DNA of 64,000 nucleotides from Psammoneis japonica (Eukaryota). The translations under genes and the position numbers were made by a program. The stretch is taken from positions 1-64,000 of the forward strand of contig QPGO01000271.1 in assembly GCA_008632985.1 (NCBI GenBank), given 5' to 3'. The notes below the pieces were generated by a model. The model saw only the letters and a program-made list of their open reading frames with translations. It ran no database searches and was not told where the DNA came from. This document shows, piece by piece, positions 1 to 64,000 of this stretch. Numbering within the stretch: position 1 is the first letter of the stretch; each line of letters opens with the position of its first letter.

Positions 1-213
1 AGGTTCATGTGGGTGGATCATGGTGAAAATTCTTGCTGAAGGCTCGCATTGACAACGTCGCTTCTGTTGCATCACGACCAACCTTGTGCGTTGCCACTCA
101 TGCTGTGTGTTTTGTTTGGGCTTTGCGCACTTGTGGCCGTTTGGCTCATGCGCGATTTCTCTTTCTGCGCTGTTTTTTTGTTCTGCAGGGTCTCCGTTGT
201 CACAAGGCGTCTG

Positions 214-1087
214 ACAGAATTCGAAGAAGAGCTGGATGCCGGCATGTCACTCTCTGGCTGAAACACATCCAGCTGCTGTGTGCAAAAAGCCTCTCAACTT
301 GAGCTGTGTGGCAAGTGGTCCAGCTGGCAACCGGCTGCTTGATGGCCTGGGCTCGAATCCTGGGCATCGCATTTTTCAAGTCGTTGGGTCAGATTTGGTC
401 GAGTTGGTCAATCTTGATCAAATCCTGTCATGACGCAATTCTCAGAGTGACGCGCGTGTCTCTCTGTCTCAAAAACGGGGCATGCCTGCCTCAGGGGGAC
501 AGCATTGTCGGGAAGCCCCCCATGAAACCGTCGGGGCAGAATGGGGTGTTGCCGGTGTGCAGAGGGCAGCCGCTCAGCATGCTTTGAATGAGGGGGGCGC
601 GAACAATTGCCCAGGGAGTTTGGAATCTGTCAGCGATGCAGTCGACATTGGCGCGCTGTGGGGAGCGCCATGCACTGCGGCGAGAGTCCATGTTTGAGCC
701 CTGTCTTCAACTCCGGCATCAAAGATGTGGGTGGGTCCCTTGACAGCAGCGGAGCTGTGTGAGAGGAGCGATTCAACCTGCCCGTCCGAACGATCCTGGG
801 TGACTTGGAAACCTTGTGGGGGCGATTCGGGGACAGCTGCATCTGACAGATTCATGACACATGGGGAGCAACAGAATTCGAAGAAGAGTTGAATGCCGGC
901 ATGTCACTCTCTGGCTGAAACACATCCAGCTGCTGTGTGCAAAAAGCCTCTCAACTTGAGCTGTGTGGCAAGTGGTCCAGCTGGCAACCGGCTGCTTGAT
1001 GGCCTGGGCTCGAATCCTGGGCATCGCATTTTTCAAGTCGTTGGGTCAGATTTGGTCGAGTTGGTCAATCTTGATCAAATCCTGTCA
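214..1087 (+). repeat. ~217-bp direct duplication (214-430 and 871-1087)
   Basis: ACAGAATTCGAAGAAGAG...GATCAAATCCTGTCA occurs twice, essentially identical over the last ~195 bp. Confidence 0.9.
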
Positions 1088-1842
1088 GTGTCCCAGAGAC
1101 ACTTTTTCTTGTCAAGAATGTCGCCTCTGAAGCACGATGGCCACGGCAATTCAACGACAAAGCCAAGTCACAGACACAGCATCAGGAAGAGTTCACGACA
1201 AACATGGTGACTTGGAGCCATGATGTCTTCAGCTGGGTGAGCTCTCAGGAGCTCAAACACATCATCGTGCAGTTTTGACAACATTTCTCCCTGACCCGAC
1301 TGTCCATGGTGATGCGGAGTTTGATTTGGCAGACCAGTGCATCATGGTGGCTCTAAAGGCAAAGATTGCTTCTTTTGGCTGCAAGGCAGCATGTGACCCA
1401 GAAACATGTGACTCATTTGCACTGTTTGTCAGCCAGCGCAACAACGTCAGAGCGCAAATTGCAGCGATCCTGACCACCCTTCTCACAGGTGATTTTTGCT
1501 GCCATCACAGGCACAAATGTCAAGGCTTCAATCCTTGGCAGTTGTGTGGACCACGGCTTTTTGTCACATGTCACAGTGTGCAATTTTTCACCATGGGAAC
1601 CCACCTTGTCCCATGGGATCCAACCCTTGACTGTCAGAGTGCCGTCCCTTTTTACCTTTTCAATGCGAAATTCAAAACATTTGGTCTGATGACAAGTCAA
1701 TGCTGATCATTGCATTTCACGGGTTTAAGGAACCTTCCATTGTGAACACTGGTTGTCAAATGAAAGTTTGGATCATGCAACAATGACCATCAAATGCTTC
1801 ATTAAACCCCGCAACTGTTTGCATTGAACACTGATGCGTTGC

Positions 1843-3710
1843 TCACCCGCTTTCCCTTCTCACACCAACAAAAGCCTCCGCTGCATTTTTGTGCTGCAGC
1901 TTGCTCATCATCTGCATCCTCTTCCTTGCTGTCCTTGTCTCCTCTGTTCTTGTCCGTTGCCTCTTCCTCCTTCTCCTTGTTGTTGCTTGAAAGCTCTGTT
2001 GTTGCCTGCATTCTTGCCTCCTTCCCCGCTGGCTTTGTCTTTCTTTTTGATCCCTTGCCTCTTTGTCACTCTTCCTTTTCTTGCCTTCGCTGCACCATGT
2101 GTCGAGCTGCATGCCCTCCTCACGCAACCTGTCTTTCTTCACTTCCGCAAGCAGTTCGTTGAATCGCAATGTCCCTGCATCCTTCCACGAGTCTTGTTGC
2201 CTTGACAGGTCCATGTGCTTGGGTGTTGGTTCCGACTCTTCCTCATCCTCTTTGTCTGAGCCCACCCAGCTCCAACAGTCTTGTCATGACGGGCCTTGTG
2301 CTCCCAACTCTTCCAGCAGTTTTCCAGCATCAACAGCCCCAGAGCCTCGTTGCTTGCTGTGGCCAGACCGGCTGCCTTCCTTCTCCATGTTGTGGTGCTC
2401 TTCGTGAATTTCAGGACGTTTTCGTAGAACCAAGCATGTGCTTCCTTGTTCTTGCGCTTGTCCTCCACAATCGTCTTCAACACTTAAAATCTGATGCTTT
2501 TCATCAATGATTCTCTTCTCTCAATTGCAGCACAATTGAGAATCAACCAAATCTTTCAATGTGTGTGTTTTGTCAATTTTGCCATTCCTTGTCATCTTTT
2601 GAAAATTTTGAATCCATGCAAATTCCAGTTCAAACCTCTCTGTCGCTGCAATGTCAAAATCCACTTCCATGCTGTCAACAGCATGCACAAGCATTTCGCT
2701 CAAAACATCATCGTGAAAACGTGCACCTGTGAAAGTCATTTTTGCTGCAATGAACAAACCCCGCACATGCTTCAACAGAACCAAGCATGCGCTCCCTTGT
2801 TCTTGCGCTTGTCCTCCACAATCGTCATCACTGTCTCCTCTTCCCAAGTCACCAGGAACGGCTCTTCATCTGCTGTCTGATCGTTCTTCTTCCTCTTCTT
2901 GCACTGACCGTGCATCCCCTTGGCTTTGTTGTCTGTCAACACGACTTCAGCAAACATGGGTGCACTTGCCAGCCGTTGCAATGTTCTTGATCGCCTGAGT
3001 GACCGTGCTCTTTTTCGCGTTGATCGCGTGCATGACGCACTTCTTTGCCCAGTCTTCCCATGCTCCTGCCCAGCCTTGCTTGCTGCAATTGCCACCGGCT
3101 GTCTTTTTCCTGATGAGCCGTGACACTTTGCCGCTGCTTGCCATGTCCGCCTTGACAAGTGACTTTGCCTTCAGGAACAGTTCCTTCCGCGCCACCTCTT
3201 CCACCTCTCTCTTTGTGGACTGGTGATCCCCAGTGGCTCCCATCCGCACCAACGCCGCTGCCAGCCTTTGGCTGGTTGGTTGATCTCCAGCCACCCCCAC
3301 ACTTTCTTGCTTCTTCTTCCTTGCCATTGCCTGTGCCACTGTTGCCAATTGTGGGTGGCTCCATGCCTTGGTTCCCCAGCTCATTTCACCATTGGGAAAT
3401 TTTCAAACCTCTCTTTAACACTAAAAATCTGATGCTTTTCATCAATGATTCTCTTTTCTCAATTGCAGCACAATCGAGAATTAACCAAATCTTTTGATGT
3501 GTGCATGATTCAACAATTTTGCCATTCCTTGTCATCTTTTGAAAATTTCGAATCCATGCAAATTCCAGTTCAAACCTCTCTGTTGCTGCAATGTCAAAAT
3601 CCACTTCCATGCTGTTGACAGCACGCACAAGCATTTTGCTCAAAACATTGTGAAAACATGTGCCTGCAAAAGTCATTTTTGCAACAATGAACAAACCCCA
3701 CACATGCTTT
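1843..3710 (-). pseudogene. Degenerate TE-associated accessory ORF, internally duplicated; same family as 42965-44140
   Basis: SWKDAGTLRFNELLAEVKKDR and HAWFYENVLK resemble GWSKEGIKKCN..VVKDR and HVWFLETVV at 42965-43702; block ~2483-2772 repeats at ~3418-3710. Confidence 0.45.
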
Positions 3711-4865
3711 GATGACGTTCTGGTTTGCTGGTGGGGCTGCAGCACATCCATCCTTTTTGGCGCCAAATCGTTTTTTCCAGTCCACTTCGTCATCCCCCTC
3801 TGACCTTGTGGCTCTAAACCTGCTGCATCGCCCAATGTCCAAACAATCAGTCATGCAAATGAAAGCCCTGTCTCCGCTCCGGCAAATCTCACAAATTCGT
3901 TAACTTTGACGCGCCGTCGTCTCTCCACCCAACGCATTTCCTCTCTCCTGCTGTGAAAGTTCTCCCGCTCATCCTCCTCCTCTGCAATTAAATCCAGTGT
4001 CCATTCATTGACTGTCCTTGGAGACAACAGGAAGAACTCCATTTCCTCACAGAACCACAGTCTTTCAGGGTGGTCTTGCAAGATGTCACGCTGGAACCAC
4101 TTTGCCAGTTTCAATGCATTGCAAACAATGCCCTTTTTGTCCATCAACGGTCCACAAGTGCCTCCCCTTGGTGATGTTTCTCCCAACGGTCCGCAAGTGC
4201 CTGTCTCGTCCATTCCACAAGTCGGCAAGCTGATGCTCGACTTCTGTCTCAATGTCAAAACGTCTCCCCAGTCCATGACCAGTTTTGCATCATCAAACGC
4301 ACCCGCTGCAAATTCATCCCGCAGCTCACTCTCTCCAAGGAGGGCAGGAATGCACACACGAAGGCACCCAAAGTGCCCTTTGCACAGAGAGTTGGCTTGT
4401 CTGGCAATGGAGAGTTCCTCAAAGAAGTGATCAAGGTCAGGAGGGTGCTCGGTTCGGACACAAGATGTGGTGGCGGAATCACATGAAGGAGCATTGTTTG
4501 AGAATGTGCGCCAGTTTTCCCGCAAGTTGTCCGCCAGGTGAAAGTCGGCGGAATGACAAAGCAACCGATCAGTGTTGGTGGCTTTGTCAATGATGTGCAG
4601 GTGTGACAACTGAGAAGCAACTTCCTTGGTGGTGGCGGGCCGACACTTGGACAGGTCAAAGCAATTGCAGAGTGTGGACTTGTCCAGCCACGACATGTCA
4701 TCAGGGTTGCTGGGAGGAGACGCAACCGCAGGAAGATTTGCCGAGACAGATGGAGGAGAGGAGCGCATTTTGGACAAAGGACCTTTGGAGGTGGGAGCAG
4801 GATTTTGGTTTTCCATCATTTCTGAGAGTGACGGAAGTTTGGTGGTGAGGGTCCGGCGCGCCTCC

Positions 4866-5203
4866 GACGCGTTCCAGCCCCAGGTGGGAGCTCGCAGCAC
4901 TGACGTGTGACACAAATGATTTTTGTCGTCCGTTGCATGTTTCGCACGTGCATTTCCACGTGTGACATTTTAAAAAAAATGTCCAGAAGCACTGTTTTGC
5001 GAAGCCCCAGACGTTTTGTGTGACAAATTTGTGGAAACAACAATGCGCCAGTTGCGTTCTTCAATGTCTGAAGAATGCAACTGGCTGAGTAAAAAACGAT
5101 GCACTTCACATTTTAATTGCCGTGTGATTTTACTGCGGAGCTCGCACGCAGAATTCTGTGGGCCCAATGTCACACTGATTCCCACCTGCGCCTGGAACGC
5201 TTC
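4866..5203. mobile_element. MITE (GACGCGTTCCAG-TIR family), TSD CTCC
   Basis: Ends GACGCGTTCCAGCCCCAGGTGGGA / TCCCACCTGCGCCTGGAACGCTTC; CTCC at 4862-4865 and 5204-5207. Confidence 0.9.
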
Positions 5204-6413
5204 CTCCCCAGACAATGGCACATCACCAGACAATGAAGGAGGTGCTGGTTTTGAGCGAGATGCAGTCTTGGCCTTCTTGTCAGGGACGGTCAAGGAAGGC
5301 TCTGGTGAGGCGTGTGCAATCATGGAGTGTGAGAAGGGACATTGAGATGACAGATGCAGGCAGAAAGGCAAAAGGTGGGAGGTGGGCGGGTTGCTTGCCA
5401 TTGCACAAACAGGTGCCATCTTTGCGGATCCTCTTAATTTTGCATTTGGTTTTAGATTTGCAATGTTGTTTGTCATCATCTTCCAAGCAGTCAGCCCTCT
5501 GATTGCGCATTCTGCAACAAAGCATTGTGAGCTGCTTGCTGTGCCCAGGCCAGATGCCATTTTGCTCCTTGGGACAACGGTTTTCAAATTCATGATTCAA
5601 CATGGAATTGATTTTTTCTTCATGAGCCTCCTGGCATGCAAGGGAATCGCCTTGCATCATCACCGTGTTCTTGATGTTGCCGGTTGGGTCACCAAGGAAC
5701 CCCTTGATCTCGCCCACCTGGGAACCAGTGTCATCAGCATCGCATGCATCCAGAAAGCTGTTGACAAAGAGGCGCCATTCCTTTTGGGCATTGACATGAC
5801 AGAAAATCTTCAGGGACCAACAGTCCATGTCCTTGGGTTTGCACTGAACGTAACACATGACGATGTCAGTGACAAAATGGGCACTGTGGAGGTCTTGGGC
5901 TTGATCGTTGATCAAACTTTGGAGACTTTTGCGCAACATAAAAATCAGAAACAAGGCTGACCACATGCGGGATCATTTGGGTCGTCTCCGGCAATGATCG
6001 TGTGAACAAATTCTGCCATCGCCTGGATGTCACGGTGGAGAAGCATGCGGTTCTGCTGTTCCTTTTCTGTCTCTCCGGACATTTTGGAGAAATGAAGAGC
6101 CTCCTTGAGATTTTTGCATCGTGGGACACACTCACCTTTCACTCAGCGGGATTTCTTGATGGACCAACCTCAAGTCAGGAATCACAACAGCACACCCTCT
6201 CGTCAAATGCATTTTGGGGAGAGGGTGTGCTGCTGTGAAATGGGCAGAGCATTGCACATGCAGAAAATGTGCCAAAATGCAGGCAGGGAGCTGCTGATTG
6301 GAAAGCTGGTGGGTGAAGGTGAAAACAAGGTAATTTTTTGGTGTCATTGACAGAACACAAAAGAGGAGGGGAGGAGAGAGAGAGGAGAAGAGAGGAAAAG
6401 GGAGATGAAGGGA

Positions 6414-6809
6414 GATGCGTTCCAGCCCCAGGTGGGAGCTCGCAGCACTGACGTGTGACAACAATGATTTTTGTCATCCGTCGCATGTTTCGCGTGCAGA
6501 TTTCTACATGTGACATTTAAAAAAAATTGTCCAGACTTGCTGTTTTGCGAAGCCCCAGACGTTTTGTGCAACAAATTTACAGAAACAACAATGAGCCAGT
6601 TGCATTCTTCAATGTCTGAAGAATGCAACTGGCTGAGTAAAAAATGATGCACTTCAATCATGTGCGAGTTTGTGCATTCGCAAAATTGCCTCATTTTCTG
6701 TTGGCGATCATTGACATTTTAATTGCCGCACAATTTTGCTGCGGAGCTCGGACACAGAAGTCTACGGGCCCAATGTCACACGGATTCCCACCCACGTCTG
6801 GAACGCGTT
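6414..6809. mobile_element. MITE, same family, TSD GGGA
   Basis: GATGCGTTCCAGCCCCAGGTGGGA...TCCCACCCACGTCTGGAACGCGTT; GGGA on both sides; interior aligns with 4866-5203. Confidence 0.9.
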
Positions 6810-8615
6810 GGGAGAAAGAGTTCAGTGCTGCAAGTCCAAGTGTGTGTTGTCATGCTTTGTTTTGATGCAAAAAATCTGGTTCTTTGGTGTGCCTCCAACG
6901 AACATGAAAAAGACACAAACTTTGTAGAAACAAAGCAACAATGAATGCAAAACAGTTTTCCACATTCAAGTGAGACAACGCAGTGCAGAAAACCATCACA
7001 AAAAACCACCATGATGGCGCAGAAGCAGCCGATGCTTGACCATTGCCGTCAAACCTTCTCTTGCAAACAACGCCAATGCAGGTCAACTCCACATTTTACT
7101 CTGACATTGTGTGTCCAAGAAAACAGAGGTGAGAAAGTCCAAAAAAGGATGAAAACTCCTTCTGTGTTTTTGCTGCTGTTGGCATTGCTTGGTTCTCACA
7201 CGGCTGGCAAGGAGTTGGGCCACGGTGATGCCATCGATGGATGTTGGGAACACAAAATCGACTTTGCTGAAGAGCACACAACAAATCGCAGCTGCGAGCA
7301 GGGGCTGCAATGCAACAATGCCATCAATGAAACTTGGGAAAGGGGAGGGGCTGTGGAAATGCTGAGGGGCTGCGTGATGCCGTTGGGCCATGGTGTCACC
7401 CTTGGGATGCCAGTCGAAAGTCAAAACAGCAGTGAGAGATGGAAATGGATGCACCTGTCATGAGGGCATGTTTGCTTTTTGTGTTGACAGAAGGCAAGTT
7501 TATGGTCACTCTTGCTGGTGATTGCTGGTCTGGCTGAATGGCACGACAGCAGCGCAGTGTTGATTTCCCAGTTGCAGATGCATCTGGTGCTCACATGAAT
7601 GTCTGCCTCCACGTCCTTTGCAGTCTTGACGTTGGCAGGCACGGCAAGTCCTCCTGCCCCTTCTCTCTTTGTCAGGGCCACGCAAGACTGTGGCGGAGCC
7701 AATGAAAAGCACTGTCAAAGTCAACGTTTCCATGAATGTGCAACAAATTCGTCAAAACAAAACTTGTTTTTTGATGACAAAACACATGTTGAAAGTCTTT
7801 GGCAAACTTAAATCAAAACAAAAAGGTGACAACTGCACACACAAAAAGAAAATGACAAATTCAACTTGACTCTTAAAATTGAAATTGAAGCTGAACAATG
7901 ACAACATGCTTTTGTGCAATTCATTGTTCCGAAATTTACAAAGGAAAGTGAGCAACACTGCATTGCCACCTCTGATGAAATGTGGAGGGTGAAGGATGGG
8001 ACAAATGGGTCATTGTGTCAAGTCTCAAAAGCAGCTCAAGAGCTTCAGCCAACAAGAATCGTTGGCTTTGTAATTCATCAAGTGAGTGAATGGCAAATGG
8101 CGTTGATTTGGCTGACAGCACAGCCAACATGCGGGTGCGCCTTGACAATCTGTTGCGCTGCATTCTGATGTTGTGGAATGAAAAGAATGACTTTGGTTCA
8201 CATTGATCCATCATGACAGAAGTGTGCAAGCTTTCCCTGGCCCTTTTGGAGCAATCGGGTGAGTGAAAGAGGAGCCACAGAAAGATGCGGACGATGCCAT
8301 TTTGATGCATGGTCATCACGTGGTGTTGTCGTGAGTCGCTGATGGGCGTGCCATGCTTTCTGTTTTTGTCACAGTGCACCTCATTTCTGCATTTCATTTC
8401 TCTGCTTAATTTTTACAAACATTTGCCAAATGTGTTTTGCGTCTGACTTCAGCTCTGCACTTCACCCCTGCTTCCCATTTCCCATTTCCTTTTCCCTTCT
8501 CAGCTTTGCTTTCCCTTTGGCCTTGCTGTTTTGCTTTTGCCCACTGCCCAAACCCCAACCCTGACCCTGAACAAAGGAAGCGCACAAGTCAAGATGAAAA
8601 GCAAAAGACATGACA

Positions 8616-8757
8616 ACACCCCGACTCGCCCGCACCCCGACTCGCCCGACTCGCCAACACCCCGACTCACCGACACCCCGACTCGCCGACACCCCGACTC
8701 GCCAACACCTCAGCTTGTCAACACCCCGACTTGCCAACACCCTGACACCCCAACTTG
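8616..8757. repeat. Degenerate minisatellite of ACACCCCGACTCGCC-like units
   Basis: Tandem alternating CACCCCGA / CTCGCCGA octamers. Confidence 0.85.
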
Positions 8758-9130
8758 TCAAATCTCATTGGGGGCATGTGCCACAGCTGCACTCATGATC
8801 ACGGGCCCAAACAGCTTCACTCAAAAAACCATCAGCAAAATCTTCCATGTTGTCAAATTTGACATCATCTCTTCCATGTTGGCAAAATTGATCAGACCAA
8901 GGTCAACCTTGCACGCAGGTGGAGCAAAGTCATTGGCTGTCATGAGCCCTGAAAACCCATGCGTGCGATTTCTTGCATGTGATGCATGAGCTGGTTTGGG
9001 TTCCACAAATCACACAAAATCACTCACTCCATGACACAGCAGCTGATGGAGAAACATTTGTCATTCTTCTGACTCCTCTCTTTTCTTTCTTGCAATTCAT
9101 CCTGTCAAAGATGTTGAAAGAACCTTCCAT

Positions 9131-11075
9131 TGCTGGCCAAATGTCTCCTCCAAAGTTCCAAATCAAAAGCACATTTCAAGGGCCAACAAAGGCAGGTCAA
9201 TTCTTTGGTTTTGCATCAAAGACAATTTGCATGGTGGCCTCTGTTGACTCATTGCCCCTGTGATTGCACCTCCTCTGTGCACGCTCAAATTGTGGTTTGC
9301 TCATGGCACCAGGCAGTGGCCAAATGGCCACTTCAGAGCCAGCGCTCTTTTTTTTGTCCAGTGGGTGACTCGAATTCCTGCCCCATTTGCCGCATGACAA
9401 CACACGGGGCCAAAGCAATTTTGGGGCCCTGCCCCAGGGCTTTTTCAAAATGAGCCACATGAACAAGCTGACAAACTCAAAGAAAATGCACAGGCATTGA
9501 TGTTTCTGTTCTTTTGAACAAGTGCACCAGCCAAAAAGAGACTCAGCTTGCCACCACTTGCAACCCGTGCTGCCCCTCCAACAGTGCTTGACCATGCAGC
9601 TGCAATGAAATGGATGAAGGACAGCAACATTGAATGCCGCAGGTCTCCTTTTGCACTGTGCTCCTCAAAAAGATGTGCTCCAGCCACATGTGGGCCAAAC
9701 CGTGCACAAAAACGACATTTGCACGATTTTTGCACAGTCCCCAACTTGCAATTGATTTTTCACCACCAAAAGCACAGATTCACACAAACACAAATGATTT
9801 GTGACATCAACTGTTTTTTGGATCGTGTTGCATGTCACGCGCACATTTCCACGTGTTGTGTTCTCCGAAATTGTCTCATGCTCCCTGTTTTGCAAAGCCA
9901 AAGGCTTTCTATTTTCAACATTTGTGAGAACGAAAATGCACTGGATGTGTTCTTTGATGTCTGAAGAACACACCCGGGCTAACTGTTGATGATGTGCTGC
10001 AAGCATGGAGGAGGAGATGCGTTCGTAAAATTGCCTCTTTTTCTGTTGGTGATCATTTGCATTTTCATTGCAGCACAAATTTGCTGCGGAGCTCGCACGT
10101 GGAATTCTGTGGGCCCAATGTCGCACGGAGTCCCGCCCAGGACTGGAGCCCGTCTGCTGGCCAAATGTCTCCTCCAAAGTTCCAAATCAAAAGCACATTT
10201 CCAGGACCAACAAAGGCAGGTCGATTCTTTGGCTTTGCGTCAAAAACAATTTGCATGGTCGCCTCTGCTGACTCATTGCCCCTGTGATTGCACCTCCTCT
10301 GTGCGCGCTCAAATTGTGGTTTGCTTGTGGCACCGGGCAGCGGTCAAATGGCTGTTTCAGAGCAAGTGCTCTTTTTTTGTCCAGCGGGTGACTCAAATTC
10401 CTGGCCCATTTGCTGCATGACAACACACGGGGCCAAAGCAATTTTGGGGCCCTGCCCCAGGGCTTTTTCAAAATGAACCACATGAACAAGCTGACAAACT
10501 CAGGGAAAATGCACAGGCGTTGATGTTTCTGTTCTTTTGAACAAGTGCGCCAGCAAAAAAGAGACTCAGCTTGCCACCACTTGCAACCCGCACTGCCCCT
10601 CTTGTGAAACACTTGCAAAAATTTAGCAGAAACAGGGGCTGCTGGAAAAAGCTGGCATCACACCCATGAGCATTTTATGCAGTGTCACCAAACCAGCTCA
10701 GAAAGGGAAAAAAAAAACAGACATCTTCATGAATGAGAGCAACACAAACAAACATGCAATGAAGCCACTCAAGATTGCAAGGCTGTTTGGTTTGTGTTGG
10801 ACACCATGTTTGAAGATGCTGTGAAAGTGTGCAAGAACTCAGCACACCCAACAGTGCTTGACCATGCAGCTGCAATGAAACAGATGAAGGACAGCAACAT
10901 TGAAAGCCACGGGTCTCCTTTTGCACTGTGCTTCTCAAAGAGATGTGCTCCAGCCACATGCGGACCAAGCCGTGCACAAAAACAACATTTGCGCAATTTT
11001 TGCATGGTCCCCAACTTGCGATTGATCTTTCATCACAAAAAGCACAGATTTGCACAATCACAAATGATTTGCAAC
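9131..11075 (+). repeat. Local duplications: 9131-9580 ~ 10155-10602 and 9579-9805 ~ 10849-11075, with a chimeric MITE (9672-10154) between
   Basis: TGCTGGCCAAATGTCTCCTCCAAAGTTCC and CAACAGTGCTTGACCATGCAGCTGCAATGAAA each start two aligned blocks. Confidence 0.8.
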
Positions 11076-11464
11076 TCCAACAAGACTTGTGTGAGTGTTG
11101 CAATGTCATTGTTTTTTTGCAATCTGTGTTGTTTGTTGCAACAAACAAGTTGCAACACAACGGATGATTTTTGGCAAAATTGTTGCCATCACTTTGAAGT
11201 TGACACAAACAACTTTTCTGCTGTGATGTCAGGTGTGGGTTCCACCTGCACGCACGCATTGAGTCTGCTGAGGGAGTTTGTGACACATGTCCCATGAGGA
11301 CTTGCACACCTGTGAAAAAACCAACAAAATGTGCGCATTCTTGACACCTGCAAAAACCCCTCCTTTCAAGCTTTTTACACACAAATGCTTCACACACGAG
11401 AGATTCACAATTTGTGCTCAAAATTGATTGTTGTTTTGTGCATCACCTGGGGCTGGAGCACGCC
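10942..11464. mobile_element. MITE, related subfamily, TSD AAGA
   Basis: GATGTGCTCCAGCC...GGCTGGAGCACGCC flanked by AAGA on both sides; fragments recur at 58323-58445 and 62608-62898. Confidence 0.8.
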
Positions 11465-13950
11465 AAGAACAAGCACAACAAAAGTGGAGTGAAGTGCAAA
11501 AAGCGAAAATTGTGAGATTGGATTTTGCTCAATCATTTTGGGATTCTCGGAACAAGTTCTCAATGGCCCAAAGCTTCTGCACTGCTTCTGCAGACCAAAG
11601 GCTTTTTGGAGAATGTGCCCATGAAAACAGATTGTCCGGATGCAATTGCCGCTGTCACATGAGATGTCAACATCGTCAAGTGATTGCACTCACAATTTCC
11701 GACATCAAATCATTTTTGTGTGACTGATCTGTCCTTTACACGAACCCACAATTGACGTGTGATTGAGAACACAACAATGTTGATGTGTGAACATGTGCAC
11801 AACAATGCACACCTTGCATGTGCCCCCACCAATTGCACGTCAAAGTCATTCATCAAATGGCACAATGTGACAGACATTGACAGTGTCAACCACGCCACCA
11901 TGTTTGATCTGTGCTGTGCCATCAGTGTGCGCCATTGTCATGGCATGCGGTCCAGCATGTGGCTGCTCTAATTTTTTGGAGCATTTTTTGAGTGGTGTCT
12001 TTTCTCTTGTTCTGTGCACACATGGAGTGTGTTGAGTGTTCTTTTGATTACATTGTTTTTGTTTTTGATTTGTGTTGTCTCCGTTTCTGGACTGGCTTCC
12101 AATCAGCAATGTGTTGGACATCAAAAATGATGTTTTCATTAAAGACGTGTTCCAGCTCCAGGTGGGAGACGCGCTCCAGCTCTGGGTGGGACCTTGCACT
12201 TCTGAACTTTGACACAAATGTTTTTTCATCTGTCGCATGTTTTGCACGTGCATTTCTGCGTGTTCTGTCATAAAAAATTGTTCCACACTGCCTTTTTTGT
12301 GAAGCCAAAGGCTTTCTGATGTTGTCCACATTTGTGCCCAACAAAAATGCACTGGTTGTGTTCTTCAATGTCTGAAGAACATGCCTGGGCACACTGCAAA
12401 GAGTGTGCTTCAAGTGTGGAGGAGGAGATGCATTCGCAAAACTGCCTTTTTTTCCATTGGCAATCATTGACATGTTCGTTGCTCAACAATTTTGCTGCGG
12501 AGCTTGCACGCAGACTTCTGCGGACCCGATGTCACAAAAAGTCCAACCTGTGACTGGAACCTGTTGAGACCTTGCACTGCTGAACTGTGACACAATTGTT
12601 TTTTGTCATCTGTTGCATGTTTTGCGCGCACATTTTCACGTGTTCTGTGACAAAAAATTGCTCCACACTGCCTTTTTTGCAAAGCCAAAGGCTTTCTGTT
12701 GTCTGTGTGTGCTGGGGGTGTGGGCCAGCTTGTTGCCGGAGTTGCAGGGTGGAAGTGCAGCAGCACTTTAAATGTGGAATTTTGGTTTTGTTTTGTTGTC
12801 TGCACTTTTGACAACAAAGATGCACTGGGTGTGTTTTTTAATGTCTGAAGAGTGCACCCGGGCATGCTGCAAAGAATGCACTTCAAGGTTGGAGGAGGAG
12901 ACACGTTCGCAAAATTGCTTCTTTTTCCATTGACGATCATTCATGTGTGCATTGCTCAACAATTTTGCTGCAGAGCTTGCACATGGAATTCTGTGGGCCC
13001 AATGTCACAAAAAGTCCCACCCAGGACTGGAGCCTGTCTGAAGACCAATTGTCCTGGTGTGGCTTGTGCAGCAGCATGACACGTTGAACTCACTGCAAAG
13101 GCTGCTCCTGCCAGCATTCCATCAAAGGGATTCTGGGCATCCAGAGGTGCATGCTGCAAATCAAAAGTGCACATCATGTTGCCAAGTGCTTGGTGCACAT
13201 GCTCAATTGTGGTGTCAGCTTGTGGATTTCGTGCAGCTGTGGGACTGACTTTTGTGTCACAGTCTTCTTGAGCCACGTCTCCATCTGATGAACTCACTTC
13301 CATGGTCACATGCAATTGACAATGCCCAAGGGTGTTTGCTTGACCATGTTCTTTCCAACAGTCCAGCAATGGCTGTGGATTCCTCATTTAGAATTTCCAC
13401 AACTTCAAACAATCCGGCTGCTTGATCAGCCATTGTCAAACATTTTAGGACCAGGGCTTTCTTCTTTCCCTTGCAATGCATTTTCCATGGTCCAATGAGA
13501 TCCACACACAGTTGTTCCCATGGCGCTGATTCTGCACACTCAAGAGGCAAATGTCCACATTTCATGTGTTCCCATTTGAATTTCTGGCATGTCTCACATT
13601 TTGACATGCATTTTTGCATGTCTTCACACAAGGCAGACCACCACAAGTGTTGTGAGATTGTTTCTTCTGCTCTGTTTGTGCCAGGATGAACAAGGTGCGC
13701 ATGGCGCCAATCTGTTGCCACTTTTTGCAATGTCTTTGGAGCAACGATTTCATCCTTGTGACATGTGAGCAACCGGTCTTGCTTGCCTCCACAAAAAGTC
13801 TTTACATGAAGTGTCTCTCATTGGACAATTTGGAGAGAATGTCTTTGTCCTGTTTTTGTTCAGCATCAAGTGCTTTGCATGTTTAACAGATGGACATTGT
13901 CACAGGATTTTGGTGGGTCCTTGTCAGCCATTTCTTCTGTGCTGAGATTT
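11465..13950 (-). mobile_element. Old Ty3/Gypsy remnant: integrase plus diverged 3' LTR (~11465-11818) homologous to the LTRs at 33051/33428/41104
   Basis: HLVHPG..CETCQKFK..PWEQLCVDLIGPW (13257-13772) and NPQA..TPGQLVF (12956-13387), resuming as IIFDVQHIADW left of 12143; 11556-11594 is the TA-converted reverse complement of LTR core TCTGTAGAAGCAGTGCAGAAGCTTTAGGCCATTGAGAAC; PPT-like GTGCAATTGGTGGGGGCA. Confidence 0.8.
12144..13038. mobile_element. Nested MITE pair: inner 12168-12565 inserted in the left TIR of outer 12144-13038
   Basis: Two adjacent TIR starts (GACGTGTTCCAG, GACGCGCTCCAG) and two TIR ends; outer TSD TAAA/TGAA, inner GGGA/GAGA; splits the Gypsy integrase frame. Confidence 0.8.
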
Positions 13951-14978
13951 TTCACAGGTTCTGACATCTTGAATGTTGGGCAGAGGAAATGGAGCACGCA
14001 CTGGCCTCTTGTTCAGTTCACAACAGCCTGACAGGAACCAAACTCGACCATTTTTCTTTGGTTGAACAAAGGTTGGAGCTGCTCATTTGGAGCAATCAAT
14101 CACTCTCAAGACCTTTGGCTCACACAGTCACTCAACTTCCTTTCAGCGAGTCATTCTTTAGAATTGCTGTGCATCAATTTTTTTTAAATTGACAGTTTTC
14201 CTCACTGAGAGTGTCTGAGACTTGGACATTTTCTGAGCTGCACATGCAGTTGCCATTCAAACTGAACAAATGCTGACATTCTGTCATGAACACAGGCAAT
14301 TTATGTGCCATTGGCCATTGGTCCACCATCGCTCATTTGGTGGCCCTGGCAGCGCAACATCTCACAATTCTAGAACCTGTTGATGCTGTTCAACACCCTG
14401 TCTTGTCTTTCACCCAATTCTCAGCCATCATGGCAGCATTTGCTCACTTTGTCAGTGCCAACATGCTGTGATGTTCATCGCCTGGAACGTGCACAGCAAA
14501 CGGCACGACGGCATTGTTGTGGTCGATCGATTTTTGCGGCAAGCGCCATGTTGGTCCCATGGTTGCTCACGTGTGTGTGTCGTTGTTCATGGATGTGAAC
14601 AATGTGCTCTTGGAGACCAGAGCCGTGATCTGTTGGACATGACGTCAGTGGACGGAATGTTTGATCACATGGATGGAATGTGTTGGCTGAGACACACAAA
14701 CGTCGTGATCAAGACAAGACAATGTTTCATGCATTGAGGTCTGTCATTTGATCACAAACATTTTTTGACAAATCAAGGTGCATTGTCAAATTGTTTGGAC
14801 ACTGCACATGTGGATGCATGTCTGTTGCTCATCATTGCTCAGGAGTGACACCGCCTGCTCGCGGGTTCACCAAGTGGGAACCACCAAATTGGCACGAGAA
14901 CCACACATTTTTCTCACTTTTCTCCACTCACACAAGTGGATGCTCACGCGTCGAAACGCAAACAACTGTTGACACACA

Positions 14979-16393
14979 ATGGCTGCTGCCGCAGCCTTTG
15001 CCGCTTGTCTTGCACGTTGTGGGCACAATGCGCAGACGCACACCTGCACAGCCGGTCAAGGCTTTGCTGCCATTGACGACCTGGAACAGGCCCCTTTGGC
15101 AGAAATTGCTGACATGACTGAGGGTGTTGTGAAAAGAGTGGATGCCGCCGCTGGCCCCAAGTCTGCTTCCCACACCTGGCGAATCGCAAGTTCAAGGCAC
15201 TGCGCACATGGATTGACTGCCGCAGAGCCCAAAGGCAACAGCCGACTGCTGCGCTCTTTGCTGGTGACGTCATTGGAACATGGACGGCATGTCTCATGGA
15301 ACTGAAACAATTCAAGTCAGCAGACTCAGATGACGAATCGGCTGCCAAGATGGCCGTGGAGCTCAGGAATCTGTGTGACTGGCCTGCCTTCCAAGAGTCA
15401 CTGGAGACCGAACTGCACCACCACCACAGTGCCGTCACCGGCATGCCCCTTGTCCACCTGATTGGGGAGCATGAAGACGTCGCCACTGAAATGTTGGCTG
15501 CCACCTGCACTGCCATTGACGAGGACCTCATTGCCACTGCTTGACTTGCAGGAGCTCAGCACACGCAGGGTGGGCAATGCCTGTGTGATCTCTTGAAGAA
15601 GTCAGTGACATGGGGGCCCGGATGGGCTTTTGTCAAACCCCGCAATCGCGATGGTCGCACTGCTTTCTTTGCACTCAAGAGGCAGGTGGAAGGATCGGCT
15701 GCCGCCACTGCCCAAAAGAACGATGCTCATGCACAGATTGCCACTGCGAAGTGCACCGGACGGGGTCGATTTACTTTCGACCAGTGCACTCAGCCCCATC
15801 AAAAGGCTCACAACAACTTGTCTGAGCTTGATGAGCCGGTGGCTGAGACCAAGAAGGTCTCTGACTTTCTAAAGGGCATCTCCAACCCTGGGTTGGAGAC
15901 TGGCAAGAGTGCAGTGGATGGAGACCTGATGAAGCTGGTGGATTTTGAAGCATGCCAGCAGCACATGAAGACTCTGAAAGAAAATGCAAAGAACTGCAAT
16001 GCTGACACTTGCAGAATCGCATCCATCCAACGCCGCAACAACCGGCATGGAAACCCTGGCGGAAAGCACCAACCTAAAAAGGACAAGCCCAGGATCCGGT
16101 CAGGCCATTGTCCCTTTGAAGAGTGGAGTGCTCTTGATGGTCCTGAACGAGAGCAAGTTCAAAAGCTCCGTGATGCCAAGAAAGCCAAAAAGAAATGCAA
16201 AGCTGCAGCTGCGTCCTCGGATGATGAGTCGGTTGATGCCAAAACTCGCGCTGTTAAGAAAGTGGCCATTGCCGAGCCCAGTCCTCAACCTGCTGATGAA
16301 CCAAAGGACTCCGAAGAGCCTGACAAACTTGCCGCCAATGCAGGCACCCAGTTCGGACGCAGTGCACATGAGAAACCTCAGAAGGAGGAATGA
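14979..16393 (+). pseudogene. Copia A gag (disrupted)
   Basis: WPAFQESLE..GMPLVHLI, DGRTAFFALKRQVEG, FTFDQC..HQKAHNNL, ETKKVSDFLKGI, typical of stramenopile Copia gag; split across ORFs. Confidence 0.75.
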
Positions 16394-16417
16394 ACAGTTG
16401 CGCCAGCACCAAAAGGC

Positions 16418-18057
16418 ATGGAACCGAATGTTGCTGAACCTGCTGGCACTGTTCATTTAACCAGGCGATTCTCAAAGGACACACGTGTCTCTTTGTCATC
16501 TGCTGGGAATTCAGATGATGAAGCCACCACTGATTTGGACTCGCACGCTGACACGTGTGCTGTTGGGTCCATTTTTGTGATGCACTCTGGCATCGACAGA
16601 ATTGTTGTGGTGCACCCTTGCTCCGAAGAGCATGCACCAATGGAAAACATTCCTGTTTGCACGGCTGCCACCGTGTGGGTTGATCCAACTGATGGACAAC
16701 CACATCTGCTGCCAGTCCACGAGGCCATGTTTTTCGGGGACAAGATGACTGACACCCTTCCATGCCCCAACCAACTGCGAGCGAACGGGCTGATTGTCCA
16801 TGACACCCCTTGCCAGTTTGATCCGACTGGCACACACTCCATTTCTTTTCCTGACTCGAAGATCAGGACACCATTGAGAATGCGAGGTGTTGCTTCAGTC
16901 TTTGATTCACACAAGCCGACAAAGGAGGATCTGGAGAACCTTCCCCAGCTGGAACTTGCATCACCCCTGAGATGGGAGCCTTCTGCTGATGCCCTGGTGC
17001 AAAAGGAGGAAGCGCGTGCGTGTGCCAGTGTGCGCCAAGGATCAGCAAAGTCGGACAGATGGTCGATGATGATGAATGCAACCAGGTGTGTTGCTTCCAT
17101 TCACTCATGCCAAACATCCCATCATGACGAGAATGTCATTGTGGATGCAAATGATGATGATTCTTTGCATCACCGCCTGGTTGCTCAGGTGAATGTCTCC
17201 CACAACGACACTGAGGGAGACGGGCTGCATGACCAGCATGACCCAGATGTCCACCCAGATTGTGCCGAGCGGAAACGGGTGCATGCACTGTCAACCTCGA
17301 GTCATGCATCGACCATCACGCCCGAGACACTCTCTAAAAGTTGGAACATTGGCCTGACGGCCGCTGAGAACACCCTTGGAGTGATGACCCAGGCAGGGGT
17401 CCGCAATGTCTGCACACCATCCGAACGGAAAGTCCGGAAGAAAGCCCCTTGGCTTAAGTTCACTGCTGTCAAGGGACACTTCTACTCCGACCAGATGTTT
17501 TCGAAGGTCAAATCGATGCTTGGCGAGACAGGAGGAAGTGCACTTGTCAACGGAAGAGGGTGTGACAGGTTCCATCCTTGGAAGAGGAAACAGGACCACC
17601 CGGACGCCGTCATGTCATTTGTGCATGATGTTGGCGTGCTGCAGGTCCTTGTGTTGGATGGCGTGCCGGCAATGGCGGAAGGCCACACCAAAGAGATCAG
17701 CAAGGAATGCAGGACACACCAGGAGGTGTCCACCCCGTGCAGCCCCTGGCAGAACCCAGCCGAGGCATCCATTCGTGAGTTGAAGAAAAGAGTCCGTGTG
17801 GCTCTACGCCGGACTGGCGCTCACAGGCGACTTTGGTCCCACAGCGCCAAATGGACATGTGACATCCGACGCATGATTGCACCTGGCATGTCGGACATGG
17901 GAGGACAAGTCCCAGAAGAGGAGGTGACAGGTTCGACACCCAACATCTCGTCCCTCTCTCTCTTTGATTGGTGTCAACCTGTTCATTGCTGCATGCCTGT
18001 GGCAGAGTTCCCACACGAAAAGCAGTGCATTGGCCGTTGGCTCGGAGTGGCTGACAA
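16418..18057 (+). pseudogene. Copia A pol: aspartic protease and integrase
   Basis: LDSHADTC protease motif; LSKSWNIGL; FVHDVGV..LVLDG..PCSPWQNPAEASIRELKK integrase core; one Tyr in the 560-aa ORF. Confidence 0.85.
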
Positions 18058-19066
18058 GCTAAACCTGCTGGCACTGCACATTTGTCTGAGTGATTCTTGA
18101 AGGACACACATGTCTCTTTGTCATCTTCTGGAAATTCTGATGACAAAGCAACCACTGATTTGGACTTGCACGCTGACACGTGTGCTGTTGGGTCCAATTT
18201 TACAATGTGCTCTGATGTCGACAGAACTGTCGTGGTGCACCCTTGCTCTGAAGAGCATGCACCAATGGAAAATGTTCCCATTTGCATGGCTGCTGCTGTG
18301 TGGGTTGATCCAACTGATGGACAACCATGGCTGCTGCTGGTCCATGAGGCCATGTTTTTTGGAGACAAGATGACTGACACTCTCCTGTGCCCCAGCCAAC
18401 TGCAAGCAAATGGACCAATTGTCCATGACACCCCTCGCCAGTTTGATCTGACTGGCACACACTCTGTTTCTTTCCCTGACTCAAAGATCAGGATGCCATT
18501 GCAAATGCGAGGTGTTGCTTCAGTCTTTGATTCACACAAGCCGACAAAGGAGGATCTGGAGAACCTCCCCCGGCTGGAACTCACATCACCCCTGAGATGG
18601 GAGCCTTCTGCTGATGCCCTGGCGCAAAAGGAGGAAGCACATGCATGTGCCAGTGTGCGCCAAGGATCAGTGAAGTCTGATGGACCGTCAACGATGATGA
18701 ATGTGACCAGGTGTGTCGCTTCCAATTGCTCACATCAAATGTCCCATTACAACGAGAATGTCATTGTGGGTGCCAATGATGATGATTCTTTGCATCACCG
18801 CCTGGTTGCTCAGGTGAACATCTCCCACAATGATGCTGAGGGAGACGGGCCACATGACCGGCATGACCTGGATGTCCACCCGGATTGTGCCGAGCAGAAA
18901 CGGGTGCATGCACTGTGTCGTGCATCGACCATCACACCTGAGATGCTTTCTAAAAGGTGGGACATTGGCCTGACGGCTGCCAAGAACACCCTCAGAGTGA
19001 CGACCCAGGCAGGGGTCTGCAATGTCCACACACCATCCGAGCGGAAAGTCTGGAAGAAAGCCCCTT

Positions 19067-19236
19067 TGTCTTGTGTGGATGTTGTGAGCTAAAGAGGCTT
19101 GCGACTGCTCAGTGGTCCATGAGCTAGCTGCGTCAGAGATTCTTCGACATCATCTCTCTGAGTCAGCACGAATGAGCTCCATCTGTCCATCCGTCCGTCT
19201 GTCCGTCTGTCCTGCGAGCTCTAGCTGACCGTGACA
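19067..19236 (-). repeat. 3' LTR of Copia B
   Basis: TGTCTTGTG...GACCGTGACA; aligns without gaps to 28569-28738. Confidence 0.95.
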
Positions 19237-19465
19237 CTCCCTCGTGTCGACGAGGGCTCTGACTGGTGCCAGCAATGGAGCCAAGCCGATGGAGCAACAT
19301 CTGTGCACAGCCTCCAGAGCATTCCTAGAAAATGTCTGGGGTGTGTCTAGGGTGTGTCTCTCCCTCGTGCTTCGAGGACAAGTGAAACGAAAAATGTGCT
19401 GTTTGCACATGTCCAAAAATGCTGTTTTTGAGTAAAGTGGCAGTCTGTTTGAACTGCTCAACACA

Positions 19466-20159
19466 TCACCAACCCATTGTCATGCACCGTAAGCCTTCAA
19501 ACTTGGTCCTGCCAAGAGGTTTGGTGAGCAGGTCTGCCCAGTCACAGTTTGTGTCAACTTTCACTGCCTTCACAGAACCACATTTTGTGTGGTCCCGAAA
19601 GTGCATCCATTTGATGCTTGTGTGCTCAGCTCTGGCTCTGCATTGCTCGTCAGAGGTGGCCATTGCAATGCATCCTGCATTGTCTTCATGCACTGTGGAC
19701 GGGGGAAGCTTGTGTGGAAGCACACGAGTTTCCAGAGAACCAGATTCAATGTGTGAATCTGCCAGTTCAAAATCCATGGTTTTGGACAGTTCTTCCAGCA
19801 CAGTTCTCATTGGAAGCAGCTCTCTCATGCACTGTGACAGTGCAACAAGTTTAGCCTTGGTTGAGGAGAGAGCTGTCTTGGTTTGTAATTTGCTCTTCCA
19901 ACAGATTGGACAGCCTGCGAATGTGACAATGTGTCCTGATCGTGACAGGTGCGATTTGTGGAGATGGGCAAAATTTCTGTGCCACATTCCCACGAAGTTG
20001 CTGTCAATTTGTGCACCCAGGGAGAATTTCCCTTTTGGCCCAAGCTTGACACCGTCTGTTGAAGTTGCCAACAGATGACATCCGATGCACTCAACTGCTT
20101 GTTCGTGCAATGCCTTTGGGCAATTAGAAAATCTAGTGCACACATGCACTGCCATTGCA
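19466..20159 (-). pseudogene. Copia B RT C-terminus and RNase H
   Basis: MAVH..RFS..PK..HEQAV; SRSGHIV..GCPICWKSKLQ..ALSSTKAKLVALS; VHEDNAGCI; ADLLTKPL. Confidence 0.9.
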
Positions 20160-22102
20160 CACAGCGGTTTCCATGCAAGAATGGCAAGCATGTTTGTCTG
20201 TGAAAAAAATGTTCGGGTGTGCCAAATCAAACTGGAATCAGGAACTTTTTAATCTTCAAAGTTTTGAAAAAAGCACACTGTCACCGCACAAAAAAAAATT
20301 GTTGCTCAGAGCCGCAGTCACCATGAATCGACAACAGCCGGTTCTGCTTCATGTGAACTGCCGACGCTGAGGAAAAAATGAGATGTGTTGTCGTTCATGG
20401 CATTGTTGAGGTCACATGTCGTTTTTTCCTCAGTGCAAGATGTTTTGATGTCGTCGTTGTCAACATGGTTGACAATGGCAGACGGAATCTCGGTTGCGCC
20501 TTTTTTCGTGGAAATCATCGTAGATTTCTGCGCGGGGTTTGTGCTGGATTGTCGGAACAAGTTTTCGTCGATTTGTTGTCATGGATCTGACGGTGGCCTT
20601 GTTGATGGCATTTTGACTTGCCTCTCCCAGTGTCTCCCATGTTTCAGCTCTCTGTCGCATCTTGCTGTCATGCTGTGCAAAATTGTTCCATCTGTAGAAG
20701 CCCAGAGAGAAAAACACACGATCATTCGTGCCACTCCTGACGACGAGATTCATGCCACGATGATGGGACGAATGAGCTTGACTGCAGGGGTGGATGAAAA
20801 GTCCAGCATGGACTCTGCAATGCAGTGCAGTCTTGGCACTCTTGTTGAGACTTGGTGTGGTGGCATTGGAAGCATTCTGTCGGGATCATCTGAGCTCAAA
20901 TCAGCTCAAGCCGCTGTTCTCTGTCAGTCGATGAGAAATGCACCGTCGGGCTGATGCAGTGCAGCAGGTCGATGATCCAGGTGAGTTCACTTGATTGGTC
21001 TTACAAATTTAAGATGTTGACAGTGTGGACGTTTCCAACAGGTTGATGCAATGGAAATTTCTTGCTGGAAAGGTCCATCATTTCCAAACTGGGTCAAATC
21101 CTGCCATTCGACGCAGGCCATGAACCAACCGACATGCAGCAGTGGGCAATCATCTCAAGTGCTGTGGCTGAATCTTGCGCAATGCCCAGAGCAACAAGTT
21201 GTGTGCCCAAAGCAGCCACGCAGTGCTCCCAAGCACATTTCCCAGAGCAAACAGTGGTCGCTGACAGCTGAGAGCAAGGGTCTCAGCCAAGCGTTGCTTT
21301 GCAAGCAGAGGGTCCACCAAAGCACAGCAGCATCTGCTGAAAGAGACACAATGCCATGTTTGCTTTTTATCGTGTGCAGTCCTGCCACGGATGCAAAAAC
21401 ACTCGCATGACTGTCAACATCAAATCGTCTTGAACGGGGCAACTTCCATGTCATTGTCGTGCAGCTCGGCTTCCAGCTCAGCCTGTTGAGAAACCAATCG
21501 TCATTCTTGCCACTCAAATGGTCTGCGTTGGCACCAAGTCCATCAATCTCAGTGTCAAACTTGGCTTGAAGATCGCGGTGCGATCGTTCCTGACAACAGG
21601 CCCAGCTGCTGATTTCCTGAGCCGACGCAATGTGGCAATCGTCTTGGAATTCTCCAATTCCTCCCCGAGCTCTTCCGGAATGTCGTGACAGAATCAGCTT
21701 CCGTTCGGGACAAGATGAAAGACAATCAACAGACGATTTTTTTCAGGCGAGACGATGGAGAGGAAGGAAGCCAAAAAGGTGGCAAAGGGCAAACCTCGCT
21801 GTCGAGACAGAGACTGCACTGCAGAACAATGTTGAGGAGCCGGGTGGGGATGTTGGCGGGGAAGAAGGAACTGCTGGCTGACACAGTTGGCAAATTTTGA
21901 CTCACCTGTCTTCTCCAAATGGTGTGTCACAAAGGGGCGTCAACAATGCTGCAGAGTTGCATCTTCAATTGACAAAGATTGCCATCGCAATGGACTTGAA
22001 GACGTGCGATGTGCAATGAAATGAATCATCGGCGAGGGAAGGAGAAATGGGCAATGAGCACATTTCACTGTTCGCCCTGAAATGCGCGTTGAAACCGCTG
22101 TG
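20160..22102. mobile_element. Non-autonomous DNA transposon with CAC..GTG ends and 4-bp TSD TGCA (Chapaev/CMC-like), inserted in Copia B RT
   Basis: CACAGCGGTTTC at 20160-20171 and GAAACCGCTGTG at 22091-22102; TGCA on both sides; removal restores PDVA-MAVH. Confidence 0.85.
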
Positions 22103-23200
22103 TGCAACATCTGGTTGAGTCATTTGTGCCAGAAAGCTCATCTTTCCGATGACAGACCGGCAGTTCCACGGTTCTTGACGCTCCTGACCGTTCGTGTCAG
22201 GATGCAGCATTTGTGCTGCTGGAGCAGCCTTTGTTTGTGGCCTGTTCTGTGATGGTTCATTGTTGTGGGACCTCAGACCGAGGTCTTTCAATGTAGAATC
22301 AACAAGACCTGTCTGGGTCATGTGAATCTCGCCATCGGCGGTGTTGGCAACATCTGCACCGAGGAAAGCAGATGCATCGCCTTCGTCGGTAAGTTGAAAC
22401 TCGTCTTGCTTGAGTTCTTGTGTGAGTGCAGTTACAACATCGTTCGTTGGAGTGAAAACCAAACAATCATCTGTGTGTGAGTAGATGACACAGTCATTTC
22501 TGATGAATGGACATGGGTCCATTTTTGATTTCTTGAAACCGCGTCGTTCCAATCCCTTTGACAGTTTCTGGAACCAGTTTCGTGCAGCAGTTTTCGTGCT
22601 GAGTGAGTTCTTTTTCAGTTTGCATGCCATGTCTGGTGTGATGTTTCCATTTTCGTCTTTCACTTCCCACCCTTCTGGGAGTCTCACATGCACTGGTTCT
22701 TCCAGCTCTGCTTGTGGAAATGCTTGCACACAATCCACTTGTCTGCTTTTCAGACCGGTGATTGCTGCCAGACACAATGTCAGTTGTGCCATGCTCCATG
22801 CGATGACTGGGGCGAATGTGTCCCAACAGTCCATTCCATGTTGTTGTTTGGAGCCGTCAACGCATGTTCTAGCTTTACATTTTGAAAGCTCACCACTTGG
22901 TTTCCTTTTTCTTTTGTGTGACCATGTTGCATTTAACAACCGGTGGTCTTTTGGTGCTTCAGAACATGGCATGTGTTCCCATGTGTCCACATCTGCTGGC
23001 CCTTGTGTTTCTGGAACTTGGGCTTTTTCAAATTCGGCATGGTCTGGCACTCTTTTCATCTGGCCCTGGGTCAGGGTGTTGACGTCACCCAGTGCCGCTG
23101 CTTCGAAAGTGAGTGGACTGGATTCGTTCCACACATCTTCGTCGAGAAGCATGTCATTGTCTGCTGAACCCACAAGTGCCATCAGATGTGCGAGCTCTTC
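22103..23200 (-). pseudogene. Copia B reverse transcriptase (Tyr->Cys/His converted)
   Basis: WSHKRKR, SKCKAR, QQHGMDCWDTFAPV, QVDCVQAFPQA, catalytic HTDD (YxDD expected), WNCRSVIGKM. Confidence 0.92.
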
Positions 23201-23487
23201 ACACAGTTCAGCTGCAACTTCTTCATGGTGTAGAGGCATTGTGGTGCACGCGTTCGCATCAGGTGAGTCACTGTTTTTCGCATTGTTCTGCACTGTTGTA
23301 CAAGTCGCGTCGTCATCCAAACCTTTTTGGCGTTTGTGTTCATGAAATTGATGACGAGCACAGTCTGCTTCATCGTTCAAATGTTGGAGGGCTTCTTTCA
23401 TTGGCAAAGAAGTTGCAGCATCCTCTGGAGTTGCCACAGTTTGGGCCCTGGGTGACTGCATTGTCCACAATCAACGGTGTCGCATTG

Positions 23488-24825
23488 TCAACTGACAGCC
23501 GCTGCAGGTGGCACAGCCTCGGAGGCTTCAGCATGTGCCGACTCTGCTGGCATTGTTGCATCTGCCAGTGCAGCTGCCGCATGTGTCGGTGTGTTGGCCG
23601 AGACATCAACAGCTGGCAGAATCTCAAATGGTGCATCGTCATCGTCTGGCTTTTCTTGTCCAGCACGGTCTCTTTTTCTCCCTCGTGATTTGTGATTGGT
23701 CTTTTGCACCTGTTTGTGCGCTTGAGGGTTGACACCGTGTTCTCGGAGCAAGTCGTCCTCACTCCAAACATTCTTTTCAAAATGATGTCGATTGTGATCG
23801 AAATGTTCATCATGGTGAGTCCAAGTGTTTGCATGGTCATCAAACAATTTTTCAAGAGCTGCCTCAAGATCATCGCTTGATGTCTTTCCAGGCGCTGCTG
23901 TTGCAAAGTTTTCGTCAAATGTGACATGAAATTGTGGCAAGACGTGTTTGGTTGTGGGGTCCCATGCCAAACAGACATTGCTGGCATGGTCCAGCAAATG
24001 TCCCACGTGCACTCCTTGGCATGACCGTTTGGCCCATCTTCCGATGTGAGTCCCGTCTTGGACACTTTTGTCCGCGATGTAAACAGGACACCCCCACACG
24101 CGAAAATCGTCCATTTGAAAAGGCGGTTTCTCGTCGGTGAGTGGCTCCCAGGGGTTTTTCTCTTTTCCTTTTTTGGTGCACACATTGTGGAAATTGACAG
24201 CTTGTCTGATGGCAAATGGCCACAATTCCGTGGTTGCCACATCAGACCAGAGGGGCTGAGCGTGCAACAGGCATGTTCGCGCCATTGAGGTGATGACGCC
24301 CATGCAGCGTTCCAAGATGCCGTTTTGCCAGTGTGCTCCTGCTCCACAAAAAAAGTTTTGTTGTTTGTTTTCAACGCAGTGTTGTGTGAACTCTGCGGCG
24401 GCGAACATGCCGTTGTTGGCATGAATGTGCTCGATTTTTATGTTGTGTTTTGCCGTGAATCTCTCGAGCTTGGTTTCACCAGTCAAGGTCTCTTTTCCTC
24501 CAGCAGACTCTTGCATGCAAGGACATAAATTTGGAGAAGTGATCAATCCACAGAGCACAATGTTTGCACCTCCAAGTGGTTGGTTTGCCATGAGAAGTGG
24601 GAAGCAGGCCTGGATGACTCGCATCGAGTTGATCCGCGGATGCTCCTCGACCTGGAGCGTCGTCGTGGCATTCATCAATGCGGTGACCATGTTGAGCTGC
24701 CTTGCGCTTGGCTTTTGCACAAGCACGTGCTTTGCAGACTGGAGCTTTGCACTTTGCAAAGCGTTTTGGCACGGCGCTGATCTTGGCCCATTCTTTGATT
24801 TGTTCAAAACCAACGTGTCCCGCAC
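23488..24825 (-). pseudogene. Copia B integrase
   Basis: HVGFEQIKEWAK..CKAR (GAG-pre-integrase), IDHFS, HIHANNG, GAHWQNGILER, LWPFAIRQAV, FRVWGCPVY, QFHVTFDENF. Confidence 0.88.
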
Positions 24826-26125
24826 AATGGTGTGATTTCAACACATCGCATTGGATGGGAAGTGGGTTGTCTTCTGCACCTCCCTCGTGGACTGGCAAGT
24901 CCTGTTGAGGCTGAGCAGGCCTTGGTTTCTTTTTGTTCTCGTTTGACTTTTTGTTCTGCTGATTGTCAGAAGTCTGTTGTTTGTTTGTGTTGGCCGCCGC
25001 CTTTTGCTTTCTTGTTGTGACAGCAAAAGCCGGACACGAAGCCGAGCATGCCTTCATGTTGGTGCGAGGTGGCAGTTTGCCATTTGCATCAATGTCAGAG
25101 CAGAAAGCCAAAGCCTGGAGCCGCAGCAAGAATCGGCAGATTCGACTCGTGATGGTGTCGCACGGTTTTGCGATGTTGTCCACAGATCATTGTCATGGAC
25201 TTGCCCCTTGCAAAGAACCCATCTGTGTCCTCATTGGGGCTAGTGGCTGCCACTTGTTGAGGGCACAGCAGACGAACCGGGCAGGTGGGCACGCGCAGTG
25301 CATTGTTGACATCAACAGCAAAATTGTTGCCGTTGTCATCCACAAAGCCGTGTCTCACCATGCCAATGCCCTCAATGGCCAGGCCAGATGCAACACCCTT
25401 TAAGTCCAAGTTTTGGATGGGTCGCATGCAACCAACAAAGTCATTTTCATTGTTTGAAATTGTGGCAGAAGCACCCGAGTCGATGATGAGATGCATCTCG
25501 TCAGATGTGAGGGTCAGCATCTCATCTGCCAAATGTGCAGCATGTTCTGCCAGAGCATTTGACAACTCCTTGTTCTCCTCAGGAGCTCTGGCAGCAGCAG
25601 TCTCATGTGCTTTGACTGGTTGTGGTGCATCGCGTTTGTCAATGAATGCAGATGTCGAGCGAGGTCTCGCTTGCACGTGGCTGCCACAGATGAAGTGTCC
25701 ACGGTTTTCAAGAGCCATTTCAAATGCGCGGGCATCATCAACAATTTCACTCACAAGACCATGTCTCTGTTGGTGCAATTTTAAAACTTGTGGTGAAAGT
25801 TTCACACTTTTGCTTTGATTTTGACCGATCCAGGCAAAGTGTTTGAACAAAACTGGATCCCAAGCAGTGTGGCACATCAGTTGTTTTCTAGTTGCCTTCT
25901 CCCCTCTTCTGTTCAAGAGAGGCAACAGATTGAGAGAGGGATGAGTTTGCAGCAAATTTCTGCAGCTTGTTGACATCCGACTGAATCTTGGAACCAGCCT
26001 TCTGGCGCTTGTTGTCATGTCCAGACTTGGATTGCGTGTTTCCAGGATGCTTGCTGCTCTTGTTGTCATTGGAGGCAATGCATTTGTCGTGGGTGCCGGT
26101 GCTGTGGCGAGTGGAGTGCATCTTG

Positions 26126-26572
26126 TGCAGCATGCATGCAGACAAAAGGTCATTTTTGTCATGCCCTTTGTGACATTTAAAGGCTGCAACACGTCGCCGT
26201 GATGCATTGGCTCTTGTCAGTGGCTGTGTGTTGCACTCCTCCCCATGTGTCACGCGTCCATGCGGCTCTTTGCTAACGTGTGCTGACACTGCACGGTTTT
26301 GGCGGAACAGTGTGGGTGCGCATGAAGGAACACACAGAACTGCACAGAGTTTTGCACGTTCGACAGTGATCAACGTTGCTGCAGACAACTCCCACTCAGG
26401 GTTTCGAACCCCTGGCCTCCTGCCTGATGGTTGTGATGAACCACTCCGCTGTGAATTCACAATGCAGCATGCATGCAGACAAAAGGTCATTTTTGTCATG
26501 CCCTTTGTGACATTTAAAGGCTGCAACACATCGCCGTGACACACCAACTCTTGTCAGCAGCTGAGTGTTGCA
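26126..26572 (-). mobile_element. TRIM, 110-bp LTRs, TSD CTTG
   Basis: LTRs 26126-26235 and 26463-26572 (TGCA..TGCA); CTTG on both sides; PPT GGGGAGGAG on the minus strand; non-coding interior. Confidence 0.9.
26390..26458 (-). promoter_or_regulatory. tRNA-derived Pol III promoter-like segment (A and B boxes) inside the TRIM
   Basis: Minus strand CAGCGGAGTGGTT...GGTTCGAAACCCTGAGTGGGA; the second copy reads TGGCGGAGTGG (A-box consensus TRGCNNAGYGG). Confidence 0.6.
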
Positions 26573-28132
26573 CTTGCATGTGTCACACCAATGCCACTTC
26601 TTGTTGCCCCACTCCTTTTCCGCTTCTTTGTTCTCGGGTTCAATGTGCAAGAACGGAGGGGAACCACGGCGAGGCACGCGGCCACGACCGTTTCCGCGAC
26701 CACCATGACCCTGATGTCCCCGGCGGTTGTCGCGGCAGTTGCAACGGTTGTTGCGACGCTCGCACCGCGCGAACTCTGCTGCAGGGACGACTGGAAAGCA
26801 GAGGCGACCTTCGTCATCTGCTGCGCGAAGTTGACGAGCTGTTCGTTCTGAGCCAGCATGGCCATGAACTGGGTTTCTTCCGTGGAAGGTTTGTCCCAAA
26901 GATCCTGTGCCTCAAGTGCCATCTGGAGGCTGTTGGCTTCCTCAAATGGGGTCTTGACGGTCCATTTGACGTGTTTCTTTCGCATCCAATCGGTCTTGTG
27001 CTCAGCCATCTTGGCTGCGAATGGCTTGCATGCGCCGGTTTGGAGTTGGTTGAAGGCTTTCTCAACGAGAGTGCACTCGAGCGTGTCGTCACGCTTGTGA
27101 ACCAGGCAGAGGCACTGCCTGAACTTGTGCATGTGCGCGTTGACATTGCCGTTGCAATCGTCAATGAGAGAAACCTCGGACAATTTTGTCTGGATGCCGT
27201 CAATGTGCATCTCGGGCAATGGGGGTGGCTGCTTGAATCTGTGGCAGAAGTGCATTGTGCCGTCCTTGTGGAGATGATCCATGACATTTTCGTCGGACGC
27301 AATTGCCTGATGCAGCTCTTTGTCATGTGAGGCAACAAGCAGGGCCTTGAGCGCACGTTGCGCGAAATGCATGGATGTCTGGTCATCGGATTTCCTGGTG
27401 ATGACCTCGTCAGTTTCAACACCCCACAGCACATCGGCTGGGAATTCGAAAATGTGCGCTTCTGCTTTGGTGAAGTCTTTTGTCAAAGACGTGCCGTTGT
27501 CAAACTTCATGACTTTCGCCCACACAGGGGAGCTCTGAAGACGTTCCTCAAGACAAAAGAGGAAGTCAAAGAATGACTCAGGGGACACAGTCAATTTGTC
27601 TTCCAGCAGTTTGGCCAGTTGTGCAATGCGCTCATCAGCACATGCAGCCGCAGCAACTTTGTCAATGTGGGCAGCAAGCCTCTCGCGCTTGTGCTCAGAT
27701 GAGTGCTTTTTGGTGTGCTTGCGGGGGGCTTCTGCATTGGACTTGTTGGACTCATTGGACGAGACACTGCGTCATCGTCAGAAACATCCACATCGTCCGA
27801 GTTCGTCACTGACGTGAGTTTTGCGATGCCGTCATTGTCACGCACATCATCGTCCTCAAGTGCATTGCCGTCAGGGTTCTGATGGTCGACATCGTCATCA
27901 CGTGGCACCTTTTTGGGCGCATGTTCGATGAGTTCATCGAGAGCCATGTCGACTTTCCCGCCCTTCTTTCGAGGGACGCGCTCCATGCCGGCCAACCCTG
28001 CATTGCGAGATGGCGAGGGCGTCGCGGTGGCGCTGGGCTTCTGCGATTCAGAAAACCCCTTGCCTGATTTGGACTTGCCAGTGTGTTTGGTGCTGGAGGA
28101 TGGTGCCATGGTGGTGGGTGTTGCTGGTGTTT

Positions 28133-28523
28133 GACGGGTTCCAGTCCCAGGCGGGACTTTTTGTGACATTTGCCCCGCAGAATTCTGCGTGTGAGCTCTG
28201 CAGTTCGCACTCTGGTCAATGGATGCACTCATCTTTGACACAAAATAAATGGCCAAGTTTGCAGCACACACATCTCTGTTCGCACTTGAAGTTTTGGACA
28301 ACACGCCTGCCCTGCGCCATTCTTGAGACACTCGAGAATGGCGCGCAGAAGAAAAAAATGTTGAAAGTTGCTGAATGGATCGCCTGACATTTGCACTGTG
28401 AAATGATGCAAAATTTTGCCAAAATCACGTAGAAATCTGCGTGCGCGACATGCGACGCGATTCAAAAAACTGTCGATGTCACAGCTCAGCAGTGCGAGGT
28501 CCCACCTGGACCTGGAACGCGTC
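28133..28523. mobile_element. MITE (GACGCGTTCCAG family), TSD GTTT, in Copia B 5' region
   Basis: GACGGGTTCCAGTCCCAGGCGGGA...TCCCACCTGGACCTGGAACGCGTC; GTTT on both sides. Confidence 0.9.
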
Positions 28524-28568
28524 GTTTGTTGTCAAAAAGGTTGCAGAGGCAACGAAGGCTGCACAACC

Positions 28569-28738
28569 TGTCTTGTGCAGATGTTGTGAGCTAAAGAGGC
28601 TTGCGACTGCTCTGTGGTCTATGAGCCAGCTGCGTCAGAGAATCTTCGACATCATCTCTCTGAGTCAGTGCGAATGAGCTCAGTCTGTCCATCCGTCCGT
28701 CTGTCCGTCTGTCCTACGAGCTCTGGTTGACCGTGACA
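28569..28738 (-). repeat. 5' LTR of Copia B
   Basis: Pairs with 19067-19236. Confidence 0.95.
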
Positions 28739-31700
28739 CCCTTGGCTTAAGTTCCCTGCTGCAAAGGGATGCTTCTACTCTGACCAGATGTTTTCGAAGG
28801 TCAAATTGACACATGGCAAGATGGGAGGAAGCGCACTTGCCAACGGAAGAGGGTGTGACAGGTTCCATCCTTGGAAGAGGAAACAGGACCACCCAAACGG
28901 CGTCATGTCATTCACACATGACGTTGGTGCACCACAAGTCCTTGTGTTGGTTGGCATGCCAGAAATGGCAGAAGGCCAGACCAAAGAGATTTGCAAGGAA
29001 TGCAGGATGCACCAGGAGGTGTCCACCCCGTGCAGCCCCTGGCAGAACCTGGCCAAGGCATCCATTCATGAGTTGAAGAAGAGAGTCCGTGTGACTCTAC
29101 GCTGGACTGGCGCTCACAGGTGACTTTGGTCCTGTGGCGCCAAATGGACATGTGACATCCGACGCATGATTGCAACCAGCATGTCGGGTGTGGGAGGGCA
29201 AGTCCCAGAAGAGGAGGTGACAGGTTCAACACCTGACATCTTGTCCCTCTCCCTCTTTGACTGGCATCAACCTGTCTGTTGCTGCACGCCTGTGGCGGAG
29301 TTCCCACATGAGAAGAAATGCATTGGCCATTGGCTCGGAGCAGCTGACAATTGCACTGACGACATGGCATTTGTCATTTTGACCGAATCAGGCAAGCCCA
29401 TCATTTGGAAGGATGCATGGGCCGTGCCGGAGGATGACCTTAAAACTCCGGTGATCCAGACGGATCTTGCATCGGTCGATCAAACGGCTTAGCATCCTGG
29501 AACAGGGTGCCAGTGCTGACTTCCCTGAACTCCCTGATGACTTCATGGACGAATGGGATGATGCCGTTGAACCCGTGGAACCCGACAACTCCAAACCGGA
29601 AGCTGATGAGCATGCCCCGGAAGGGCCAGATGAGCATCTCACAGCTCAAGTCATGTTGCCACGCGGAGGCGAGCTGACTCATGACAGGGTCATTGCATGC
29701 AAACAAGACAGCGATGGGGTTCCCATTGGTGCTGGGAACAACAACCCTGTCCTGGACTCGAGGACATGTGACATGGAATTTCCTGACGGATCCACTGATT
29801 CCCATGCTGCCAATGCAATTGCAGAGAACCCATTCACTCAGATCAACTCTGAAGGGAATGCCTGCCAGATCATGAAGGAGACAGTCGATCACCGACGTGA
29901 TGCCCGTGCCACGACGGCTGATGACGGGCACACAACGGCGTTTGGGTGGTCCTGTTTCCTCTTCCAAGGATGGAACCTGTCACAACCTCTTCCGTTTGTA
30001 AGTGCATTTCCTCCTGTCTTGCCATGTGTCGATTTGACCTTTGAAAACATCTGGTCAGAGCAGAGGCGTCCCTTGACAGCAGGGAACTTAAGCCAAGGGG
30101 CTTTCTTCCAGACTTTCCATTTGGTGGTGCACAGACATTGCGGACCCCTGCCTGGGTCGTCACTCCAAGGGTGTTCTCAGCGGCCATCAGGCCAATGTCC
30201 CACCTTTTAGAAAGTGTCTTGGGTGTGATGGTCAATGCACGACTCGAGGTCGACAGTGCATGCACCCGTTTCCACTTGGCACAATCCGGGTGGACATCTG
30301 GGTCATGCCGGTTGTGTGGCCCGTCTCCCTCAATGTCATTGTGGGAGACATTCACCTGAGCAACCAGGCGGTGACACAAAGAATCGTCATCATTGGCGTC
30401 CACAATGACGCTCTCATTGTGATGGGATGTTTGATGTGAATGAATGGAGGCGACACACCTGGTCGCATTCATCATCGTCAACTGTTTGTCAGACTTTGCT
30501 GATCCTTGGCGCACACTCGCACATGTGCGTGCTTCCTCCTTTTGCTCCAGGGCATCAGCAGAAGGCTCCCATCTCAGGGGTGATGTGAGTTCCAGCCGGG
30601 GGAGGTTCTCCAGATCCTCCTTTGTCGGCTTGTGTGAATCAAAGACTGAAGCAACACCTCGCATTCGCAATGGCACCCTGATCTTCGTGTCAGGGAAAGA
30701 AATGCAGTGTTTGTCAGTTGGGTCAAACTGGCAAGGGGCATTGTGGACAGTCAGTCCATTCTCTCGCAGTTGGTTGGGGCACAGGAGAGTGTCAGTCATC
30801 TTGTCCCCAAAAAACACAGCCTCATGGACTGGCAGTGGGTGTGGTTGTCCATCAGTTGGATCAACCCACACGGCAGCAGCCGCGCAAATGGGAACATTTT
30901 TCATTGGCGCATGCTCTTCGGAGTGAGGGTGCACCACGACAGATCTGTCGACATCAGAGTGCATCATAAAATTGGACCCAACAGCACACGTGTCAGCGTG
31001 CGAGTCCAAATCAGTGGTTGCTTCATCATCTGGATTTCCAGCAGATGACAAAGAAGTGTGTGTGTCCTTTGAGAATCGCTTGGACAAATGTGCAGTGCCA
31101 GCAGGTGCAGCGACATTCAGTTCTGTGCCTTTTGGTGCTGGCGCAACTGTTCATTCCTCCTTCTGCGGTTTCTCATGTGCACTGCGTCCGAACTGTGTGC
31201 CTGCATTGGTGGCAGGTTTGTCGAACTCTTCGGAGTCCTTTTGTTCATCAGCAGGTTGAGGATCAAGCTCGGCAATGGCCACTTTCTTAACAGCGCACGT
31301 GTTGGCATCAACCGATTCAGCCTCTGAGGATGCAGCTGCAGCTTTGCATTTCTTTTTGGCTTTCTTGGCATCGTGGAGCTTCTTGACTTGCTCTTGCTCA
31401 GGGCCATCAAGAGCACTCCACTCTTCAATGGGACAATGGCCTGCCCGGATCCTGGGCTTGTCCTTTTTAGGTTGGTGCTTTCCGCCAGGGTTTCCATGCC
31501 GGTTGTTGCGGCGTTGGATGGACGCGATCCCACGAGTGTCAGTGTTGTGGTTCTTGGCATTTTCTGCCAGGGTCTTCATGTGCTGCTGGCATGCTTCGAA
31601 ATCGCCAGCTTCGTTGGGTCTCCATCTACCACACTCTTGCCAGTTTCCAACCTGGGGTCGGAGACACCCTTTGGAAAGTCAGAGACCTTCTTGGTCTCGG

Positions 31701-34700
31701 CCACCGGTTCATCAAGCTCGGACAAGTCGTTGTGAACTTTTTGATGACGCTGAACGCACAGTTCTTTGCATTTTCTTTCAGAGTCTTCATGTGCTGCTGG
31801 CATGCTTCAAAATCCACCAGCTTCATCAGGTCTCCATCCACTGCACTCTTGCCAGTCTCCAACCCAGGGTTGGAGATGCCCTTTAGAAAGTCAGAGACCT
31901 TCTTGGTCTCAGCCACCGGCTCATCAAGCTCAGACAAGTTGTTGTGAGCCTTTTGATGGGGCTGAGTGCACTGGTCGAAAGTAAATCGACCCCGTCCGGT
32001 GCACTTCGCAGCAGCGATCTGTGCATGAGCACGGTTCTTTTGGGTGGTGGCAGCAGCCAATCCTTCCGCCTGCCTCTTGAGTGCAAAGAAAGCAGTGCGA
32101 CCATCGCGGCTGCAATTGGAAGGTTGGACAAAAGCCCATCTGGGCCCCCCATCACCAACTTCTTCAAGAGATCATGAAGGCATTGCCTGTCCTGCGTGCA
32201 CTGAGCTCCTGCAAGTCAAGCAGCAGCAATGATGTCCTCGTCAATGGCAGTGTGGGTGGCAGCCAACATTTCGCCGGTGACGTCTTCATGCTCCCCAACC
32301 AGGTAGATGAGGGGCACACTGGTGACAGCACTGTGGTGGTGACGCAGTTCGGTCTCCAGCAACTCTTGGAAGGCAGGCCAGTCACACAGATTCTTGAGCT
32401 CCATGGCCGTTTTGGTGGCCGATTCGTCATCCGAGTCTGCTGACTTGAATTGCTCCAGTTCCGTGAGACGTGCCGTCCATGTTCCAACAATGTCGCCAGC
32501 AAAGAGAGCAGCGGACGGCTCTTGGTTTTGGGCTCTGCGTCAGTCAATCCATGTGCGCAGTGCCTTGAGCTTGTGATTCGCCAGGCATGGGAAGCGGACT
32601 TGGGGGTTGGCGGCGGCATCCACGATGCCCTCAGTCATGTCAGTGATCTCTGTCAAAGGGAGCTGTGTGGGTGCATGTCTGTGCATTGCATCCACAATGT
32701 GCAAGGCAAATGGCAAAGGCTGCGGCAGCGGCCATGGTGCACCAGCAGTTGTTTGCGTTTTGATGCGTGAGCATCCACTTGTGTGAGTGGAGGAAAGTGA
32801 GAAAAATGTGTGGTTCTCATGCCGATTTGGTGGTTTCTACTTGGCGAACCCGCGAGCGGGCGGCGTCACTCCCAAGTGACAATTGGCAACAGACATGTGT
32901 CCACATGTGCAGTGTTGTGTGTGATCAAATGACAGATCTCAACACATGAATTGCCATGTCATCTAAATCACGAATGTTCACATGCCTTGCCCAACATGTT
33001 CCATCCATGTGATCAAACATTCCGCACACCAACGTCATGTCTGACGGATCTGCAGTGTGCGACTGTCACACACATGTTTGTGATCATGTGTCATTTGCAC
33101 GTCAATCGCACCACAGTCGTGGATGCGCACAAAGGACAGAACGATCACACAGAGTTGATCGGATGTCGAGAATTGCAAATACGATCGATTGACGATGTTG
33201 ACATCTTGCGTGTCAACAGCAATCGCATCCGGACAATCTGTTGTCACGAATGTGTTCTCCGAAAGGCCTTTTGTCTGTAGAAGCAGTGCAGAAGCTTTAG
33301 GCCATTGAGAACTCGTTTGGAGAAACCAAAAATCACAGAGCAAAATTTGACCTTATAATTTCCACTTTTCGCACACTATTCTACTTTCGTTTACACTCGT
33401 TCTTCGAGCATAGTGCATTGTGTATAATGCAGCATGCGACTGTTACATGCATGTTTATGATCATATGTTATTCACATGTCAATCGCACCACAGTCGTGGA
33501 TGCGTACAAAGGACAGAACGATCACACAGAGTTGATCGGATGTCGAGAATTGCAAATACGATCGATTGACGATGTTGACATCTTACGTGTCAACAGCAAT
33601 CGTATCCGGACAATCTGTTGTCACGAATATATTCTCCGAAAGGCCTTTTGTCTGTAGAAGCAGTGCAGAAGCTTTAGGCCATTGAGAACTCGTTCGGAGA
33701 AACCAAAAATCACAGAGCAAAATTTGACCTTATAATTTCCACTTTTCGTACACTATTCTACTTTCGTTTGCACTCGTTCTTCGAGCACAGTGCATTGTGT
33801 CTGTGGTAAAAAGCACGAAAAATGAAAATTTTAACTAATGTGCCTTTGCAAATTCTTCTATGAACAGGAACGAATCGCATCAGTTCTGCTGGAATCGATT
33901 TCCGAGCGGAAGAAGCTCAAGCCGAGCAGTGCCTCAAGATGGAACGCTGTTTTTCGTCTACCAGACAAGAGGATTCGCTCCAGTGCAGTCTGTTCCAAGT
34001 GTCTCAGGACCAAGGACTCTACAAGAACACAGCATTGTCGAAACATCCACACCAAGTCATGGTTGGGTAGAATTTCAAGTCTTGAGTCGATCAGATCCGA
34101 GAAATACGTCTACCATGCAAGGAGAGACTATTGGAGAGTTTTTTGAGACCGAATCGATGATCCTCGAGTCCAAGGAGCAAGAGGGAATCGTTGGAAAGTA
34201 CCTCAAGCGTCTCATAACTCATGTCCTCCAAGAACTGCACTTCAGAATCAGAGTTGTTATTTTCGAGATGATCTGAAGAAACCCAAGGCTCTCAGCAGCA
34301 AGAGAGTGCCTGTTCGACCCAAGAGGTCAATGATGAGAGTCTGTGCGACCCTCAGATCGATTCTAAGTCGAATCTAGCGGGAAACCGAGCGCTGATTTAT
34401 CAGCCATCACTCGCACCGCAAGGATGGCAGCATCAGCCTGCTGTCCAAAACATTGGGTTGTTGGATCATGCCCTTGACGAGCTGATTGAGGTTTGAGTCG
34501 TCTAGAGGTCGGCGAGGACGTCTGTGACAAAAAAAACATGTCAATTCAGGCTCTGATAGCGCAGTTGATTCCACAATCAAAAAGGTTCCAATTTTGGTTC
34601 CAAAAATGGTCTCCCACATGGTGCCACCACAATCCAAAGTGAATGCAAGGTCTCATCTTTGAAAAAAGAACACCTGCATCACGGATTGAAGCTGTTCTAA

Positions 34701-37589
34701 AAATGAACTAGCAAAAGAGTGCAAGGGTGACTCTGAAAGAGACCCAAAAATGCGCCGTTCAAATGGCAATCGCACGCGGTCGCGTCGCGACAACGAAAAT
34801 GCCGCTCGCAAAAAAAGAGATGAACGTCATGATTGATCAGGTGGTTCAAAAAACACTCAAAGCAAGTTCCTTGAACAAAGAAAAAGAGCACAAGGGCAAA
34901 GAATCAGATTCTGACACCCTCAGTGAAGAAAAATGCCAAATTGATTGGATGATCCAGACTGAATCCGAAGAACAATTTTGGTCTGTTCACGAATTGCATG
35001 CTTTGCTGGATGTTAGGAAGCCTGGAAAAAAGGCAGAAATAATTCACACTGGTCCAGGAGTCATCATTTACATGATTGCTTCCTTGGGAAAGGAGAGAAA
35101 AAAAAAAGCATCTACGTGTTCCTGTCGATGACGGAACATCGTCAACCACAATTTTGCGCAAATTCGTGCGAAAGTTGAGAACACAAGAATCCGCCACCAA
35201 AAACTTGGGAAACCAAGGGTGAGCTCTTTACGACTGACAGTAAACACCGAATTCAGTTCTCACTGTGCGAAATTTAAGGCATGCTGATGTTCAAACAGCA
35301 CATGTTGAAAACACCAAATTTTCTTCAGGTTCAAATGATGTGATCATGGGACGCGACTTAATGTCCAGTCCTGCAAGTCACACTGGACTACGCAAATGAA
35401 GAAATCTAATGGGAAGAAGCAATTGCCTTATGAAGAATGTTCATACACTCTTCGATGCCGATGTTTTCAAGCTGAAAACCGATCACATTGAAAAATGTGA
35501 CGCCGTGAATGGAGTCAACAACGGAACCAATGGTCCTCGACTCACATCATCACGCCATCGATCTTAATCAAGTGACAACTACGGCGATGCATCTAACCCA
35601 AATGAACACAACCAACTCAATCTTCTTCTCAAGAGGTTGAAATCGTTTTGAAAAGTTCCTCAGACGAATGTGTGGGAAGCATCAGTGGATCTCATCGTGG
35701 AAAATCTGACGCGATTCCACGACGCGTGAGAACCTTCTCCTATCACAGTCTTTGGAGGCGTCCAATCAAAAGGAGTTTGACCCATTGTGAAAGATTGAAG
35801 TCTTAAGAATGAAATTGCTCTGAACAAGTCGCTCTGAGACTCATTGTCCAAAGAAAACAGGTCGAGTTCGACCGCACCCGACACTCAGAAGCTCAGTGTA
35901 AGGTTCGTGCAGGTGGTGTATCCTTTACCCAATATTCAGGAAATGCCATTGAAGCAAGAACGTTTCATGTGTGTAATCTATTTGATTCAAACATGGAATG
36001 CCACCATGTCAAATAAAAAAAGCACACGTCGTGCTCACACGAAAATCATGCCGTGGGGAGAAAATGAGCACTGTGGACTTCCAATGAGAATCTATAGAGC
36101 CCCAGACATTTTTATACAACACTTGAGTGAACTCATAACAGGTTTGAAGTTGTCAGAACGACCACATGTGATCGTTTGTGCCTGACAAAAGTAACTTCAA
36201 AATGTCACCTGTGCAAGTAACAGCTCAACACGGCATTCAAACGACTAGAACAGTCGCTTAGAAGGTTAACAACAAAAGTCCTTCACTATTTAACTTGAAA
36301 TAAACTATCAAGACTTCCATACGTAACGACATGCATTCGATTACAAAGAAAATGGAGGCGATTCAAGCCATCGCAACATGAGAAAAACGTAAAGAACACT
36401 ACGACATCTCGTCGTTATACGTTACTACTATCGAGACATGTAGTCTCAACGATCTCCTGTACAATACTAGCCAGATTCACCTCAATAAAGGTCAAACGGC
36501 AAAAGTACAAGTACGGAACGAAAAGTCTCCGAAAATATGGAGCGTGTCAAATCAAAAACTACATTGTTATCATACACGTATTTCAATGTTATACGTTACA
36601 ACGGAAAAAAGAACTTCTGTCCATAGTGAAAACACTTAAAAAATTCCGAAATATTATATTGTTTGGCCAACAGATTTATGTATATATACGGATCATAAGA
36701 CACAACGGACAAAGTCATACGTTGACGACTTACAATAGAAAACTTCAGTCCCCAATTAAAATACAGCGAGGACAAGGCGAACATCGTCGCGATAGACGCG
36801 ATCAGCCGACTTACTATAGAAAATTGAATCCTACGACAATGTCCTACCGTTAAAACGGGTTAAAGACATTCCCTCCAAATTGTCGGACGCGACATATCAT
36901 ACGAACACTTTTCGTGGAGGCGAGCGAGATCGAAAAATGCTCATGTCACAAGGATAAAATCGCCTTTTTAAAGGACGATTTAGGAAAAAACAGTGACAGA
37001 TTGGTGTACATTATACGTATCCACTTCACACTGGCAAAAGACAATCTCACAACACCCGTACGGTTGTATTGTACAATGTACGAGGCAAGACATTAAAATA
37101 TACATCATGTCGACACACGAGATGTGCCAAAGATCTAGAAAAAGAAAAGAAAAATGGACATTTATCCACTTAGTGCACGAAACCAGTGCCTTCGGAATGA
37201 CAAAATAACACCGGTATGTCAGAAAGAAACATCTAAATAACGATTAAAATCCAACTGATAGATGGTTGAAGTACAAAAAAAAAATCCATAATGGAATTCA
37301 TAACCATCACAGGATTGATTGTCAAGACGAAATGGTCATAACATCTTTGACCATCGTTTATTATTACTTATGAAACGTGGTAGTGCAGCAGAGCAATATA
37401 AGACTGACTAAATAAAAAGGAAACCATGGAAAACAGACAGACGTGATGGTTGCTTTTGAGAAAAAAGCAAAAAACCATCACGCGCACCGCAAACCGCAGC
37501 AGCACCATGGAGGTGCCGCTGTGTTCATAAAAAGCGACCGTCACTGGGACAACATCACACGGTTAAAAGCATTGACATAAGGTAATGCG

Positions 37590-38020
37590 AATCTGTCGAG
37601 TGTTCTGGTGGTGTTTGTTTTTTGGCATCATCTAAAATTCTTGTTGCAACACTCTGTTTAGATGGACAGCATGTTTGTGGTTTCTCTGCGACTCGGCTAC
37701 ATTCATGAATCGACCCTCACTGGAACAATGTCACATGATGCAGAGCATGGACATGACTCAATGTGAATGTGACGAGTGTGATGGTTGTGTTTGTTTTTTG
37801 ATGTCGTCTAAAATTCTTGTTGCTGCACTCTGTTTGGATGATTTTGTGTGGTTTCTACGCAACTCGGCCATGCTCCGTATTGATGAAGCGACCATCACTG
37901 GGTCAATGTCACATGATTAACATCATGGATGTGAGGTAACATGAATGCATCGAGTGTGATGGTTGTGTTTCTTTTTGGTGTCATCTAAAATTTTTGTTGT
38001 CACACACTCTGTTCAGATGG
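37590..38020 (+). repeat. Three ~177-bp subterminal tandem repeats in the Sola-like element
   Basis: GAGTGT..TGGT.GTGTTT..TCTAAAATT.TTGTTG..CACTCTGTT at ~37598, ~37773, ~37952. Confidence 0.8.
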
Positions 38021-38051
38021 ACAGCGCCGCCGACGTGATCGCTCCAACCAA

Positions 38052-40346
38052 TCAACCGTGCCAGAAGGGACCATGTGGACGCGCCAAAATTTCCTCAATG
38101 GTAGAACAGTTAAGAGTGGAGTGAAGGGTTTGCATGTGCTGTTGTACTTCAGCAGCTGCAGTTGGATGCAATGCCGCAATCGGAAGCATTTGTTGTTGTA
38201 GACCATGCGGGTTGACGAAATTCGGGTTGACGAAATGCGGCGGCGGCGGGGCGGCAGCAGCAGCTGGTGCTGCAGGTTGCTGGGCTGTAAAATGTGGTTG
38301 AGTGGCAGGAACAGCTGGGGGTTGAGTGGACGCAGCAGCAGCAGCGGCAGTGGGAGATTGTCTTGATCTCGAATTGGAAACAGTCTTTTTGCTCCTTTTG
38401 GCCTTGTCTGCTTTTGACTTGTTGTGTCTGTCGATCATTGCTTGTGGTGGCATGGGGCAAATCTCATCCTGACACTCCACTGGAACATGCTTCCTCCATT
38501 TTGTCCCAAGCTCTATTTGTTTAATGTCGGGAATTCCAGGAAATGGAATGACCTGGGGTGCCGCCTGCAAGAGCTCCATTCTGTTGCTGTTGGTCCCAGG
38601 CTTTTTGAATTCTCTTGTGGCAGTCTCACCTTGATCCTCCTCCCGGCAAGACACCTGAATTTTCATGTCAGTTGGCGAGGCTTTTGTCACAGAAAAGATG
38701 TGGCTCTTGTGGACGGTGCTGGGGGCGAAGCGTCGATACAATGAATCGAGTTTCTTATCCCAGTCTTGGAAGTCTTCCTCGTCCACAGCGGTTGCGGTAG
38801 TGTTCTCGTTTTCATTCAACAATTCCATCATTTGCTTGAAGGTGTGGACATTGGAGTCTCTGCACAGCTTTTTCAAGATGTCACACATCCGGTCGCAAGG
38901 GTTCTTTGTGTGCCCGACTACAAGAAACACAAACTGTACGGTTTGACAGAATCCCCGCTCAACCAAGTAGAGGGCCAGCCGAAGAACCATCCTGTTCTTG
39001 TTCTGACCCGAGCAGTTGTCCACAACAATGGCAAGCTTTACTCGAATTTGCTTTGCTGTTCCATCATCATTGACCTCCAAATGCCCTTTGTCCTTTAGAC
39101 ACTTCACAACGAGTGATGCGACGTTGTTGCCTCCTTTTTTACCTTGGCCCTCGTGGTGCACGTATGCTTGGAGCAAGTTGTCTTTCATGTTGACAAGTCC
39201 AAAACAATTTACATTCAATGGAGAAAAGCAGTGAGTGTCACCTGATTGCTCATTGCCAAGGTGTGGAAGGTCCATGTTTTCGGAACAGTCGCCAACAAGC
39301 ACGTCAATAAGTTCCTGTTCAAGGCATTCGGCAGTGAGAGAATTGAACAGTTCTCTCTGAGCAACAGCCTGTTGGATGTGGATTTGAGCTTTTGCTGCTG
39401 CCTCCTCTCTCCTCAGACATCCATTCACTGGAGTGTCACTGCTGTTCAAAGGACGAGGCGACGAGAAGCAACGAAAAGCATGCGACAGCACAAAGCAGTC
39501 AGAACAAACATCCTCCCTAGCTTTAGGAAGAACCAGCTTTGGGTGGCTTCTCTTCCAGAAAGAACGGAAAGTTTCAAAAACAACTGTCTTTTGCGGCTCC
39601 ACGTCTTCTGCTGCTTGTGTCAATTCAATCGCCCCTTTGTCATTCTTGAGCTTGGCTTTCCATCCTCGTTCGCCAACCCATTTGCCGTACAGTCGGCGAG
39701 CCGTCCAATGGGTTGGGAGCTCCAGCAGCTCCTCATCATCATCCCTGGTCCCTGTTCCGACTTCTAGTCGAACAAACCTTGTGGCTCGAGGAGAAGCAAG
39801 TTCCATCATGTCTTTGAAAAAAACATGCAACGACGTTTCCACATCTACCTTCATTCTTGCATTTGATGGTTTACCCTTGTTGCCATGCGACGTCACCATG
39901 TTTGATTGAATCGCCTCTTTCACCCTTCTGTCAGCTTTTTGACGTACATTCACAATGTGCTTGAAAGCATTTTTGCATGTCAACACGTCGGAGCCCGGTG
40001 GCTTGCCCGCAGCTGGAACGGGAAGAAATTTCGCGGACTGGCATGACCGACATTGTTGCAGGATGTAGCTCTCCCTGTCGTCTCTGCTCTTGTGTGCCAC
40101 CTCATCCAACATGAACTTTGCAATGCAGGGAAGCCACTCTGTTCGCGTCCGAAAAGCATGCAAACATTCGCACCTCGTTGGCCGCCCCCGAACATCCACA
40201 CACTTCGGGCTGTCAAACACATTTTGAAGAAATTCCTTGCACATCTCAAGAGCATCCTCACGTGAAGGGTGAGGCTTAACTCTGAGCTTTGCATGCAGGC
40301 TGCCAACTGAGTCAGACCGGTTGTTGCCGGCATCGTCGTCATCCAT
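38052..40346 (-). CDS. Sola-type DDD transposase, 764 aa, open but partly Tyr->Cys/His converted (probably inactive)
   Basis: DVCSDC, DCSENMDLP, DTHCFSPLNVNCFG, EGQGKKGGNNVAS, DNCSGQNKN, FLVVGHTKNPCDRM. Confidence 0.85.
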   Translation of the reverse strand: MDDDDAGNNRSDSVGSLHAKLRVKPHPSREDALEMCKEFLQNVFDSPKCVDVRGRPTRCECLHAFRTRTEWLPCIAKFMLDEVAHKSRDDRESYILQQCRSCQSAKFLPVPAAGKPPGSDVLTCKNAFKHIVNVRQKADRRVKEAIQSNMVTSHGNKGKPSNARMKVDVETSLHVFFKDMMELASPRATRFVRLEVGTGTRDDDEELLELPTHWTARRLYGKWVGERGWKAKLKNDKGAIELTQAAEDVEPQKTVVFETFRSFWKRSHPKLVLPKAREDVCSDCFVLSHAFRCFSSPRPLNSSDTPVNGCLRREEAAAKAQIHIQQAVAQRELFNSLTAECLEQELIDVLVGDCSENMDLPHLGNEQSGDTHCFSPLNVNCFGLVNMKDNLLQAYVHHEGQGKKGGNNVASLVVKCLKDKGHLEVNDDGTAKQIRVKLAIVVDNCSGQNKNRMVLRLALYLVERGFCQTVQFVFLVVGHTKNPCDRMCDILKKLCRDSNVHTFKQMMELLNENENTTATAVDEEDFQDWDKKLDSLYRRFAPSTVHKSHIFSVTKASPTDMKIQVSCREEDQGETATREFKKPGTNSNRMELLQAAPQVIPFPGIPDIKQIELGTKWRKHVPVECQDEICPMPPQAMIDRHNKSKADKAKRSKKTVSNSRSRQSPTAAAAAASTQPPAVPATQPHFTAQQPAAPAAAAAPPPPHFVNPNFVNPHGLQQQMLPIAALHPTAAAEVQQHMQTLHSTLNCSTIEEILARPHGPFWHG

Positions 40347-41989
40347 TGCGATTGTGGACGAAAGACAGTTGCTGCTGCAGGAAAATGGTGTGCCATTCTA
40401 TTTTCTGAAAAAAATAAAAATGGCTGCCAAAAGTGCACCAGCGGCAACAACAGCAGCTTCTTACGTGGCTGACAAAGTGCGTGGCATGCAATTTACGCGC
40501 ATTTTGAAGAGTGCGCGCATCCGGCATGCGATCCCATGGAAACCCCAAGATTGGTGCCATTTTTCAAGAAATCGGACCCACAAAATGACCGACACATCGT
40601 TTGAAAGCATTTTTGCTCTAGTTTTCACTGATGCCAAAAGCAAAAAACTCAATTTTTGGCCCAAAATTGGCAAATGGTGACCTTTCTATTTAGTCAGTCT
40701 CACATGGCACACAAAGCAAGCCCGCCAAACTACATGAAATCCACAAGCAAGCAAGTGAACGCCATAATTAAGAGCGTACATTAAGTGCTGGGCACGATGC
40801 TATGTACAATCGACATCAGGAAAAACACTTACTCCAGGACAATTAGTCCTTGTGTTCATATCAACAAGAACGTCAATGAGAATACTCGACGTAATACCAC
40901 ATATATACACATTAAGTGAGAAACAAACAATGTCACTCTCAAAAGACATTCGGAAATTGGAACGGCCCTATATTGCCTATACAAAACAACAACAGTCATT
41001 GCTAATGGCACAATACAGTGAAAGTGGAGACATTGTTGACACTGTCGATGTCCGTCGAACAATCCACTTACAAATGACTCTAATGTGCAATTAGGGAGGC
41101 GAATGCAGTATGCGACTGTTACACACATATTTATGATTATATATTATTTATATGTCAATCGTACCACAGTCGTGGATGCGTGCAAAGGACAGAACGATCA
41201 CACAGAGTTGATCGGATGTCGAGAATTGCAAATACGATCGATTGACGATGTTGACATCTTACGTGTCAATGGCAATCGTATCCGGACAATCTGTTGTCAC
41301 GAATATATTCTCCGAAAGGCCTTTTGTCTGTAGAAGCAGTGCAGAAGCTTTAGGCCATTGAGAACTCGTTCGGAGAAACCAAAAATCACAGAGCAAAATT
41401 TGACCTTATAATTTCCACTTTTCGTGCACTATTCTACTTTCGTTTACACTCGTTCTTCGAGCATAGTGCAGATCACAGCTCTGGTCTGAAGAGCACATTG
41501 TTCACATTCATGAACATTGATGTGTGCAAAGGACTCGGTGATCACGCGAGCAACCATGGGACCAACATGGCGCTCACCACAAAAATTGATCGATCGCAAC
41601 AATGCCATCGTGCCGTTCGCGATGCCCATTCCAGGCGATGAACATCATGGTGCATTGGCTCTGACAAAGTGAACAAATGCTGCCATGACAGCCAAGAATT
41701 TGGTGCAAAACAAGACAGAGTGTTGAACAGCATCAGCAGGTTCTAGAATTGTGAGATGTCACACTGCCGGGGCCACCAAATGAGCGACAGTGGACCAATC
41801 GCCAACAGTGCACAAACTGCCTGTGTTCGTGACAGTGTGTCAGCATTTGTTCACTGGAGCAGGCCAAACAACTTGTGCACCCACACTGCAATGATTGCCA
41901 AGACAAGCTTTGCCTTTTGCTGTGGTCCACTGGCTCTGACAGACATTTGTGTGCATTTCAATTGTGACATTTTGAAAAAATTTGCAGGT

Positions 41990-42305
41990 CCATTTGACAG
42001 GAGGGAGAGTTGATTTGCCGCCAAGTTTGCTGAGTGGAAAGTTGGCAGGAGGGGGGGCATGCAGCAACGGATTGGAGGCATCAACAGACCAGTTGGTGCA
42101 CAATCCAAATGGACATGTCAAGTCTGCAATCGTTTGGAAACCATTGACAAGGGTTTCTTCAATGCGTTTGTGACAGTGGATGCAAGACGCAAGATGACAA
42201 CCAACTTTCTTGATGTTCAAAACATGGCCGAACAATGCATGATTGGTTTTTATGCCAAGTTTCATTCCAGNTTTCCAGCTGGTCTCCAGATCGCAACCAG
42301 ACATC
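41990..42305 (+). repeat. Dispersed repeat shared with ~57945-58222
   Basis: GAGGGAGAGTTGATTTGCC..CCAACTTTCTTGATGTTCA..TTCCAGCTGGTCTCCAGAT at both loci. Confidence 0.8.
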
Positions 42306-42331
42306 TGCGATCAAATTTGTTGCCATCATTT

Positions 42332-42592
42332 TGCAGTGTGCATGCAGACAAAAGGTCATTTTTGTCACAACCTTTGTGACTTTTAAAGGCTGTGACACAT
42401 CGCCATGATGCATGAGCTCTTGCAAGCAGCTGGACATTGCACTCCTCCCCATGTGTCGCACAACCACACCGCTCTTGCTGACATGACATGACACTGAACG
42501 TGTTTTGGCTGAACAGCAGGGGTGTGTGCAAAGGCAGATGCAGAACTTTGTGCAGAGTTTTTGCATGTTTGACAGTGATCAACGTTGCTGCA
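42332..42592 (-). mobile_element. Truncated TRIM copy (one LTR plus part of the interior)
   Basis: Aligns with ~26126-26382. Confidence 0.8.
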
Positions 42593-42964
42593 CATCTGGG
42601 ATGCCAATGATCTGGGTCTGACTGTCTGCCACAATCTGGGCATTTGTTGACTTCAATGCCAGATTGTTGTCAACTTGTGAGCCAATTCGCTCCTTAAATG
42701 CAATGTGAGAACTGCATGAGTTTGTGAGCTTCTAAAACCCAAATCGCCCCCCACTTTTAAGCGCAATCGTTCTTTTCACACAATGCTGACCTGCGCCCCA
42801 ATTGACATTTGCGGTGTCTCGTTCTTTTGGCACAAATGTTGCTGCCCACAATCCACCCTCCTTTTCCACCAACTCATCCTACATTTCATCTCTTTCCTGT
42901 GTTGTTTTCAAAACCAAATTCCCAATTGCCACACGTTCTTGCATCTAAACCGCACCACAGAATG

Positions 42965-44140
42965 TCATTTTTTATTTTCGTTTTTCCAGATTTTGTTGTT
43001 TGTTTCAAATTGTGTTTGCACACCAGTTTGATTGGTGGCCATTGTGGCACTTGCTGCCGCTCCATTGCCTGCAGCCACTGCCTGCAATGGCAGGTCCTCT
43101 CCCATTGGCGCCGCCCATCCTTCCTCTCTCTCCTTTCTCTTTTTCTCTCTTTTGCACTTCTTGTTTTCCTCCTCAGACAAGTTCATCTTCTCTTGCCTTC
43201 TCTCCTTGAACCATGCACCGAATCCCTGGTTGTTCTCTCTGTCTTTCACCACCCACTGACGTGGATTGTTGCACTTCTTGATCCCCTCCTTGCTCCATCC
43301 TTGGCTCCTCTTTGCTGACTCCCCCACCGCCTGCACTGTGCACTTTGCAGGAGCAGCATCTTTCACAGTCAGCTTTCTTCTCCTTGCAGCATTTTCTTCC
43401 TTTTCCAATTTCTCTGCCATGTCCTTCACCTTGTTGCAGTGGTTCAAGTGCGCTGGCAGAGCAAACACCTTCGACGAAATGGAAAGCCACTCCTGAAGCA
43501 TGTCGGTTGTGCTTCTGCCAAACTGCACTTGTCTCACCACTGTTGGCACAACAGTTTCCAAGAACCACACATGTGTGTCCTTGTCATTTCTTCCCTTTGT
43601 CAAATCTTCATAATCCACCAGCGATCCCTCCAAAGCAGCAGCTGCACAGACAAAAGCAAAGGAAGTGACACTCATCTCGTTGAACAATTGCCTCCAACAC
43701 AATCAACAGCATGCACACATCTGCTTGCCTGTCATTCTTCTCCCAATGTTGTCCTGCACATTGTTCCTCTTTCGGTTGAGTTTGGTCCTGAACACCTCTT
43801 TGCATTCTTCTCAGAATGCCTCCGGTGAAGATGCCATGCTCCTTGACTCCTGCAGAACCAATTTCATGCAATCTCCTCCCACGGCGAGTTCATGATCAAA
43901 GATTGTGAACTTGTGATGTGGCCAAACACTCTCATTGATTGCCTTTGTCAACATCGATGCTGACAATTTCTTGCCCACCACCGGTGCATGATCCAACATA
44001 AGACATCCCTCTGTGGGAGTCACCGCCGAACTTGAGTCCCCACCTGTGCACTGGAATCTGTTCAATTCCCCATGTTCATTTCTTTGTGCATGAAACAAAG
44101 CTGCCACCGCAGGACTCATGGTGACTTCATGTGACACCAC
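42965..44140 (-). pseudogene. TE accessory ORF (GWSxEG family, probably Plavaka/CACTA-associated)
   Basis: VWPHHKF..KLNRKRNN..WFLETVVPTV..SISSKVFAL..QGWSKEGIKKCN..VVKDR; family assignment from recall, not from a search. Confidence 0.5.
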
Positions 44141-44772
44141 ACAGACAAATCCAATTCTGTCAGTTCATCAGCAACTCTTTGTCATGTCCTTTCTCAACCT
44201 CTCCTGTGAGAACCGCATCCTCCATCTTTTTTACCTTCCCAATGGCTTCCTCTCATTTGGAACTTCCCTCCTTTCCTGTCACTTTGTGAAAGGCAAGTTT
44301 CAAACTGAGCACACTTTGCATGTGATTTTCTTGGTTTTGTCGTTGCTCGCGTGTCTTCTCTTGATTCAAACAGGTCTTTGCATCATTTTTGAGTGCTCAT
44401 CCCCAACCCCATGTTTGAATTTCCACCAACGTTCCACTGTTTTGAATTGTGTGCCTTTGCTGGCCAATCCAATGCACCAATGAAGATTGCAGTGTCATTC
44501 AAATCAATGTCAAACCACATGTTGCATCTCCTTGTGTTGGTGCATGCATTGTGCCTGCTTCCTGATGCAACATCAGTTTCATTTGGTTTGTCAAACCTCC
44601 CACTTGTTTGTGCAAATCCATGTCGCTCATTGTCTCACGTCAATTTGTCCCTGTCTCAATGGGTCATTCTCTCTGCTTCCCCGACACCACATCTCTCCAG
44701 CTGCTCTCTCCATTGCCCAAATTATCCAATCCACTTTCAGTGGCTGCTGAAGGGTGTCAATGTCACTGAGAT

Positions 44773-45504
44773 GTGGTTGTTGTGAGTCATTCCCATCATG
44801 GGAACGCACGCTCCCTCTGTCGCAATCACATGCCGCCAGTTGATGATCAAATTGGCCATTTTGCTGGTGGTGGTGTGGAGCCACACGGTGGTGTGGCAAG
44901 CTTTGCCTTCTTTGCTGAGGTTGTTTGTAACCCTGCTCTCCTTGCACCCCAAACTCAAAGCCCTTTTAATTTCCTCGATGTTGGTGGTGGTGTTGGCAGT
45001 TTTGCGATTGACTGTCGTTTGCTTGTTCCTGCCTGCAATGCCTGCAGCATCAAGTTCCACCACCCCCGTCATGATTTGGGCTCTCAGTGGTGCAATGCCA
45101 TCTGGCACAACCATGCCAGTTGCTGTCCTGCCCTGATCAATCAGGACTTCCTCTCTGAAGATGACGCTGTGCGTCGGTTGTGCCATCTGAACAACTTAAA
45201 GATTTTCTGCAACAACTGCAATGGGCGAATGCTTTTTGACAACAACACAACACAGAACCAACTCAAGGAGACACTGTCCAATGAGTGTCCTGAAGGTGCT
45301 GTCATCATTTCACTGGACGTGATGTTTTGTGTGCACACCCGCAAATGGAGGCATGGAGCATTCTTTGTTCCTGCCCATCCAGACAATCTGTCGTGGGGAG
45401 GCGGTGTCGACAGGCACCTGCTTCACAAGTGCACCAAGAAAAGAGATGATGCCGTGGAGCCAAGGGATTCCACCAGGAACGACCTGGGGTCTGACATCAA
45501 ATGA
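44773..45504 (+). pseudogene. DOT1-like class I SAM-dependent methyltransferase domain
   Basis: In order: PHG (YG), FLDVGGGVG motif I, SIKFHHPRH, NQDFL, KIFCNN, PEGAVIISL, NLSW; parallels DOT1 YGE/DLGSGVG/GDF/IFVNN/GxRIVS/VSW. Confidence 0.65.
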
Positions 45505-45552
45505 AAATTCAAGCCTGCCAAAAGTGGGCAACTTTGCAACTCCCCTTTGTTT

Positions 45553-46100
45553 TTAATGCAACTTTCTTCTGTGTGAGCAATGCATTGTCAATTGGCCCTT
45601 TGCACAAACCTGCTTTTTACCTCTGCTGACTTGCTGCTTGGCCAGTTTTGCATTCCAACAACTGCTTGTTCGCACTCTTGCCATGTCGAAATTGTGGACT
45701 GGACATGCCATGTTCCTTCGACCCGAATTCGTTTTGTTGGGCAAAGCTCGGTGCAACGTTCTTGCATCAAAAACAAATGCAGTGCCTGCTTCTCCAACCA
45801 GCAATTGTTTTTCCAAACCCAACCTGACCAAGTGTCTTTCACGTTCCTTCTCATTCAATGTTGCCTCACAACCAACTGGCCATGTCTCAACTGCACCATT
45901 GTGCTCCATTGTGTCATTGAGGAACAGAAACATGGTGAAAATTTTGTTGCCAGGTGACAACTTTGTTTCCACGTAATTGCGATGAATTTCCCCCTTTGAC
46001 CAGAAGTTTGATCTTGAACTTGAAGCAGGAGCGTTTGCCAGTGTGTGCCGGGATGTCATTCTGCATGAATCACCTGCCAGGAGAAAGCCAGGAATTAACT
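45553..46100 (-). pseudogene. PhyH-like 2-oxoglutarate/Fe(II) dioxygenase domain
   Basis: IHRNY (HxD; CGC-AAT derivable from CGC-GAT by CpG decay), TMFLFLND..NGAVETWP, GEAGTAFVFDARTLHRALPN..R. Confidence 0.7.
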
Positions 46101-47844
46101 CCAACATTTTTTCTGCCAGCTCAATGCCTTCCGCCTTGTCCTTTTTGTCAATGGCAAACTCACCAACAAAACGGTGTCCTTCCTTCTCTTGCTCACTGCT
46201 TGGTGCCTTGTTTGCCAGTGTTGTCATCTGGTTGAGTGGGGGTTGTGGTGTTTTGAATTTTTGCAAGCAGCCTTTTTTTCCTTCCTGGTGCACTCTTTCT
46301 TTGGACCCAGCCATCTTGCTCTTGACGACATGAGATTTCATTTCACCTGGGTGTGTCAGCAACTTGCCATGTTTCTGACATGACGTTGTTGGCCAATGGG
46401 CAAATTTCCGGCATCCATCAACAGAACACTTTCATGCCATTCTCTGAAAATGCCGGTTCCACCAAATCAAATGGCACCCAGTCTTTTTTTGAGTGGAGCA
46501 GACCCAATTCAGCAAAAGTCCACATCCATTGCTGTGCAACAAACACGGCTTTCTTGCAAAATGTGTGTTGCCAATGGCAGCCCATCTGTCGGGTGCACCA
46601 CAGACATTTTTTTCATAAACAGCCCCATGTGATGCAATCTTCGTTGATCCTGTTTGCTGCATGATCTCATTGAATGGGCCATCCCAGCCATCTCAAAAGT
46701 GCAGAAAACAATTTGGTCACACACTGTCTTGCCAGTGTTGTTGTGAGATGTTTTCATGTCGACACCGCGGCAGACACAAAGGAACAGCCACCATCCACCA
46801 TTCATTCCACGTCACAAACTCTTTTGGAAGAATGCACACAATGAACAATTGCAAATGACAGGTGTCACTTTTTCATCAATGCACCTGTCTGTCAACAGAG
46901 CAATTTGGCATCACTTTTTTGTCATTGCAGCTGTGTGTCAACAGAGCAATTTGGCATCACTTTTCTGTTGTTGCACACATTTGTTGACAGAAGAATTTGG
47001 CGTCAGTTTTTTGTTAATGCACGTGTCTGTCAATGCACACCTTTGGCATCATTTTTTTATTTGCACACTTGACACCAGCCTGCACATTGTCGTGATGCAA
47101 AGCACATCTCCCGCAGCAAACCACACTCTCCCAAATCTTGTCCAAGTCACTGATCAATGCATGTTGAGCAGTGAACAGACAACGTTGGGGTGACTCTGTC
47201 TCTTGTCCTCTGCAGCCTTGTCATTTCCTTTGCAAAACAACAACCTCAAAATCATCCCACCCCAAAGAATGCCACCCAATCACTTGCCTGTTGCGCCACC
47301 TTGCCAAAATGGAACCAACGAATCTCTTTTTCGTCCAGTGCATCACACTTCTTTCCCAATGACATTCCACCTGACTCAACCTGACATTGCTTTGCCGCTG
47401 CCATGTCCCAAAACAGCGTTGACCAACGATCCATCTGGCCGTTGTCTCCCGCTGGTGCATCTGGCCCCGTTTGGCACAGAAAACAGCCTTGACACCAAAT
47501 TGAGGCTCTGCATTGTTCTCCCACACGTTGGGTGAGTGAACGCGGTCATGTTTGTTCATCACTCAAAAAAAGGGGTTTGACAGATCACTTGATCCGCGGC
47601 ATTGTGCTGATGATGTTTTTGATGCAAAAATCTTTGTGTTCAAGAGCAGTGGGAAGAGCAATGTGTGCAACCCAAACCACCTTGGTGAATTTGCAAAATG
47701 GCTGGCACACCCAAGCTGCATTAGATTGGCTTTGAAGGAGGCGGCCCTCCCAGAGCTGGCTCAACAAAAGAAAAAGAGGCGCGCAGGAAAATCATTGATG
47801 CTCGCCACTTCCAAACCAAAAAATGCAAAAGATCCACAGCGGCT

Positions 47845-48310
47845 CAGGCAGGGGATTGCATCTTGCGTGCTGCTTCCAATTCCCATCTGTTTCTCACCCA
47901 ACAAAATTCTTGTTGATGTGTCCTAGAATGAAAGCAAAGCCAAAAGTCCAACGATTGCAACCGGCGTCAATTCCAGTGTGGAGGTTGCCCATGACTGCGA
48001 CAATGACACAACATGGGCGGAGACAGATGTCATGGATGATGAACCTCAAATTTTGACTGGCGCAGACAGTGAAGAAGTTTTGCCTGCAAGGGATTTCATC
48101 TGTTGCACTGCTTCCATTTCCCATCTGTTCCCCACCTGACAAAATGCATGTTGATGTCTCCTGACAAAATGCATGTTGATGTCTCCCAGAATGAAAGCAA
48201 AGCTCAAAGTCAAACGATTCCTGCCGGTGTCGACTCCATTCAGGAGGCTGCCCACGACAATGACAATGACACAACATGGGCGGAGACGGACAACATGGAT
48301 GACAAACATT
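47845..48310 (+). repeat. ~240-bp diverged tandem duplication
   Basis: GGGATT.CATCT..CTGCTTCCA.TTCCCATCTGTT..AGAATGAAAGCAAAGC..ACAACATGGGCGGAGAC occurs twice. Confidence 0.75.
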
Positions 48311-51300
48311 CAATTGATGCCAGCAGATTGTTGGCAGCTGGCATGGAAGTCAGTGGTGATTTAAATGGAAGTGACAAAGATGCACGCAATGGCACTCAAA
48401 CTCAATGCCCACAGGATCTTGGATGTGACGTTTGCACAATTGACAAGAGGATGCGCTGTGCTTCCTCGCTGAAGCACACAGAGTGCGATGTTCTGAGCTT
48501 GCACAGATCAGTGGAGTGGAAGAGATTGTCCAAAGAGACAAAGTTTGATCACATTTGCTTTGACTGCGTGCATTCAAACCCGGTGCATCTCTTGGCTTCA
48601 GTTCCAAAGGGACCTTTTTTCCAAGATGCACTCAGGGAGCTGCTGCGGTTGCTGACAGATGTTGGAAGAGCACCCAATTTGCTTCTTGCGTGAAGAGCAA
48701 GCATGCGACGAGGTCCCTGTCCTTCAAGATGAGGCACAAGCAGACATCTCTGCCTGCGGAAAGTTTTGCACAAGGGAAGAATGCATTGAGGATTGTGAGT
48801 TAAAACACAAAGAAGTGAAACAGCTCACACAAACAGATGAAGCTGTGCTGGCACTTTTTTCAGATTTCAGGGGTCCAGTCAAACACATCGGATTAACTGG
48901 AAGAAGAAAAGACCCTTGCCATGCACCAGTTTTCACCGGTGATGACTGTGTGCATTGCCCAACATGCTGTCTCAAGAGACACGAGCATTTTCTGTGATGC
49001 CCACATTGCAGGCCAGCTCCCATCTGGAATGCTGTGCAGTTTGATCTTGACTTCAAAGACGTGCCTGACTCAGCATGTGGAACAAAAAACAGCAAGAAAA
49101 CCAAGGAAGAATCTCTCCTCCAGCAAATCAAACAGTGCAATGCCAATCTTGTCAGCTGTTGGAGGCAGAAGGACCAACCACATGGGGTGGGTGGCAAGAA
49201 CTGGGGTTTGTTGTCAATGCATCCCAAAAGCATTGGCAACAATTCGAACAATGAAAGAGAACTGAAGCAAAAATTCTTCCTGAAACAACCTCGCCGGAAG
49301 TCCAACAAGCTGTCTGATGCGTTCGACAATGATGCGCCATTTGTTGAAAAACCAGGCAGGGAGGGAACGAGGTGTTGCCTTGTCATCCACTTTAAGCTGC
49401 GTGCAATGGCACATGGCGTGATGGGTCCGAATGCTTTGGAGCAAATGTGTCGGCACCTTCAATGCAAGGCAGAGATTCTGCGTTCGGATGCCAACCACCC
49501 GCACAGGGCAAGCGATCCAACTCGTCCATTCGTTTTGAACAAAGATGCAATGGAGGGAATTGCCAACGATGCCGTCTTCAGGTCGTGCAAGTTTGACAAA
49601 AGAATTCTTGGATCAGGTTTGTCAACACAGTTCAGAGCCATTGTTGAACAGGGGCTGAGCACTGGGTTGGCACGAGAGTTTTTGCTTGCTGCAAAGTTTG
49701 ACCGTTCATTTCAAGGGACTGTTGCCAAAGATTTTGGTGTGAATGGAGTGATTGCTCAAGGTTGGAGCTGTCATGGTGGATCAGGTGTTGCAAGGCCTGG
49801 AACGATGGAAAAGGAAAAAAAGACCTCACTCCGAGATGCAGACAGTGAATTTTGCAACTGACCGTGATTTTGGTTCACGTTGTGCACCAAAAAGCTTTGC
49901 AGGGAACACCAAGGTCTTCCCAAGGAGAAATGTTGGAGGAAAGATGAAGGTTGTCTGAGAAACACCAAGTCTGGTTGGGTTGCCCAGAATGATTGCGAGG
50001 TGTGTTAAAGCTCAATGAGGCAGGATCTCACATCACCGGTTTTCCTTTAAAACACTTCGACGGGGAAAATGAGTGGGAATTCCTCTTGGATGACATTGGC
50101 AATGGTGTTGTCTTCATTGATGATTGGCATGATTGCAACACTGGTGCTGATTTGATGGACAAGCTGAAAAGGCATTTGGTGCCCATCACGAACACAACGT
50201 TTGACTGTCTGTCGTGCAACAGAGAGATTGTCGGAATTCAGTTACGAAAGCTGCTGTTCAAGACGGATTGTGAACATGCAAATGCCCCATTGGAGCAACT
50301 GGAATCCCCGACAGATGGCTTCAACCTCTCCACTGTGGAGAACAAAGATGACACTCAGCACGCTGCCCACTGTGTCAGGGATCACCTCCAGTGATTTGAC
50401 AGTGGTGACCATGAAGGCATGTTGGGATTGCTTGTTGACGAAGGCTCAGACAGAGACCTTCTCCTGAGACCAATCACCCACAGCTTGTTCAATTTCACAT
50501 TTCACTGTGAGGGGCACATCACTTTTCACCATGGAGATGAATCCGCGGCATTTGTGGGCATGGAGTTCAATGGTGCACCTCTTGTTGCTCTTGTTGCATT
50601 GAGGGAATCTGCAAAACCCGAAAACCAAGAATCCATGAAGACTTTCTTGCAGAAAAATGAGATGGGATTGTTGTGTTGCCGGTTGGCGTCGATGATGAAG
50701 CAATTGAAGAATGACGGTGACATGAATGGAACAACGTGTTCGACGTTACAGAGATTTCAATGCATGGATCCTTTGTTGACCAACGTTGAGGAGATGGGAA
50801 TCTGCTGTGCATTCATTTCCAGTCAATTTGATGTTCTGCGGGCAAAGGACACTGGTGGAAGTCACAAATCTGCTGGGGAACTTTTGTTTTGTTGCAAAGC
50901 CAGGAAGAACAAACTGCCAAAGCAGTGGCTGCCAAGCACAAGATTGGGCGATGTGCACGTGGCTTTGATGATCCAATTGGCTTCTGTCGCGGGACAAATC
51001 CCCCCTGAAAATGCAGCAGTGGCGCGCACATCCAAGGGTGATTCTGGATTTCATCTGTTTGTTGACATGTGTGTTGTCGGGAAGGAAGCACGTGCGAGAG
51101 GCGAATGGATCTCCTCGTTGAAGGCAAGGGAAGTTGTTCAAAATGCAATTGAAGTTGCAAGAAAAAATGGTGGAAGACCAACTTGGGCCAAATGTGACCA
51201 GCTGGGCTGCAGGGAATGTCGATCGATGAACAACAAGTTGCGCAAGGATCCATGCTGCCTCGTGTCGAGAGAGCAGGGTGTGTCACCCGTTCGCTCTCTG

Positions 51301-51504
51301 GAACTTTCGAATGAGTCGACAAGCGGTTTGTGGCCTGAGGAATTGGAGCACAGGATTGAACATTTCATTTGTGATCAATGGTGTGATTTGTCAACTCATG
51401 TCGATGTTCACTCTTGTGTCAAGTCAAAGCATGACTTGACAAAGCAGAGGGGTTTGCTCCAATTCCAAGAATCGAAACTGAGTGGGACCAACCAGTGCTT
51501 TTAG
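48103..51504 (+). pseudogene. Long degraded plus-strand coding region of unknown function
   Basis: Run of protein-like ORFs (48103-48693, 49034-49861, 49993-50394, 50419-51504); no motif recognised. Confidence 0.35.
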
Positions 51505-53138
51505 ATGTGTTGGCAAGCCATTGCTCTTCACTGCACTTGCTGATAGAAGGAGCAACAATGAGTGGTGCCAACAGATGCTTTTAGACAGGTTGACACACCT
51601 TTTGCAGTGAGCTCATCAGAGCACAGAGAGAAGGCTTAAAAAATGTTTGCGAGCATTTCCTTTTTCCCAAGGTGTGTTGTCATTTCTCTTTGTCTTGCTT
51701 CCTGCATTTGTCTGGGTGAAGCTGGAGCACTTTGTTGGACAAGAAATAATTTGGCCAGTCATTGTGTCTGTCTGCAACAAACAACAATGAGTTTGAGCAT
51801 CCCAGTGCTTCAACGTTGTCTTCATTGCAGTTGTTGGGAACAAGGACAGAGAAACCACCCGTTGCCATTGCGTCTCTGCCAGCATGCCAAGATTTTGGGA
51901 TTGTCTGAGAATCTCTGCCACAACCAACAGTTGTTGTTTCAAGTTCCCAGTGCTCAACCACACCGTTGGAAGACTTGTCACGTGACGTCTTTGTCTGTTC
52001 CTTGCACGACTGTCCCACGGCAAGCGGCGCTGTTCCATCATCAGCCAACACAAAACCAAGGAGCACAAACGGGTGCCTTTTTTCTGACCAGTTCCCTCTT
52101 CATGCAAGACCCTGGGTGTGTCATGCCACAACCCATTGTTGTTGTGATTGGGGTGTCCATGCATTAAAATCCCTTTCTCTGGTGTGGCAAACTCCGAGTG
52201 AACAACTGCTTCATCATGCTTGGCAGACAGTTCCTCCGTTGGCAACAACAAAAACTCAAGCAGGGTAGAGTCCAATTCTGCAGTTTCTGGGATGACACGG
52301 ATCTTGTTGCTGCCTGAACACTGATGGCAAGTTTGGGTGGTTCTGTTCACAACAAACAAGGGGTGCATCAATTTTTCTTCAGAGGAATTTTCGCTTGCCT
52401 GACCAACCATGGGAGGGATGAGAAGGCTGTGTGCCTTCTCAAGAACTGCCACGTCATGCAAACGAACAATGAGTTGGTCCAAAAAATTGTCTGCACCCAA
52501 TGCAACCTGGCAAGTTTTTGCCGGAAGCTTGGCCCAGAACTTCAGGTGACTCTCTCCAATCATGGCAGAGAAATTTGCAATCTGGCCACAAAGGAAAGAG
52601 TCAACAACAAGATGCAGCACAGAATGGAGCTTGGCGGTCCAGAACAAACAAGTGTTCCTTGCACGACAAAGGCATGCTTTTATCTTGAACAAGAGCAGGA
52701 CAACGCGGCACTTGAAATCCACCTTTCCTGGTTTTCCACAGAGTTCTTTTCCGCAGAGACAAAATGAATGGAAAAGCAGCACATGATGCAACAAGTCCAA
52801 CAATTCATCAACTCCACAATCAACGGATTTTTCCACTGTCGTTTCTTCATCTGCTGTCTTCACAAAAGATTCAGGAAGTTTGTTTTCCATTTCCACACAG
52901 ATGACAGTGCTTGGCAATTTTGACTTGGTGAGAAGAAAGTGCCGTCTGTCCGCACACCTTGCAAAGTTGTCCCGATCACCCACCAAATCAACAACAAGAC
53001 CATGTGGTCCGGGTGTTGACAATTGATCAGGTGAAGTCTCAACAGCCCGTTGTTTCTGTCTCAATGATTTGGTTTCATCCCATGCAATCTTCTGGCACAA
53101 CAAAAAGCAATCGTTGCCCAGTTGCTTGGAAAATGGTT

Positions 53139-53527
53139 GACGCGTTCCAGCCCCAGGTGGGACTCCGTGTGACATTGGGCCCGTAGAATTCTGCATGCGA
53201 GCTCCGCAGCACAAGAATTTAATTGATGGACACATTCATCTTCAACATCAAATGAGCTGCCAAGTTTGTGGTGCAATTGTGCCTCTTGCTGCTCAACGTT
53301 TTTGCAAATGAACCTGCCCTGCATGATTCTCAAGACATTGCAGAATCGTGCTGCAACAAAAAATGTCAAAAGTTTTTGGACGGATCGCTCAACAAGTGCA
53401 CCGTAAAATGACACAAAATGTCAAAAAATCACGTAGAATTCTACGTGCGCGACATGCGACGAGATTCAAAAAACTGTCGATGTCACAGTTCAGCAGTGCG
53501 AGGTCCCACCCAGACCTGGAACGCGTC
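53139..53527. mobile_element. MITE (GACGCGTTCCAG family), TSD GGTT
   Basis: GACGCGTTCCAGCCCCAGGTGGGA...TCCCACCCAGACCTGGAACGCGTC; GGTT on both sides. Confidence 0.92.
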
Positions 53528-54411
53528 GGTTCCCAAAATTCAGAAAGGCCGTGACGATGCATCTGTTGCATCACACAGTTTTGGTGATGGAGATCGGATG
53601 GGTCGCAGGTGACATCAGACCATGTCTCTTTAGGAAGTGCAACAAGCACATTCTCATCAACCAGGCTTGTGTTTGTTTTGCCAGTTTGTTCATTGGATGG
53701 TTCAACTGGATCAGTGCCCTCATTGTTGGGTTCACTTTCTGATGATTTGGTCAATTGTTCATCTTGTTGCTTCTTTCCTTTAAAGCCATCAGCCGTCTTT
53801 TTCTTTTTGCTGTCAAAGGATGGATCGCACCTTTTTTCCAGCAGTTTTCTGCCAGCATGTGTGTGGCCAATGATTGCAAGTGCAAGAAGCTTGCCCATCT
53901 TCTTGTCACACGCAAGTTGACTGAGTGTGGAAAGTCCCCCGTTAACTCGAATTCGCGGACAGTCACATCTCTGACCTGGACAACAATGGGATGTGCAGAA
54001 TGACTCGGATGCAATCCGGTTGCATTCCTCTTTTGGTTTGGCAGACATCTCTCCTGTGATTGCCTCCATCATTTGAGGGACAATGCCCGCCTCCAATGCA
54101 TGCATTGTGCCAGCAATGGTCATGCCAAATGCACCACGCGCCCATGTCAAGTGGAAAGCAAGCATTGTCCACAGCGTGCTGTCCAAACACTTTTCTCAAA
54201 ATTTTGGAGCATGCAGTCATTCAGCAAATGAGGGAGGAAGCTGGCTCAGTCCCAGCCTTTGTTTTGATGTCGTTGTGCGATGCTTCCGGGAAATGCTTTT
54301 GACACACTGGCGCCAATGGCTGTTGTCATCCTCTGGAGCCAGACCCAATGCAGCAACAACGAGCAACTCTGTGAAAGCTTGGTCAAAGAATTGGCAGACA
54401 TGGAGGGGATC

Positions 54412-54958
54412 TGCAGCATGCGTGCAGACAAAAGGTTGTTTTTGTCACACCCTTTGTGACATTTAAAGGCTGCAACACGTTGCCGTGATGCGTTGACTCT
54501 CACTGGTGGCTGTGTGTGCATGCAGACAAAAGGTTGTTTTTGTCACGCCCTTTGTGACATTTGAGGGCTGCAACACGTCGCCATGACACACAAACTCTTG
54601 TCAGCAGCTGCACGTTGCACTCTCCTCCCCATGTGTCACGCGTCCATGCGGCTCTTTGCTGACGTGTGCTGACACTGCACGGTTTTGGCGAGCAGTGTGG
54701 GTGCGTGCGAAGGAACACACAGAACTGCACAGAGTTTTGTGCGTTCGACAGTGATCAACGTTGCTGCAGACAACTCCCACTCAGGGTTTCGAACCCCTGG
54801 CCTCCTGCCCAATGGTTGCGATGAACCACTCCGCCATGAATTCACAACGCAGCATGCATGCAGACAAAAGGTTGTTTTTTGTCACGCCCTTTGTGACATT
54901 TAAAGGCTGTGACACGTCGCCGTGATGCATCAACTCTCATTGGCAGCTGTGTGTTGCA
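54412..54958 (-). mobile_element. TRIM with three LTR units, TSD GATC
   Basis: LTRs ~54412-54516, ~54517-54619, 54848-54958; interior matches 26236-26462; GATC at 54408-54411 and 54959-54962. Confidence 0.88.
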
Positions 54959-57375
54959 GATCATCAGAATGGTGGGAGGGCACATGGCAGTTTGTGAGAC
55001 AACCTCTTGGTCTTGCTTTGGCCCGCGACTCTTCCACAAATGCACTCTTGATTGAGGATGTCCCACAACATGGAGTTGCAATGCATTGTGGCTCTGACAT
55101 GGCGGCATTGAGTGCCTGTCATTGCATGAACAATGGGTGGATTCGCCTGGCAATGAAGCAGACCACAGAGAACCTCCTTGAGAGTGCAGTGACAGTTGGC
55201 AACAACAAGGCACCCAAGCTTGTCTTCTTGTCTTTCCTGTCCAAATTGGGCATGAATCCAAGTGGACGCCAACAATGGCAGTCAAGGCGTGCATCCTCTC
55301 GAATCATGGCAAGTGAGTGCATTGCAGGCTCCATCCCATGAGGGTTGACCGCATGGACTCCGGTCTTGTCCGAGCAGCCAACAAAGTGAACGTGAAAATC
55401 AGAGGCCGTTTCCTTGGCATTGGAGCAACGTTGTTGCCATGCGCTGTCACCCATGTCTTGACTTTGAGCAGACAATCTCCAGTCACCAGGACAGTCCAGG
55501 AACGACATCTCAAAACTGTCAGCCTGGCTGGTGCTGGGATCCAAATTGCCAACAGTGGGGGGTGGCACACAAGGTGACCAGACGTCATTTGGATTGACCT
55601 GCAACTTGGAAAGATCGTGGAACACTGGCTTGGTGAAGAGATCCTGCAAGGTCTCGGTGAAACTGCAAACTGGGAAAGGTGGGGAGCAATGACATTTTGG
55701 TCCATCTTTCTGTTGCTGTGTTGGATTGTTGCATTCTGGCATCACAGCAGCAGTGCGGGGGAGAGGAACATTGGAAAATGGCCCTGGGAGTTGCTTCATT
55801 GCCACGGCAGTCTTGATAGGTGGCTTTGACAAATCCAGTCTTTTTTCTGCATGCTCTTCATGCAAAATTCTCATTGCTTTGTCAATGAAGTCAATTGCAA
55901 CACCTGGCCAATGACACAAATGCAGCAAATGTGCCATGGGTGCAATGCTGGGTGAGCAGACTGGAGGCACATCAAAATCCTCATCGGGTGCAACATCACG
56001 TGGTGGGCCAAGAGGATTGGAAACAGGCTCTTCCATCGGACAGGAAATTGAGGGGGGCCCACAACTGCCATCGCAACGGTCGGCTCCAATGAACTTGGGG
56101 ACATCCACAGGACTGTCCTCTCCAAGGGTGAACACACCATCATCTGCAAACAAAACAAATTGGCGGGCATTTTGGGAGGCTGCGCTGGTGGCGGCAACGT
56201 TGGTGGCTGAGCGCAATTGACCAGAGCGTCTGACGGAGGGTGGGTGCAGTCCATTTCCGGCAGAGGGAGGACAAGCTGGAGAAGAATTGTCCGATGGTGT
56301 GGGAGGAGATGGAGATGGATTCCAAAGGACTTCGGGGAGGGGAGGAGGGGGTTCATCATCGGAGAAACCAAACCCAGCAGGATCATCATGGCCGTCCAGT
56401 GATTCATCATGGTTGTCCAGTGATTCATCGTCTGGAGGGGGCGGTGCATTGGCAGCATTGGAAGATGTGGCATGTGGGCAAAGGGACATTTCCTCCTTTT
56501 CATGGCAGGGCAAGCACTTCTGCAGATGAAGGGCGATGTTGGAAAAGGGGACATGGCAATGGGGGCATTTGGGTTTGTTGGTGTTGGGCGCAAGGGAGCC
56601 AATGGAGGCAGAATCCAGAGGATGAGAGGAAAGAGATGTTCCGCCAGATGAAGAAGACAATTGGGTTGTGTGGCACAACTGTGTCAATGGGGGATGGAGA
56701 CCAGATGCTGCAGTGCAGCGCCAAGATGGGCGACACTGCACATTGTTTTCGGAGTCAAATCCACGTTGTCCGCAATGAGGACAACTGAAAGACTTGGTGG
56801 AAATGGCGGAATGGAGGCAGTCAGTTGTGATGTGCCTGCTGAGACCACTTTCGGAAAAGAAACCAGTGCGTTTGCACCATGGACAAACCAGACCATCAGA
56901 CGACATGGCCGATGCACAGAGACGAAGGAGTTGAGAAGAGAATCAAAAGGAAATGGTGTGTGCAGCAATGACAATCACTTGGGGATGCAGCGAGGGCAGA
57001 AACACAGAGAAACAACGTGCGATCGATGGGGAAGGCATCGTGGATGGACGGGACAGAAGGATGGAATGGGCAGGGAGAGAAAGTTGAGAAGACAGTTAGA
57101 GTCTACATTGAAGGATGTGTGCAGCAATTTTGATCCAGAAAGTTGATTGACGCACAATCCAGAAATTAAAACAGAATCAAACATGCACATGAGGCTTGTC
57201 GGATGGGGGGGCAAACAGTTGAATTGAGGAAAACAGATGTTTGTTGTTGAATGTTTCACAAATGCTGACTTGACAAATCAGCACGATCTTGGATTAAAGG
57301 GAGAGAATGTCGGGTTTTGTTTCAAGAAATCTTGACGGCCATTGCAACACCTGGATTGCTGGTGTCCCAGATGCA

Positions 57376-57649
57376 GACAACTCACACTCAGGGTTTTGAG
57401 CCCCTGGCCTTCTGCCTGATGACATTTTTTTTTACAGCGCAATTCCATGGTGTCTTGAGAATCGTGCAGGGCAGGCATGTTTGCAAAAACGTTGGTTGGT
57501 GAGAGGCACAATTGCACCACAAACTTGGCCACTCATTTGATGTTGAAGACAAGTGCATCCATCAACCAAACTCTTGCAACACTGAGCTCGCACGCAGAAT
57601 TCTGTGGGCCCAATGTCACACGGAGTCCTGCCTGGGGCTGGAACGCATC
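57376..57649. mobile_element. TRIM tRNA-like fragment fused to a truncated MITE end
   Basis: GACAACTCACACTCAGGGTTTTGAGCCCCTGGCC, then the reverse complement of ~53139-53350 ending CTGGAACGCATC. Confidence 0.7.
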
Positions 57650-59836
57650 TCGTGCCACTGGTCAGGAGGTGCCCCACTGGACCAAATGGGAGGCATTTGA
57701 CACATGCGGCATTTCTCAGGATGACGTTCACATGATCAAACAAAAGCACTTCCAACAATTCTGGATTTTCATTTGGTTTGTCTTGCAACACTTTCAACAG
57801 ATTGCAGTTGTTCGTCTCAAAAATCAAAAGGCAAGTGCGCACCCAAAAATGCATGCAAAGTGCACGCACTTGCCCTTCGATTTGGCAAAAAATGGATTTT
57901 GAAAAGTTCAATTTTCCAAATGCACAAATTGCCAAATGATGGCAATCGAGAGGGAGAGTTGATTTGCCACCAAGTTTGCTGACTGGAAAGTTGGCAGGAG
58001 GGAGGGCATGCAGCATTGGATTGGAGGCATCAAAGGACCAGTTGGAGCACAATCCAAATGGACATGTCAAGTCAGCAACAGTTTGAAAGCCATTGACAAG
58101 GGTTTCTTTGACACATTCACAACAGTGGATGCAAGACACAAGGCAACAACCAACTTTCTTGATGTTCATCACATGGGGTGTGTTTTCCAGCTGGTCTCCA
58201 GATTGCAGCCAGACATCTGCGACTGGTTTCATCAGCTGGCCAACACTGCCAACAAACATGGGTGGGGCACCTGCTCAGATTAAAGAAGCTGAATTTCCCT
58301 TTCAACCTCAGACACAACCACAGGCGTGTTCCAGCCCCAGGTGACGCACAAAACAACAATTGATTTTGAACACAAGTTGTGCATCTTCCAGTGCGTGGAG
58401 CATTTTCACACAAAGCACTTGAGCAGGTTGGCTTTTGCGGGCATCTGGAGCATCAACATTCAAACAAGAACAAGGATGAGGAAGAGGAAGATGAGGAGAA
58501 GAAGAGGAGTGAGGAGGCATCGGAGGAGGAGGAGGAGGAGGAGGAGGAAACCAATGACAACAATGACAAAGATGACAATGACAAAGACAAAGACGACACC
58601 CCCCTCCAGATGAAGAACCAAAGAAAGATTCTTCTGATGAGGGGGGCAAACAGGGGGGGGAACAGCAAGCCACCAGATGATGACAACGTGACTTCTGAAA
58701 AAGACAGAAAGTCAGAGGAGAATGACAAGCAACAGGGGGGGGGGGGGGGGCAAGGAAACAACACAGCAGCTGAAGAGGAGCCGTCTGCTGCAAACCCTGA
58801 GCAACAGGTTGAAGAGGACACCCAAAACATGGAGCAGCAACAGCATCCTGAACAAGCTCACACATGTGGAGAGCAGCGATGCAAGCAAAACTTGGGTGAC
58901 CATGCATTTGGCTTCCTCATCCTCTGAAGCGGAGCTTGGGGCATCAGATGATGACAACCCTTCAAGTGCTGTGGCTGCTGCCAAAGTTTCAGCCATGATG
59001 AAAACCCATCAATGCCACCAAAAAGGAGTTGTTCGAGAAATGCTGGATTGCGAGACAAAGAAGGAAGCCAGGAAGTGCAGGGGGGCAATGGCAGAGGCAG
59101 AAAGTGCAGAAAAAAGGAGCGCACAACGAGGAAGAGAATTGAGGCAAACAAGAAGAAGGGGGGGNNNNNNGGGGGGGGGGAGGAGACAAGAGAGAAGGCA
59201 AGGGAGGCAGCAAAAAAGGAGAAAAGGAAGAATGCCAGCAACCCAAAGAAGGACATGCCATGACAGAAAGAGTGTTGGCAGAGGACCCACCACACATCAA
59301 AACAAATTCGGCCAAGAAAAAAATCATCCAAGTGTCTGTGGAACAAAAAACAACAAAAATGAAGTTCAGGCAGTTGGGCACATGCATTGCCAACAAAATG
59401 TTTGTGTGGAGCATCGCAGTCTCAAAATGGCTGCATTGCTGTGAATCCCACAACATTCATTGTCCACTTTTTGTTTTCAGGTTTGTGGCAATTTGGCACT
59501 CAGTTGCTTGTTCAAGTGTTGCTTTTGGTCATGCTGTCAGTCACAACATGTGAAAAACAATGCAGCGCTGATTCAATTTTTGAAATGACATGTTCTTGGT
59601 TGGACTGTGGTTGACAGGAGCAAAATTGCATTGATCATTGGCAACTGCACGTCCTGAGTTTGACTGTGGTTGCAAAATGGATGCGGGTGTGCATCATTTT
59701 TGCAAGGTTTGTTCTTCAACTGGAGCCACTTTGCATCAATTGGGTGGGGTCTGTCATTCAACCGGAAGCAATTCATGACACCTCATGACCCAAACCCAAA
59801 CCCTCCCATCCCAAATGCACTGCGCACAGTGGCAGA

Positions 59837-60850
59837 TCATTTTAAAATGCATGTGTTTGCAAGATGACTGCATCTGGCATGCTCCTGTTTTAAAGAAAGC
59901 AATGATGAGGGAGCAGCTGACATGGACAAGCTGCGGCACCCAGTCAAAAAGGCAAAGGAGAGAAGCCTGGCAGGTCTGCTGGATGACTTGTCGCTGGCGA
60001 TGGCAGCTGTGAAACAATCCTTGCCACCAAGTGTTTCCTTGTGCTCCAGTTGGACGTGAAGCAGACGGCTGGGCTCCACTGCAGCTCCAGTGTTTCCCTC
60101 TTCTAACTGCACAAGAGCTGTTGGATCTTTGTCATCTTTTACATCAACAAGAGACAGGAGATGCTGCCATGTCTTGCACACACGCAGATCTGGCACCACT
60201 TTTTTAATCCAAAACTCCAACGACAACGCACCAGAGTCTAAAGATTTGTGCTTGTCACAAGTTGAAGTCATGTGGTCCATTGCAGCAGCAACATTGAACC
60301 TGCTGAGCATGTTTTGAGCAAAATTCTTGCTGCACAAATGGAGCTCTCTTTTGGTCTGCTTCAGCACCTTTTTGTCTTCCCCTTCCCAACAAACTTGCAC
60401 TGGTCCTTTGTCATGCATGTCATCAGGAAAAGACAACATGCTGAGATCAGTGTGTCATTCATGCCAAGTTGGGGCCAGATCTTTGCCATCTTTGCCACGC
60501 TTTTGTTGCGTGGGTGGATCCAAAGCATCCGTGTCATTGAGAAATTGCACGATGCAAAACTTGAGGTGCAGCTCCAAATCATCTGAGCTGCAGCCTGCCA
60601 GTGCATGTGCGTGCATGTTTGAGGCAGAATTTGGCATCTCAATGATGTCCAACACCTGCAATGTGGCAGATGGCAAAATGCCTGGAGGGTTGGTCACAGC
60701 CATGCAATCTGCAACACATTCATGCAGTTCTTTTGCATTGCCGTCCATTGGCAAGCCATGCATTTTTAGCCACACCTTTTTAAATGGTGCGGTCCAACTT
60801 GCTTGTTTGTCAACAGGCAGAAACACCACAGGTGGGCCACTGGGTGTTTC
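59837..60850 (-). pseudogene. C-terminal fragment of another DNA-transposase-like protein
   Basis: MLSFPDDMHDKGPVQVCWEGEDKKVLK resembles a GP.R..WEG motif I recall from Plavaka/CACTA-like proteins; unverified. Confidence 0.35.
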
Positions 60851-60948
60851 AAGCATCAAATTGGCAAAGAATTTGAACAAATGTGAAGATGAGGGAAAAT
60901 GTGCAATGATGGGCCAAATGGCAGATTGAAGCAGACCAGATTTGCAAA

Positions 60949-61560
60949 GTGCAAGCCCTTTGGAAGGACAAGGCAAAACAGCATTTTGCGGAGGACTTGG
61001 CGGATGGTGCAGAAGATGCGGGCAACAAGTGCCCAATGTTCCATGCATGGTCAGTTGCAGGTGACAAGCAAAAGCATTGTTCTGGTTGGAGGGCAAAGTG
61101 CAACTTCAAACATCACCACCCAAGTGTGTGCAAGGACATGATGGGACTGAAACCAGGCAAGACTTGTGAAATGCCTCATGAACTGGTTTTGTCCAAGCCA
61201 AAGCACATGTCAATCCCAACTTGTGGTCCCAAGGTTTGCTTTTTACAAGGCAACAACGACACATGTGTTTTTTCTTTGTTGGCCAGTGCACTGCATTGCT
61301 CACAAGATGAGTGCGTGACACATTGCATCGGTGGTCAAGTTGAGGCTTCTGCAACATCAGCAGCTGATGGTGACTGACGAATGTGATGATGGTCTGACAA
61401 AGTTCTGCAACACCATCAAGGTGGACTGTGCCAGAGATGGCAGCATCACAATGGAAGATTTGCTGTGCAAGAAGCTCACCTCATGTGGGTTGTCAAACAA
61501 CTGCTGCGCGACTGTGTGCAATGGTTGGATTTTTGACTCCAGTCATTCACATGCCGCATC
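60949..61560 (+). pseudogene. Possible papain-fold cysteine peptidase relic
   Basis: LQGNNDTCVFSLLASAL (Q..C) and ATVCNGWIFDS. Confidence 0.35.
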
Positions 61561-62531
61561 AAAAAGGCAGGTCTGCACTGAAAAGGTCTGGAGACATGAC
61601 AGAATCATCAGCTGCAAAAGTGGTGACATCATTGTCAGGGACAGCTGCAGAGTGAGAATCTGCATTGTTGGTCGGGGACAAAGGAGAGGGAGCAGTGTGT
61701 TTTGTGTGCTGGTGGATCAGTGTGTCGTGGTGGCTGGCTTCTGTGAAACTGAGAATGCGGTCTTTGCATTGAGGTCAATTTTTGCAAACAACCCAGCAGG
61801 CACTGCAGGGAGGGCACTGGAGGGTCACTGCTCATTTGTGCAGGCACTTGTCAAATGAGATGTGAAGAGCCATTTGGCAGCAGTGAGGGCATGTTCAAGC
61901 AAATTGGCTGGACAACTGCCACACAAACCACAGGAGAGTGACACAGGTTCCACAGACTAGAATGACAAGTCTGACTGACAACAGCCAATGATGAGTGTGT
62001 TGACAAAAGGATGGAGGCAACTCAGGCCAACACATGAGCACAATGGAGATGATGTGAGAAGGACACGTCATTGGTGATGTGGACACCTGTGACAATGAGG
62101 TGACATCATGAGAAACTTGGGACAAGAAGAACAATGATGATGGAACACTGCCGAGTGAAAAAATCATGCTGACATGGTGGGAAAGGAGGTGTGGCTGTGG
62201 GGCGACATGTTGGGGGAGCAGAAGTTGAGCACACCCAACATGCAGCACCCCCCCCCAACATGCAGACACCCAGGATGATGCATCTTGGGGGAGAAAACCA
62301 CTCCCCCATCATGCCAGAGCATTTCTGACTGATTGGTCCCCCAACATTTGGCAGGTTGGGTTGTTCTCTCATTTCCTGTGGAGTTGCGCAAGAAAGCACA
62401 CATCACAGATGATGTTTTCTTTTGCATTGATGAAAATGTGCAGCTGAATGAAGCATGGGCTGGCCTTGTCTCCTTGCTGCTTGTGCATGCACTGATGCCA
62501 GGCAGCAATGAACACCATGCACCCTTTGGTT

Positions 62532-63140
62532 GAAAACCTGGAAATCCAGAAAAAAGGAAGCCAAGAAATCCGGAAATGCAGAAACCCAGAAATCCAGAAA
62601 TGCAGAAGATGTGTTCCAGCCGTGTGTGAACCAAATTGTGCACAAAAACAACACATGCACAATTTTTGCATGGTCTCTGACTTGCGATCGATCTTTCTCC
62701 ACCAAAAGCATGGACTCGTGCAAATTTAAATGATTTGCAACACTGACAAGACTCATGTCAGCATTGCAATGTCATTGGTTTTGTGCAATCCATGTTTTTT
62801 GTTGCAACAAACAAGTGGTGACACAATGGATGATTTTTGGCAAAATTGTTGCCATCATTTTGATGTGAACACAAACAACTTTTCTGCAATGATGTCTGGC
62901 ACCAGAAATCTGGAAAAAAGGAAACCCAGAAGTCCAGAAAAAATGGAGCCCAGAAACCTGGACAGATGGAAAAACAGAAACCCGGAAATCTGGAAAAATG
63001 GAAACCCGGAAATCCAGAAAAACAGAAACCCGGAAATCCGGAACCCGGAAATGTGGAAACCCGGAAACCCGGAAAAACAGAAACCCAGAAATCTGGAAAC
63101 TCTGAAACCTGGAAATGTGGAAACCCGAAAACCTGGAAAA
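62532..63140. repeat. GAAACCCG/GAAATCCA-type 8-9-bp minisatellite, interrupted by a MITE fragment (62608-62898)
   Basis: Dozens of GGAAA/GAAAC units; the insert aligns with ~10942-11232. Confidence 0.85.
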
Positions 63141-63157
63141 ACAGCAAAGATTTTGGT

Positions 63158-64000
63158 TTCAGCTCAGACCCCACGGCATGTGCAGAACTTTCCAACAATT
63201 GCCGTGCATGTCTGCTTGGCAGTCCATCCCCTTGATCTTGATTCAAACAGAGGTGCAAAGACAAAACACCTCCCTTGGATGCAGATCGTGGCATGCTCAA
63301 ATCTCAAATCATGCGCTGCCCTGAATTTGATCATGGGGTGCCCTCAATTGAGAGTGGGCACCCTCAATCAAGGGTGGGCACCCTCAGCCAAGGGTGAGTG
63401 CCACAAATTGATGGCAAAAATGTGAGGAAAACAGGAGCTGAAGCCGCTTTCTTGCAATGAGGTGAGCTTGTTTGGCATGAATGACAGCTGCAATGCTGCA
63501 AATTCATTGACAGAAACAGCACACTCTTTGTCTCAGCTCAAACTCAACAGGTTGCACAGAACTTTCCAACAATTGCTGCACATGCCGGGTTGGCAGCCCC
63601 ACCCCTTTTTCTTGATTCAAACAGATGCAAAGACAAAACACCTCCCTTGTGGACACAGATTTTGGCATGCTCAAATCTCAAATCAAACACTGCCCTCAAT
63701 TTGATCATGGGGTGCCCTCAATGAAGGGTGGGCACCCTCAATCAAGGGTGAGTGCCCTCAACTGAGTGTGAACACCCCACATTGATGGCAAAAATGTGAG
63801 GAGAACAGGAAATGAAGCCACCTTCTTGTGACGAGGCAGGCTTGTTTGGCATGAATGACAGCTGCAATGCCGCGACGTCAATCACAAAAACCAACACACT
63901 CTGTGTTCAAGCACCTTGCTGTTGCCAACATTTTGTTGCAGCTCAGACCCCAGACTCCACGGGATGCACAGAAATTTCCAACAATTGCTGTGTGTGTCAT
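63158..64000 (+). repeat. ~375-400-bp tandem repeat (two full copies plus the start of a third)
   Basis: CAGCTCA.AC..CAGAA.TTTCCAACAATTGC at ~63160, ~63534, ~63939; the TTGTTTGGCATGAATGACAGCTGCAATGC block occurs twice. Confidence 0.85.

Follow-up and report, generated by a model that had tools for sequence, protein, structure and literature searches.

What process could remove almost every TpA dinucleotide from a long run of DNA and leave TpG and CpA behind? The 64,000-nt stretch of Psammoneis japonica DNA that we analyzed (the window) raises this question. An earlier note on it had described TA as nearly gone and TG/CA as abundant outside ~33.3-41.5 kb, and had proposed a directional A:T→G:C mutator that acts on repeats.

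TpA depletion and the content of the window

To quantify the depletion, we counted dinucleotides outside positions 33051-41470 and compared them with base-composition expectations. There are 197 TpA versus 3574 expected, an observed/expected ratio (o/e) of 0.055; 200 mononucleotide shuffles of the same sequence gave a mean of 3577 (SD 43, minimum 3457). CpG stands at 0.49, CpA at 1.70, and TpG at 1.67. The gain of TG and CA (4732) approximately matches the loss of TA and CG (5089), with a shortfall of 3377 for TA versus 1712 for CG. Over all 64,000 nt, o/e is 0.111 for TpA, 1.64 for both CA and TG, 0.54 for CG, and 1.04 for TC. The TA total is 468, each kb outside 33-42 kb contributing 0-9, and every 2-kb bin beyond 32-42 kb has a TpA o/e of 0.01-0.11. 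On the plus strand, TGA occurs 1514 times versus 176 for TAA and 85 for TAG. The described pattern is therefore confirmed, and its borders are sharper than first thought: in 500-nt bins, TpA o/e rises from 0.04-0.09 to 0.39-0.57 at ~33.05 kb and falls from 0.34-0.84 to 0.00-0.03 at ~41.5 kb. The shift coincides exactly with the insertion borders of an LTR-type element. Near-total conversion of TA to TG/CA over ~55 kb of old transposon debris is real and extreme.

Both flanks of this TA-retaining island (1-33050 and 41471-64000) are TpA-depleted, CpG-poor, degenerate repeat DNA made of old transposable element (TE) debris. Per 2-kb bin, TpA o/e is 0.03-0.11 in the left flank and 0.01-0.08 in the right, where CpG o/e is 0.22-0.53. 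Self-blastn and a repeat search identified paralogous blocks in the left flank, 14263-19237 being inverted copies of 28569-33050. On the minus strand of the same flank lie a TpA-depleted relic of a Ty3/gypsy-type integrase zinc-binding domain (13260-13817; Pfam Integrase_H2C2, E 4e-09, 36.9 bits) and a Copia-type pol relic in two reading frames (21965-24837; RT part, RVT_2, E 2.7e-30; integrase-SH3 part, SH3_retrovirus, E 3.6e-07). The right flank carries, also on the minus strand, a TpA-depleted relic of a PhyH-like 2OG-Fe(II) oxygenase gene (45553-46431; Pfam PhyH, E 9e-05, 23.3 bits), to which 80 proteins are related at E≤1e-3 (best 1.5e-17). Its tyrosine content is 0.34% versus 1.87% in 30 homologs, with just two conserved-tyrosine columns. 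Best identities of the TE proteins to their homologs are 41-58%. No host gene was recognized among the 116 ORFs of at least 140 aa scanned against Pfam, and neither rRNA nor tRNA was found in the 64-kb window.

The depletion is also visible in the encoded proteins. We aligned two unrelated TE proteins, the Copia RT and a DUF7869-family putative transposase, with their homologs and found that 14 of the 22 conserved-tyrosine columns carry His or Cys instead. In the DUF7869 protein, the 12 conserved-tyrosine columns hold Y 3, H 4, C 4, and F 1, whereas 137 of 173 other conserved residues are retained (Fisher P 1.8e-4). The 10 columns of the Copia RT hold Y 0, H 3, C 3, F 2, L 1, and T 1, versus 138 of 217 others retained (P 6e-5). 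His and Cys replace tyrosine equally often (4:4 and 3:3, respectively). Across the Copia pol relic, tyrosine makes up 0.2% of residues versus 2.7-4.2% in 12 homologs. The four peptides quoted in the earlier note are all present on the minus strand: HTDD (22466-22477), KCKAR (22868-22882), DCVQAF (22718-22735), and DTHCFSPL (39216-39239).

Direction, specificity, and timing of TpA loss

The island at 33051-41470 is no TA-normal control, being neither single-copy nor genic: it is a young LTR-type element on the plus strand, set in an older repeat and itself carrying a nested TIR DNA transposon. The element has ~370-nt direct repeats with TG...CA ends and is flanked by a GATC target duplication, recognized against an uninterrupted paralog of the target at ~14632; a purine run, read from the LTR alignment, precedes its 3′ LTR. 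No Pfam domain, gag and pol included, was found in 36 of its 68 ORFs of at least 35 aa, so the element is non-autonomous or decayed. In run X1, its summed word depth is 7000-15800 versus 170-400 over the Copia relic, which points to many copies, although depth itself is not a copy number.

The nested transposon (37398-40713, minus strand) has 35-nt TIRs at 37393-37427 and 40674-40708 that are 83% complementary. Its ORF (38052-40397, 781 aa) is open, with conserved tyrosines substituted, and encodes the DUF7869 protein (Pfam E 3.2e-19; 109 homologs, best 41% identity). The earlier note had labeled this element Sola; the features identified here are the DUF7869 domain and the 35-nt TIRs. X1 contigs from other copies of the host element jump from 37397 to 40714, i.e., they lack the nested transposon. 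Although inserted last, the transposon has a TpA o/e of 0.23, below the 0.52 of its host element (island minus nested insert; CpG o/e 1.06), so TpA loss is not simply a matter of time since insertion. Both are already 48-77% TpA-depleted. Within the host element the loss is patchy, with an o/e of 0.11-0.29 at 34.25-35.75 kb and 0.72-0.93 at 36.0-37.25 kb. Across the island, TA falls 378 short of expectation and TG+CA exceeds it by 381; CG is short by just 43. CpG decay alone does not account for this balance.

The LTRs of this element allow the changes to be read one by one. We aligned three copies, namely copy a (33051-33425), the outer 5′ member of a tandem pair, copy b (33426-33800), and copy c (41102-41470), the 3′ LTR; since a lies in tandem to b, the three may stem from more than one insertion event. 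The alignment has 367 ungapped columns and 28 inferred ancestral TpA sites, two of them deduced from CA/CA/TG alone. Of these sites, 19 are mutated in copy a, 11 in copy b, and 4 in copy c. Twenty-nine columns are variable, all in YpR steps and none by transversion. The inferred TpA sites, 56 columns in all, take in 27 of them (P 2.7e-20), and all 27 are A:T→G:C changes if the ancestor was TA. Counted as site-copies, 34/84 changed at TpA (16 to TG, 18 to CA) and 3/66 at CpG, versus 0/78 at ApA, 0/87 at CpA, 0/84 at GpA, and 0/801 at the remaining positions. A single TpC site-copy (1/78) changed; it overlaps a changed YpR site, and because every change lies in an ancestral TA or CG site, we regard it as mere overlap. 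Four sites carry TA, TG, and CA, one in each copy. Per-site loss is 40% for TpA versus 4.5% for CpG, i.e., ~9 times slower at CpG. Within TE DNA, the TpA rate thus far exceeds the CpG and background rates.

The older copies tell the same story at a later stage. First, YpR sites with TA in the young copy number 44, and in the old copy every one of them reads TG or CA. Second, the 13624 nt aligned between pairs of old paralogs contain 338 sites that read TG in one and CA in the other, where a CpG-decay model expects 74. These sites imply ~528 independent TpA losses and an ordinary ancestral TpA o/e of ~0.62. Third, the paralogs differ by 1732 transitions versus 528 transversions, and CG↔TA differences number 0. 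CpG methylation decay as the sole cause is out: the TA deficit exceeds that of CG by 3377 to 1712, and only ~74 of the 338 discordant sites are explained. We hold with high confidence that the change runs from A:T to G:C, is restricted to TpA, falls on both strands alike, follows insertion, and outpaces both CpG decay and background. The proposed directional change therefore stands for these transposon copies, on the evidence of LTRs and paralogs, and can be narrowed to TpA on either strand; that it is aimed at repeats rather than acting genome-wide we infer.

A TpA-specific process and its alternatives

The reading we favor is a TpA-specific A:T→G:C process on integrated transposon copies, enzymatic, targeted at mobile or foreign DNA, and serving as a RIP-like defense; taken as a whole, we consider it probable. 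Transposon copies would start out with a normal amount of TpA, which would then disappear where they had integrated until nearly none is left. Each loss would be a DNA-level mutation of TpA to TpG or CpA, striking the A or the T equally often and on both strands, and a separate, slower decay of CpG to TpG/CpA would proceed alongside. The likeliest chemistry may be adenine deamination at 5′-TA-3′ in duplex DNA of silenced chromatin, the resulting hypoxanthine being read as G, although on this point alone we are tentative and would put the chances at somewhat under even.

The same base pair is affected whether A is deaminated or T is modified on the opposite strand, so the two are indistinguishable from sequence. 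A TET/JBP-type dioxygenase might act on the T of TpA in silenced TEs, oxidizing it to 5hmU and then to 5-formyl-U, a base that pairs with G; mispairing of the oxidized T with G at replication would turn T into C, seen as CA or TG depending on the strand. Given the palindromic YpR step and the strand symmetry, this T-directed route fits as well as an A-directed one. There is a partial precedent in dinoflagellates, in which 5hmU favors T in TA and TC, lies mostly in repeats, and silences TEs (PMC11572971). The likeness extends to TA steps and repeats. However, the dinoflagellate base is an epigenetic mark also placed at TC, and TpC is unaffected here (TC o/e 1.04 over the window); in the accessible part of that article, it is not reported as a source of heritable T→C change. 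Nor does any of the 116 ORFs scanned against Pfam contain a TET/JBP domain, the sole 2OG-oxygenase relic in the window being the decayed PhyH-like one. We consider thymine chemistry unlikely.

Improbable, in our judgment, is a TpA-specific A:T→G:C bias that acts genome-wide with no targeting, where TpA persists through selection (in genes and active TE masters) or recent arrival. The window offers no unique neutral DNA to contrast with repeats, and TpA level follows the age of each element, which speaks for such a bias. Yet the non-coding LTRs of the young, apparently multicopy element retain TpA (o/e 0.39-0.84 in 500-nt bins), and the old paralogs began at ~0.62. A mutator that takes 40% of TpA with none of 801 other positions changed would, if it acted everywhere, also deplete the non-coding TpA of the masters. 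In Bigelowiella natans, moreover, a like process is limited to particular regions, the rest of the genome having 6.0% TpA (10.64898/2026.01.13.699255, as far as the accessible text goes).

Error-prone, Pol-eta-like repair synthesis in heterochromatin, one of the mechanisms put forward earlier, would produce A→G at WA hotspots. Antibody hypermutation does include Pol-eta errors of this kind, A→G at WA motifs. But WA covers ApA, at which 0/78 LTR site-copies changed versus 34/84 at TpA, and the 29 variable LTR columns include no transversion; Pol-eta spectra are less pure than this signature. We therefore set this mechanism aside as highly improbable.

A base-calling artefact is unlikely; that a modified base at TpA in repeats was miscalled or misassembled, with TA still present, has in our view a very slight chance. 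A modification-dependent miscall could give an equally pure LTR signature, and no sequencing platform is documented for the assembly or for X1. Strand-specific miscalls, however, would leave many TA/CG consensus calls and branching k-mer graphs, and we found TA at 5% and CG↔TA differences at 0. X1 contigs of 241-446 nt at a word depth of 150-250 span many former TpA sites, show 0-8 differences, and do not branch. The k-mer contigs of X1 do contain the TA-poor sequence, 2203 of 11647 pieces being at least 99% alike, and other copies in X1 differ by 844 transitions versus 107 transversions, often as neighboring TG↔CA pairs. Because X1 may be the assembly's own sample and its platform is unrecorded, it is not independent proof. 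Old copies also bear ordinary substitutions and indels, like genuine old DNA, and in B. natans Illumina data gave this signature as well (10.64898/2026.01.13.699255, accessible text).

Least probable of all, to the point of being negligible, is ADAR-like A-to-I editing of TE transcripts fixed through reverse transcription: ADAR favors U 5′ of the edited A (10.64898/2026.01.13.699255, accessible text) and several elements in the window are retroelements, but the LTRs of one element diverged post-insertion, strands are hit equally (16 TG versus 18 CA; His:Cys 7:7), and a cut-and-paste TIR transposon is affected together with its TIRs.

Relation to known systems and to TpA hypermutation in B. natans

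The preferred process shares features with several known systems. Fungal RIP likewise makes dinucleotide-specific transitions in both strands of integrated repeats, ruining them in place and leaving a footprint in dinucleotide frequencies. RIP, however, changes C:G to T:A, chiefly at CpA, and makes TpA, whereas the process here destroys it, and the footprint in the window (TpA o/e 0.055, CpA 1.70, TpG 1.67) is the opposite of that of RIP, in which TpA is in excess and CpA/TpG are scarce. Deamination of 5mC in methylated transposons also yields TpG/CpA, and is present here too, but is unable to remove TpA. That neither RIP nor 5mC decay could explain the TA loss had been argued before, and the footprint bears this out. 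In animals, ADAR hyper-editing and APOBEC editing of retroelements are deaminase-driven, and the clusters of transitions they produce disable mobile or viral sequences. ADAR acts on dsRNA and marks a single strand of the resulting DNA copy, and APOBEC makes C→T/G→A changes; the process here is A:T→G:C, symmetric, post-insertion, and inclusive of a DNA transposon.

The closest match is recent. The signature here is the same as the TpA-only hypermutation first reported in 2026 in the alga B. natans (Mettrop et al., 2026; bioRxiv 10.64898/2026.01.13.699255, cited here for its accessible text). Mutation-accumulation lines yielded 231 mutations in two integrated viral regions; 230 of these were A→G or T→C, and every one of the 230 sat at TpA. 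The rate was ~6e-7 per site per generation, orders of magnitude higher than elsewhere in the genome. The targets were a single-copy 186-kb giant-virus insert (3.3% TpA) and a 25-kb virophage insert (9.2%). Activity was episodic, confined to some lines with 2-45 mutations per line, and an ADAT2-like deaminase was suggested as the cause. The patchy depletion inside the young LTR-type element, its three LTR copies included, gives a hint of similar episodes here. The B. natans footprints comprised 124 clusters, each made up of three or more 1-kb windows, with transposons only "potentially" targets. The earlier note knew of no named system of this type; since the preprint observed TpA-only A:T→G:C hypermutation experimentally, that statement is outdated and the kind is no longer unknown.

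Both cases are restricted to TpA, yield TpG or CpA by strand, and show an extreme bias toward GC. Both also show long-term loss of TpA with gain of CpA and TpG, and in B. natans the TpA-poor coding sequences are enriched in RT and DDE domains. Unlike the viral inserts, the sequences hit here are LTR, Copia, and TIR transposon copies, at an o/e of 0.055 over ~55 kb, and LTR divergence demonstrates action after insertion, which sets the present case apart from what the preprint's accessible text describes. What is new beyond B. natans is this saturating, post-insertion action on transposons.

We suggest, tentatively and at rather less than even odds, that this may be a second natural base-editing defense, possibly outside the chlorarachniophytes, in which a duplex-DNA adenine deaminase or thymine oxidase with strict TpA specificity recognizes integrated mobile DNA. 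If so, every TpA would be rewritten to TpG or CpA until an element is left with neither Tyr codons nor TAA or TAG stops. Transposons, beyond viral inserts, would be the main long-term substrate of such a process, which would point to a natural A:T→G:C DNA editor.

TpA depletion and a young nested element

Across the window (64,000 nt, 48.6% G+C), the observed/expected (o/e) ratio was 0.111 for TpA, 1.64 for both CpA and TpG, and 0.54 for CpG. Seven positions are N (one at 42271 and a run of six at 59165–59170), and the window is otherwise gapless. TpA o/e ranged from 0.01 to 0.11 in each 2-kb bin except at 32–42 kb, and beyond 33–42 kb there were 0–9 TA per kb (468 in the whole window). On the + strand, the trinucleotide TGA occurs 1514 times, versus 176 for TAA and 85 for TAG. 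With 33051–41470 set aside, 197 TA were observed versus 3574 expected; 200 mononucleotide shuffles of the same DNA averaged 3577 (sd 43, minimum 3457). The near-absence of TA alongside abundant TG and CA, which the earlier note had described for the DNA beyond this island, is therefore confirmed, and the peptide strings that it quoted (HTDD, KCKAR, DCVQAF, and DTHCFSPL) are all found in the window. Beyond the island, the deficits of TA (3377) and CG (1712) add up to 5089, close to the combined excess of TG (2406) and CA (2326), i.e., 4732. Hence, the lost TA and CG are now present as TG and CA.

Rather than being a gene, the TA-retaining island corresponds to a young, nested transposon. One copy of an older repeat runs uninterrupted through 14263–15996, and its inverted paralogue is split, running from 31759 to 33050 and resuming at 41469–41853. 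The intervening 33051–41470 starts with TG, ends with CA, and has a GATC duplication on either side. Direct terminal repeats of ~370 nt lie at 33051–33425 (copy a), 33426–33800 (copy b, in tandem with a), and 41102–41470 (copy c), the last directly preceded by a purine run. This structure points to the anatomy of an LTR-type retroelement, a class assignment that rests on structure since Pfam searches of 36 of its 68 ORFs of at least 35 aa revealed no domain, gag and pol included, at E ≤ 0.01. A 3.3-kb TIR transposon with 35-nt inverted ends and an open 781-aa DUF7869 ORF sits inside the island at 37398–40713, and contigs built from k-mers of sequencing run X1, representing other copies of the host LTR-type element, jump directly from 37397 to 40714. 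In 500-nt bins, TpA o/e rises from 0.04–0.09 to 0.39–0.57 at the left border of the island and falls from 0.34–0.84 to 0.00–0.03 at the right border. The summed X1 depth of the young element is 40–200 times that of the low-copy parts, although depth is not a copy number.

Direction and specificity of the change

The window carries the real and striking footprint of a TpA-specific A:T→G:C process that affects integrated transposons. At the time of insertion, the LTRs of any one element are identical, so the differences among copies a, b, and c arose in DNA after integration. We aligned the three copies (367 ungapped columns) and assumed ancestral TA at the 28 TA-type sites. The 29 variable columns contain no transversions and none lies beyond a pyrimidine-purine (YpR) step; 27 of the 29 fall within the 56 TA columns (P = 2.7e-20). 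Seven TA-type sites read TA in all three copies, and the remainder combine TA, TA, and TG (six sites), CA, TA, and TG (four), CA, TA, and TA (four), CA, CA, and TA (three), TA, TG, and TG (two), or CA, CA, and TG (two). Another 2 sites have two or three states including CG, and 20 sites are CG throughout. For the four sites with three states, almost the only possible reading is that one copy underwent TA→TG and another TA→CA. Counted as site-copies, 34 of 84 TpA were changed, 16 to TG and 18 to CA, versus 3/66 for CpG (Fisher P = 1.1e-7), 0/78 for ApA, 0/87 for CpA, 0/84 for GpA, and 0/801 for positions outside TA and CG sites. The directional A:T→G:C change at TpA proposed in the earlier note is thus borne out.

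Older DNA of the window shows the same pattern. A young LTR copy carries TA at 44 YpR sites; an old copy at 11.5 kb (74–77% identical to the young one) has TG or CA at all 44 and TA at none. Self-blastn paralogues (49 alignments, 15901 nt) differ by 1732 transitions and 528 transversions, with 1316 of the transitions in YpR/YpR sites; the CA↔TG double change is the commonest dinucleotide difference (365), and CG↔TA does not occur. We fitted a two-copy model of CpG decay to the sites that are CG in both copies (247) or CG in one and TG or CA in the other (383) in 42 pairs beyond the island. The model predicted 74 discordant TG/CA sites, versus 338 seen. The surplus implies ~528 independent TpA losses in 13624 nt and an ancestral TpA o/e of ~0.62, an ordinary level; the copies thus began TpA-normal and were then depleted in place.

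The consequences for coding are visible in two transposon proteins. At 12 columns of conserved Tyr, the DUF7869 protein has three Tyr, four His, four Cys, and one Phe (versus 60 homologues), and its Tyr content is 0.64% versus 3.41% in homologues. The Copia reverse transcriptase (RT) has no Tyr at 10 such columns (three His, three Cys, two Phe, one Leu, and one Thr, versus 12 homologues), and its Tyr content is 0.2% versus 2.7–4.2%. Its conserved Ile columns read four Ile, six Val, five Thr, two Leu, one Ala, and one Glu. Other conserved residues are retained at 137/173 positions in the DUF7869 protein and 138/217 in the Copia RT. TAY→CAY is as frequent as TAY→TGY, so both strands are affected. 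These comparisons establish the direction, dinucleotide specificity, strand symmetry, and post-insertion timing of the change, and its rate relative to CpG decay and to background.

Depletion is uneven within the island. The DUF7869 transposon has a TpA o/e of 0.23 versus 0.52 for the host LTR-type element, though it inserted last; this may be because cut-and-paste elements bring their mutational history along. Its 781-aa ORF stays open despite His or Cys at 8 of the 12 conserved Tyr columns. In the host element, TpA o/e is 0.11–0.29 at 34.25–35.75 kb versus 0.72–0.93 at 36.0–37.25 kb, and the losses in copies a, b, and c amount to 19, 11, and 4 of 28 TpA, respectively. An uneven pattern of this sort would be in keeping with an episodic process that acts in clusters, by analogy with some lines of the chlorarachniophyte B. 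natans. The 197 TpA that survive in old DNA (1–33050 and 41471–64000) have a non-random context: TTAA 63, GTAA/TTAC 39, CTAA/TTAG 35, CTAC/GTAG 24, ATAA/TTAT 19, CTAG 12, ATAG/CTAT 4, GTAC 1, and none in ATAT or ATAC/GTAT. The 271 TpA of the island include 22 in TTAA and 75 in ATAT, ATAC/GTAT, and GTAC together, with ATA-type contexts the most frequent. The survivors may mean that TTA/TAA is poorly attacked, or they may be fresh TpA from C→T. The extended context of changed TpA in the LTRs gives weak, non-significant trends in the same direction as the survivors.

Alternative explanations

Oxidised T mispairs with G, and a thymine-directed route is chemistry equally compatible with our data; the putative enzyme may act on adenine, by deamination, or on thymine. 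According to the available text of one report, 5hmU in dinoflagellates replaces T with a preference for TA and TC steps, is located in repeats, and silences transposable elements (PMC11572971). A genome-wide, untargeted TpA bias is less probable, as it fits poorly with the non-coding LTRs of the young element, which still have TpA; that element has a high summed depth (which is not a copy number). Targeting to mobile DNA would be the more probable reading.

It is very improbable that TA is truly present and that a modified base was miscalled. X1 contains 45% of the sampled words of 28001–38000, and 2203 of 11647 X1 pieces compared with 24001–44000 are at least 99% alike. In the low-copy DUF7869 part, X1 contigs of 241–446 nt at a word depth of 150–250 have 0–8 differences from the window, though the assembly may derive from the X1 sample, and the agreement therefore does not count as independent proof. 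Differences to other copies comprise 844 transitions and 107 transversions, with many adjacent TG↔CA pairs. A strand-specific miscall of a modified base would set the strands at odds at every former TA; this would break k-mer contigs every ~20 nt and leave many TA and CG consensus calls, and neither is seen. In B. natans, the available text of the preprint reports the same signature in Illumina reads (bioRxiv 10.64898/2026.01.13.699255).

CpG decay is present (CpG o/e 0.49 beyond the island versus 1.06 in the young element), but alone it cannot remove TA and accounts for a minority of the TG/CA gain. Pol-eta-like repair, a candidate mechanism in the earlier note, fails, since WA mutagenesis would also hit ApA, which is unchanged here (0/78). 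GC-biased conversion is rejected as not being dinucleotide-specific. ADAR-type editing copied into DNA is contradicted by the post-insertion timing, by the strand symmetry, and by the effect on a DNA transposon, in which one TIR arm reads ATATAAG and the other ATGTGAG. Fungal RIP runs in the opposite direction; as the earlier note had held, neither RIP nor 5mC decay explains the loss of TA.

Coding content, relation to B. natans, and significance

Among 116 stop-to-stop ORFs of at least 140 aa (18 + 98), Pfam domains were of mobile-element types only, apart from one weak relic. All lie on the - strand: a Copia-type RVT_2 domain (21965–23470), a retroviral-polymerase SH3 domain (23488–24837), an integrase zinc-binding domain (13260–13817), and DUF7869 (38052–40397). 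The exception, at 45553–46431 (-) in TpA-depleted DNA, is a weak, decayed PhyH-like 2OG-Fe(II) oxygenase relic, which may be a host pseudogene or transposon/virus cargo. Its relatives are ~250 aa (80 in the protein library at E ≤ 1e-3), and it is uninformative as a non-transposon test because it has two conserved-Tyr columns. No host gene was found by Pfam on these ORFs, Rfam, or tRNA searches, and the window has no rRNA, tRNA, or other Rfam family. Two 8-nt-period arrays of GAAAYCYR-like units, with 25 overlapping 84-nt copies, occupy 62509–63163 in a TpA-free part. X1 summed word depth peaks at ~62000 in bins 26002–26668 and 28003–28669; a short repeat within 26002–26668, recurring at 42.3 and 54.4–54.9 kb, could represent a small element of very high abundance, word depth not being copy number.

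The DUF7869 protein has 109 homologues (best 41% identity; the nearest named one is a diatom protein, 31%), and the Copia RT has 13 (best 58% identity, covering 44% of the query); at such distances neither set points to a taxon. Protein atlas matches were to generic RVT_2 clusters only. The lowest Tyr content among these 122 homologues is 1.36%; none is Tyr-poor, and annotated proteins thus yielded no TpA-depleted relatives. A metagenome scan gave 48 pattern matches to the Copia protein, none confirmed, and no match to a 27-nt LTR word; no RNA data set was listed as carrying the stretch.

To our knowledge, RIP, which runs C→T, was long the sole mutational genome defence against repeats, and we know of no natural enzyme system heritably editing A:T to G:C in DNA before a 2026 preprint on B. 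natans. That preprint was the one directly relevant work found in full-text literature on TpA→TpG/CpA in repeats, and it describes a process of this kind, so the statement in the earlier note that no named system of this type was known no longer holds. Its available text reports mutation-accumulation lines in which integrated giant-virus (186 kb, single copy) and virophage (25 kb) regions accounted for 231 of 302 nuclear mutations. Of those 231, A→G or T→C changes made up 230, every one of which lay at TpA (~6e-7 per site per generation), and regional mutations arose in 11 of 15 lines only (Mettrop et al., bioRxiv 10.64898/2026.01.13.699255). It also describes 124 clusters of TpA-poor, CpA+TpG-rich 1-kb windows and an enrichment of TpA-poor CDS for RT and DDE domains. 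The authors propose ADAT2-like DNA adenine deamination with a defence role, name transposons as "potentially" targets, and call this first study not conclusive (bioRxiv 10.64898/2026.01.13.699255). Our window agrees with that text in every sequence-level feature testable, and a defence function may apply here as well. Beyond the B. natans picture given there, TpA erasure in the window is nearly complete in transposons of the LTR, Copia, and TIR types, and the process demonstrably acts after insertion. Since such a process had been described in 2026, the category is not new, but the instance is: it is far more extreme and has transposons as substrate.

The erasure of TAA and TAG explains the abundance of long ORFs, 47 of at least 200 aa in stop-free frames on both strands, mostly domainless. 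Gene finders would over-call such spurious ORFs, which arise in every frame. Codons for Tyr, Ile, and Leu are altered too, and therefore homology searches for such transposons fail. The window adds that a TpA-only process can saturate on ordinary LTR, Copia, and TIR transposons, that it acts after insertion, and that LTR pairs allow a clean measurement; combining TpA o/e with TG/CA discordance between paralogues therefore offers a simple genomic assay to detect the process in other genomes. There is strong reason to seek the enzyme, which would be of interest as a natural DNA editor with sequence-specific A→G (or T→C) activity.

Follow-up and report, generated by a model that had tools for sequence, protein, structure and literature searches.

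The window analysed here, that is, the whole 64,000-nucleotide stretch of contig QPGO01000271.1 from the diatom Psammoneis japonica, holds two blocks from which TA steps have been erased and, between them, a young LTR-bounded element of family F1 (Table 1). Compared with the natural copy L056, the F1 copy of the window has 127 covered TA sites turned into TG or CA and 185 that are still TA; its least converted part lies at 35.9–37.4 kb, and its degenerate inner part appears gypsy-like in our reading. Relative to its young relative L123, the copia-type element has 3 of 100 TA sites left. As conversion of TA removes TAA and TAG stops as well as tyrosine codons, long spurious open frames arise (99 of at least 150 amino acids in the window), and the phenomenon is relevant to the dating and annotation of diatom transposons.

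Table 1. Features of the window.
Feature	Positions	Strand	Remarks
TA-erased block, old transposon and repeat DNA	1–33000		TA o/e 0.00–0.15 per kb
Family F2 repeat, fully converted copy	14263–17610	+	few TA left, all also in less converted copies (9/9 in reference or another copy)
Copia-type reverse transcriptase (RVT_2), fully converted element	22262–22960	−	
Family F2, second inverted fully converted copy	29935–33050	−	
Extra F1 terminal repeat, more converted	33051–33417	+	9 TA; the other two copies have 17 and 24
Family F1 young LTR-bounded element, partly converted copy	33426–41470	+	terminal repeats about 33426–33794 and 41090–41470
DUF7869 open frame, multicopy family F3, inside F1, partly converted	38052–40397	−	
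Second TA-erased block	42500–64000		survivor spectrum as in the first block

Over the sampled DNA, TA o/e is bimodal, with 73 of 170 kb below 0.15, and it amounts to 0.45–0.60 at housekeeping-type deaminase gene loci. Transposon copies are converted in patches, and young copies of 93–98 % identity differ mostly by changes of TA to TG or CA, both products being formed with no strand preference. Among the double differences between repeats of the window, CA/TG accounts for 275, as compared to 24 for the next class. Within converted patches, A>G is found after T in 897/1396 cases, as compared to 22/3939 after A, 18/2300 after C, and 12/2942 after G, transversions are not raised (23/18094 in converted DNA versus 40/26645), and CG>TG occurs at 47/1830 inside and 10/2672 outside the patches. 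These data show a mutator that acts in kilobase patches of transposon DNA and turns the A:T pair of a T-A step into G:C, on either strand. Ten metagenomic copia relatives are not TA-erased (o/e 0.44–0.85), in a search that favours intact copies (Tyr in two of six peptide patterns) and is thus hardly telling for other species, and no look-alike window was found among the other scanned genomes.

Survival of TA Steps

A total of 125 TA remain between positions 1340 and 32000, where a sequence-only reading had proposed that YTAR is spared, citing six motifs that are all present (the first begins at 1351, not 1352). YTAR makes up 67 of these survivors, as compared to 36.3 expected from neighbour frequencies, while RTAY is reduced to 1 (26.5 expected), RTAR amounts to 26 (29.0 expected), and YTAY to 31 (33.2 expected). 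Uniform survival, named beforehand as the refuting outcome, is thus not what is found (χ2 50.8, p 5e-11 over the four classes), and, with A>G being confined to TA, the idea of a context-specific mutational process instead of GC-biased drift holds. With both strands merged, the survivors comprise TTAA (34), GTAA/TTAC (29), CTAA/TTAG (24), CTAC/GTAG (16), ATAA/TTAT (10), CTAG (9), ATAG/CTAT (2), and GTAC (1), with none for ATAC/GTAT or ATAT; the most enriched survivor context is TAAA (4.4-fold). The survivors had been described as mainly TTAA, CTAA, TTAG, or CTAG, which needs to be narrowed, as YTAR contributes about half and GTAA/TTAC exceeds both CTAA/TTAG and CTAG. To call the RTA and TAY contexts nearly gone likewise went too far: the mixed classes persist, near-absence being limited to RTAY and the classes that contain TAT. 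That protection is only relative was borne out by copy comparisons, in which both CTAA>CCAA and CTAG>CCAG are seen.

Counting NTAN against the control at 35.9–37.4 kb, as had been suggested, placed the YTAR excess in the converted region, the control having none (16/105 versus 22.2 expected; RTAY 35/105). The second block at 42.5–64 kb (YTAR 40/66, RTAY 0/66) and other contigs (139/251 and 7/251, from 73 TA-poor kb among 17 ten-kb stretches) gave similar spectra, and taking out look-alike repeat sites kept 110 of the 125 TA with an unchanged class order. That the survivors are newly made TA was rejected, as the fit described below needs no floor term and the survivors of the window are mostly common to other copies (9/9, 9/10, and 12/13).

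A Per-Strand Half-Site Rule

Copy alignments of ten transposon families allowed the conversion rates to be estimated per context, as the earlier reading had also proposed. By 3' base, the A>G rate at T-A*-N is 1 for C, 1.1 for T, 0.39 for G, and 0.26 for A, and it is doubled by a 5' A and slowed further if the next base is A, with TAAA being slowest (0.10). Each site was counted once per copy, so that some of the counted changes are inherited (for 168 copy pairs, the median share of sites with the same product is 0.68). Site-bootstrap ranges are 0.18–0.33 for A, 0.27–0.48 for G, 0.87–1.35 for T, and 1.61–2.79 for the 5' A (686 non-TATA sites, eight families). The order was repeated in F1, F2, F3, and six of seven copia families and was not followed in one small family (29 sites). 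Left out before counting were sites overlapping TATA (in the rate fits), sites with no remaining TA and a single product in at least 95 % of copies, the two young copies polarising F1, copy L125, copy-bins with no conversion, and five family-less single loci among 71 copia sequences.

Mixed sites mostly convert via their TAY strand (52/66, 19/30, 10/14, 39/51, and 53/72 in one-to-one pairs), and in F1 TTAC became TTGC in 174 of 196 conversions. As the first hit kills the target on both strands, survival follows exp(−t(r1+r2)), and consequently RTAY with its two fast half-sites vanishes, while TTAA and CTAA with two slow ones last. The sparing of YTAR is therefore a real bias, but it reflects a slow half-site (TAA or TAG) on both strands and not a protected motif per se. 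This per-strand model fits the survivors with G=12.9, as compared to 112 for a two-class model of YTAR versus the rest and 214 for uniform survival, both of which were discarded. Rates fitted without the window copies still predict the ten survivor classes with one parameter (G=19.0); overall survival is predicted at 5.8 % and seen at 7.4 % (4.08 of 55.0 TA per kb), with CTAG being over-predicted and GTAA/TTAC under-predicted. In converted patches, adenines outside TA have an equal liking for a 3' pyrimidine, with A>G amounting to 43/3378 at VAY and 4/4683 at VAR, as compared to 8/5710 and 13/5668, respectively, outside. A 6mA-type targeting of ApT was rejected, as TAC and TAT are converted equally fast and ApT steps that are neither part of TA nor close to one are changed in just 16/1605.

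TATA is mostly converted jointly to TGTG or CACA (208 of 271 double changes). By spacing, TATA doubles fall on the same strand in 98/122, TA pairs 1–3 bases apart in 91/175, and those 4–10 bases apart in 212/470, and of 34 informative sites 31 show same-strand coupling; when isolated, TATG and TACA yield the two products at 201:183 and 281:222, respectively. A second adenine of the same strand within about −2 to +1 is often changed along with the target: A at −2 was changed in 22/330 with TG, 1/424 with CA, and 5/154 with TA, overall 28/908 versus the above 16/1605 at AT steps remote from TA. Once separated by more than a few bases, hits fall on either strand independently of each other, and the transposon copies gave no strand coordination between hits beyond 5 bases, so that processive tracts were dismissed. 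A transcribed-strand bias was likewise rejected (sense factor 0.99, range 0.87–1.14), and context, not strand, accounts for the surplus of TG seen in the raw counts of the copia copies. The lack of both sense-strand bias and coordination past 5 bases argues against a single-strand window of the R-loop type.

Candidate Sources of the Conversion

Judging from the sequence, we lean towards an adenine deaminase with TadA-like preference that acts in silenced transposon patches; A>G and partner-strand T>C are indistinguishable at this level, since a T-A*-Y on one strand reads R-T*-A on the other. The lesion would then lie on adenine and stem from a deaminase with the TadA/ADAT2 mode of binding (T-A*-Y), which would need no more than a tiny opening in the duplex and be recruited to silenced, probably CpG-methylated, transposon chromatin. 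The inosine left behind would be fixed as G by replication, and the purpose would presumably be a RIP-type genome defence. The genome holds ADAT2-like (G000:C26) and TadA-like (G000:C38) loci with HxE...PCxxC and two A_deamin loci, one of which might conceivably be an unusual ADAR-like gene. ADAT2-like and TadA-like genes are expected in any eukaryote with organelles, and their presence is not diagnostic; the deaminases that could be read resemble housekeeping enzymes acting on tRNA and nucleotides. An atlas search with a candidate deaminase–dioxygenase fusion as query returned only 2OG dioxygenase clusters, at 0.78, which serves as a lead only. Put more broadly and quite tentatively, diatoms may possess an adenine deaminase that naturally works on genomic DNA, carries the TadA fingerprint (T-A*-Y), is directed to transposons in silenced chromatin, opens about four bases of duplex, and has rewritten much of the genome; it could be a counterpart of RIP on A:T, shared with Bigelowiella and perhaps old in SAR, and thus a natural double-strand adenine base editor.

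Exactly identical substitutions would result if a dioxygenase marked the T of TpA (as 5hmU, then 5-formyluracil), best in R-T*-A, and the modified T were sometimes copied as C. TpA, being self-complementary like CpG, would suit a heritable mark; dinoflagellate 5hmU is enriched on repeats, older work having reported a preference for TA and TC (PMC11572971), and one mapping protocol registers the 5fU formed by oxidising 5hmU as T-to-C (PMC11071213). However, mapping at base resolution revealed no motif in Breviolum (PMC11071213), and TC steps are spared here (A>G after G, 12/2942). The genome gave no Tet_JBP match, a weak argument as the control profile also scored 0/14. All in all, we regard thymine modification as unlikely.

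A specialised error-prone polymerase, a stricter relative of Pol eta/iota that inserts G opposite template T only when extending a T:A primer end during the copying or repair of silenced chromatin, could explain why both strands undergo A>G at TA, and tandem same-strand changes would fit an error burst; five Y-family loci are present in the genome, one with the Pol-eta/Rev1 HhH motif. The classic WA form of this model, which the sequence-only reading had put up for testing, nevertheless fails: AA>AG stays at background (22/3939 versus 897/1396 for TA>TG), with AAA at 0/1360 and AAG at 0/731. Moreover, the unraised transversions, the missing strand coordination of tract length, and a strongest bystander that lies upstream at −2, which is less easy for a forward-moving polymerase, make such an enzyme quite unlikely as the source.

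It is also conceivable that only TpA itself is recognised and that the flank rule is a matter of duplex mechanics, A-tracts being stiff and alternating steps soft, or of lesion repair that varies with context. The slowness of TAAA and its enrichment among the survivors agree with this, as does the doubling of the rate by a 5' A, with which an alternating stretch is formed. However, the effect is exerted per strand and picks the pair that is changed (TTAC in F1), which opening of the whole step alone would not do, and the preference for a 3' pyrimidine extends to non-TA adenines. We therefore give this account slim odds, although it is compatible with an adenine deaminase, as both can hold, and a DNA-shape contribution alongside enzyme preference is possible in view of TAAA. 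A scenario with no mutator, in which the pattern stems from GC-biased drift, from selection that acts on coding copies, or from faulty assembly, is of negligible probability: beyond the partial relatedness of the copies, nothing was found in its favour, selection would be reasoned to retain the tyrosine codons (TAY), the class lost first, 19300–28100 is supported by short-read contigs in 30 of 30 bins (three pieces letter-identical; perhaps the same source sample and so not independent), the excess of CA/TG double differences speaks against it, and the confinement of A>G to TA together with the context pattern of the other adenines already refutes it, short of a systematic fault common to reads and assembly.

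Relation to Known Systems

RIP in ascomycetes riddles the two strands of repeats with transitions, favours certain dinucleotides, and leaves a bimodal genome, its direction being C>T, which creates TpA; it depends on homology pairing, the sexual cycle, and the RID methyltransferase. The process described here resembles RIP in its dense both-strand transitions in repeats, its dinucleotide preference, and the bimodal outcome but runs in the opposite direction, C>T before A amounting to just 5/2430 in converted patches. As to methyltransferases, the genome has 27 DNA_methylase matches. If an adenine deaminase does act on chromosomal duplex DNA, it would represent a eukaryotic genome defence with a chemistry opposite to that of RIP and APOBEC, and also a natural template for adenine editing.

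TadA-derived editors (ABE7.10 and kin) are most active at TAY (PMC10879117), with TAC as top context (PMC12595020), and their promoted motifs include CAT, GAC, and GAT (PMC10879117). Like the conversion in P. japonica, they turn A into G in DNA, most strongly at TAY/TAC and least before a purine, and co-edit adjacent adenines. They are, however, engineered, Cas9-guided, dependent on an R-loop of several bases, and active on many non-TA adenines, whereas the present process is natural, affects both strands, and has a footprint of about 4 bases with a nearly obligatory 5' T, a requirement (about 100-fold) that looks stricter than that of the editors. The one natural ADAT2 shown to edit DNA is that of amphioxus, where BjADAT2/3 deaminates A in hairpin loops and nuclei, with GAA as its favoured context, and is active on the C of TCG as well (PMC10354150); here, in contrast, GAA is at 0/964 and TCG (14/618) is not above ACG (17/404). 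Pol eta WA hypermutation of immunoglobulin genes has its hotspot at TA on both strands and another at AA (PMC7884765), and thus shares A>G at TA with the present case, whereas AA is at background here.

The closest parallel comes from Bigelowiella natans, in which integrated NCLDV and virophage DNA is hypermutated by T/A>C/G transitions at TpA only, yielding TpG and CpA, including de novo changes in two single-copy viral insertions of mutation-accumulation lines (TpA there being just mildly depleted, rho 0.45) at a rate raised about 1000-fold in some lines; deamination of A by an ADAT2 homologue was proposed (Mettrop et al., bioRxiv 10.64898/2026.01.13.699255). In both cases, A:T>G:C is almost restricted to TpA, both products are formed with no strand preference, and the changes fall within foreign or mobile DNA domains, the TpA-poor window clusters of B. 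natans including transposon domains. Unlike the viral insertions of this rhizarian, the targets here are multicopy transposons of a diatom that are converted to saturation (about 0.05), over 73 of 170 sampled kb below 0.15. A literature search that was thin on subscription papers returned no published description of TpA hypermutation in diatoms, and the main text of the B. natans preprint does not cover flanking context, same-strand coupling, or diatoms (bioRxiv 10.64898/2026.01.13.699255). While TpA hypermutation itself had thus already been published, the present analysis adds a quantitative per-strand context rule, the joint conversion of TATA, and the same-strand bystander at −2. Summed up, this strand-resolved fingerprint (3' C,T > G > A, a boost by 5' A, same-strand bystanders at −2/+1, and neither AA activity nor transcription bias) allows the spectra of candidate enzymes to be compared, and the mutations of B. 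natans can be checked for an equal rule.

Survival of TA and its sequence context

Per kilobase of the window, the observed/expected ratio of TA is 0.00-0.15 across the two stretches 1-33 kb and 42-64 kb, as compared to 0.19-0.80 in the intervening 33-42 kb; elsewhere in this 91-Mb eukaryotic assembly, seventeen 10-kb stretches of other contigs gave a bimodal distribution (73 of 170 kb below 0.15, most of the remainder around 0.55). Among the window repeats compared with one another, 275 double differences are CA versus TG and the next class has 24, as expected if independent copies each changed TA to TG or CA (hereafter, conversion). An assembly fault behind the pattern is unlikely, since short-read contigs match converted window DNA in every letter in the three pieces listed (these reads possibly come from the source sample itself). 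One short repeat with several window copies (family D6, 26062-26649) reaches a summed contig depth of >60000 in run X1, as compared to ~250 around it, and is a very abundant element; degenerate 8-bp tandem arrays lie at 8604-8772 and 62509-63163.

The sequence-only reading had proposed that YTAR is spared, citing six motifs that are all present in the window. The context bias is real: the 125 TA in 1340-32000 comprise 67 YTAR (36.3 expected), 1 RTAY (26.5), 26 RTAR (29.0), and 31 YTAY (33.2; p 5e-11), and the bias recurs in 42.5-64 kb as well as in other parts of the genome, holds without look-alike sites, and is absent from the control at 35.9-37.4 kb. The additional statement that RTA and TAY contexts are nearly gone does not hold, as the mixed classes (RTAR, YTAY) are frequent, for example, 29 GTAA/TTAC.

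Conversion rates per strand

For each family, the natural copy richest in TA served as the reference for pairwise comparison with other natural copies: 20 copies of the young LTR-bounded element F1 (reference L056), 29 of the repeat family F2, seven of F3 (a DUF7869 element inside F1), and seven copia families out of 71 sequences. The products are TG or CA and only very rarely CG: once one strand has changed, the target is lost on the other as well. The product, TG or CA, reveals the pair that was changed, which allows every site to be treated as two half-sites (x-T-A*-y, with A* the changed A). These were fitted as competing risks with exposure free per copy and region. Rates from the copy alignments are indeed context-dependent, and the 3' neighbour of A accounts for most of their variation (log-likelihood gain 411, as compared to 38 for the 5' base). 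At 686 non-TATA sites of eight families, A>G half-site rates by 3' base are 1 for C, 1.08 (0.87-1.35) for T, 0.39 (0.27-0.48) for G, and 0.26 (0.18-0.33) for A; a 5' A contributes a factor of 1.96 (1.61-2.79), the remaining 5' bases ~1, and a second 3' A multiplies the rate by 0.46. The slowest context is TAAA (0.10), and one 29-site family is out of step with the rate order.

As copies are partly related, single pairs were used in addition. Between the young copia relative L123 and the converted copy L149, TA was kept at 10/26 YTAR (two slow half-sites), 9/75 mixed (one slow, one fast), and 2/46 RTAY sites (two fast), and at 52 of the 66 mixed sites that were converted, the changed strand is the one with a pyrimidine 3' of A; four further pairs are consistent in this product choice. 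With one free exposure, the copy rates predict the ten survivor classes of the window with G 12.9, whereas a YTAR-versus-rest model (G 112) and uniform survival (G 214) are rejected. Fitted without window copies and F2, G is 19.0 and the exposure implies 5.8% survival (7.4% observed); CTAG is predicted too high and GTAA/TTAC too low. Most surviving TA of the window F2 copies are also TA in other copies and are thus old sites that were never hit.

Specificity and footprint of the change

At F1 sites polarised by agreement of three young copies, A>G in converted patches affects 897/1396 adenines after T, 22/3939 after A, 18/2300 after C, and 12/2942 after G, with no rise in transversions. The Pol-eta (WA) model, raised by the sequence-only reading, does not survive these counts, as AA is also a hotspot there according to the available text of PMC7884765. 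The rare changes at non-TA adenines rise in patches only before a pyrimidine (43/3378 vs 4/4683). CG>TG amounts to 47/1830 inside converted patches and 10/2672 outside; judged from sequence, the patches are probably methylated, and TA loss far outpaces CpG decay in them. The genome holds 27 C5 DNA methyltransferase matches (L199-L208 and other places), of which those on contigs C297 and C301 lie inside TA-erased DNA (observed/expected 0.07-0.10), which suggests mobile or duplicated genes that were themselves converted.

In young copies, conversion occupies kilobase patches in which TG and CA intermix and whose edges differ between copies; neither strand coordination beyond 5 bases in these copies nor a coding-strand bias in transposon copies was found. 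At close range, TATA double changes in F1 are TGTG or CACA in 98/122 cases, as compared to roughly half for more distant TA pairs; changes at one TA alone are rare (37/159 vs 170/345). Over ten families, 208/271 doubles are same-strand and 31/34 sites lean the same way. Stepwise change was rejected as the cause, given the near-even split of TATG and TACA where these are isolated. At two bases upstream, a non-target A changed in 22/330 cases (14 sites) with TA->TG and in 1/424 with TA->CA in F1 (75/638 vs 20/738 in nine other families), and an A at +1 in 9/130 vs 4/284, for which the order of events could account in part. Hits thus arrive one at a time, and the footprint of each spans about four bases of a single strand.

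Some patch edges recur among F1 copies L050-L069 (e.g. element 2.8-3.2 kb), and terminal repeats and the 3' part are mostly unconverted, which may be due to locally protected DNA or to recombination of converted with unconverted copies. Several copia families (L147-L192) combine long open frames, 95-98% identity, and TA observed/expected of 0.15-0.35; such lineages may have kept moving after most TA was lost, possibly escaping through target depletion.

Candidate mutators and known systems

With little more than even confidence, we lean towards an adenine deaminase as mutator. TadA-derived editors have their optimum at T-A*-Y (accessible parts of PMC10879117; PMC12595020), A-deamination was proposed for Bigelowiella natans by Mettrop et al. 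(as far as the text of bioRxiv 10.64898/2026.01.13.699255 was available), and a small opened DNA loop with neighbouring adenines edited as bystanders would be compatible with the footprint. Against the deaminase count that the GAA and TCG preference of the natural, DNA-editing amphioxus ADAT2 (PMC10354150, in part) was not seen in converted DNA here, and that the deaminases whose sequence was read look ordinary. Deaminase profile matches in this genome number nine for dCMP_cyt_deam_1, five for MafB19-deam, and four for A_deamin (at two places).

Coordinates of candidate deaminase and dioxygenase features
Feature	Position	Strand	Remark
Zinc deaminase + DIOX_N/2OG-Fe(II) dioxygenase, single open frame	L113:313-1785, G000:C79	-	deaminase matches weak: SNAD4, Bd3614, APOBEC-like
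A_deamin (ADAT1/ADAR) locus 1	G000:C40:112674-113392		profile match
A_deamin (ADAT1/ADAR) locus 2	G000:C79:344558-345390		profile match
PhyH dioxygenase match	window 45553-46431	-	weak, E 9e-5; within TA-erased DNA

The deaminase-dioxygenase frame probably serves nucleobase metabolism. Of the matches to the ADAT2-like protein of this genome, the two that carry a species name come from diatoms (Nitzschia inconspicua, Epithemia clementina), which makes the source a probable diatom. In two separate records, P0010 (822 aa, N. inconspicua) and P0014 (836 aa, metagenome), an ADAT2-like deaminase follows a SET domain; this pairing with a chromatin-type domain is either a lead to the mutator of other diatoms or a fusion that arose by chance. 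The stretch read around the ADAT2-like gene L114 of this genome has no such fusion.

Thymine oxidation as in dinoflagellates would give equal data, since the same substitutions read on the opposite strand are R-T*-A, yet we consider it unlikely. Somewhat less probable again is an error-prone polymerase, which would have to be stricter than the WA form. A TpA-only agent whose flank rule arises from DNA-shape or repair effects seems slightly less likely still.

The process resembles repeat-induced point mutation in logic and a TadA editor in fingerprint, but belongs neither to the former nor to Pol-eta mutagenesis. It shares the testable features, as far as the source was available, of the TpA>TpG/CpA hypermutation of foreign DNA in B. 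natans (bioRxiv 10.64898/2026.01.13.699255), while host group, targets, and extent differ. In the partly accessible literature, neither the process in diatoms nor the flanking rule turned up, although Table S2 of the B. natans study could already contain a context rule. New here are the per-strand rate table with its out-of-sample test, the product asymmetry, the coupling of changes on one strand at -2 and +1, and the lack of long-range or transcription bias.

Follow-up and report, generated by a model that had tools for sequence, protein, structure and literature searches.

TA dinucleotides have been erased from transposable elements of a diatom, Psammoneis japonica, after these elements had inserted. 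In the 64,000-nucleotide stretch of DNA analyzed here (contig QPGO01000271.1; hereafter the window), TA is the ancestral state, and its loss shows a near-absolute TpA specificity, affects both strands and takes place at the DNA stage. The distance between the two long terminal repeats (LTRs) of an element therefore reflects its exposure to this TA-erasing process rather than its age, and cannot rise beyond what the TA content allows.

The window contains a decayed Ty1/copia LTR retrotransposon of the diatom genome, lying on the minus strand. Both LTRs are 170 bp long with TG...CA termini: the 3' LTR occupies 19067-19236 (TA retained at 19090, 19125 and 19222) and the 5' LTR 28569-28738 (TA retained at 28592, 28620 and 28715). 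CCCTT is present at each outer side (19062-19066 and 28739-28743), and we consider this target duplication to be real because a second copy of the host repeat, also in the window, joins the element flanks with a 5-base overlap. A minus-strand purine tract adjoining the 3' LTR (19237-19243), found at the same place in sibling copies, is by its position a putative polypurine tract, and a sibling-conserved minus-strand stretch behind the 5' LTR (28549-28568) is a putative primer-binding site. A stop-free frame at 21965-23470 (minus strand) encodes the Copia reverse transcriptase (RVT_2 at 22262-22960, E 2.7e-30). Upstream of it, a minus-strand frame at 23488-24837 carries the SH3_retrovirus domain of the integrase end; the same order is seen in sibling L021. 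Paired TG...CA LTRs, the 5-bp target duplication and RVT_2 downstream of the integrase region are the features of a Ty1/copia element. Its pol is spread over several frames, and the reverse transcriptase frame is interrupted by a nested 1.94-kb element (20160-22102) with 12-bp terminal inverted repeats (TIRs) and a 4-bp target duplication, TGCA, which siblings lack. Two high-copy repeats with approximate limits are nested further upstream, one of ~450 bp at 26125-26573 and one of ~400 bp behind the 5' LTR at 28122-28523. The whole lies in a TA-erased repeat domain (1-33000, TA observed/expected ratio (O/E) 0.00-0.15 per kb), and the same state is found again from 42 kb to the end. The reverse transcriptase frame retains a single Tyr in 501 residues; at the nine columns where Tyr is the majority among 120 homologues, the window residue is His or Cys in six. 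That the host is a diatom is shown by 24 silicon-transporter matches.

A sequence-only reading of the window had counted 10 variable sites between the LTRs and placed most of the divergence at TA, and both statements hold: 13 mismatched bases fall into 10 sites, six of which (8 bases) are TA-derived. Four show TA against CA or TG, and each LTR retains TA lost by the other (the right LTR at 19118 and 19214, the left LTR at 19125 and 19223), again as claimed. Two TG/CA doubles (19076-7 and 19167-8), for which a TA or CG ancestor had been allowed, resolve to TA, since a TA-rich sibling LTR (L010/L011) reads TA at both; CG ancestry is thereby ruled out. The remaining sites comprise one that is CG in siblings (19180-1), two transversions (19111 and 19140) and one ordinary transition (19225). 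Across 11 LTR sequences of the family, 11 sites have TA in at least one sequence, and each window LTR retains three. Once TA-derived sites are masked, the window LTR distance drops from 0.081 to 0.033, a 2.5-fold inflation.

Direction and specificity are best seen inside the element, where 3,473 aligned bases could be compared with a TA-rich sibling. There, 147 of the 166 sibling TA sites became TG (84) or CA (63), and TA was gained only four times; both strands are affected, with no significant difference between the two outcomes (p=0.10). A>G changes occurred at 84/166 positions after T vs 14/936 after A, C or G (4/332 after A), and transversions were almost nil. Over the 64-kb window, TA O/E is 0.11 and TG/CA O/E is 1.64. 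Every repeat class in the window is TA-depleted, at 0.00-0.15 per kb, and host gene loci far less so, with a TA O/E of ~0.45-0.6 in most of the single-copy loci sampled.

The changes had been proposed to arise after insertion, in chromosomal DNA, and three observations support this. Both strands are hit. The nested TIR element has a TA O/E of 0.05: of 78 TA, 40 became CA, 31 TG and six were retained. Since an element without an RNA stage lost 71/78 TA, the loss occurs in chromosomal DNA (no long frame was seen in this TIR element, even in its best TA-rich copy). Finally, two assembled copies of one insertion (L077/L078) show 167 vs 6 TA losses; similarly, the shared-flank copies L075/L084 show 90 vs 1.

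We then classified substitutions in 41 Copia LTR pairs, as the sequence-only reading had suggested: the window pair and 40 loci, the best-scoring of 150 reverse transcriptase matches, a sample that leans young. A script found target duplications in 20/41 pairs. The pooled count leaves out L050 (no pair), L023 (the same insertion as L019) and L033 (a 1.2-kb repeat reaching the locus edge) and retains L041, whose flanks were later found to be mismatched. TA-type mismatches make up 363 of 460. Loss usually falls on one LTR of a pair: it was lopsided in 20 of the 21 testable pairs (those with at least six one-sided sites; p<0.05 each). TA-type mismatches are unrelated to background divergence (rho 0.012, 41 pairs), and 21/41 pairs have no background difference at all, yet 0-17 TA events each. 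Pooled mismatches fall from 460 to 97 without TA-type sites and to 45 without TA- and CG-type sites; CpG decay adds to the dating bias. LTR distance is thus inflated 2.5-fold in the window pair, whereas the pooled pairs, most of which are younger, give some 5- to 10-fold, with denominators not adjusted. Because TA loss is patchy, saturating and unlinked to background, no single factor can correct the error, and the rank order of element ages is scrambled as well. Masking of TA-, TG/CA- and CG-type sites is needed in this genome if LTR ages, the timing of bursts and repeat landscapes are not to be wrong, and it leaves half of the sampled pairs without any difference. Loss of TAA and TAG may furthermore create long stop-free frames that could mislead gene finders.

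TA loss comes in multi-kilobase patches, often with one LTR spared beside its identical twin. Thirteen copies of one family, all with exact target duplications, have a similar background (7-22 private changes) and yet lost between 8 and 205 TA. Their profiles are nested, the fraction lost peaking at 0.66 at 1-1.5 kb inside and dropping to 0.09 close to the 3' end, and loss is higher in the 5' part in 11/13 copies (p=0.003); flanks are mismatched in 3/17 copies of this family. In a second family, the first 500 bp are spared. A profile common to all families was dropped, as 4/6 families lack a shared one and have copy-specific patches. In two families, a low internal TA count is common to the copies, and part of the loss was therefore inherited from the parent element. 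In the element flanks, where spread was looked for, TA O/E is 0.28-0.45 on either side, without a clear trend. Private CG losses are ~3.8-fold more frequent in hot zones (78/2,116) than in cold zones (20/2,058), and other private A>G/T>C changes number 63 vs 24; transversions are alike (13 in 34.7 kb and 19 in 37.7 kb). On the strand whose A changes, 3' context follows the order TAC > TAT > TAG > TAA. The TAC strand wins at 76/97 sites; in two families TACG ranks first, alone or tied, and TAAA is lowest. The outcome at a given site agrees in only 64% of copy pairs, and in one family the sense strand is slightly over-represented (384/636 vs 350 expected, p=0.007). Strand runs (731 vs 712 expected, of 1,393) show no strand coordination, and processive single-strand bursts were rejected on this ground.

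We find it somewhat probable that a host process converts TpA to TpG or CpA after insertion by way of silenced, CG-methylated domains and a TadA/ADAT-type deaminase. The patches would correspond to silenced, CG-methylated chromatin domains, to which CpG decay provides an indirect link; they would begin inside the element and spread from there, farther in some cases than in others. In such domains, a TadA/ADAT-type adenine deaminase may turn A into hypoxanthine, to be read as G at replication, in many independent events. Diatom transposons are CG-methylated (PMC9998398), and native TadA depends on UACG (PMC12296453), according to the available text of both papers. Nine PF00383 matches in the genome resemble housekeeping deaminases and A_deamin loci number two, none of these searches yielding a dedicated enzyme. 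An ADAT2-like gene (L094), expected in any eukaryote, is present. A stronger version is a tentative possibility: the lineage would possess a dedicated defence whose TadA/ADAT-type deaminase, drawn to CG-methylated chromatin, starts from a fixed part of the transposon, spreads along it in the manner of heterochromatin and rewrites TpA with a TAC(G) preference. If true, it would imply, together with Bigelowiella natans, mutagenic silencing across the SAR group as a chemical mirror of fungal RIP. It would also mean that A is naturally edited to G in double-stranded genomic DNA.

The same targeting might instead operate through another chemistry, such as a T of TpA that is modified (for example, oxidised) and then mispairs with G, or an error-prone polymerase that arrives with the repair of methyl-CpG mismatches and miscopies TA. 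TA being its own reverse complement, the scar does not reveal whether A or T was damaged, and the joint rise of CpG decay and of further A>G/T>C changes in hot zones would fit. However, polymerase eta also targets AA and yields transversions, and here A>G is rare after A and transversions are nearly nil; a long repair patch should also leave the strand-coordinated runs that are missing. We regard this alternative as rather unlikely.

Quite improbable, in our view, is a RIP-like homology sensing in which repeats are recognized by pairing and mutated wherever repeated. It would account for the depletion of all repeat classes in the window and the much milder state of host gene loci, and diatom DNMT4 is moderately supported as a relative of fungal RID in the available text of PMC9998398. 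Yet the two LTRs of an element, though identical, are usually affected unequally, and in one family the 5' probe has 25 close matches and the 3' probe 27 despite strongly unequal loss, so that copy number is unsupported as the source of the 5'-3' gradient. Moreover, a duplicated silicon-transporter locus, maybe very recent or an assembly copy, retains 98 TA with 0 mismatches in 2.5 kb, and RIP chemistry (C to T) runs in the opposite direction.

An artefact appears very improbable, whether through long reads that miscall a modified base or through repeat collapse or polishing that creates the spared halves. The three copies with mismatched flanks could be read this way. One run makes up 60% of sampled words and may be the source sample. 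However, a contig of run X1 (depth 37.6) is identical over 23162-23436, where 18/20 sibling TA read TG or CA, and duplicates of one insertion (L005/L006) agree at all 11 sites. Homogenization of spared zones by polishing was dropped, as private variants persist there at the same transversion rate. Scarcely credible is an origin prior to integration, through RNA editing, errors of reverse transcriptase or cDNA editing, the first two of which the sequence-only reading had rightly doubted as the main source: APOBEC is known to bias element ages by editing retroelement cDNA and copies in two families share low internal TA, but cDNA editing is defined as strand-biased (PMC4866542, available text) and here both strands are affected within one LTR, the TIR element is affected equally, copies of one insertion differ 167 to 6, and per-site outcomes often disagree.

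How widespread the process is can be gauged only against searches that favor intact copies: 0/80 metagenome Copia loci have a TA O/E <0.3 (minimum 0.40, median 0.73), and 0/120 homologues are Tyr-poor, which is not evidence of absence. No account of TpA hypermutation in a diatom turned up in the literature searched, which lacked most subscription papers. LTR pairs and same-age copies provide a free internal assay of the mutator's site of action, making its targeting and chemistry testable.

Several known systems bear comparison, each described here from the available parts of its source. The dating caveat itself is already known: RIP in ascomycetes makes LTR ages overestimates, the remedy being to omit affected sites or all transitions (PMC4981457). 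RIP and the diatom process both produce repeat-directed, post-insertion transitions that bias LTR ages. RIP, however, turns C into T at the expense of CpA and TpG, whereas in the diatom TpA is destroyed and CpA and TpG are enriched; the unequal fate of identical LTRs further speaks against homology sensing. APOBEC hypermutation of vertebrate LTR retroelements shares the age bias and the deaminase logic, but acts G to A, with strand bias, during reverse transcription (PMC4866542), whereas the diatom changes are A to G, on both strands, after integration and include a DNA transposon. CoDi elements, the Copia-like elements of diatoms subject to DNMT5 CG methylation (PMC9998398), resemble ours in their reverse transcriptase and SH3 domains, LTRs, 5-bp target duplication and CpG decay; the accessible text makes no reference to TpA loss, and the word 'deamination' occurs 0 times in the paper.

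The closest published case, from one preprint, is B. natans, whose integrated NCLDV and virophage DNA undergoes TpA hypermutation (Mettrop et al., bioRxiv 10.64898/2026.01.13.699255). There, transposon domains are enriched among TpA-poor genes, an ADAT2-type enzyme is proposed, a single-copy viral insert loses TA, and the measured rate is ~1000-fold over background, in only some lines. Both systems turn TpA into TpG and CpA on both strands of chromosomal DNA, regionally and inconstantly; in the diatom, too, A:T to G:C changes fall almost only at TpA and are confined to mobile DNA, judging from window repeats against sampled host gene loci. B. natans is a rhizarian with two viral inserts and a TA O/E of 0.45 in the large one, and the measured rate is on its side only; the diatom targets are LTR and TIR transposons, and the ratio over the 64-kb window is 0.11. 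The accessible B. natans account shows no domains inside elements, no preference in 3' context and no CpG decay coupled to TA loss. Our results thus extend a process published for two viral inserts in one rhizarian alga to diatom transposons, where it runs far deeper.

The Copia element, on the minus strand, is bounded by two LTRs of 170 bp each (19067-19236 and 28569-28738), with CCCTT at both outer sides; in another window copy of the repeat that hosts it, the two flanks meet and overlap by 5 bases. The element belongs with Ty1/copia by its RVT_2 and SH3_retrovirus domains, and three other repeats are nested inside it. The 24 silicon-transporter matches in the genome identify the host as a diatom. 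The hosting repeat (14627-19066 and 28739-33050) has three window copies, one inverted, and its frames, of up to 568 residues, have no Pfam match; arrays of 8-bp units occupy 8604-8772 and 62509-63906.

Between the two LTRs, 13 bases at 10 sites are mismatched. The sequence-only reading had counted four of the ten as TA against CA or TG, which we confirm, each LTR retaining TA at two; as it also claimed, two further sites are doubles, with TG in one LTR and CA in the other. Whether these descended from TA or CG had been left open: a sibling LTR, from another copy of the family, shows TA at both, so that six of ten sites and eight of 13 bases are TA-derived. The LTR, used as a search query, gave 18 matches. 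Two additional sites have TG in both window LTRs and TA in three siblings, and represent either changes invisible to LTR comparison or inherited ones.

Across the whole window, the observed/expected ratio (O/E) is 0.11 for TA, 0.54 for CG and 1.64 for TG/CA. In 3,473 bases aligned with L021, a TA-rich sibling, the 166 TA of L021 correspond in the window copy to TG (84), CA (63), TA (17) or other dinucleotides (2); TA is present in the window but absent from L021 in four cases. A>G changes occurred at 84 of 166 positions after T vs 14 of 936 after other bases, and CG was also lost (52 of 168). The reverse transcriptase (RT) frame holds one tyrosine in 501 residues vs 2.3-4.8% among 120 homologues; in nine mostly-tyrosine columns, the window residue is His or Cys three times each, Phe twice and Leu once. 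Stop-free frames of at least 150 residues number 99 in the 64-kb window, likely through loss of TAA and TAG, and such frames could mislead gene callers. A PhyH-like 2OG-Fe dioxygenase match (E 9e-5) lies in TA-erased DNA at 45553-46431, minus strand. An island of higher TA (33049-41470; O/E 0.19-0.75), edged by direct repeats of about 369 bp (33049, 33426, 41102), contains a 781-residue DUF7869 frame (38052-40397); its right repeat retains 9-15 TA lost from the left copies, again one-sidedly.

The proposal that these changes arose in chromosomal DNA after insertion is supported by three observations. Both strands are affected about equally in the window copy vs L021 (p=0.10). A nested 1.94-kb element with terminal inverted repeats and a 4-bp target duplication, missing from siblings, has lost 71 of 78 TA relative to its best copy (40 CA, 31 TG). 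Finally, between L077 and L078, which are assembled copies of a single insertion, TA losses number 167 in one direction against 6 in the opposite one. Positions 23162-23436, where 18 of 20 sibling TA sites are TG or CA, are matched exactly by a contig of sequencing run X1 (depth 37.6), which is one check rather than independent replication, as X1 is perhaps the source sample.

The base following TA, on the strand whose A changes, influences loss: C 0.28, T 0.21, G 0.16 and A 0.08 in one family, and C 0.31, T 0.23, G 0.15 and A 0.14 in another. TACG is the top or joint top context and TAAA the lowest; counted per site, the TAC strand is favored at 76 of 97 sites and disfavored at 11. The TA that remains in the window's erased part, with TTAA at 63 of 193 and ATAT, ATAC and GTAT absent, is consistent with this preference. 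No strand runs were found among neighboring changes (731 vs 712 expected, of 1,393). Native TadA is reported to depend on UACG, and engineered TadA-8e to prefer UA (PMC12296453); the TA-loss context resembles this TadA preference, which is no proof.

Loss is patchy. The window pair is balanced, but of the 21 pairs with at least six one-sided sites, 20 are lopsided, with splits such as 13:0 or 0:17. The 17 copies of the L039 family show nested profiles, reaching further in some copies, with loss at its maximum (0.66) 1-1.5 kb from the 5' end and down to 0.09 near the 3' end. Target duplications are exact in 13 copies, carry a single mismatch in one, and flanks are mismatched in three (L041, L073, L075), which are recombinants or assembly joins; L040, L041 and L075 share an identical five bases behind the 3' LTR. 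The 13 exact copies carry 8-205 TA losses but 7-22 private background changes; in 11 of them, erosion is heavier in the 5' part (p=0.003). In a census independent of RT score, with probes paired by coordinates and measuring overall rather than TA-specific identity, the 5' probe was the less identical of the two in 21 of 25 elements, and both were equally identical in four. Private transversions are alike in TA-eroded and TA-spared zones (13 in 34,732 vs 19 in 37,650 bases); private CG losses are 78 of 2,116 vs 20 of 2,058. In a second family the first 500 bp are spared, and in four other families the patches vary from copy to copy, with no positional profile in common. All copies of the L065 family are low in internal TA (3-11 per 500 bp), and so an already depleted parent seems to have kept spreading. 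In a 25.5-kb tandem duplication (L024/L025 and L031/L027; G000 C6), the silicon-transporter part has no mismatch in 2.5 kb and the TA-erased part 22 in 10 kb, 16 of CG type.

The claim that TA loss inflates LTR ages is supported: masking TA-type sites lowers the Kimura distance of the window pair from 0.081 to 0.033. We examined 44 loci, 40 of them further Copia loci that lean young because they were picked from 150 scored RT matches among 804 candidates, and classified substitutions in 41 pooled pairs, with target duplications located by script in 20. The 460 mismatches in 10,709 sites comprise 285 TA singles, 78 bases in TG/CA doubles, 52 CG-type changes, 28 other transitions and 17 transversions. 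In 21 pairs there is no background difference, yet 0-17 TA events; over all 41, TA events and background do not correlate (rho 0.012, p=0.94). With TA and CG sites masked, the window pair has the largest distance of all, and its TA sites are nearly exhausted. The bias is therefore large for young elements and smaller for old ones, and no single factor corrects it. Most differences between L019 and L023, which are assembled copies of a single sibling insertion, lie at CG sites: after TA exhaustion, CpG decay dominates divergence.

We are nearly certain that this process exists, and of its stage, specificity and patchiness. Most likely, a host mutator would target silenced, CG-methylated transposon chromatin, which diatoms are reported to possess (PMC9998398), beginning inside the element and then spreading, with adenine deamination as its chemistry; chromatin link and enzyme class, both of which we infer, have jointly somewhat better than even chances. 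Besides one ADAT2-like and one TadA-like gene, the genome has two separate A_deamin loci of the ADAT1/ADAR type (L196 and L197/L198; G000 C40, C79); none of these is assignable to the mutator role. At L093:313-1785 (minus strand), a DIOX_N/2OG-Fe(II) dioxygenase is fused with a zinc deaminase domain, an unusual combination in view of the two candidate chemistries, although probably with a role in nucleobase metabolism. C5 DNA methyltransferase copies (L103, L104, L105; G000 C301, C297), which lie in TA-erased DNA (TA O/E 0.07-0.10) and have stops in two cases, are possibly borne by a mobile element.

The initial observation thus stands, and its interpretation is supported and sharpened. The same dating caveat has been published for APOBEC editing (PMC4866542) and, with a remedy, for fungal RIP (PMC4981457); the diatom process is RIP-like in effect, but its chemistry does not fit that of RIP. 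None of 80 metagenome loci was TA-erased in a search that favors intact copies, and the literature searched yielded no diatom report of TpA hypermutation. The closest case is Bigelowiella natans, where TpA hypermutation of viral inserts is described (bioRxiv 10.64898/2026.01.13.699255); such a process has been reported once before, and a variant of it is found here in diatom transposons.

Follow-up and report, generated by a model that had tools for sequence, protein, structure and literature searches.

TpA dinucleotides are converted to CpA or TpG in patches along a young LTR retrotransposon

Introduction

The usual mutation bias runs from G:C to A:T. In the window, by which we mean the whole 64-kb stretch of DNA analysed here, three LTRs of one retrotransposon insertion differ from each other almost exclusively at places where one copy reads TA and another reads CA or TG. 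This raises the question of which of these states came first, and which process would act on a single dinucleotide and leave its neighbours almost intact. Change from A:T to G:C at one dinucleotide opposes the usual bias, and it has so far been described in one 2026 preprint, for viral inserts only (10.64898/2026.01.13.699255). Here, we compare the three LTRs with each other, with an old copy of the same family and with outgroup proteins, and weigh the processes that could have produced the pattern.

Results

A young LTR retrotransposon with three LTRs

The element shows the hallmarks of an LTR retrotransposon (Ty3/gypsy-like), namely direct repeats, TG...CA ends and a GATC target-site duplication (Table 1). 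All three LTRs are 367 bp long, start with TG and end with CA, and their pairwise identity is 93.7-95.9%; the LTR strings quoted in a first-pass annotation of the window were found where it had placed them. The first 6 bases of the spacer between LTR1 and LTR2 are the same as the bases directly after LTR2, and the purine tract before LTR3 ends at 41103. The G+C content of the young element is 0.39-0.46, against about 0.52 in the flanks.

The young interior gave no Pfam match at E<=0.01, whether it was searched in ORF pieces or in three frames read through with every stop written as X. A weak match to RT_RNaseH_2 (E = 0.033) was found at 36299-36850, and the adjacent 36852-36962 matches the integrase region of the old copy at 13745-13856. 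The young copy seems to be a derivative that is degraded or non-autonomous. No Rfam match at gathering thresholds was found in the window, and metagenome contigs scanned with a conserved 33-base LTR word gave no match. A dinoflagellate spliced-leader fragment matched twice at 3 mismatches, compared with 1.78 such matches predicted from chance, and this lead was set aside.

Table 1. Positions of the LTR element, its parts and the related old copy in the window
Feature	Position	Strand	Remark
Left target-site duplication GATC	33047..33050	+	Same four bases follow LTR3
LTR1, most converted copy	33051..33417	+	19/28 TA slots converted (10 CA, 9 TG)
Spacer of 10 bp, TTGTGTATAA, between LTR1 and LTR2	33418..33427	+	
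LTR2	33428..33794	+	11/28 slots converted (7 CA, 4 TG)
Internal region, degraded pol	33795..37392	+	
Nested DNA transposon	37393..40713	-	35-nt inverted ends 37393-37427 and 40674-40708, 83% complementary
3' internal remnant, purine tract AGGGAGGCGAA at its end	40714..41103	+	Adjoins LTR3
LTR3, least converted copy	41104..41470	+	4/28 slots converted (1 CA, 3 TG)
Right target-site duplication GATC	41471..41474	+	
Old copy, same family (3' internal end and LTR)	about 11445..11925	-	73.6% identical over 454 bp
Integrase remnant of old copy	13260..13856	-	Integrase_H2C2, E = 4e-9

The DNA transposon nested in the element carries an ORF of 781 aa with DUF7869 (38055-40397, minus strand). Because four contigs of the public run X1 join 37397 to 40714, other copies of the LTR element exist without the nested insert. 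At this locus the nested transposon has to postdate the LTR element, and still its TA content is lower (TA fraction of 0.02-0.12, compared with 0.25-0.45 in the adjoining LTR-element DNA), an observation that counts against the explanation we favour. Either the transposon family was already depleted at insertion, or the rates differ between elements.

The LTRs differ at TA sites

In the alignment of the three LTRs, 29 of the 367 columns vary, every one by a transition, and 27 of these 29 fall within 28 slots that read TA, CA or TG; the other two are CG/TG changes, both private to LTR1. It had been noted from the sequence that single sites show all three states and that almost no other differences exist, and both observations were reproduced: four slots carry TA, CA and TG, and two more carry CA and TG. 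Because some slots show all three states, TA is either the ancestor or an intermediate. At least one LTR keeps TA at 26 of the 28 slots, and the many other CA/TG sites of the LTRs are invariant. Counted as one-way change, A:T to G:C takes 34 steps and G:C to A:T takes 47.

The conversion is specific to TpA. When TA-site and other substitutions were counted in the LTR alignment, as the first-pass annotation had suggested, 34 of 84 slot-copies were converted as compared with 2 of 933 other site-copies (Fisher p = 6e-38). The ratio is 189, and the Poisson interval on the two non-slot events places it between 52 and 1,559. The annotation had also read a speed from the LTRs, and this stands as a relative rate only, a high one at about 190 times that of other sites. 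By a rough estimate with about 24 CpG per LTR, change per site-copy is about 14 times as frequent at TA slots as at CpG.

The two products are equally frequent, with 18 CA and 16 TG over the three LTRs (binomial p = 0.86), and they alternate along the DNA. In LTR1, for example, the order is TG, CA, CA, TG, TG, CA, TG, TG, CA, TG, CA, CA, CA, TG, CA, CA, TG, TG, CA. The extent of conversion is unequal across LTR1, LTR2 and LTR3 (19, 11 and 4 of 28; chi-square p = 0.0002), and LTR1 and LTR3 taken as a pair differ at p = 1e-4. Within LTR1, 18 of the first 19 slots (to about 33254) are converted and only 1 of the last 9, and the switch takes place within about 25 bp. LTRs of the same age are unequally converted, and the process is therefore patchy and not a clock. 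The same unevenness is seen in the rest of the element: TA/(TA+CA+TG) is 0.00-0.17 at 33.75-36.25 kb and 0.25-0.45 at 36.25-37.5 kb, the TA fraction along the element ranges from 0.00 to 0.45, and at its right edge the fraction falls from 0.25 to 0.02.

The old copy and the surrounding DNA are almost free of TA

In the old copy of the family, which had been described as fully converted, none of the 28 slots reads TA. CA or TG is found at 21 of the 28 slots, and one mixed slot reads CG. At the remaining aligned positions, 71 of 307 non-slot sites differ and many CpG sites have decayed, and the integrase remnant contains no Tyr in 186 aa. The mixed slot in which the old copy reads CG lies at alignment columns 274/275, and this slot may therefore represent CpG decay and not TA loss.

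The depletion extends over all 55.4 kb outside the young element, where 196 TA were counted against 3,560 expected (rho 0.055). Both strands of the flanks together contain 218 TAA and 86 TAG, compared with 2,593 TGA. The CpG rho of the window is 0.54. The 64 kb contain 81 ORFs of 150 aa or more, and when the 137 window ORFs of at least 130 aa were compared with Pfam, transposon families and one weak PhyH match were obtained and no host gene was recognisable. K-mer contigs of run X1, which is possibly the same sample from which the window was assembled, match TA-poor stretches with 0 mismatches over 277 and 285 bp; the 285-bp stretch, 44710-44994, has 3 TA and is matched by a low-depth contig. 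Among the family copies compared in run X1, 547 of the 629 changed places are transitions. A blastn comparison of the young interior with the old copy after purine/pyrimidine recoding was discarded, as it returned hundreds of spurious matches and E-values from a two-letter alphabet are meaningless.

Conserved tyrosines have become histidine or cysteine

The direction of change was examined with outgroup proteins, the outgroups being public-database homologues of four transposon ORFs in the window. At 38 conserved Tyr columns in the four ORFs, the window has 4 Tyr, 16 His and 11 Cys, that is, His or Cys at 27 of 38, and the other conserved columns of the tested ORFs are retained at 65-79%. For the DUF7869 ORF and 24 homologues, the 15 Tyr columns read 3 Tyr, 4 His, 4 Cys and 4 other residues, and 159 of 216 other conserved columns are retained (p = 5e-5 against the Tyr columns). 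For the copia-like ORF at 16394-18097 and 17 homologues, the 12 Tyr columns read 1 Tyr, 5 His and 6 Cys, with 171 of 216 other conserved columns retained (p = 9e-7). Two further copies of the copia-like ORF gave 4 His and 3 other residues at 7 Tyr columns, and 3 His and 1 Cys at 4 columns. All 130 database homologues contain at least 1.47% Tyr, as compared with 0-0.64% in the window ORFs; the closest named relatives of the transposon proteins are diatoms (three diatom labels).

Tyr codons (TAY) now read CAY (His) or TGY (Cys), and the direction is therefore from TA to CA or TG. The direction and the strand symmetry that had been proposed from the LTRs are thus borne out by the proteins as well, the latter by 16 His and 11 Cys. 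Ancestral TG/CA in outgroup copies had been named as the finding that would speak against this direction; the old copy does have CA or TG, but as the derived state, and this comparison is ambiguous.

Flanking bases modulate the loss of TA

Among the 196 TA that survive in the flanks, 63 lie in TTAA. Compared with their CA/TG equivalents, the survivors number 0 vs 694 for ATAT, 0 vs 1,500 for ATAC/GTAT and 1 vs 801 for GTAC. TA with a 5' A or a 3' T is preferred, as is GTAC, and TTAA is the slowest context. An additive model of 3'-neighbour rates was also tried. It fits TTAA, CTAG, CTAA, ATAG and ATAC and fails for GTAA/TTAC, CTAC/GTAG and ATAA/TTAT, and the survival of GTAA/TTAC and CTAC/GTAG is about tenfold above its prediction.

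Discussion

We consider it probable that the window contains a young LTR retrotransposon undergoing TpA-specific hypermutation of the type described in Bigelowiella natans, aimed at mobile or foreign DNA. The retrotransposon with its three LTRs would have entered a block of old, decayed mobile elements as one insertion, and the nested DNA transposon would have landed in it later. The direction, the restriction to TpA, the symmetry and the patchiness are shown by the data: after integration, TpA is being changed to CpA or TpG, either base pair of this palindromic dinucleotide undergoing an A:T to G:C transition. Positions other than TpA stay almost unchanged, both strands are affected equally in interleaved order, and the patches are from a few hundred bases to kilobases long. 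When the process has run its course, about 5% of the expected TA is left, TAA and TAG are nearly gone, and Tyr codons read His or Cys. The activity would most likely be that of an adenine deaminase that acts on DNA and prefers a 5' T, as the preprint proposes (10.64898/2026.01.13.699255), and the shared mutational signature suggests that the mechanism may be the same as in B. natans. We infer that the process is targeted to mobile DNA, as opposed to being a genome-wide bias.

Two of the competing explanations concern the scope and the chemistry of the process. A constitutive context bias of replication, repair or DNA modification, under which unselected sequence drifts TA-free throughout the genome and no defence against mobile DNA is involved, agrees with the depletion of all 55.4 kb outside the young element, including the low-depth contig at 44710-44994, in a window whose 137 ORFs offer no recognised host gene as a spared control. 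We judge it quite unlikely, because the LTRs of one insertion differ fivefold (19 vs 4 of 28), LTR1 has a border of about 25 bp between 18/19 and 1/9 converted slots, the TA fraction runs from 0.00 to 0.45 along one element, and the rest of the B. natans genome mutates normally according to the available extracts of the preprint (10.64898/2026.01.13.699255). Chemistry on thymine is unlikely too but has a real chance of being right: an enzyme would oxidise or modify the thymine of TpA (5-hydroxymethyl- or 5-formyl-uracil, base J type), and mispairing of this base with G would lead to T>C on either strand. Because TpA is palindromic, sequence alone cannot separate T>C from A>G on the opposite strand, and 5-formyluracil is mutagenic toward T>C. 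The available parts of two papers mention a dinoflagellate in which, according to reports from the 1980s, 5-hmU takes the place of T preferentially in TA and TC contexts (PMC11071213), and link 5hmU to transposon silencing (PMC11572971). However, modified thymine in the source organism of the window is a supposition, the Breviolum data in the same part of the former paper carry no sequence preference (PMC11071213), and the sole study of the signature favours an adenine deaminase in its available extracts, on prediction alone (10.64898/2026.01.13.699255).

The remaining explanations reverse the direction, dispute the sequence itself or place the change in RNA. In a RIP-like process, CpA and TpG would become TpA by C>T in the young copies and the old copy would be ancestral; this would suit the CA/TG of the old copy where the young LTRs have TA, the G+C content of the young element below that of the flanks, and the high repetition of the family in run X1. 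This reading is very improbable and is already contradicted, as slots with both CA and TG require TA or an unseen CG as intermediate (47 vs 34 steps), C>T cannot account for the 27 of 38 conserved Tyr columns of the old elements that now read His or Cys, RIP creates TAA and TAG stops of which the old DNA has almost none, and TA persists in at least one LTR at 26 of 28 slots while the LTRs' other CA/TG sites are invariant. Base-calling at modified motifs can yield extreme context-specific deviations, so that base modification at the TpA of old DNA might have led to misreading as C or G, in which case the TA loss would not be genetic, and run X1 may be the assembly's own sample. We give such an artefact of sequencing or assembly very little credence: the k-mer contigs of run X1 show no difference over 277 and 285 bp, which would not be expected if the two strands gave conflicting reads at every former TA, the old copy has ordinary divergence as well (71/307 non-slot sites), and the B. 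natans changes are heritable in Illumina-sequenced lines, as stated in the extracts (10.64898/2026.01.13.699255). ADAR-type A-to-I editing of element RNA, fixed by reverse transcription and integration, is the least probable of all. It is already contradicted by the differences between LTRs of one insertion, which come from one template and are identical at the start; moreover, both strands are equally affected (18 CA and 16 TG; 16 His and 11 Cys), the DNA transposon and its inverted ends are likewise affected, and the favoured 3' neighbours here are T and C, whereas ADAR prefers G. What speaks for it are the 5' U preference of ADAR and its editing of repeat-derived double-stranded RNA (available extracts of 10.64898/2026.01.13.699255).

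TpA hypermutation itself was already reported in B. natans, and the window is a new case of this just-described (2026) signature; our literature search found no paper on TpA-specific A:T>G:C hypermutation besides that preprint (10.64898/2026.01.13.699255). Tentatively, and with some doubt, we propose that the window may represent a second organism beyond Bigelowiella with a TpA-specific DNA-editing defence on a grand scale, a functional mirror image of RIP that would erase essentially every transposon TpA over tens of kb, on double-stranded DNA, in patches and with a definable flanking-base preference. If this is true, TpA editing is a widespread eukaryotic genome defence and not a curiosity of one alga. 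The locus provides a natural time series, in which conversion stands at 14%, 39% and 68% in the LTRs of one insertion and has reached 100% in an old copy. It adds an LTR retrotransposon, a DNA transposon and older elements to the targets, and it adds an end state in which TA, TAA and TAG are almost absent and Tyr codons are recoded to His or Cys. Any candidate enzyme is constrained by the interleaved strands, the sharp patch borders, the erasure of ATAT, ATAC and GTAC and the lingering of TTAA. There are also practical consequences for annotation: DNA of this kind gives rise, in each of the six frames, to long spurious ORFs, transposon proteins lose their family similarity, and dating by LTR divergence badly overestimates age unless TA slots are masked.

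Compared with known systems, the pattern resembles several and agrees closely with one. CpG decay through 5-methylcytosine deamination also feeds an excess of CA and TG, and it accounts for 2, perhaps 3, of the 29 LTR differences. RIP in ascomycete fungi changes CpA/TpG to TpA, raises A+T and makes stop codons. It shares with the process described here the post-integration, dinucleotide-specific transitions on both strands of repeated mobile DNA and the strong dinucleotide skew, but it is opposite in chemistry and outcome: the C>T change at CpA with gain of TpA and stops is found here in the opposite direction, with TpA lost, G+C raised and stop codons vanishing. In animals, APOBEC3 and ADAR edit strand-specifically, with cDNA or RNA as substrate and ahead of integration. 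The likeness lies in deaminase-type editing against retroelements; the changes here, in contrast, date from after integration, affect both strands and extend to a DNA transposon, and in place of one-strand, pre-integration editing we found that LTRs of the same insertion differ and that CA and TG stand at 18:16. Both ADAR and ADAT target an A that is preceded by U, as noted in the extracts of the preprint (10.64898/2026.01.13.699255).

The closest system is the one reported by Mettrop et al. (bioRxiv) for integrated giant-virus and virophage DNA in B. natans, here compared on the basis of the available extracts (10.64898/2026.01.13.699255). Of the 231 mutations that arose de novo in two viral inserts, 230 were A>G or T>C changes, all of them at TpA; the rate was about 1000 times the background, only some lines were affected, and an ADAT2-like candidate was named (10.64898/2026.01.13.699255). 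The two cases differ in targets, which are viral inserts there and an LTR retrotransposon, a DNA transposon and old copia- and gypsy-like elements here, and in the observation of the change, seen de novo there and known from existing sequence alone here. Depletion is near total here (rho 0.055 over 55 kb), whereas rho is 0.45 in the viral insert of B. natans, and across the 95 Mb of that genome clusters of 3 kb or more number only 124. The extracts are also without the words LTR, retrotransposon, context, flanking, TTAA and tyrosine. In the window, the change runs from A:T to G:C, is confined to TpA and gives both products (18 CA, 16 TG), and B. natans is alike in each respect, with exclusively A:T>G:C change at TpA only and both TpG and CpA as products. 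Both cases further share a rate orders of magnitude over background, an uneven action, which is episodic there and may be so here, given the 19, 11 and 4 of 28 converted slots in LTRs of the same age, and, in the long term, low TpA with high CpA+TpG in sequences that are enriched in transposon-type Pfam domains.

Differences among the LTR copies

The three 367-bp LTRs of the young retrotransposon at 33051-41470 (LTR1, LTR2 and LTR3) vary at 29 of 367 aligned columns, always by transitions, and 27 of these columns lie inside 28 dinucleotide positions (slots) that read TA, CA or TG among the copies; the other two, found in LTR1 alone, are CG/TG changes. Counting CA and TG as converted, 19 slots are converted in LTR1 (10 CA, 9 TG), 11 in LTR2 (7 CA, 4 TG) and 4 in LTR3 (1 CA, 3 TG), which gives 34 of 84 slot-copies versus 2 of 933 other site-copies (ratio 189, range 52-1,559 from a Poisson interval on the 2 events; Fisher p = 6e-38). 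All three states occur at four slots, and CA together with TG at two more. This count, proposed in the first-pass annotation, bears out its observations that the copies differ almost solely at TA sites and that single sites show TA, CA and TG; overall, its finding is real and its interpretation correct. The old copy, a decayed member of the same LTR family located at 11.4-13.9 kb (minus strand), had been described as fully converted. It retains TA at 0 of 28 slots, and CA or TG is found at 21. At non-slot aligned sites, 71 of 307 differ in this copy.

Direction of change

The change runs from TA to CA/TG, as had been proposed, and three lines of evidence agree. In the LTRs, a slot where CA and TG coexist must have had TA, either as its ancestral state or as an intermediate, and a one-way AT>GC history takes 34 steps versus 47 for one-way GC>AT; one CA+TG slot, where the old copy has CG, may reflect CpG decay instead. 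Conserved tyrosines in outside homologues point the same way. The DUF7869 ORF of the nested transposon was compared with 24 database homologues (29-38% identical to it in the alignment). Of the 15 columns with Tyr in at least 60% of homologues, 3 are still Tyr in this ORF, 4 are His, 4 are Cys and 4 hold another residue, and 159 of 216 other conserved columns are kept. In the copia-like ORF at 16394-18097, aligned with 17 homologues, the 12 Tyr columns hold 5 His, 6 Cys and a single remaining Tyr, with 171 of 216 other conserved columns kept; the two sister copies of this ORF have 4 His and 3 other residues (7 Tyr columns) and 3 His and 1 Cys (4 columns), and the three copies keep 65-79% of the other conserved columns. 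Tyr content is at least 1.47% in all 130 database homologues versus 0-0.64% in the window ORFs. Replacement of TAY by CAY or TGY is the exact prediction of TA loss, and C>T change is unable to turn Tyr into His or Cys. Finally, the DNA outside the young element (old DNA) lacks the stop codons expected from a CA>TA process, with 218 TAA, 86 TAG and 2,593 TGA outside 32.9-41.5 kb, both strands summed.

Window content and TA depletion

The window has the look of a graveyard of eukaryotic transposons. A Pfam search of its 137 ORFs of at least 130 aa gave only the Pfam matches tabulated below, and an Rfam scan of the 64 kb gave no match. The sole non-transposon Pfam match belongs to the PhyH ORF, with 1 Tyr in 292 aa, which probably represents either a gene in decay or cargo of a transposon. 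TA has a rho of 0.11 over the entire window and of 0.01-0.11 in each 2-kb bin except 32-42 kb, with CA and TG at 1.64 and CG at 0.54; outside 32.9-41.5 kb, 196 TA are observed versus 3,560 predicted by composition (rho 0.055). Because TAA and TAG are nearly gone, 81 ORFs of at least 150 aa are spread over all six frames. Most long ORFs of the old DNA (1-32900, 41500-64000) overlap one another, with 0-1 Tyr, and most are by-products of TA loss, not genes. CpG depletion is uneven (rho 0.22-0.30 at 58001-64000 and 12001-14000, 0.5-0.8 elsewhere, 0.8-1.1 in the young element), which suggests cytosine methylation decay alongside TA loss. Strong joint skew was also observed at 2001-4000 and 43001-45000 (GC skew -0.18 to -0.29, AT skew -0.21 to -0.28).

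Features of the window
Feature	Coordinates	Strand	Remarks
Integrase zinc domain	13260-13817	minus	Pfam E = 4e-9
Copia-like family, copy	16394-18097	plus	protein identity among the three copies 74-81%
Copia-like family, copy	18094-19089	plus	
Copia-like family, copy	29873-31150	minus	
Copia-type reverse transcriptase (RVT_2)	21968-23470	minus	Pfam E = 2.7e-30
Retroviral SH3-like domain			Pfam match
LTR1	33051-33417		
Spacer between LTR1 and LTR2	33418-33427		10 bp
LTR2	33428-33794		
LTR3	41104-41470		interior lies between LTR2 and LTR3
Nested DNA transposon	~37393-40713		35-nt inverted ends and DUF7869 ORF
DUF7869 ORF	38055-40397	minus	781 aa; Pfam E = 3e-19
PhyH ORF (phytanoyl-CoA dioxygenase / 2OG-Fe(II) oxygenase)	45556-46431	minus	weak match; Pfam E = 9e-5

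The young element and its nested transposon

The young element is an LTR retrotransposon with three LTRs, all 367 bp long with TG...CA termini, and a purine tract directly upstream of LTR3. GATC stands both left of LTR1 and right of LTR3, and therefore the three LTRs are one insertion; no matching flanks were found for the LTR2-LTR3 pair or for LTR1 alone. The spacer, whose first 6 bp are identical to the interior start after LTR2, suggests a tandem element with its first interior deleted or an aberrant reverse-transcription product. The interior is degraded, with one weak RNase H match and nothing at E<=0.01 when Pfam was run on its read-through frames, and 36852-36962 matches the integrase region of the old copy.

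The inverted ends of the nested transposon show six differences, two of them at TA/TG positions. Four public-run contigs pass straight from 37397 to 40714, which shows that this transposon is missing from other copies of the retrotransposon. Among the 109 database relatives of its ORF, mostly of marine metagenome origin, 108 match at E<=1e-40 and the last at 4.5e-7. A unit of ~176 bp recurs about three times in tandem-like fashion at one end of the nested transposon (37532-38025), with 75-79% identity between copies. Despite its later arrival, the nested transposon is TA-poorer than the adjoining LTR interior; because its transposase lacks most Tyr, we read its family as already depleted before this insertion, although a higher conversion rate on that element may account for the difference instead. 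For both searched ORFs (DUF7869 and copia-like), no database relative exceeds 49% identity, the best for the copia-like family being 48-49% identical. The handful of relatives with a name come from diatoms (Amphora, Phaeodactylum and Fragilaria), at best a faint indication of a host other than Bigelowiella.

Mechanism and alternatives

Our main reading, which we consider likely as far as the process goes, is that TpA in mobile DNA is hypermutated enzymatically after integration. The claimed strand symmetry is seen in both read-outs, with 18 CA and 16 TG among the LTR products and 16 His and 11 Cys at the Tyr columns of the ORFs. CA and TG products are interleaved along LTR1, and there are thus no strand-coordinated runs as from a single-strand deaminase in one pass. 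Conversion is unequal among the three same-age LTRs (chi-square p = 0.0002); in LTR1, 18 of the first 19 slots are converted (to ~33254) and then 1 of the last 9. The share of TA among TA, CA and TG varies between 0.00 and 0.45 within the interior, and where the element ends on the right it drops from 0.25 to 0.02. Such patchiness speaks against an untargeted genome-wide bias, which we consider unlikely. Flanking bases influence TA survival: in old DNA, TTAA is the commonest surviving context (63 of 196), compared with ATAT at 0 versus 694 CA/TG equivalents, ATAC/GTAT at 0 versus 1,500 and GTAC at 1 versus 801. This order may reflect either enzyme preference or the mode of new TA origin.

Because TpA is palindromic, adenine and thymine chemistry are both compatible with the sequence. 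Our first choice is that a 5'-T-preferring deaminase would convert adenine in TpA to hypoxanthine. A serious alternative, though less likely than not, is that the T is oxidised or otherwise modified and then mispairs with G; a passage in PMC11071213 cites early work in which 5-hydroxymethyluracil preferred TA and TC contexts in a dinoflagellate, a preference that the paper itself did not see in Breviolum. RIP-like C>T change is contradicted by the missing route from Tyr to His/Cys, the missing stop codons and the step counts, and ADAR editing fixed via retrotransposition is contradicted by our tests. The region is covered by contigs of one public sample, two of which match TA-poor stretches (277 and 285 bp) without difference, and 547 of 629 changed places among family copies in these contigs are transitions. 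As independent support for the sequence they are weak, because the sample is possibly the assembly's own source. A sequencing artefact is nevertheless contradicted, since strand-discordant misreading of a modified base is incompatible with clean k-mer contigs.

Comparison with known systems

A full-text literature search for TpA-specific hypermutation returned one matching report, a 2026 preprint on viral inserts in Bigelowiella natans (Mettrop et al., bioRxiv 10.64898/2026.01.13.699255). Of the 302 new nuclear point mutations that it reports, 231 hit an integrated giant-virus region or a virophage region. A>G or T>C accounted for 230 of the 231, TpA was the site of every one of these GC-biased changes, the rate was ~1000x background, and only some lines were affected. 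TpA-poor coding sequences were enriched in reverse-transcriptase and DDE domains, and an ADAT2-like DNA adenine deaminase was proposed from prediction alone. The mutational signature in our window is the same, whereas the targets here are a retrotransposon and a DNA transposon instead of viral inserts, and depletion is near-total (rho 0.055 over 55 kb) compared with rho 0.45 in the preprint's viral insert and only 124 clusters of at least 3 kb in its 95-Mb genome. The words LTR, retrotransposon, context, flanking, TTAA and tyrosine do not occur in the accessible text; the window adds a read-out at Tyr codons (now His or Cys), an order among flanking bases, interleaving of the two strands and abrupt borders of the converted patches. 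The locus is a striking new case of a phenomenon whose first report, from one organism, is that preprint.

What the first reader, a model, noticed from the sequence alone, without database searches (positions are those of the whole stretch)
33170..41470. TA-retaining island with sharp, element-aligned boundaries
TA is normal at ~35.9-37.4 kb and 40.7-41.47 kb. It drops inside the Sola TIRs and vanishes right after the 3' LTR (41471). LTR1 is converted at its left end but not its right. Targeting therefore follows element identity, copy number or age rather than chromosomal position alone, with possible short-range spreading from the flank. This fits a homology-dependent trigger, or a young insertion carrying an already-converted Sola copy.
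Basis: partly seen in the sequence, partly recalled or inferred. Interest (0 to 1): 0.8.

Follow-up and report, generated by a model that had tools for sequence, protein, structure and literature searches.

The report
Young transposon inside TA-erased repeats
A recently inserted retrotransposon still keeps many of its TA dinucleotides inside old repeats from which a TA-to-TG/CA mutation process has removed nearly all of them, so it shows this rare genome-editing process part-way through.

Summary
The 64-kb window has a TpA observed/expected ratio (o/e) of 0.11 and CpA/TpG of 1.64. Only 33.05-41.47 kb keeps TA.

That block is one insertion: a non-coding LTR retrotransposon with three 367-nt LTR copies and a GATC target duplication. 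A paralogous empty site lies at 14.63 kb. A 3.3-kb DUF7869 ("Sola"-labelled) DNA transposon is nested at 37400-40701.

Of 29 variable LTR columns, 27 are TA->TG or TA->CA. This is post-integration DNA hypermutation on both strands, about 400-fold faster than other changes (lower bound 75-fold). An old copy of the same LTR family at 11.5 kb is fully converted. Read depth suggests the TA-rich LTR element is high-copy and the TA-poor nested transposon low-copy.

TA retention therefore follows time since insertion, not family identity or copy number. The sharp right edge is simply the insertion boundary. The nested transposon is a hypermutated pseudogene (conserved Tyr->His/Cys) that probably arrived already converted.

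Two things age does not explain:
- Conversion is patchy. LTR_a has 18 of 19 sites converted on its left and 1 of 9 on its right.
- It depends on context. RTAY is erased and TTAA resists.

The closest precedent is the 2026 Bigelowiella natans TpA-hypermutation preprint.

The parts
33047..33050 (.). Left target-site duplication GATC of the LTR-element insertion
   Evidence: GATC lies directly before LTR_a and directly after LTR_c. The paralogous empty site has a single GATC.
33051..33417 (+). LTR_a (367 nt, TG..CA ends). The left 205 nt are almost fully TA-converted; the right 162 nt are not.
   Evidence: 19 of 28 ancestral TA sites converted (18 of 19 left, 1 of 9 right). CpG o/e is 1.31 in the converted part.
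33418..33427 (+). 10-nt spacer between the tandem LTR copies. Its first 6 nt equal the 6 nt that follow LTR_b.
33428..33794 (+). LTR_b (5' LTR proper), partly converted
   Evidence: 11 of 28 sites converted, 8 of them among the 12 sites in columns 27-80
33795..36200 (+). 5' interior of the LTR element; no coding domain found; partly TA-depleted (o/e 0.27)
36201..37395 (+). Middle interior of the LTR element; TA-retaining (o/e 0.84) and CpG-rich (1.45)
   Evidence: An old converted paralog of 36852-37201 lies at 13856-13511.
37396..37399 (.). Left 4-nt target duplication ATAT of the nested DNA transposon (inferred)
   Evidence: X1 contigs of other LTR-element copies join 37397 to 40714 with about 10 other letters between
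37400..40701 (-).
   Evidence: inverted arms 37393-37427 and 40674-40708; low summed depth (270-455).
38055..40397 (-). 781-aa open frame, DUF7869 transposase-like, hypermutated pseudogene
   Evidence: PF25273, E = 3.2e-19; 109 relatives, best 41% identity. Tyr 0.64% against a mean of 3.0% in homologs; nearly invariant YY reads HC.
40702..40705 (.). Right target duplication, now ACAT (one TA->CA conversion since insertion; inferred)
40706..41103 (+). 3' interior of the LTR element, TA-retaining from about 40731; the purine run AGGGAGGCGAA at 41093-41103 abuts the 3' LTR
   Evidence: An old converted paralog of 40902-41099 lies at 12024-11824.
41104..41470 (+). LTR_c (3' LTR), least converted
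   Evidence: 4 of 28 sites converted; last TA at 41464
41471..41474 (.). Right target-site duplication GATC. The TA-free old repeat resumes here.
14263..15996 (-). Paralog of the host repeat without the insertion (empty site; single GATC at 14627-14630)
   Evidence: 14627-15996 matches 33050-31759, and 14263-14632 matches 41853-41469
11465..12024 (-). Old, fully converted copy of the same LTR family (LTR plus adjoining 3' interior)
   Evidence: 1 TA left in the LTR. At 27 ancestral TA sites it reads CA 14, TG 7, other 6.
13511..13856 (-). Old converted fragment of the same element's interior
   Evidence: 1 TA against 20 in the young copy. Young TA sites read CA or TG in 13 of 20.

Best explanation
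**What the block is.** 33051-41470 is a recent insertion of a non-autonomous LTR retrotransposon into an old repeat. The genome carries a strong DNA-level mutation process that turns 5'-TA-3' into TG or CA, that is, A:T->G:C at TpA, on either strand.

**How the pattern arises.**
- Transposon copies arrive with ordinary TA content and are converted where they sit.
- The old repeats around the island are saturated, with about 95% or more of TA gone, and have also lost about half of their CpG.
- The new element is only part-way through, with 14-68% of known LTR sites converted.
- The sharp right edge is the insertion boundary. No element-specific targeting is needed to explain it.
- The nested DNA transposon is older DNA. 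It was probably converted at an earlier location and then moved by cut-and-paste into this copy, which explains the drop at its inverted repeats.

**Two properties of the process itself.**
- It acts in local patches of about 0.2 to 2 kb.
- It has an extended context preference: R-T-A-Y goes first and completely, and Y-T-A-R, above all TTAA, resists.

**Inferred, not shown.** The agent is an enzyme, most simply an adenine deaminase acting on DNA at T-A followed by a pyrimidine. It would be directed to silenced transposon chromatin, as proposed for Bigelowiella natans.
For: **Insertion.**
- GATC flanks both ends, and a paralogous empty site has a single GATC.
- The LTRs have TG..CA ends, and a purine run abuts the 3' LTR.
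- No Pfam family passed its cut-off in 21 interior frames (5, 16).

**Post-integration, TA-specific change.**
- 29 columns vary among the three LTR copies. 27 are TA->TG or TA->CA, 1 is CpG->TpG and 1 is another transition. There are no transversions.
- Both products are mixed within one tract.
- 34 of 84 TA site-copies are converted, against 1 of about 807 other site-copies. The ratio is about 420, with a lower bound of about 75.

**Old copies were converted independently after dispersal.** Nine old paralog pairs (7426 columns) hold 184 adjacent CA/TG double mismatches. The next classes are AC/GT 21 and AT/GC 18, and CG/TA is 0.

**Age, not identity.** An old copy of the same LTR family has 1 TA left and decayed CpG.

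**Not copy number.** In run X1 the summed depth is 6000-18000 over the LTR element and 270-455 over the nested transposon. Contigs of other copies lack the nested transposon: the joint 37397->40714 is seen in 4 contigs.

**Nested transposon damaged neutrally.**
- It has 5 Tyr in 781 aa.
- At 15 columns where at least 60% of 20 homologs have Tyr, it reads H 4, C 3, Y 3, other 5.
- Its CpG o/e is 0.70, against 0.84-1.45 in the host element.

**Context.**
- Survivors in the background are RTAY 1 of 3017, mixed 86 of 6050 and YTAR 110 of 2809 (chi-square p = 8e-31). TTAA accounts for 63 of the 197 surviving TA.
- The TA-rich parts are flat, at 0.38, 0.31 and 0.33.

**Precedent.** TpA-only A->G/T->C hypermutation of integrated viral DNA, about 1000-fold above background, is reported in B. 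natans mutation-accumulation lines (bioRxiv 10.64898/2026.01.13.699255; Results and Discussion read).
Against: - Age alone does not explain the unevenness inside one insertion. TA o/e is 0.27 in the 5' interior and 0.84 in the middle interior. LTR_a is 95% converted on the left and 11% on the right. Without other copies I could not tell how much of the 5' interior's loss was inherited from the source copy and how much arose here.
- That the nested transposon was converted before insertion is inferred from its CpG level, its mode of movement and parsimony. Conversion in place, aimed at that element, is not excluded.
- Depth from contigs is a poor copy-number measure, as the tool itself warns.
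- No host gene lies in the window and no genome is held. Whether ordinary genes are spared is therefore unknown.
- Because TpA is its own complement, sequence cannot say whether A or T is the base first altered. No enzyme was identified.
Confidence: 0.75

Rival explanations
1. Targeted conversion in place. After it inserted, the nested DNA transposon was singled out, for example through small RNAs from its inverted repeats or its own chromatin state. It was hypermutated while the surrounding LTR-element sequence was spared.
For: - TA falls within about 15 nt inside the left inverted repeat and recovers about 30 nt outside the right one.
- The right target duplication and the adjoining host bases look converted (ACAT). 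Some conversion therefore did happen here after insertion.
- The preprint proposes RNA-guided targeting as a possibility.
Against: - CpG o/e is also lower in the nested element (0.70 against 0.84-1.45), as expected for older DNA.
- X1 contigs over it have depths of 154-248 with 0-8 differences per 245-446 nt. This hints at several near-identical, already converted copies.
- Cut-and-paste movement carries old DNA without any special assumption.
Confidence: 0.15
2. Homology- or copy-number-triggered mutation, like fungal repeat-induced point mutation (RIP). Sequences are converted because they are repeated, and the island escapes because it is not sufficiently duplicated.
For: All converted sequence in the window is repetitive (flank depths about 3000-9000). 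The preprint compares the process with RIP.
Against: - The TA-retaining LTR element has the highest depth of the region (6000-18000). The only low-depth part, the nested transposon, is TA-poor.
- An older copy of the same family in the same window is fully converted.
- In B. natans the hypermutated viral region is single-copy.
- The direction is the opposite of RIP, which creates TpA (recalled; the listings concern fungal RIP).
Confidence: 0.06
3. Spreading from converted, presumably silenced, flanking chromatin. Conversion enters the new insertion from its left edge and decays with distance.
For: - LTR_a is 18 of 19 converted next to the left flank and 1 of 9 further in. Its CpG are intact, so this happened in place.
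- The 5' interior is more depleted than the 3' part.
Against: - The pattern is not monotonic. The right part of LTR_a (1 of 9) is followed by a converted patch in LTR_b (8 of 12 in columns 27-80).
- The right end of the island abuts equally converted DNA, yet LTR_c keeps TA up to 6 nt from the boundary.
Confidence: 0.3
4. Artefact or foreign DNA. Either the TA-free sequence is a base-calling or assembly artefact of a modified base at TpA, or the island is contamination or a recent horizontal arrival with a different composition.
For: The composition contrast is extreme, and the window holds a few N (42271; 59165-59170).
Against: - Contigs of a public DNA run match the TA-free flanks as well as the island. 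For example, a 285-nt contig at 44710-44994 has 0 differences, and 1959 of the 12501 contigs laid are at least 99% alike. That run may, however, be the assembly's own source.
- The island has a target duplication and an empty-site paralog.
- It has an old, converted relative in the same window.
- The three LTR copies show graded conversion.
Confidence: 0.02

Closest known systems
TpA-restricted A:T->G:C hypermutation of integrated giant-virus and virophage DNA in Bigelowiella natans (Mettrop et al., bioRxiv 10.64898/2026.01.13.699255, 2026; outline, Results, Discussion and term passages read)
   Same: - The same signature: TpA->TpG/CpA only, on both strands, orders of magnitude above other changes.
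- It acts on integrated mobile or foreign DNA.
- It leaves TpA-depleted, CpA+TpG-enriched clusters that are enriched for reverse-transcriptase and DDE domains.
   Different: - Here it is seen in transposons at saturation over at least 55 kb (o/e 0.04-0.07). The preprint gives Rho 0.45 for the viral region and defines clusters as at least 3 consecutive 1-kb windows; the only cluster size it states is 5 windows (4360 bp).
- The organism is unknown and probably different. No Copia or DUF7869 protein above 58% identity was found. This is not proven.
- The RTAY-over-YTAR hierarchy, the roughly 200-nt tract in an LTR and the comparison with CpG decay are not in the passages I read. The term search found 'context' and 'trinucleotide' 0 times.
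Repeat-induced point mutation (RIP) of fungi
   Same: Dinucleotide-specific transition hypermutation of resident transposon DNA that destroys coding capacity.
   Different: - RIP is C->T, mainly at CpA, and so creates TpA. Here TpA is destroyed.
- RIP needs duplicated sequence, and no copy-number dependence is seen here.
- The RIP details are recalled. The preprint's discussion states C->T and the homology dependence.
ADAR-type A-to-I hyperediting of retroelement RNA fixed by reverse transcription
   Same: A->G changes with a preference for a 5' U/T neighbour (stated in the preprint's discussion).
   Different: - The changes here distinguish LTR copies of a single insertion, so they arose after integration.
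- They hit both strands within one tract.
- The 3' neighbour preference here is pyrimidine > G > A. ADAR's is recalled as favouring G.
CpG decay by cytosine methylation
   Same: A second, context-specific transition clock runs in the same repeats. CpG o/e is 0.2-0.6 in the old parts and about 1 in the island.
   Different: It is much slower here: 1 of 63 CpG site-copies changed in the LTRs, against 34 of 84 TA site-copies.

Membership tests
TpA hypermutation as described for Bigelowiella natans | Changes are almost only A->G / T->C transitions | tested here: met
   28 of the 29 variable LTR columns are A/G or T/C changes in the A:T->G:C direction. 1 is CpG->TpG. There are 0 transversions.
TpA hypermutation as described for Bigelowiella natans | Changes fall on TpA and give TpG or CpA | tested here: met
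   27 of 29 columns. 184 CA/TG double mismatches in old paralog pairs, against 21 or fewer for any other adjacent double transition.
TpA hypermutation as described for Bigelowiella natans | Rate orders of magnitude above ordinary mutation | tested here: met
   About 420-fold (lower bound about 75-fold) over non-TA, non-CpG sites of the same LTRs. This is a relative measure, not a rate per generation.
TpA hypermutation as described for Bigelowiella natans | Confined to foreign or integrated DNA while ordinary nuclear genes are spared | not testable with these tools
   No host gene was recognised in the window and no genome is held.
TpA hypermutation as described for Bigelowiella natans | Episodic activity (only some lineages or lines) | not testable with these tools
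   This needs mutation-accumulation or population data. The patchy tracts are compatible with it but are not a test.
Fungal repeat-induced point mutation | C->T at CpA, raising TpA and lowering CpA/TpG | tested here: not met
   The direction is opposite: TpA o/e 0.11 and CpA/TpG 1.64.
RNA-level A-to-I hyperediting fixed by retrotransposition | Changes acquired before integration, so shared by both LTRs, and on one strand | tested here: not met
   The LTR copies of one insertion differ from each other, with TG and CA products interleaved.
LTR retrotransposon | Direct long terminal repeats with TG..CA ends | tested here: met
   Three 367-nt copies, 94-96% alike.
LTR retrotransposon | Short target-site duplication, with an empty site elsewhere | tested here: met
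   GATC on both sides and a single GATC in the paralog at 14627-14630.
LTR retrotransposon | Polypurine tract before the 3' LTR and a primer-binding site after the 5' LTR | tested here: inconclusive
   The purine run AGGGAGGCGAA abuts LTR_c. No primer-binding site was matched to a tRNA.
LTR retrotransposon | gag-pol coding capacity (autonomous element) | tested here: not met
   0 Pfam families above cut-off in 21 interior frames. I therefore file it as non-autonomous.
   Arms at 37393-37427 and 40674-40708, 83% complementary (read).
   ATAT and ACAT are inferred from the filled site and from X1 contigs that lack the insert.
   Only Pfam DUF7869 matched. No Sola reference profile is on hand. 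PMC5751038 (passages) says that Sola domains lacked any Pfam match in 2017.

The most novel reading that the evidence does not exclude
A eukaryote other than Bigelowiella natans runs a DNA-editing defence that erases essentially every TpA from resident transposon copies, within the time that ordinary substitutions take to reach a few tenths of a percent.
- It acts on both strands in patches of roughly nucleosome to kilobase size.
- It reads a four-base context: R-T-A-Y is favoured and TTAA is protected. This context resembles the U33-A34-pyrimidine anticodon-loop substrate of TadA/ADAT-type deaminases (recalled).
- The same signature occurs in an unrelated environmental contig (L066: TA o/e 0.02, 0% Tyr). 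This suggests the system is spread among aquatic protists.
Probability: 0.35. Interest if true: 0.85.

Novelty: new member of a known kind. Interest (0 to 1): 0.66.

Why it matters
TpA-directed A:T->G:C hypermutation of integrated DNA has so far been described once, in a 2026 preprint on one alga. This window shows the same signature at saturation in ordinary transposons. The island also provides a natural time series, with three LTR copies of known common origin, an old copy of the same family and a nested older element.

From that series one can read:
- the speed of the process relative to other mutation, about 400-fold;
- that it acts after integration and on both strands;
- that it is patchy on a scale of about 200 nt;
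- that it has a four-base context preference;
- that it does not need high copy number.

These are concrete constraints on the unknown enzyme and on how it is directed. They also give clear targets for resequencing, chromatin and modification mapping.

One practical consequence follows. Loss of TAA and TAG leaves long spurious open frames: 47 frames of 200 aa or more in 64 kb. A dead transposase also keeps an open 781-aa frame. Gene and transposon annotation in such genomes needs care.

Tried and rejected
- **Whole genome.** None is held, so I could run no genome-wide test of age or copy number and no search for a deaminase.
- **Rfam.** 0 matches at gathering thresholds.
- **Sequencing runs.** No RNA holder is listed. 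Only contigs of one sample were available, so depth is a rough proxy and no raw-read variant frequencies could be seen.
- **Organism identity.**
  - The DUF7869 frame gave 109 hits, best 41% identity. Nearly all are unnamed metagenome proteins, with one diatom entry at 31%.
  - The Copia reverse-transcriptase frame gave 13 hits, best 58%, with no organism names.
  - Cluster look-up of 8 hits gave no names.
  - Protein atlas clusters are animal-dominated DUF7869 clusters and do not help with taxonomy.
- **Tyr depletion in relatives.** None of the 140 proteins held from those searches (hits and cluster members) is Tyr-poor like this copy. The lowest are 1.36% and 1.95%.
- **Metagenome search.** An exact 33-nt LTR word gave 0 matches in metagenome contigs.
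- **Coding capacity.** I sent the stop-free frames instead and found nothing above cut-off.
- **Strand asymmetry.** TG 6681 against CA 6413 in the window, with local skews of at most 0.15 that track A/T skew. There is no sign of coupling to transcription or replication.
- **Earlier findings of this scan.** Nothing on this genome or this sequence. The word search returned only unrelated phage and bacterial notes.
- **Literature.** Five searches found no other report of TpA->TpG/CpA hypermutation than the B. natans preprint. Hits on TpA and transposons were fungal RIP papers (listings only).
- **A modified-thymine route.** I considered 5-hydroxymethyluracil at TpA, recalled for dinoflagellates. 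No paper held all three search terms. Sequence alone cannot exclude it.
- **Sola definition.** The passages read in PMC4455052 and PMC5751038 give no target-duplication length and no Pfam link.


Full report
**1. The observation**

The window is extreme throughout. TpA observed/expected (o/e) is 0.11, CpA and TpG are 1.64 each, and CpG is 0.54. Every 1-kb bin outside 33-42 kb has 0-9 TA.

In 200-bp bins, TA o/e is:
- 0.42-0.60 from 33.2 kb;
- 0-0.43 between 33.8 and 36.2 kb;
- 0.71-1.07 at 36.2-37.0 kb and 0.79-0.81 at 37.0-37.4 kb;
- 0.10-0.37 between 37.6 and 40.6 kb;
- 0.84-0.91 at 40.8-41.2 kb;
- 0.08, 0 and 0 from 41.6 kb.

By segment:

| Segment | TA o/e |
|---|---|
| Flanks | 0.07 |
| LTR_a, left 205 nt | 0.07 |
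| LTR_a, right 162 nt | 0.56 |
| LTR_b | 0.56 |
| 5' interior | 0.27 |
| Middle interior | 0.84 |
| Nested transposon | 0.23 |
| 3' interior | 0.81 |
| LTR_c | 0.73 |

The last TA of the island is at 41464, 6 nt before the LTR end. The next is at 41744.

**2. Anatomy**

*The LTR element.*
- Three direct copies of a 367-nt LTR with TG..CA ends lie at 33051-33417 (LTR_a), 33428-33794 (LTR_b) and 41104-41470 (LTR_c). They are 94-96% alike.
- LTR_a and LTR_b are in tandem with 10 nt between them.
- GATC lies directly before LTR_a and directly after LTR_c.
- The host sequence is itself an old repeat with a second, inverted copy in the window. 14627-15996 matches 33050-31759, and 14263-14632 matches 41853-41469. 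That copy has a single GATC where the island sits. This paralogous empty site shows that 33051-41470 is one insertion with a 4-nt target duplication.
- A purine run abuts LTR_c.
- None of 21 interior frames matched a Pfam family above its cut-off. I read the element as a non-autonomous LTR retrotransposon.

*The nested transposon.*
- A 3.3-kb element with inverted ends lies at 37400-40701.
- It holds a 781-aa open frame on the minus strand that matches only Pfam DUF7869 (E = 3.2e-19). It has 109 relatives, the best at 41% identity.
- Contigs of a public DNA run join 37397 to 40714 with about 10 other letters between (4 contigs). Other copies of the LTR element therefore lack this insert.
- Comparing those letters with the filled site suggests a 4-nt target duplication, ATAT on the left and now ACAT on the right.
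I could not test it against a Sola reference.

**3. The mutation process**

*It acts on integrated DNA and is specific to TA.* The two LTRs of a retrotransposon are identical when it integrates, so differences between them arose in the chromosome.
- Among the three copies, 29 columns vary. 27 are TA->TG or TA->CA, one is CpG->TpG and one is another transition. There are no transversions.
- At 28 sites where the ancestral TA can be inferred, LTR_c has 4 converted, LTR_b 11 and LTR_a 19. TG and CA products are interleaved. The process therefore hits both strands.
- 34 of 84 TA site-copies are converted, against 1 of about 807 other site-copies. This is a ratio of about 420, with a lower bound of about 75. 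Only 1 of 63 CpG site-copies changed.

*The TA-free background has the same origin.*
- Nine pairs of old paralogous repeats (7426 aligned columns) hold 184 adjacent CA/TG double mismatches. These are the mark of one ancestral TA converted independently to the two possible products.
- No other adjacent double transition exceeds 21, and CG/TA is 0.
- The old copies were therefore TA-normal when they dispersed and were converted where they sit.

*There is no long-range strand bias.* The window has TG 6681 against CA 6413.

**4. What decides TA retention**

*Not family identity.* An old, inverted copy of the same LTR family lies at 11465-11830, with interior pieces at 11824-12024 and 13511-13856.
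- Its LTR has 1 TA left.
- At 27 ancestral TA sites it reads CA 14, TG 7 and other 6, and its CpG are decayed.
- In the interior pieces, young TA sites read CA or TG in 13 of 20 and in 10 of 12.

*Not copy number, as far as a rough proxy can tell.* Summed word depth in run X1 is:
- 15000-18000 over the LTRs;
- 6000-13000 over the LTR interior;
- about 3000-9000 over the flanks;
- 270-455 over the nested transposon.

The tool warns that this is not a copy number. Still, the one low-depth part is TA-poor and the highest-depth part is TA-rich, which is the opposite of a homology trigger.

*Age fits.* The island has almost no ordinary substitutions and intact CpG (o/e 0.84-1.45). The flanks have CpG o/e of 0.41-0.57, and old pairs differ at about 3.6% of columns by non-TA, non-CpG changes (264 of 7426).

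**5. The nested transposon**

Its open frame is not evidence of function. TA->TG/CA changes remove TAA and TAG and create no new in-frame stops (my reasoning from the genetic code). The window accordingly has 47 frames of 200 aa or more.

The protein is damaged in the way the process predicts:
- Tyr is 0.64%, against a mean of 3.0% (range 2.3-4.4%) in 20 homologs.
- Cys and His are raised.
- At 15 columns where at least 60% of homologs have Tyr, it reads H 4, C 3, Y 3 and other 5.
- The nearly invariant YY in GDTYYFSP reads HC.

Its TA loss is therefore neutral hypermutation, not adaptation.

I think it was probably converted elsewhere and then mobilised in trans, for these reasons:
- The element is TA-poor right up to its ends while the host sequence on both sides is TA-rich.
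- Its CpG o/e (0.70) is lower than the host's.
- Such elements move as DNA.
- X1 contigs over it, with depths of 154-248 and 0-8 differences per 245-446 nt, hint at a few near-identical copies.

This step is inferred. Conversion in place, aimed at the element, remains possible (about 15%).

**6. What age does not explain**

*Patchiness.*
- LTR_a is 18 of 19 converted up to column 226 and 1 of 9 after it (Fisher p = 2.5e-5; 0 of 1000 permutations reach the best split).
- All 15 CpG of the converted part are intact. This part is therefore not an older piece of DNA. It was converted in place in a tract of about 200 nt.
- LTR_b has a weaker 5' patch, 8 of 12 sites in columns 27-80 (permutation p about 0.06).
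- Within the interior, the 5' 2.4 kb is far more depleted than the 3' 1.6 kb. I could not separate inheritance from local action there.
- Spreading from the left flank is possible. But the pattern is not monotonic, and the right end shows none.

*Context.*
- Of 197 TA that survive in the converted background, 57% have T before and 54% have A after. Only 6% have A before and 6% have T after. TTAA alone accounts for 63.
- As a share of TA+TG+CA in each four-base frame, survivors are RTAY 1 of 3017, mixed 86 of 6050 and YTAR 110 of 2809 (p = 8e-31). The TA-rich island parts are flat at 0.38, 0.31 and 0.33.
- The partly converted 5' interior and the nested transposon show the same order: RTAY 0.06 and 0.045, against YTAR 0.10 and 0.11.
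- Product choice also follows the flanks. TTAT-type frames give more TTGT (541) than TCAT (363), and ATAA-type frames give more ACAA (501) than ATGA (357). This fits editing of the A in 5'-T-A-N with N = pyrimidine > G > A.
- This is suggestive only, because the unconverted baseline is unknown.
- By symmetry the same data fit a change of T in 5'-R-T-A.

**7. Mechanism**

*Shown:* a post-integration, TpA-specific, two-strand, context-dependent, patchy A:T->G:C process that outruns all other mutation in these repeats.

*Inferred:* an enzymatic cause directed to transposon chromatin. The simplest candidate is deamination of adenine to inosine in DNA, as the B. natans preprint proposes with an ADAT2-like candidate. 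The T-A-pyrimidine preference recalls the anticodon-loop substrate of TadA-type enzymes. That is recalled knowledge, not a test.

A route through a modified thymine cannot be excluded from sequence.

**8. Comparison and novelty**

The only precedent I found in five literature searches is the 2026 preprint on Bigelowiella natans.
- It reports TpA-only A->G/T->C de novo mutations, about 1000-fold above background.
- They lie in an integrated giant-virus region and a virophage region.
- The genome also holds 124 TpA-depleted, CpA+TpG-enriched clusters, enriched for reverse-transcriptase and DDE domains.

This window meets the three sequence-level criteria. The criteria on host genes and on episodic activity could not be tested.

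The organism is unknown. The absence of close protein matches and the sheer extent of saturation argue for, but do not prove, a different species.

The signature is not unique to this window.
- Among 80 metagenome loci that encode relatives of the nested transposase, median TA o/e is 0.64.
- L066 has TA o/e 0.02, CpA/TpG 1.84 and CpG 0.27. Its protein fragment has 0% Tyr, 5.5% Cys and 7.2% His.
- L008 has TA o/e 0.26.
- L066 has no nucleotide match to the window. L008 has only one weak 55-nt match, at 75% identity.

**9. Verdict**

The island itself is ordinary in kind: a young transposon insertion in old DNA. The underlying process is rare and barely described, and this locus gives unusually clean constraints on it. 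I rate it a new member of a known kind, with interest 0.66.

Noticed in passing
window 33051-33800: The 5' LTR is present twice in tandem (LTR_a, a 10-nt spacer, then LTR_b). The first 6 nt of the spacer equal the 6 nt that follow LTR_b. LTR_a and LTR_b share the same product at 6 of the 9 sites where both are converted. The duplication may therefore have happened in place after some conversion. Its origin is unexplained.
   Followed up: partly
window 21968-24837 (minus strand): A fully TA-converted Copia-type element: RVT_2 (E = 2.7e-30) and the retroviral SH3-like domain (E = 3.6e-07). Its best database relatives are only 37-58% identical.
   Followed up: partly
whole window: Because TAA and TAG are almost absent, long open frames occur in all six frames: 47 frames of 200 aa or more. 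Of the 28 long frames I scanned, counting the nested transposon's, only 4 match a Pfam family. Open frames are not evidence of genes here.
   Followed up: yes
window 45556-46431 (minus strand): A 292-aa frame with a weak phytanoyl-CoA dioxygenase (PhyH) match (E = 9e-05, just above the cut-off) inside TA-free sequence. It could be a decayed captured or host gene.
   Followed up: no
window 37532-38018: Three tandem copies of a unit of about 176 nt (79% and 61% alike) in the subterminal region of the nested transposon.
   Followed up: no
window 43000-64000: CpG o/e falls further towards the right end (0.18-0.31 at 58-64 kb, against 0.5-0.87 at 20-33 kb), while TA is equally absent. TA loss therefore saturates long before CpG decay does, and the repeats differ widely in age.
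   Followed up: partly
L066 (1502 nt) and L008 (1570 nt), metagenome loci: Environmental contigs that encode relatives of the nested transposase carry the same signature. L066 has 2 TA in 1502 nt and 0% Tyr. L008 has TA o/e 0.26 and reads HC at the conserved YY, as this window's copy does.
   Followed up: partly
window 42271 and 59165-59170: A single N and a run of six N. Neither lies at a boundary of the island.
   Followed up: no
window 31550-31976: Tandem duplication of a unit of about 211 nt (84-91% alike) in the old left flank.
   Followed up: no

What the first reader, a model, noticed from the sequence alone, without database searches (positions are those of the whole stretch)
37396..40705. 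Structurally complete Sola-like transposon, half-converted; TSD ATAT vs ACAT
TIRs and a stop-free 764-aa ORF are intact, but only a few Tyr remain and several motif tyrosines read C/H. A DNA transposon has no RNA intermediate, so the mutator must act on DNA. The right TSD shows TA->CA; the empty site restores Gypsy EQYG, which fixes ATAT as ancestral.
Basis: partly seen in the sequence, partly recalled or inferred. Interest (0 to 1): 0.7.

Follow-up and report, generated by a model that had tools for sequence, protein, structure and literature searches.

The report
TA-mutated Sola transposon in a diatom
A cut-and-paste jumping gene in a diatom-like genome has had about 60% of its T-A steps rewritten to C-A or T-G, some of them provably after it landed, which shows that a TA-specific mutation process, so far reported in one unrelated alga, works directly on chromosomal DNA and cripples transposons.

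Summary
Observation confirmed, with corrections. Window 37400-40701 is a 3,302-bp Sola1-type (not Sola2) DDD transposon, inserted at ATAT in a decayed LTR element. Five full copies in the genome differ almost only at TA steps: this copy has 73 of 124 inferred TA sites converted (36 CA, 37 TG); background substitution is 19 of 13,820. At 12 Tyr-majority columns the window reads C/H at 8; homologues do so in 8 of 680 residues. Empty sister sites read ATAT in 13 of 19, and 9 of 22 junction T|A steps in 11 clean insertions are converted, so mutation acts on DNA after insertion. Corrections: the right terminal base is itself converted; the process cannot create stop codons, so the open frame shows nothing; all five copies have lost near-invariant tyrosines; the 'EQYG' frame stops two codons later in 18 of 19 sisters. 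New details: TAY is preferred about twofold over TAR, element ends are spared, hits are not strand-clustered. The signature matches a 2026 Bigelowiella preprint; four searches found no diatom report. This scan noted the same process many times elsewhere in this genome. The enzyme is unknown; a TadA/ADAT-type DNA deaminase is my best guess.

The parts
37396..37399 (.). Left copy of the 4-bp target-site duplication, ATAT, unconverted; its last T and the element's first A form an insertion-created T|A step, still intact
   Evidence: a single 4-mer at the empty site in 19 of 19 sister loci
37400..37427 (.). Left TIR (3' end relative to the transposase), beginning AAG; its two TA steps (37409, 37413) are kept in all five copies
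37532..38018 (.). Three diverged subterminal repeats of about 177 bp, downstream of the ORF
   Evidence: family D1
38052..40346 (-). 764-aa Sola1-type transposase (Pfam DUF7869, E 3e-19) with triad D353/D443/D485 kept; Tyr-majority columns 268, 293, 354, 372, 373, 397, 495, 501 read C/H; low-complexity Ala/Pro/Gln tail
39018..39020 (-). Second catalytic Asp (D443) in the motif DNCSGQNKN, matching the Sola1 profile consensus
40347..40673 (-). 5' non-coding end; less converted than the interior in all five copies
40674..40701 (.). Right TIR; terminal base converted (ends CTC, related copies mostly CTT); inner TA steps at 40687 and 40691 kept in all five copies
40702..40705 (.). Right TSD copy, ACAT (TA>CA relative to the left copy and to most sister empty sites)
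40701..40718 (+). Five of five TA steps across the right junction converted, all to CA on the + strand (40701, 40703, 40710, 40712, 40717)
33426..41470 (+). Host: decayed LTR retroelement (LTRs 33426-33794 and 41102-41470; RNase H remnant near 36300-36850), a multi-copy family; a further LTR copy at 33051-33417

Best explanation
A young Sola1-type cut-and-paste transposon family spread to at least six sites from nearly identical donors (shown). In place on the chromosome, each copy has since been hit by a mutator that turns A into G when the A follows T, on either strand, so TA becomes TG or CA (shown). It prefers TAC/TAT about twofold over TAA/TAG, touches AA, CA and GA about 100-fold less, spares the outer 350 bp or so of the element, and leaves no same-strand runs overall, which points to many separate small hits rather than one processive pass (shown as statistics; the reading is inferred). 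Tyr codons all begin with TA, so they become Cys or His, and near-invariant tyrosines of the catalytic core are lost in every copy found; the family is probably dead or dying although frames and DDD triads survive (loss shown, inactivity inferred). The most likely chemistry is enzymatic deamination of DNA adenine to hypoxanthine, fixed at replication or repair, by a TadA/ADAT2-type enzyme aimed at repeat chromatin, i.e. a genome defence of opposite chemistry to fungal RIP (inferred; no enzyme identified). Confidence is about 0.95 for post-insertion DNA-level TpA hypermutation and about 0.55 for the deaminase chemistry.
For: Spectrum: TA>TG 321 of 1,240 strand-sites; AA>AG 7 of 2,905; CA>CG 6 of 2,675; GA>GG 3 of 2,080; a second Sola family (7 copies) gives 629 of 1,792 against 16 of 3,521 for AA. 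Background outside TA and CG sites: 19 of 13,820. Direction: homologues have Tyr at 372, 373, 397 in 56, 60, 59 of 60, and all five copies have C or H there, differing among themselves. After insertion: 11 of 15 Sola copies have a clean TSD; every mismatch between their TSD copies is at a TA step, and 9 of 22 junction T|A steps are converted, 6 of them on the host-side base (counted). Host LTR pair: 15 of 15 mismatched columns in 369 are TA-type. Both strands: 36 CA and 37 TG in the window copy. Mostly independent: where two copies are both converted, they agree in direction at 242 of 429 sites (56%). Not peculiar to this assembly: contigs of public run X1 differ from the window at 111 places, 107 of them transitions, and the rows shown largely match sister states. 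Silicon-transporter genes keep TA o/e 0.45-0.54 against 0.00-0.15 in the old repeat blocks of the window. The same signature was measured de novo in Bigelowiella (bioRxiv 10.64898/2026.01.13.699255). TadA-like genes exist in this genome.
Against: No enzyme or intermediate is shown; the five deaminase-domain loci look like ordinary TadA/ADAT and dCMP-deaminase genes. The lack of same-strand clustering (148 of 305 neighbours in Sola, 226 of 459 within 15 bp in the LTR family) is not what a processive single-strand deaminase would leave. Most internal conversions cannot be dated to after the last jump, and a few are shared: at 40347 and 40525 the five full copies agree while the deleted copy keeps TA, so some conversion predates copying. 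Site-to-site variation is far larger than independence predicts (20 sites converted in all five copies and 23 in none, against 3.1 and 2.4 expected) and is only partly explained by context and position. Run X1 may be the sample behind the assembly, so it is not independent biology. The host lineage is inferred from silicon-transporter genes only.
Confidence: 0.6

Rival explanations
1. Error-prone DNA synthesis: a translesion polymerase (Pol eta or iota type), recruited during repair or replication of methylated repeat chromatin, puts G opposite T at TA steps. The mutagenesis is then a by-product, not a dedicated defence.
For: Explains both strands, the lack of same-strand runs and the weak tail at AA/CA/GA. 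TA loss and CG loss co-vary along the LTR element (Spearman 0.65, p 0.017, 13 bins), and CG decay in the Sola copies is raised (26 of 695), in line with DNMT5 CG methylation of diatom TEs (PMC9998398, passages).
Against: TA:AA ratio is about 100:1 and 80:1, whereas Pol eta prefers TA over AA only a few-fold (recalled). Transversions and indels are not raised. TA loss and CG loss do not co-vary across 20 copies (rho 0.11, p 0.65).
Confidence: 0.2
2. A modified base at TpA (for example a methylated or oxidised A or T laid on repeats) decays or mispairs, as 5mC does at CpG.
For: TpA is palindromic like CpG; the context is strict and the direction is random between neighbours.
Against: I know of no TpA-directed mark (recalled: symmetric eukaryotic 6mA lies at ApT). 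ApT is not depleted in the window (o/e 0.64-1.23 per kb). TA loss (52% of site-copies) is far above CG loss (3.7%).
Confidence: 0.15
3. RNA editing (ADAR/ADAT type) of transcripts, fixed by reverse transcription, with the Sola carried as cargo of the LTR element.
For: The Sola lies inside an LTR element. ADAR favours U before the edited A (preprint text).
Against: Both strands are converted equally in one copy. The two TSD copies and the two LTRs, identical at insertion, differ at TA steps. None of 19 sister loci inspected carries the Sola at this site, and the other Sola copies have different flanks.
Confidence: 0.03
4. Sequencing or assembly artefact.
For: Some copies carry isolated indels that could be consensus errors.
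Against: Strict TA context, sparing of silicon-transporter genes, and the same variants in separately built contigs of run X1, 115 of 538 of them at least 99% alike to the window.
Confidence: 0.02

Closest known systems
TpA hypermutation of integrated NCLDV and virophage DNA in Bigelowiella natans (Mettrop et al., bioRxiv 10.64898/2026.01.13.699255)
   Same: A:T>G:C transitions restricted to TpA, giving TpG/CpA, on nuclear DNA, concentrated in foreign sequence; the authors also found DDE and RT domains enriched among TpA-poor coding sequences and proposed ADAT2.
   Different: There a rhizarian, measured de novo in two viral regions; transposons were only suggested as targets. The text holds no 'diatom' or 'target site'. 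Here a diatom-like host, multi-copy DNA transposons and LTR elements, 22-89% conversion per copy, TSD/junction dating, a TAY preference and end-sparing. Whether the enzymes are homologous is untested.
Sola1 DNA transposons
   Same: 4-bp AWWT-type TSD (called a Sola1 hallmark in PMC3845634), short TIRs, DDD RNase H-fold transposase, second-Asp motif matching the Sola1 profile.
   Different: AAG...CTT termini; 2 of 11 clean TSDs are not AWWT (ACCT, AAGT). AWWT also occurs with Sola2, so the TSD alone does not decide. No tree with reference Sola1 proteins could be built.
Repeat-induced point mutation (RIP) of ascomycetes
   Same: Repeat-focused, dinucleotide-specific transitions on both strands that inactivate transposons.
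   Different: RIP is C:G>T:A, makes TpA and makes stop codons; this process destroys TpA and cannot make stops. Dependence on homology pairing or on the sexual cycle is untested here.
ADAR/APOBEC editing of retroelements
   Same: Context-specific transitions concentrated in mobile elements.
   Different: Those edits are strand-polar and arise on an RNA or cDNA intermediate (recalled); here both strands and host-side TSD bases are hit.

Membership tests
Sola1 transposons | 4-bp TSD | tested here: met
   Single 4-mer at the empty site in 19 of 19 sister loci; 11 of 15 related copies have a clean 4-bp duplication once TA conversions are allowed. The other four: one poly-T site, one with two extra A, one with an adjacent deletion of about 48 bp, one off by a base.
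Sola1 transposons | AWWT target preference | tested here: met
   9 of 11 AWWT, 11 of 11 A..T; not exclusive to Sola1.
Sola1 transposons | DDD triad in an RNase H-like fold | tested here: met
   D353, D443, D485 found in 60, 60 and 55 of 60 homologues and in all five copies; model pLDDT 90.5; best matches are integrases and Mos1/Metnase (Z 10.2, 9.7, 9.6; rmsd 3.4-4.4; 133-169 aligned).
Sola1 transposons | Sola1 sequence motif at the second Asp | tested here: met
   Consensus letters of the published Sola1 HMM at positions 86-94 read D-n-c-a-g-q-N-k-n (PMC5751038 supplement, part 59 of 94); the window has DNCSGQNKN. Compared by eye; the HMM was not run.
Sola1 transposons | Grouping with reference Sola1 transposases in a tree | not testable with these tools
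   No reference Sola1 proteins were available to the tools.
Sola2 transposons | Sola2 motifs at the second and third Asp (SDG..xYKN; HGK..CDG) | tested here: not met
   Published Sola2 alignment (PMC3627910 file S10, part 1 of 2) against the window's DNCSGQNKN and GHTKNPCDR, by eye.
Bigelowiella-type TpA hypermutation | A:T>G:C transitions nearly confined to TpA, both strands | tested here: met
Bigelowiella-type TpA hypermutation | Confined to foreign or repeated DNA, host genes spared | tested here: inconclusive
   Six silicon-transporter loci keep TA o/e 0.45-0.54; one gene family only, no genome-wide test.
Bigelowiella-type TpA hypermutation | Ongoing, roughly 1000-fold raised de novo rate, active in only some lines | not testable with these tools
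   Needs mutation-accumulation lines.
Bigelowiella-type TpA hypermutation | Same enzyme (ADAT2 candidate) | not testable with these tools
   TadA/ADAT-like genes are present, as in most genomes (12 of 14 controls).
Fungal RIP | C:G>T:A transitions that enrich TpA | tested here: not met
   The direction is the reverse, fixed by homologue tyrosines and junction steps.
Retroelement editing by ADAR/APOBEC | Strand-polar changes made on an RNA or cDNA intermediate | tested here: not met
   36 CA against 37 TG; TSD and LTR-pair mismatches.
Gypsy-type LTR element (host) | LTR pair with RNase H followed by integrase | tested here: inconclusive
   LTR pair and RT_RNaseH found (E 2e-7 in sister copies); no integrase hit in 6 frames of one sister copy. 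Likeness to Gypsy integrase motifs is recalled only.

The most novel reading that the evidence does not exclude
Diatoms have an undescribed transposon-directed genome defence, a 'reverse RIP', in which a TadA/ADAT2-derived enzyme deaminates adenine in chromosomal DNA at TAY, on both strands, across repeat chromatin, fading towards element ends and reaching across insertion junctions. It erodes Tyr codons until no intact transposase remains, and it shares an origin with the Bigelowiella process, which would make it an ancient SAR-wide system and a natural double-stranded-DNA adenine editor.
Probability: 0.4. Interest if true: 0.9.

Novelty: new variant of a known kind. Interest (0 to 1): 0.6.

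Why it matters
Natural, targeted adenine editing of chromosomal DNA is barely documented; the one direct precedent I found is a 2026 preprint on viral inserts in a rhizarian alga. A cut-and-paste element is a clean reporter: its AWWT target and A...T ends create two new TA steps on insertion, so their conversion dates the mutation and places it on DNA. This makes the question testable in a genetically tractable group (insert a reporter, knock out deaminases). It also warns annotators: such elements keep long open frames and catalytic triads while losing tyrosines, so they look intact, and their divergence overstates their age.

Tried and rejected
Sola2 assignment: rejected on motifs. A GAG-type terminus: rejected; 11 of 15 copies end AAG...CTT at both ends, and the G/C termini are TA conversions. 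Processive same-strand clusters: looked for, not found; the five-site run at the right junction is the only striking case and may be chance. A shared tree among copies: a first count gave excess agreement in direction, but 9 sites had been picked up only through the two extra copies; without them agreement is 242 of 429, and the 20 CA/TG split sites fit no single tree. Element-specific targeting of the Sola (59%) against its left flank (6 of 68 sites): not supported, because that flank segment is refractory in sister copies too, and the host's 34.7-36.0 kb part is 39 of 60 converted. Pfam integrase in the host element: no hit. Sequence search of solved structures with the alignment: 0 hits; Foldseek gave only weak RNase H-fold hits. 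A specialised mutator gene: 5 deaminase-domain loci, none unusual; only one Pfam family was searched. No RNA holder listed. Literature: searches found no diatom report of this signature; the library lacks most subscription papers. The original Sola paper was not held. A citation for the TadA 'YAC' preference was sought and not found, so it stays recalled. Supplement searches in PMC3845634 and PMC3985635 gave no Sola alignment. The preprint's supplements were not seen and may bear on context preference.
Full report
Observation. The element spans 37400-40701 (3,302 bp), with 28-bp imperfect TIRs, ATAT on the left and ACAT on the right. A 764-aa ORF runs from 40346 to 38052 on the minus strand and holds 5 Tyr. 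TA o/e is 0.22 in the element, about 0.6 in the adjoining flanks, and 0.00-0.15 in the rest of the window, where CA/TG is raised to 1.5-2.0.

Identity. The protein hits Pfam DUF7869 and has 100 listed homologues. Its model (pLDDT 90.5) matches DDE/D transposases and integrases (Z about 10). D353, D443 and D485 are conserved. The motif at D443 matches the consensus letters of the published Sola1 HMM (PMC5751038 supplement) and not the Sola2 alignment (PMC3627910 supplement); both were compared by eye. AWWT targets are called a Sola1 hallmark in PMC3845634 but also occur with Sola2. I file it as Sola1-type. The genome holds 24 silicon-transporter matches, and the only homologue with a species name is from a diatom (32% identity), so the host is diatom-like by inference.

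Sister copies. The genome holds five full copies (96-97% alike, this one included), one internally deleted copy and one old copy at 83-89%. Across the five, 124 sites are inferred TA sites: 104 with TA kept in at least one copy, 20 split between CA and TG. Conversion per copy is 59% (window; 36 CA, 37 TG), 22%, 48%, 55% and 75%. Outside TA and CG sites there are 19 substitutions in 13,820 base-copies, 12 of them A>G/T>C. Majority-CG sites lose 26 of 695. By 5' base, A>G occurs at 321 of 1,240 TA, 7 of 2,905 AA, 6 of 2,675 CA and 3 of 2,080 GA strand-sites. Seven copies of a second Sola family, 52-89% converted, give the same picture.

Direction and consequence. At 12 Tyr-majority columns the window has C/H at 8, homologues at 8 of 680 residues. 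Positions 372, 373 and 397 are Tyr in 56, 60 and 59 of 60 homologues and C or H in all five copies, so the CA/TG splits there come from TA, not CG, and no copy found is intact. The open frame says nothing about activity, because this change cannot create a stop from a sense codon.

Timing and substrate. The host is a decayed LTR element at 33426-41470. Of 40 flank matches listed, I inspected 19 other loci: all are empty at this site, with ATAT in 13, ACAT in 3 and ATGT in 3. The EQYG frame stops two codons later in 18 of 19, so the sister DNA, not the peptide, fixes ATAT. Because targets read A..T and the elements begin with A and end with T, insertion creates two T|A steps. Among 15 Sola copies, 11 have a clean TSD (four dropped: poly-T site, two extra A, adjacent deletion, one-base offset). 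In these 11, every TSD mismatch is at a TA step, and 9 of 22 junction steps are converted, 6 on the host-side base; in 5 of those 6 the base had no TA context before insertion (counted). In the window, 40701 and 40703 are both converted. The host's two LTRs differ at 15 of 369 columns, all TA-type. With the even strand split, this excludes editing of an RNA intermediate, including carriage of the Sola inside the LTR element's transcript. Most internal changes cannot be dated to after the last jump; two sites suggest some conversion before copying.

Fine structure. TAC/TAT are hit about twice as often as TAA/TAG in both Sola families and 1.5-2 times as often in the LTR family. After stratifying by context, sites within 350 bp of the ends are 0.26 less converted than inner sites in both Sola families (permutation p 0.0002 each). 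This could reflect fading of the process at repeat borders, protection by bound protein, or selection on donor ends. Neighbouring conversions share a direction no more than chance (148 of 305; 226 of 459). Site heterogeneity exceeds independence (20 and 23 sites at the extremes against 3.1 and 2.4) and is not fully explained. TA and CG loss co-vary along the LTR element but not across copies.

Artefact check. Contigs of run X1 show 107 transitions among 111 differences, and the empty site (40 of 116 rows shown). X1 may be the assembly's own sample.

Mechanism. Shown: DNA-level, both-strand, TpA-specific A:T>G:C change after insertion. Inferred: deamination of adenine by a TadA/ADAT2-type enzyme, whose natural target A34 follows U33 and whose engineered forms favour TA(C) (both recalled; the citation search failed). 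The genome has ordinary-looking TadA/ADAT-like genes, which is no evidence by itself. Rivals are error-prone synthesis (the TA:AA ratio near 100 argues against it) and a labile modified base.

Prior knowledge. Mettrop et al. (bioRxiv 10.64898/2026.01.13.699255; parts 1-3 of 5 read plus a term search, supplements not seen) measured this signature in viral inserts of Bigelowiella and suggested transposons as further targets. Searches found no diatom report. Other papers were seen as passages or single supplement parts. This scan has noted the process many times in this genome, including a TSD case; these notes are unchecked and are not counted as support.

Verdict. The feature is real. The transposon is a new member of a known superfamily; the mutation process is a new variant (new lineage, new targets) of a phenomenon known from one preprint, with the mechanism open. 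This locus adds firm dating and substrate evidence. Interest 0.6.

Noticed in passing
L091 (G000:C107), Sola at 3845-7151: A second copy of this Sola family sits, inverted, in another copy of the same LTR family, about 200 bp past the site used in the window, with about 48 bp of host deleted at the junction.
   Followed up: partly
flanks of L003 and L004; window 53134-53530: Two further Sola copies lie in or next to copies of one other repeat family, within about 60 bp of the same position. Four of six insertions thus fall in two repeat families, a possible target preference.
   Followed up: no
window 36400-36900 and sister loci L032-L050: This segment of the LTR family is nearly refractory to TA conversion across copies (4-8%), against 31-59% in the segment before it at similar GC. 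Unexplained.
   Followed up: partly
L082-L090: Two more Sola families (about 2.7 kb, same AAG...CTT ends), heavily converted; frames up to 779 codons survive with 0-1.6% Tyr.
   Followed up: partly
window 33051-33794: An extra LTR copy lies in tandem directly before the host's left LTR; nearly all its differences are TA-type.
   Followed up: partly
L005: The most converted copy also holds most of the non-TA A>G/T>C changes, as if specificity relaxes near saturation.
   Followed up: partly
protein P0040: A homologue from an unnamed public source has only 1.3% Tyr and C/H at 3 Tyr-majority columns; possibly the same process in another organism.
   Followed up: no
L032-L050: The host LTR family is abundant (227 first-look candidates), yet no stop-free frame over 281 aa occurs in the 19 loci read; it may have spread as a non-autonomous element.
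   Followed up: partly
L088:994-4177 and L089:1019-5307: Other inverted-repeat elements enclose or abut these Sola copies, i.e. nested insertions.
   Followed up: no
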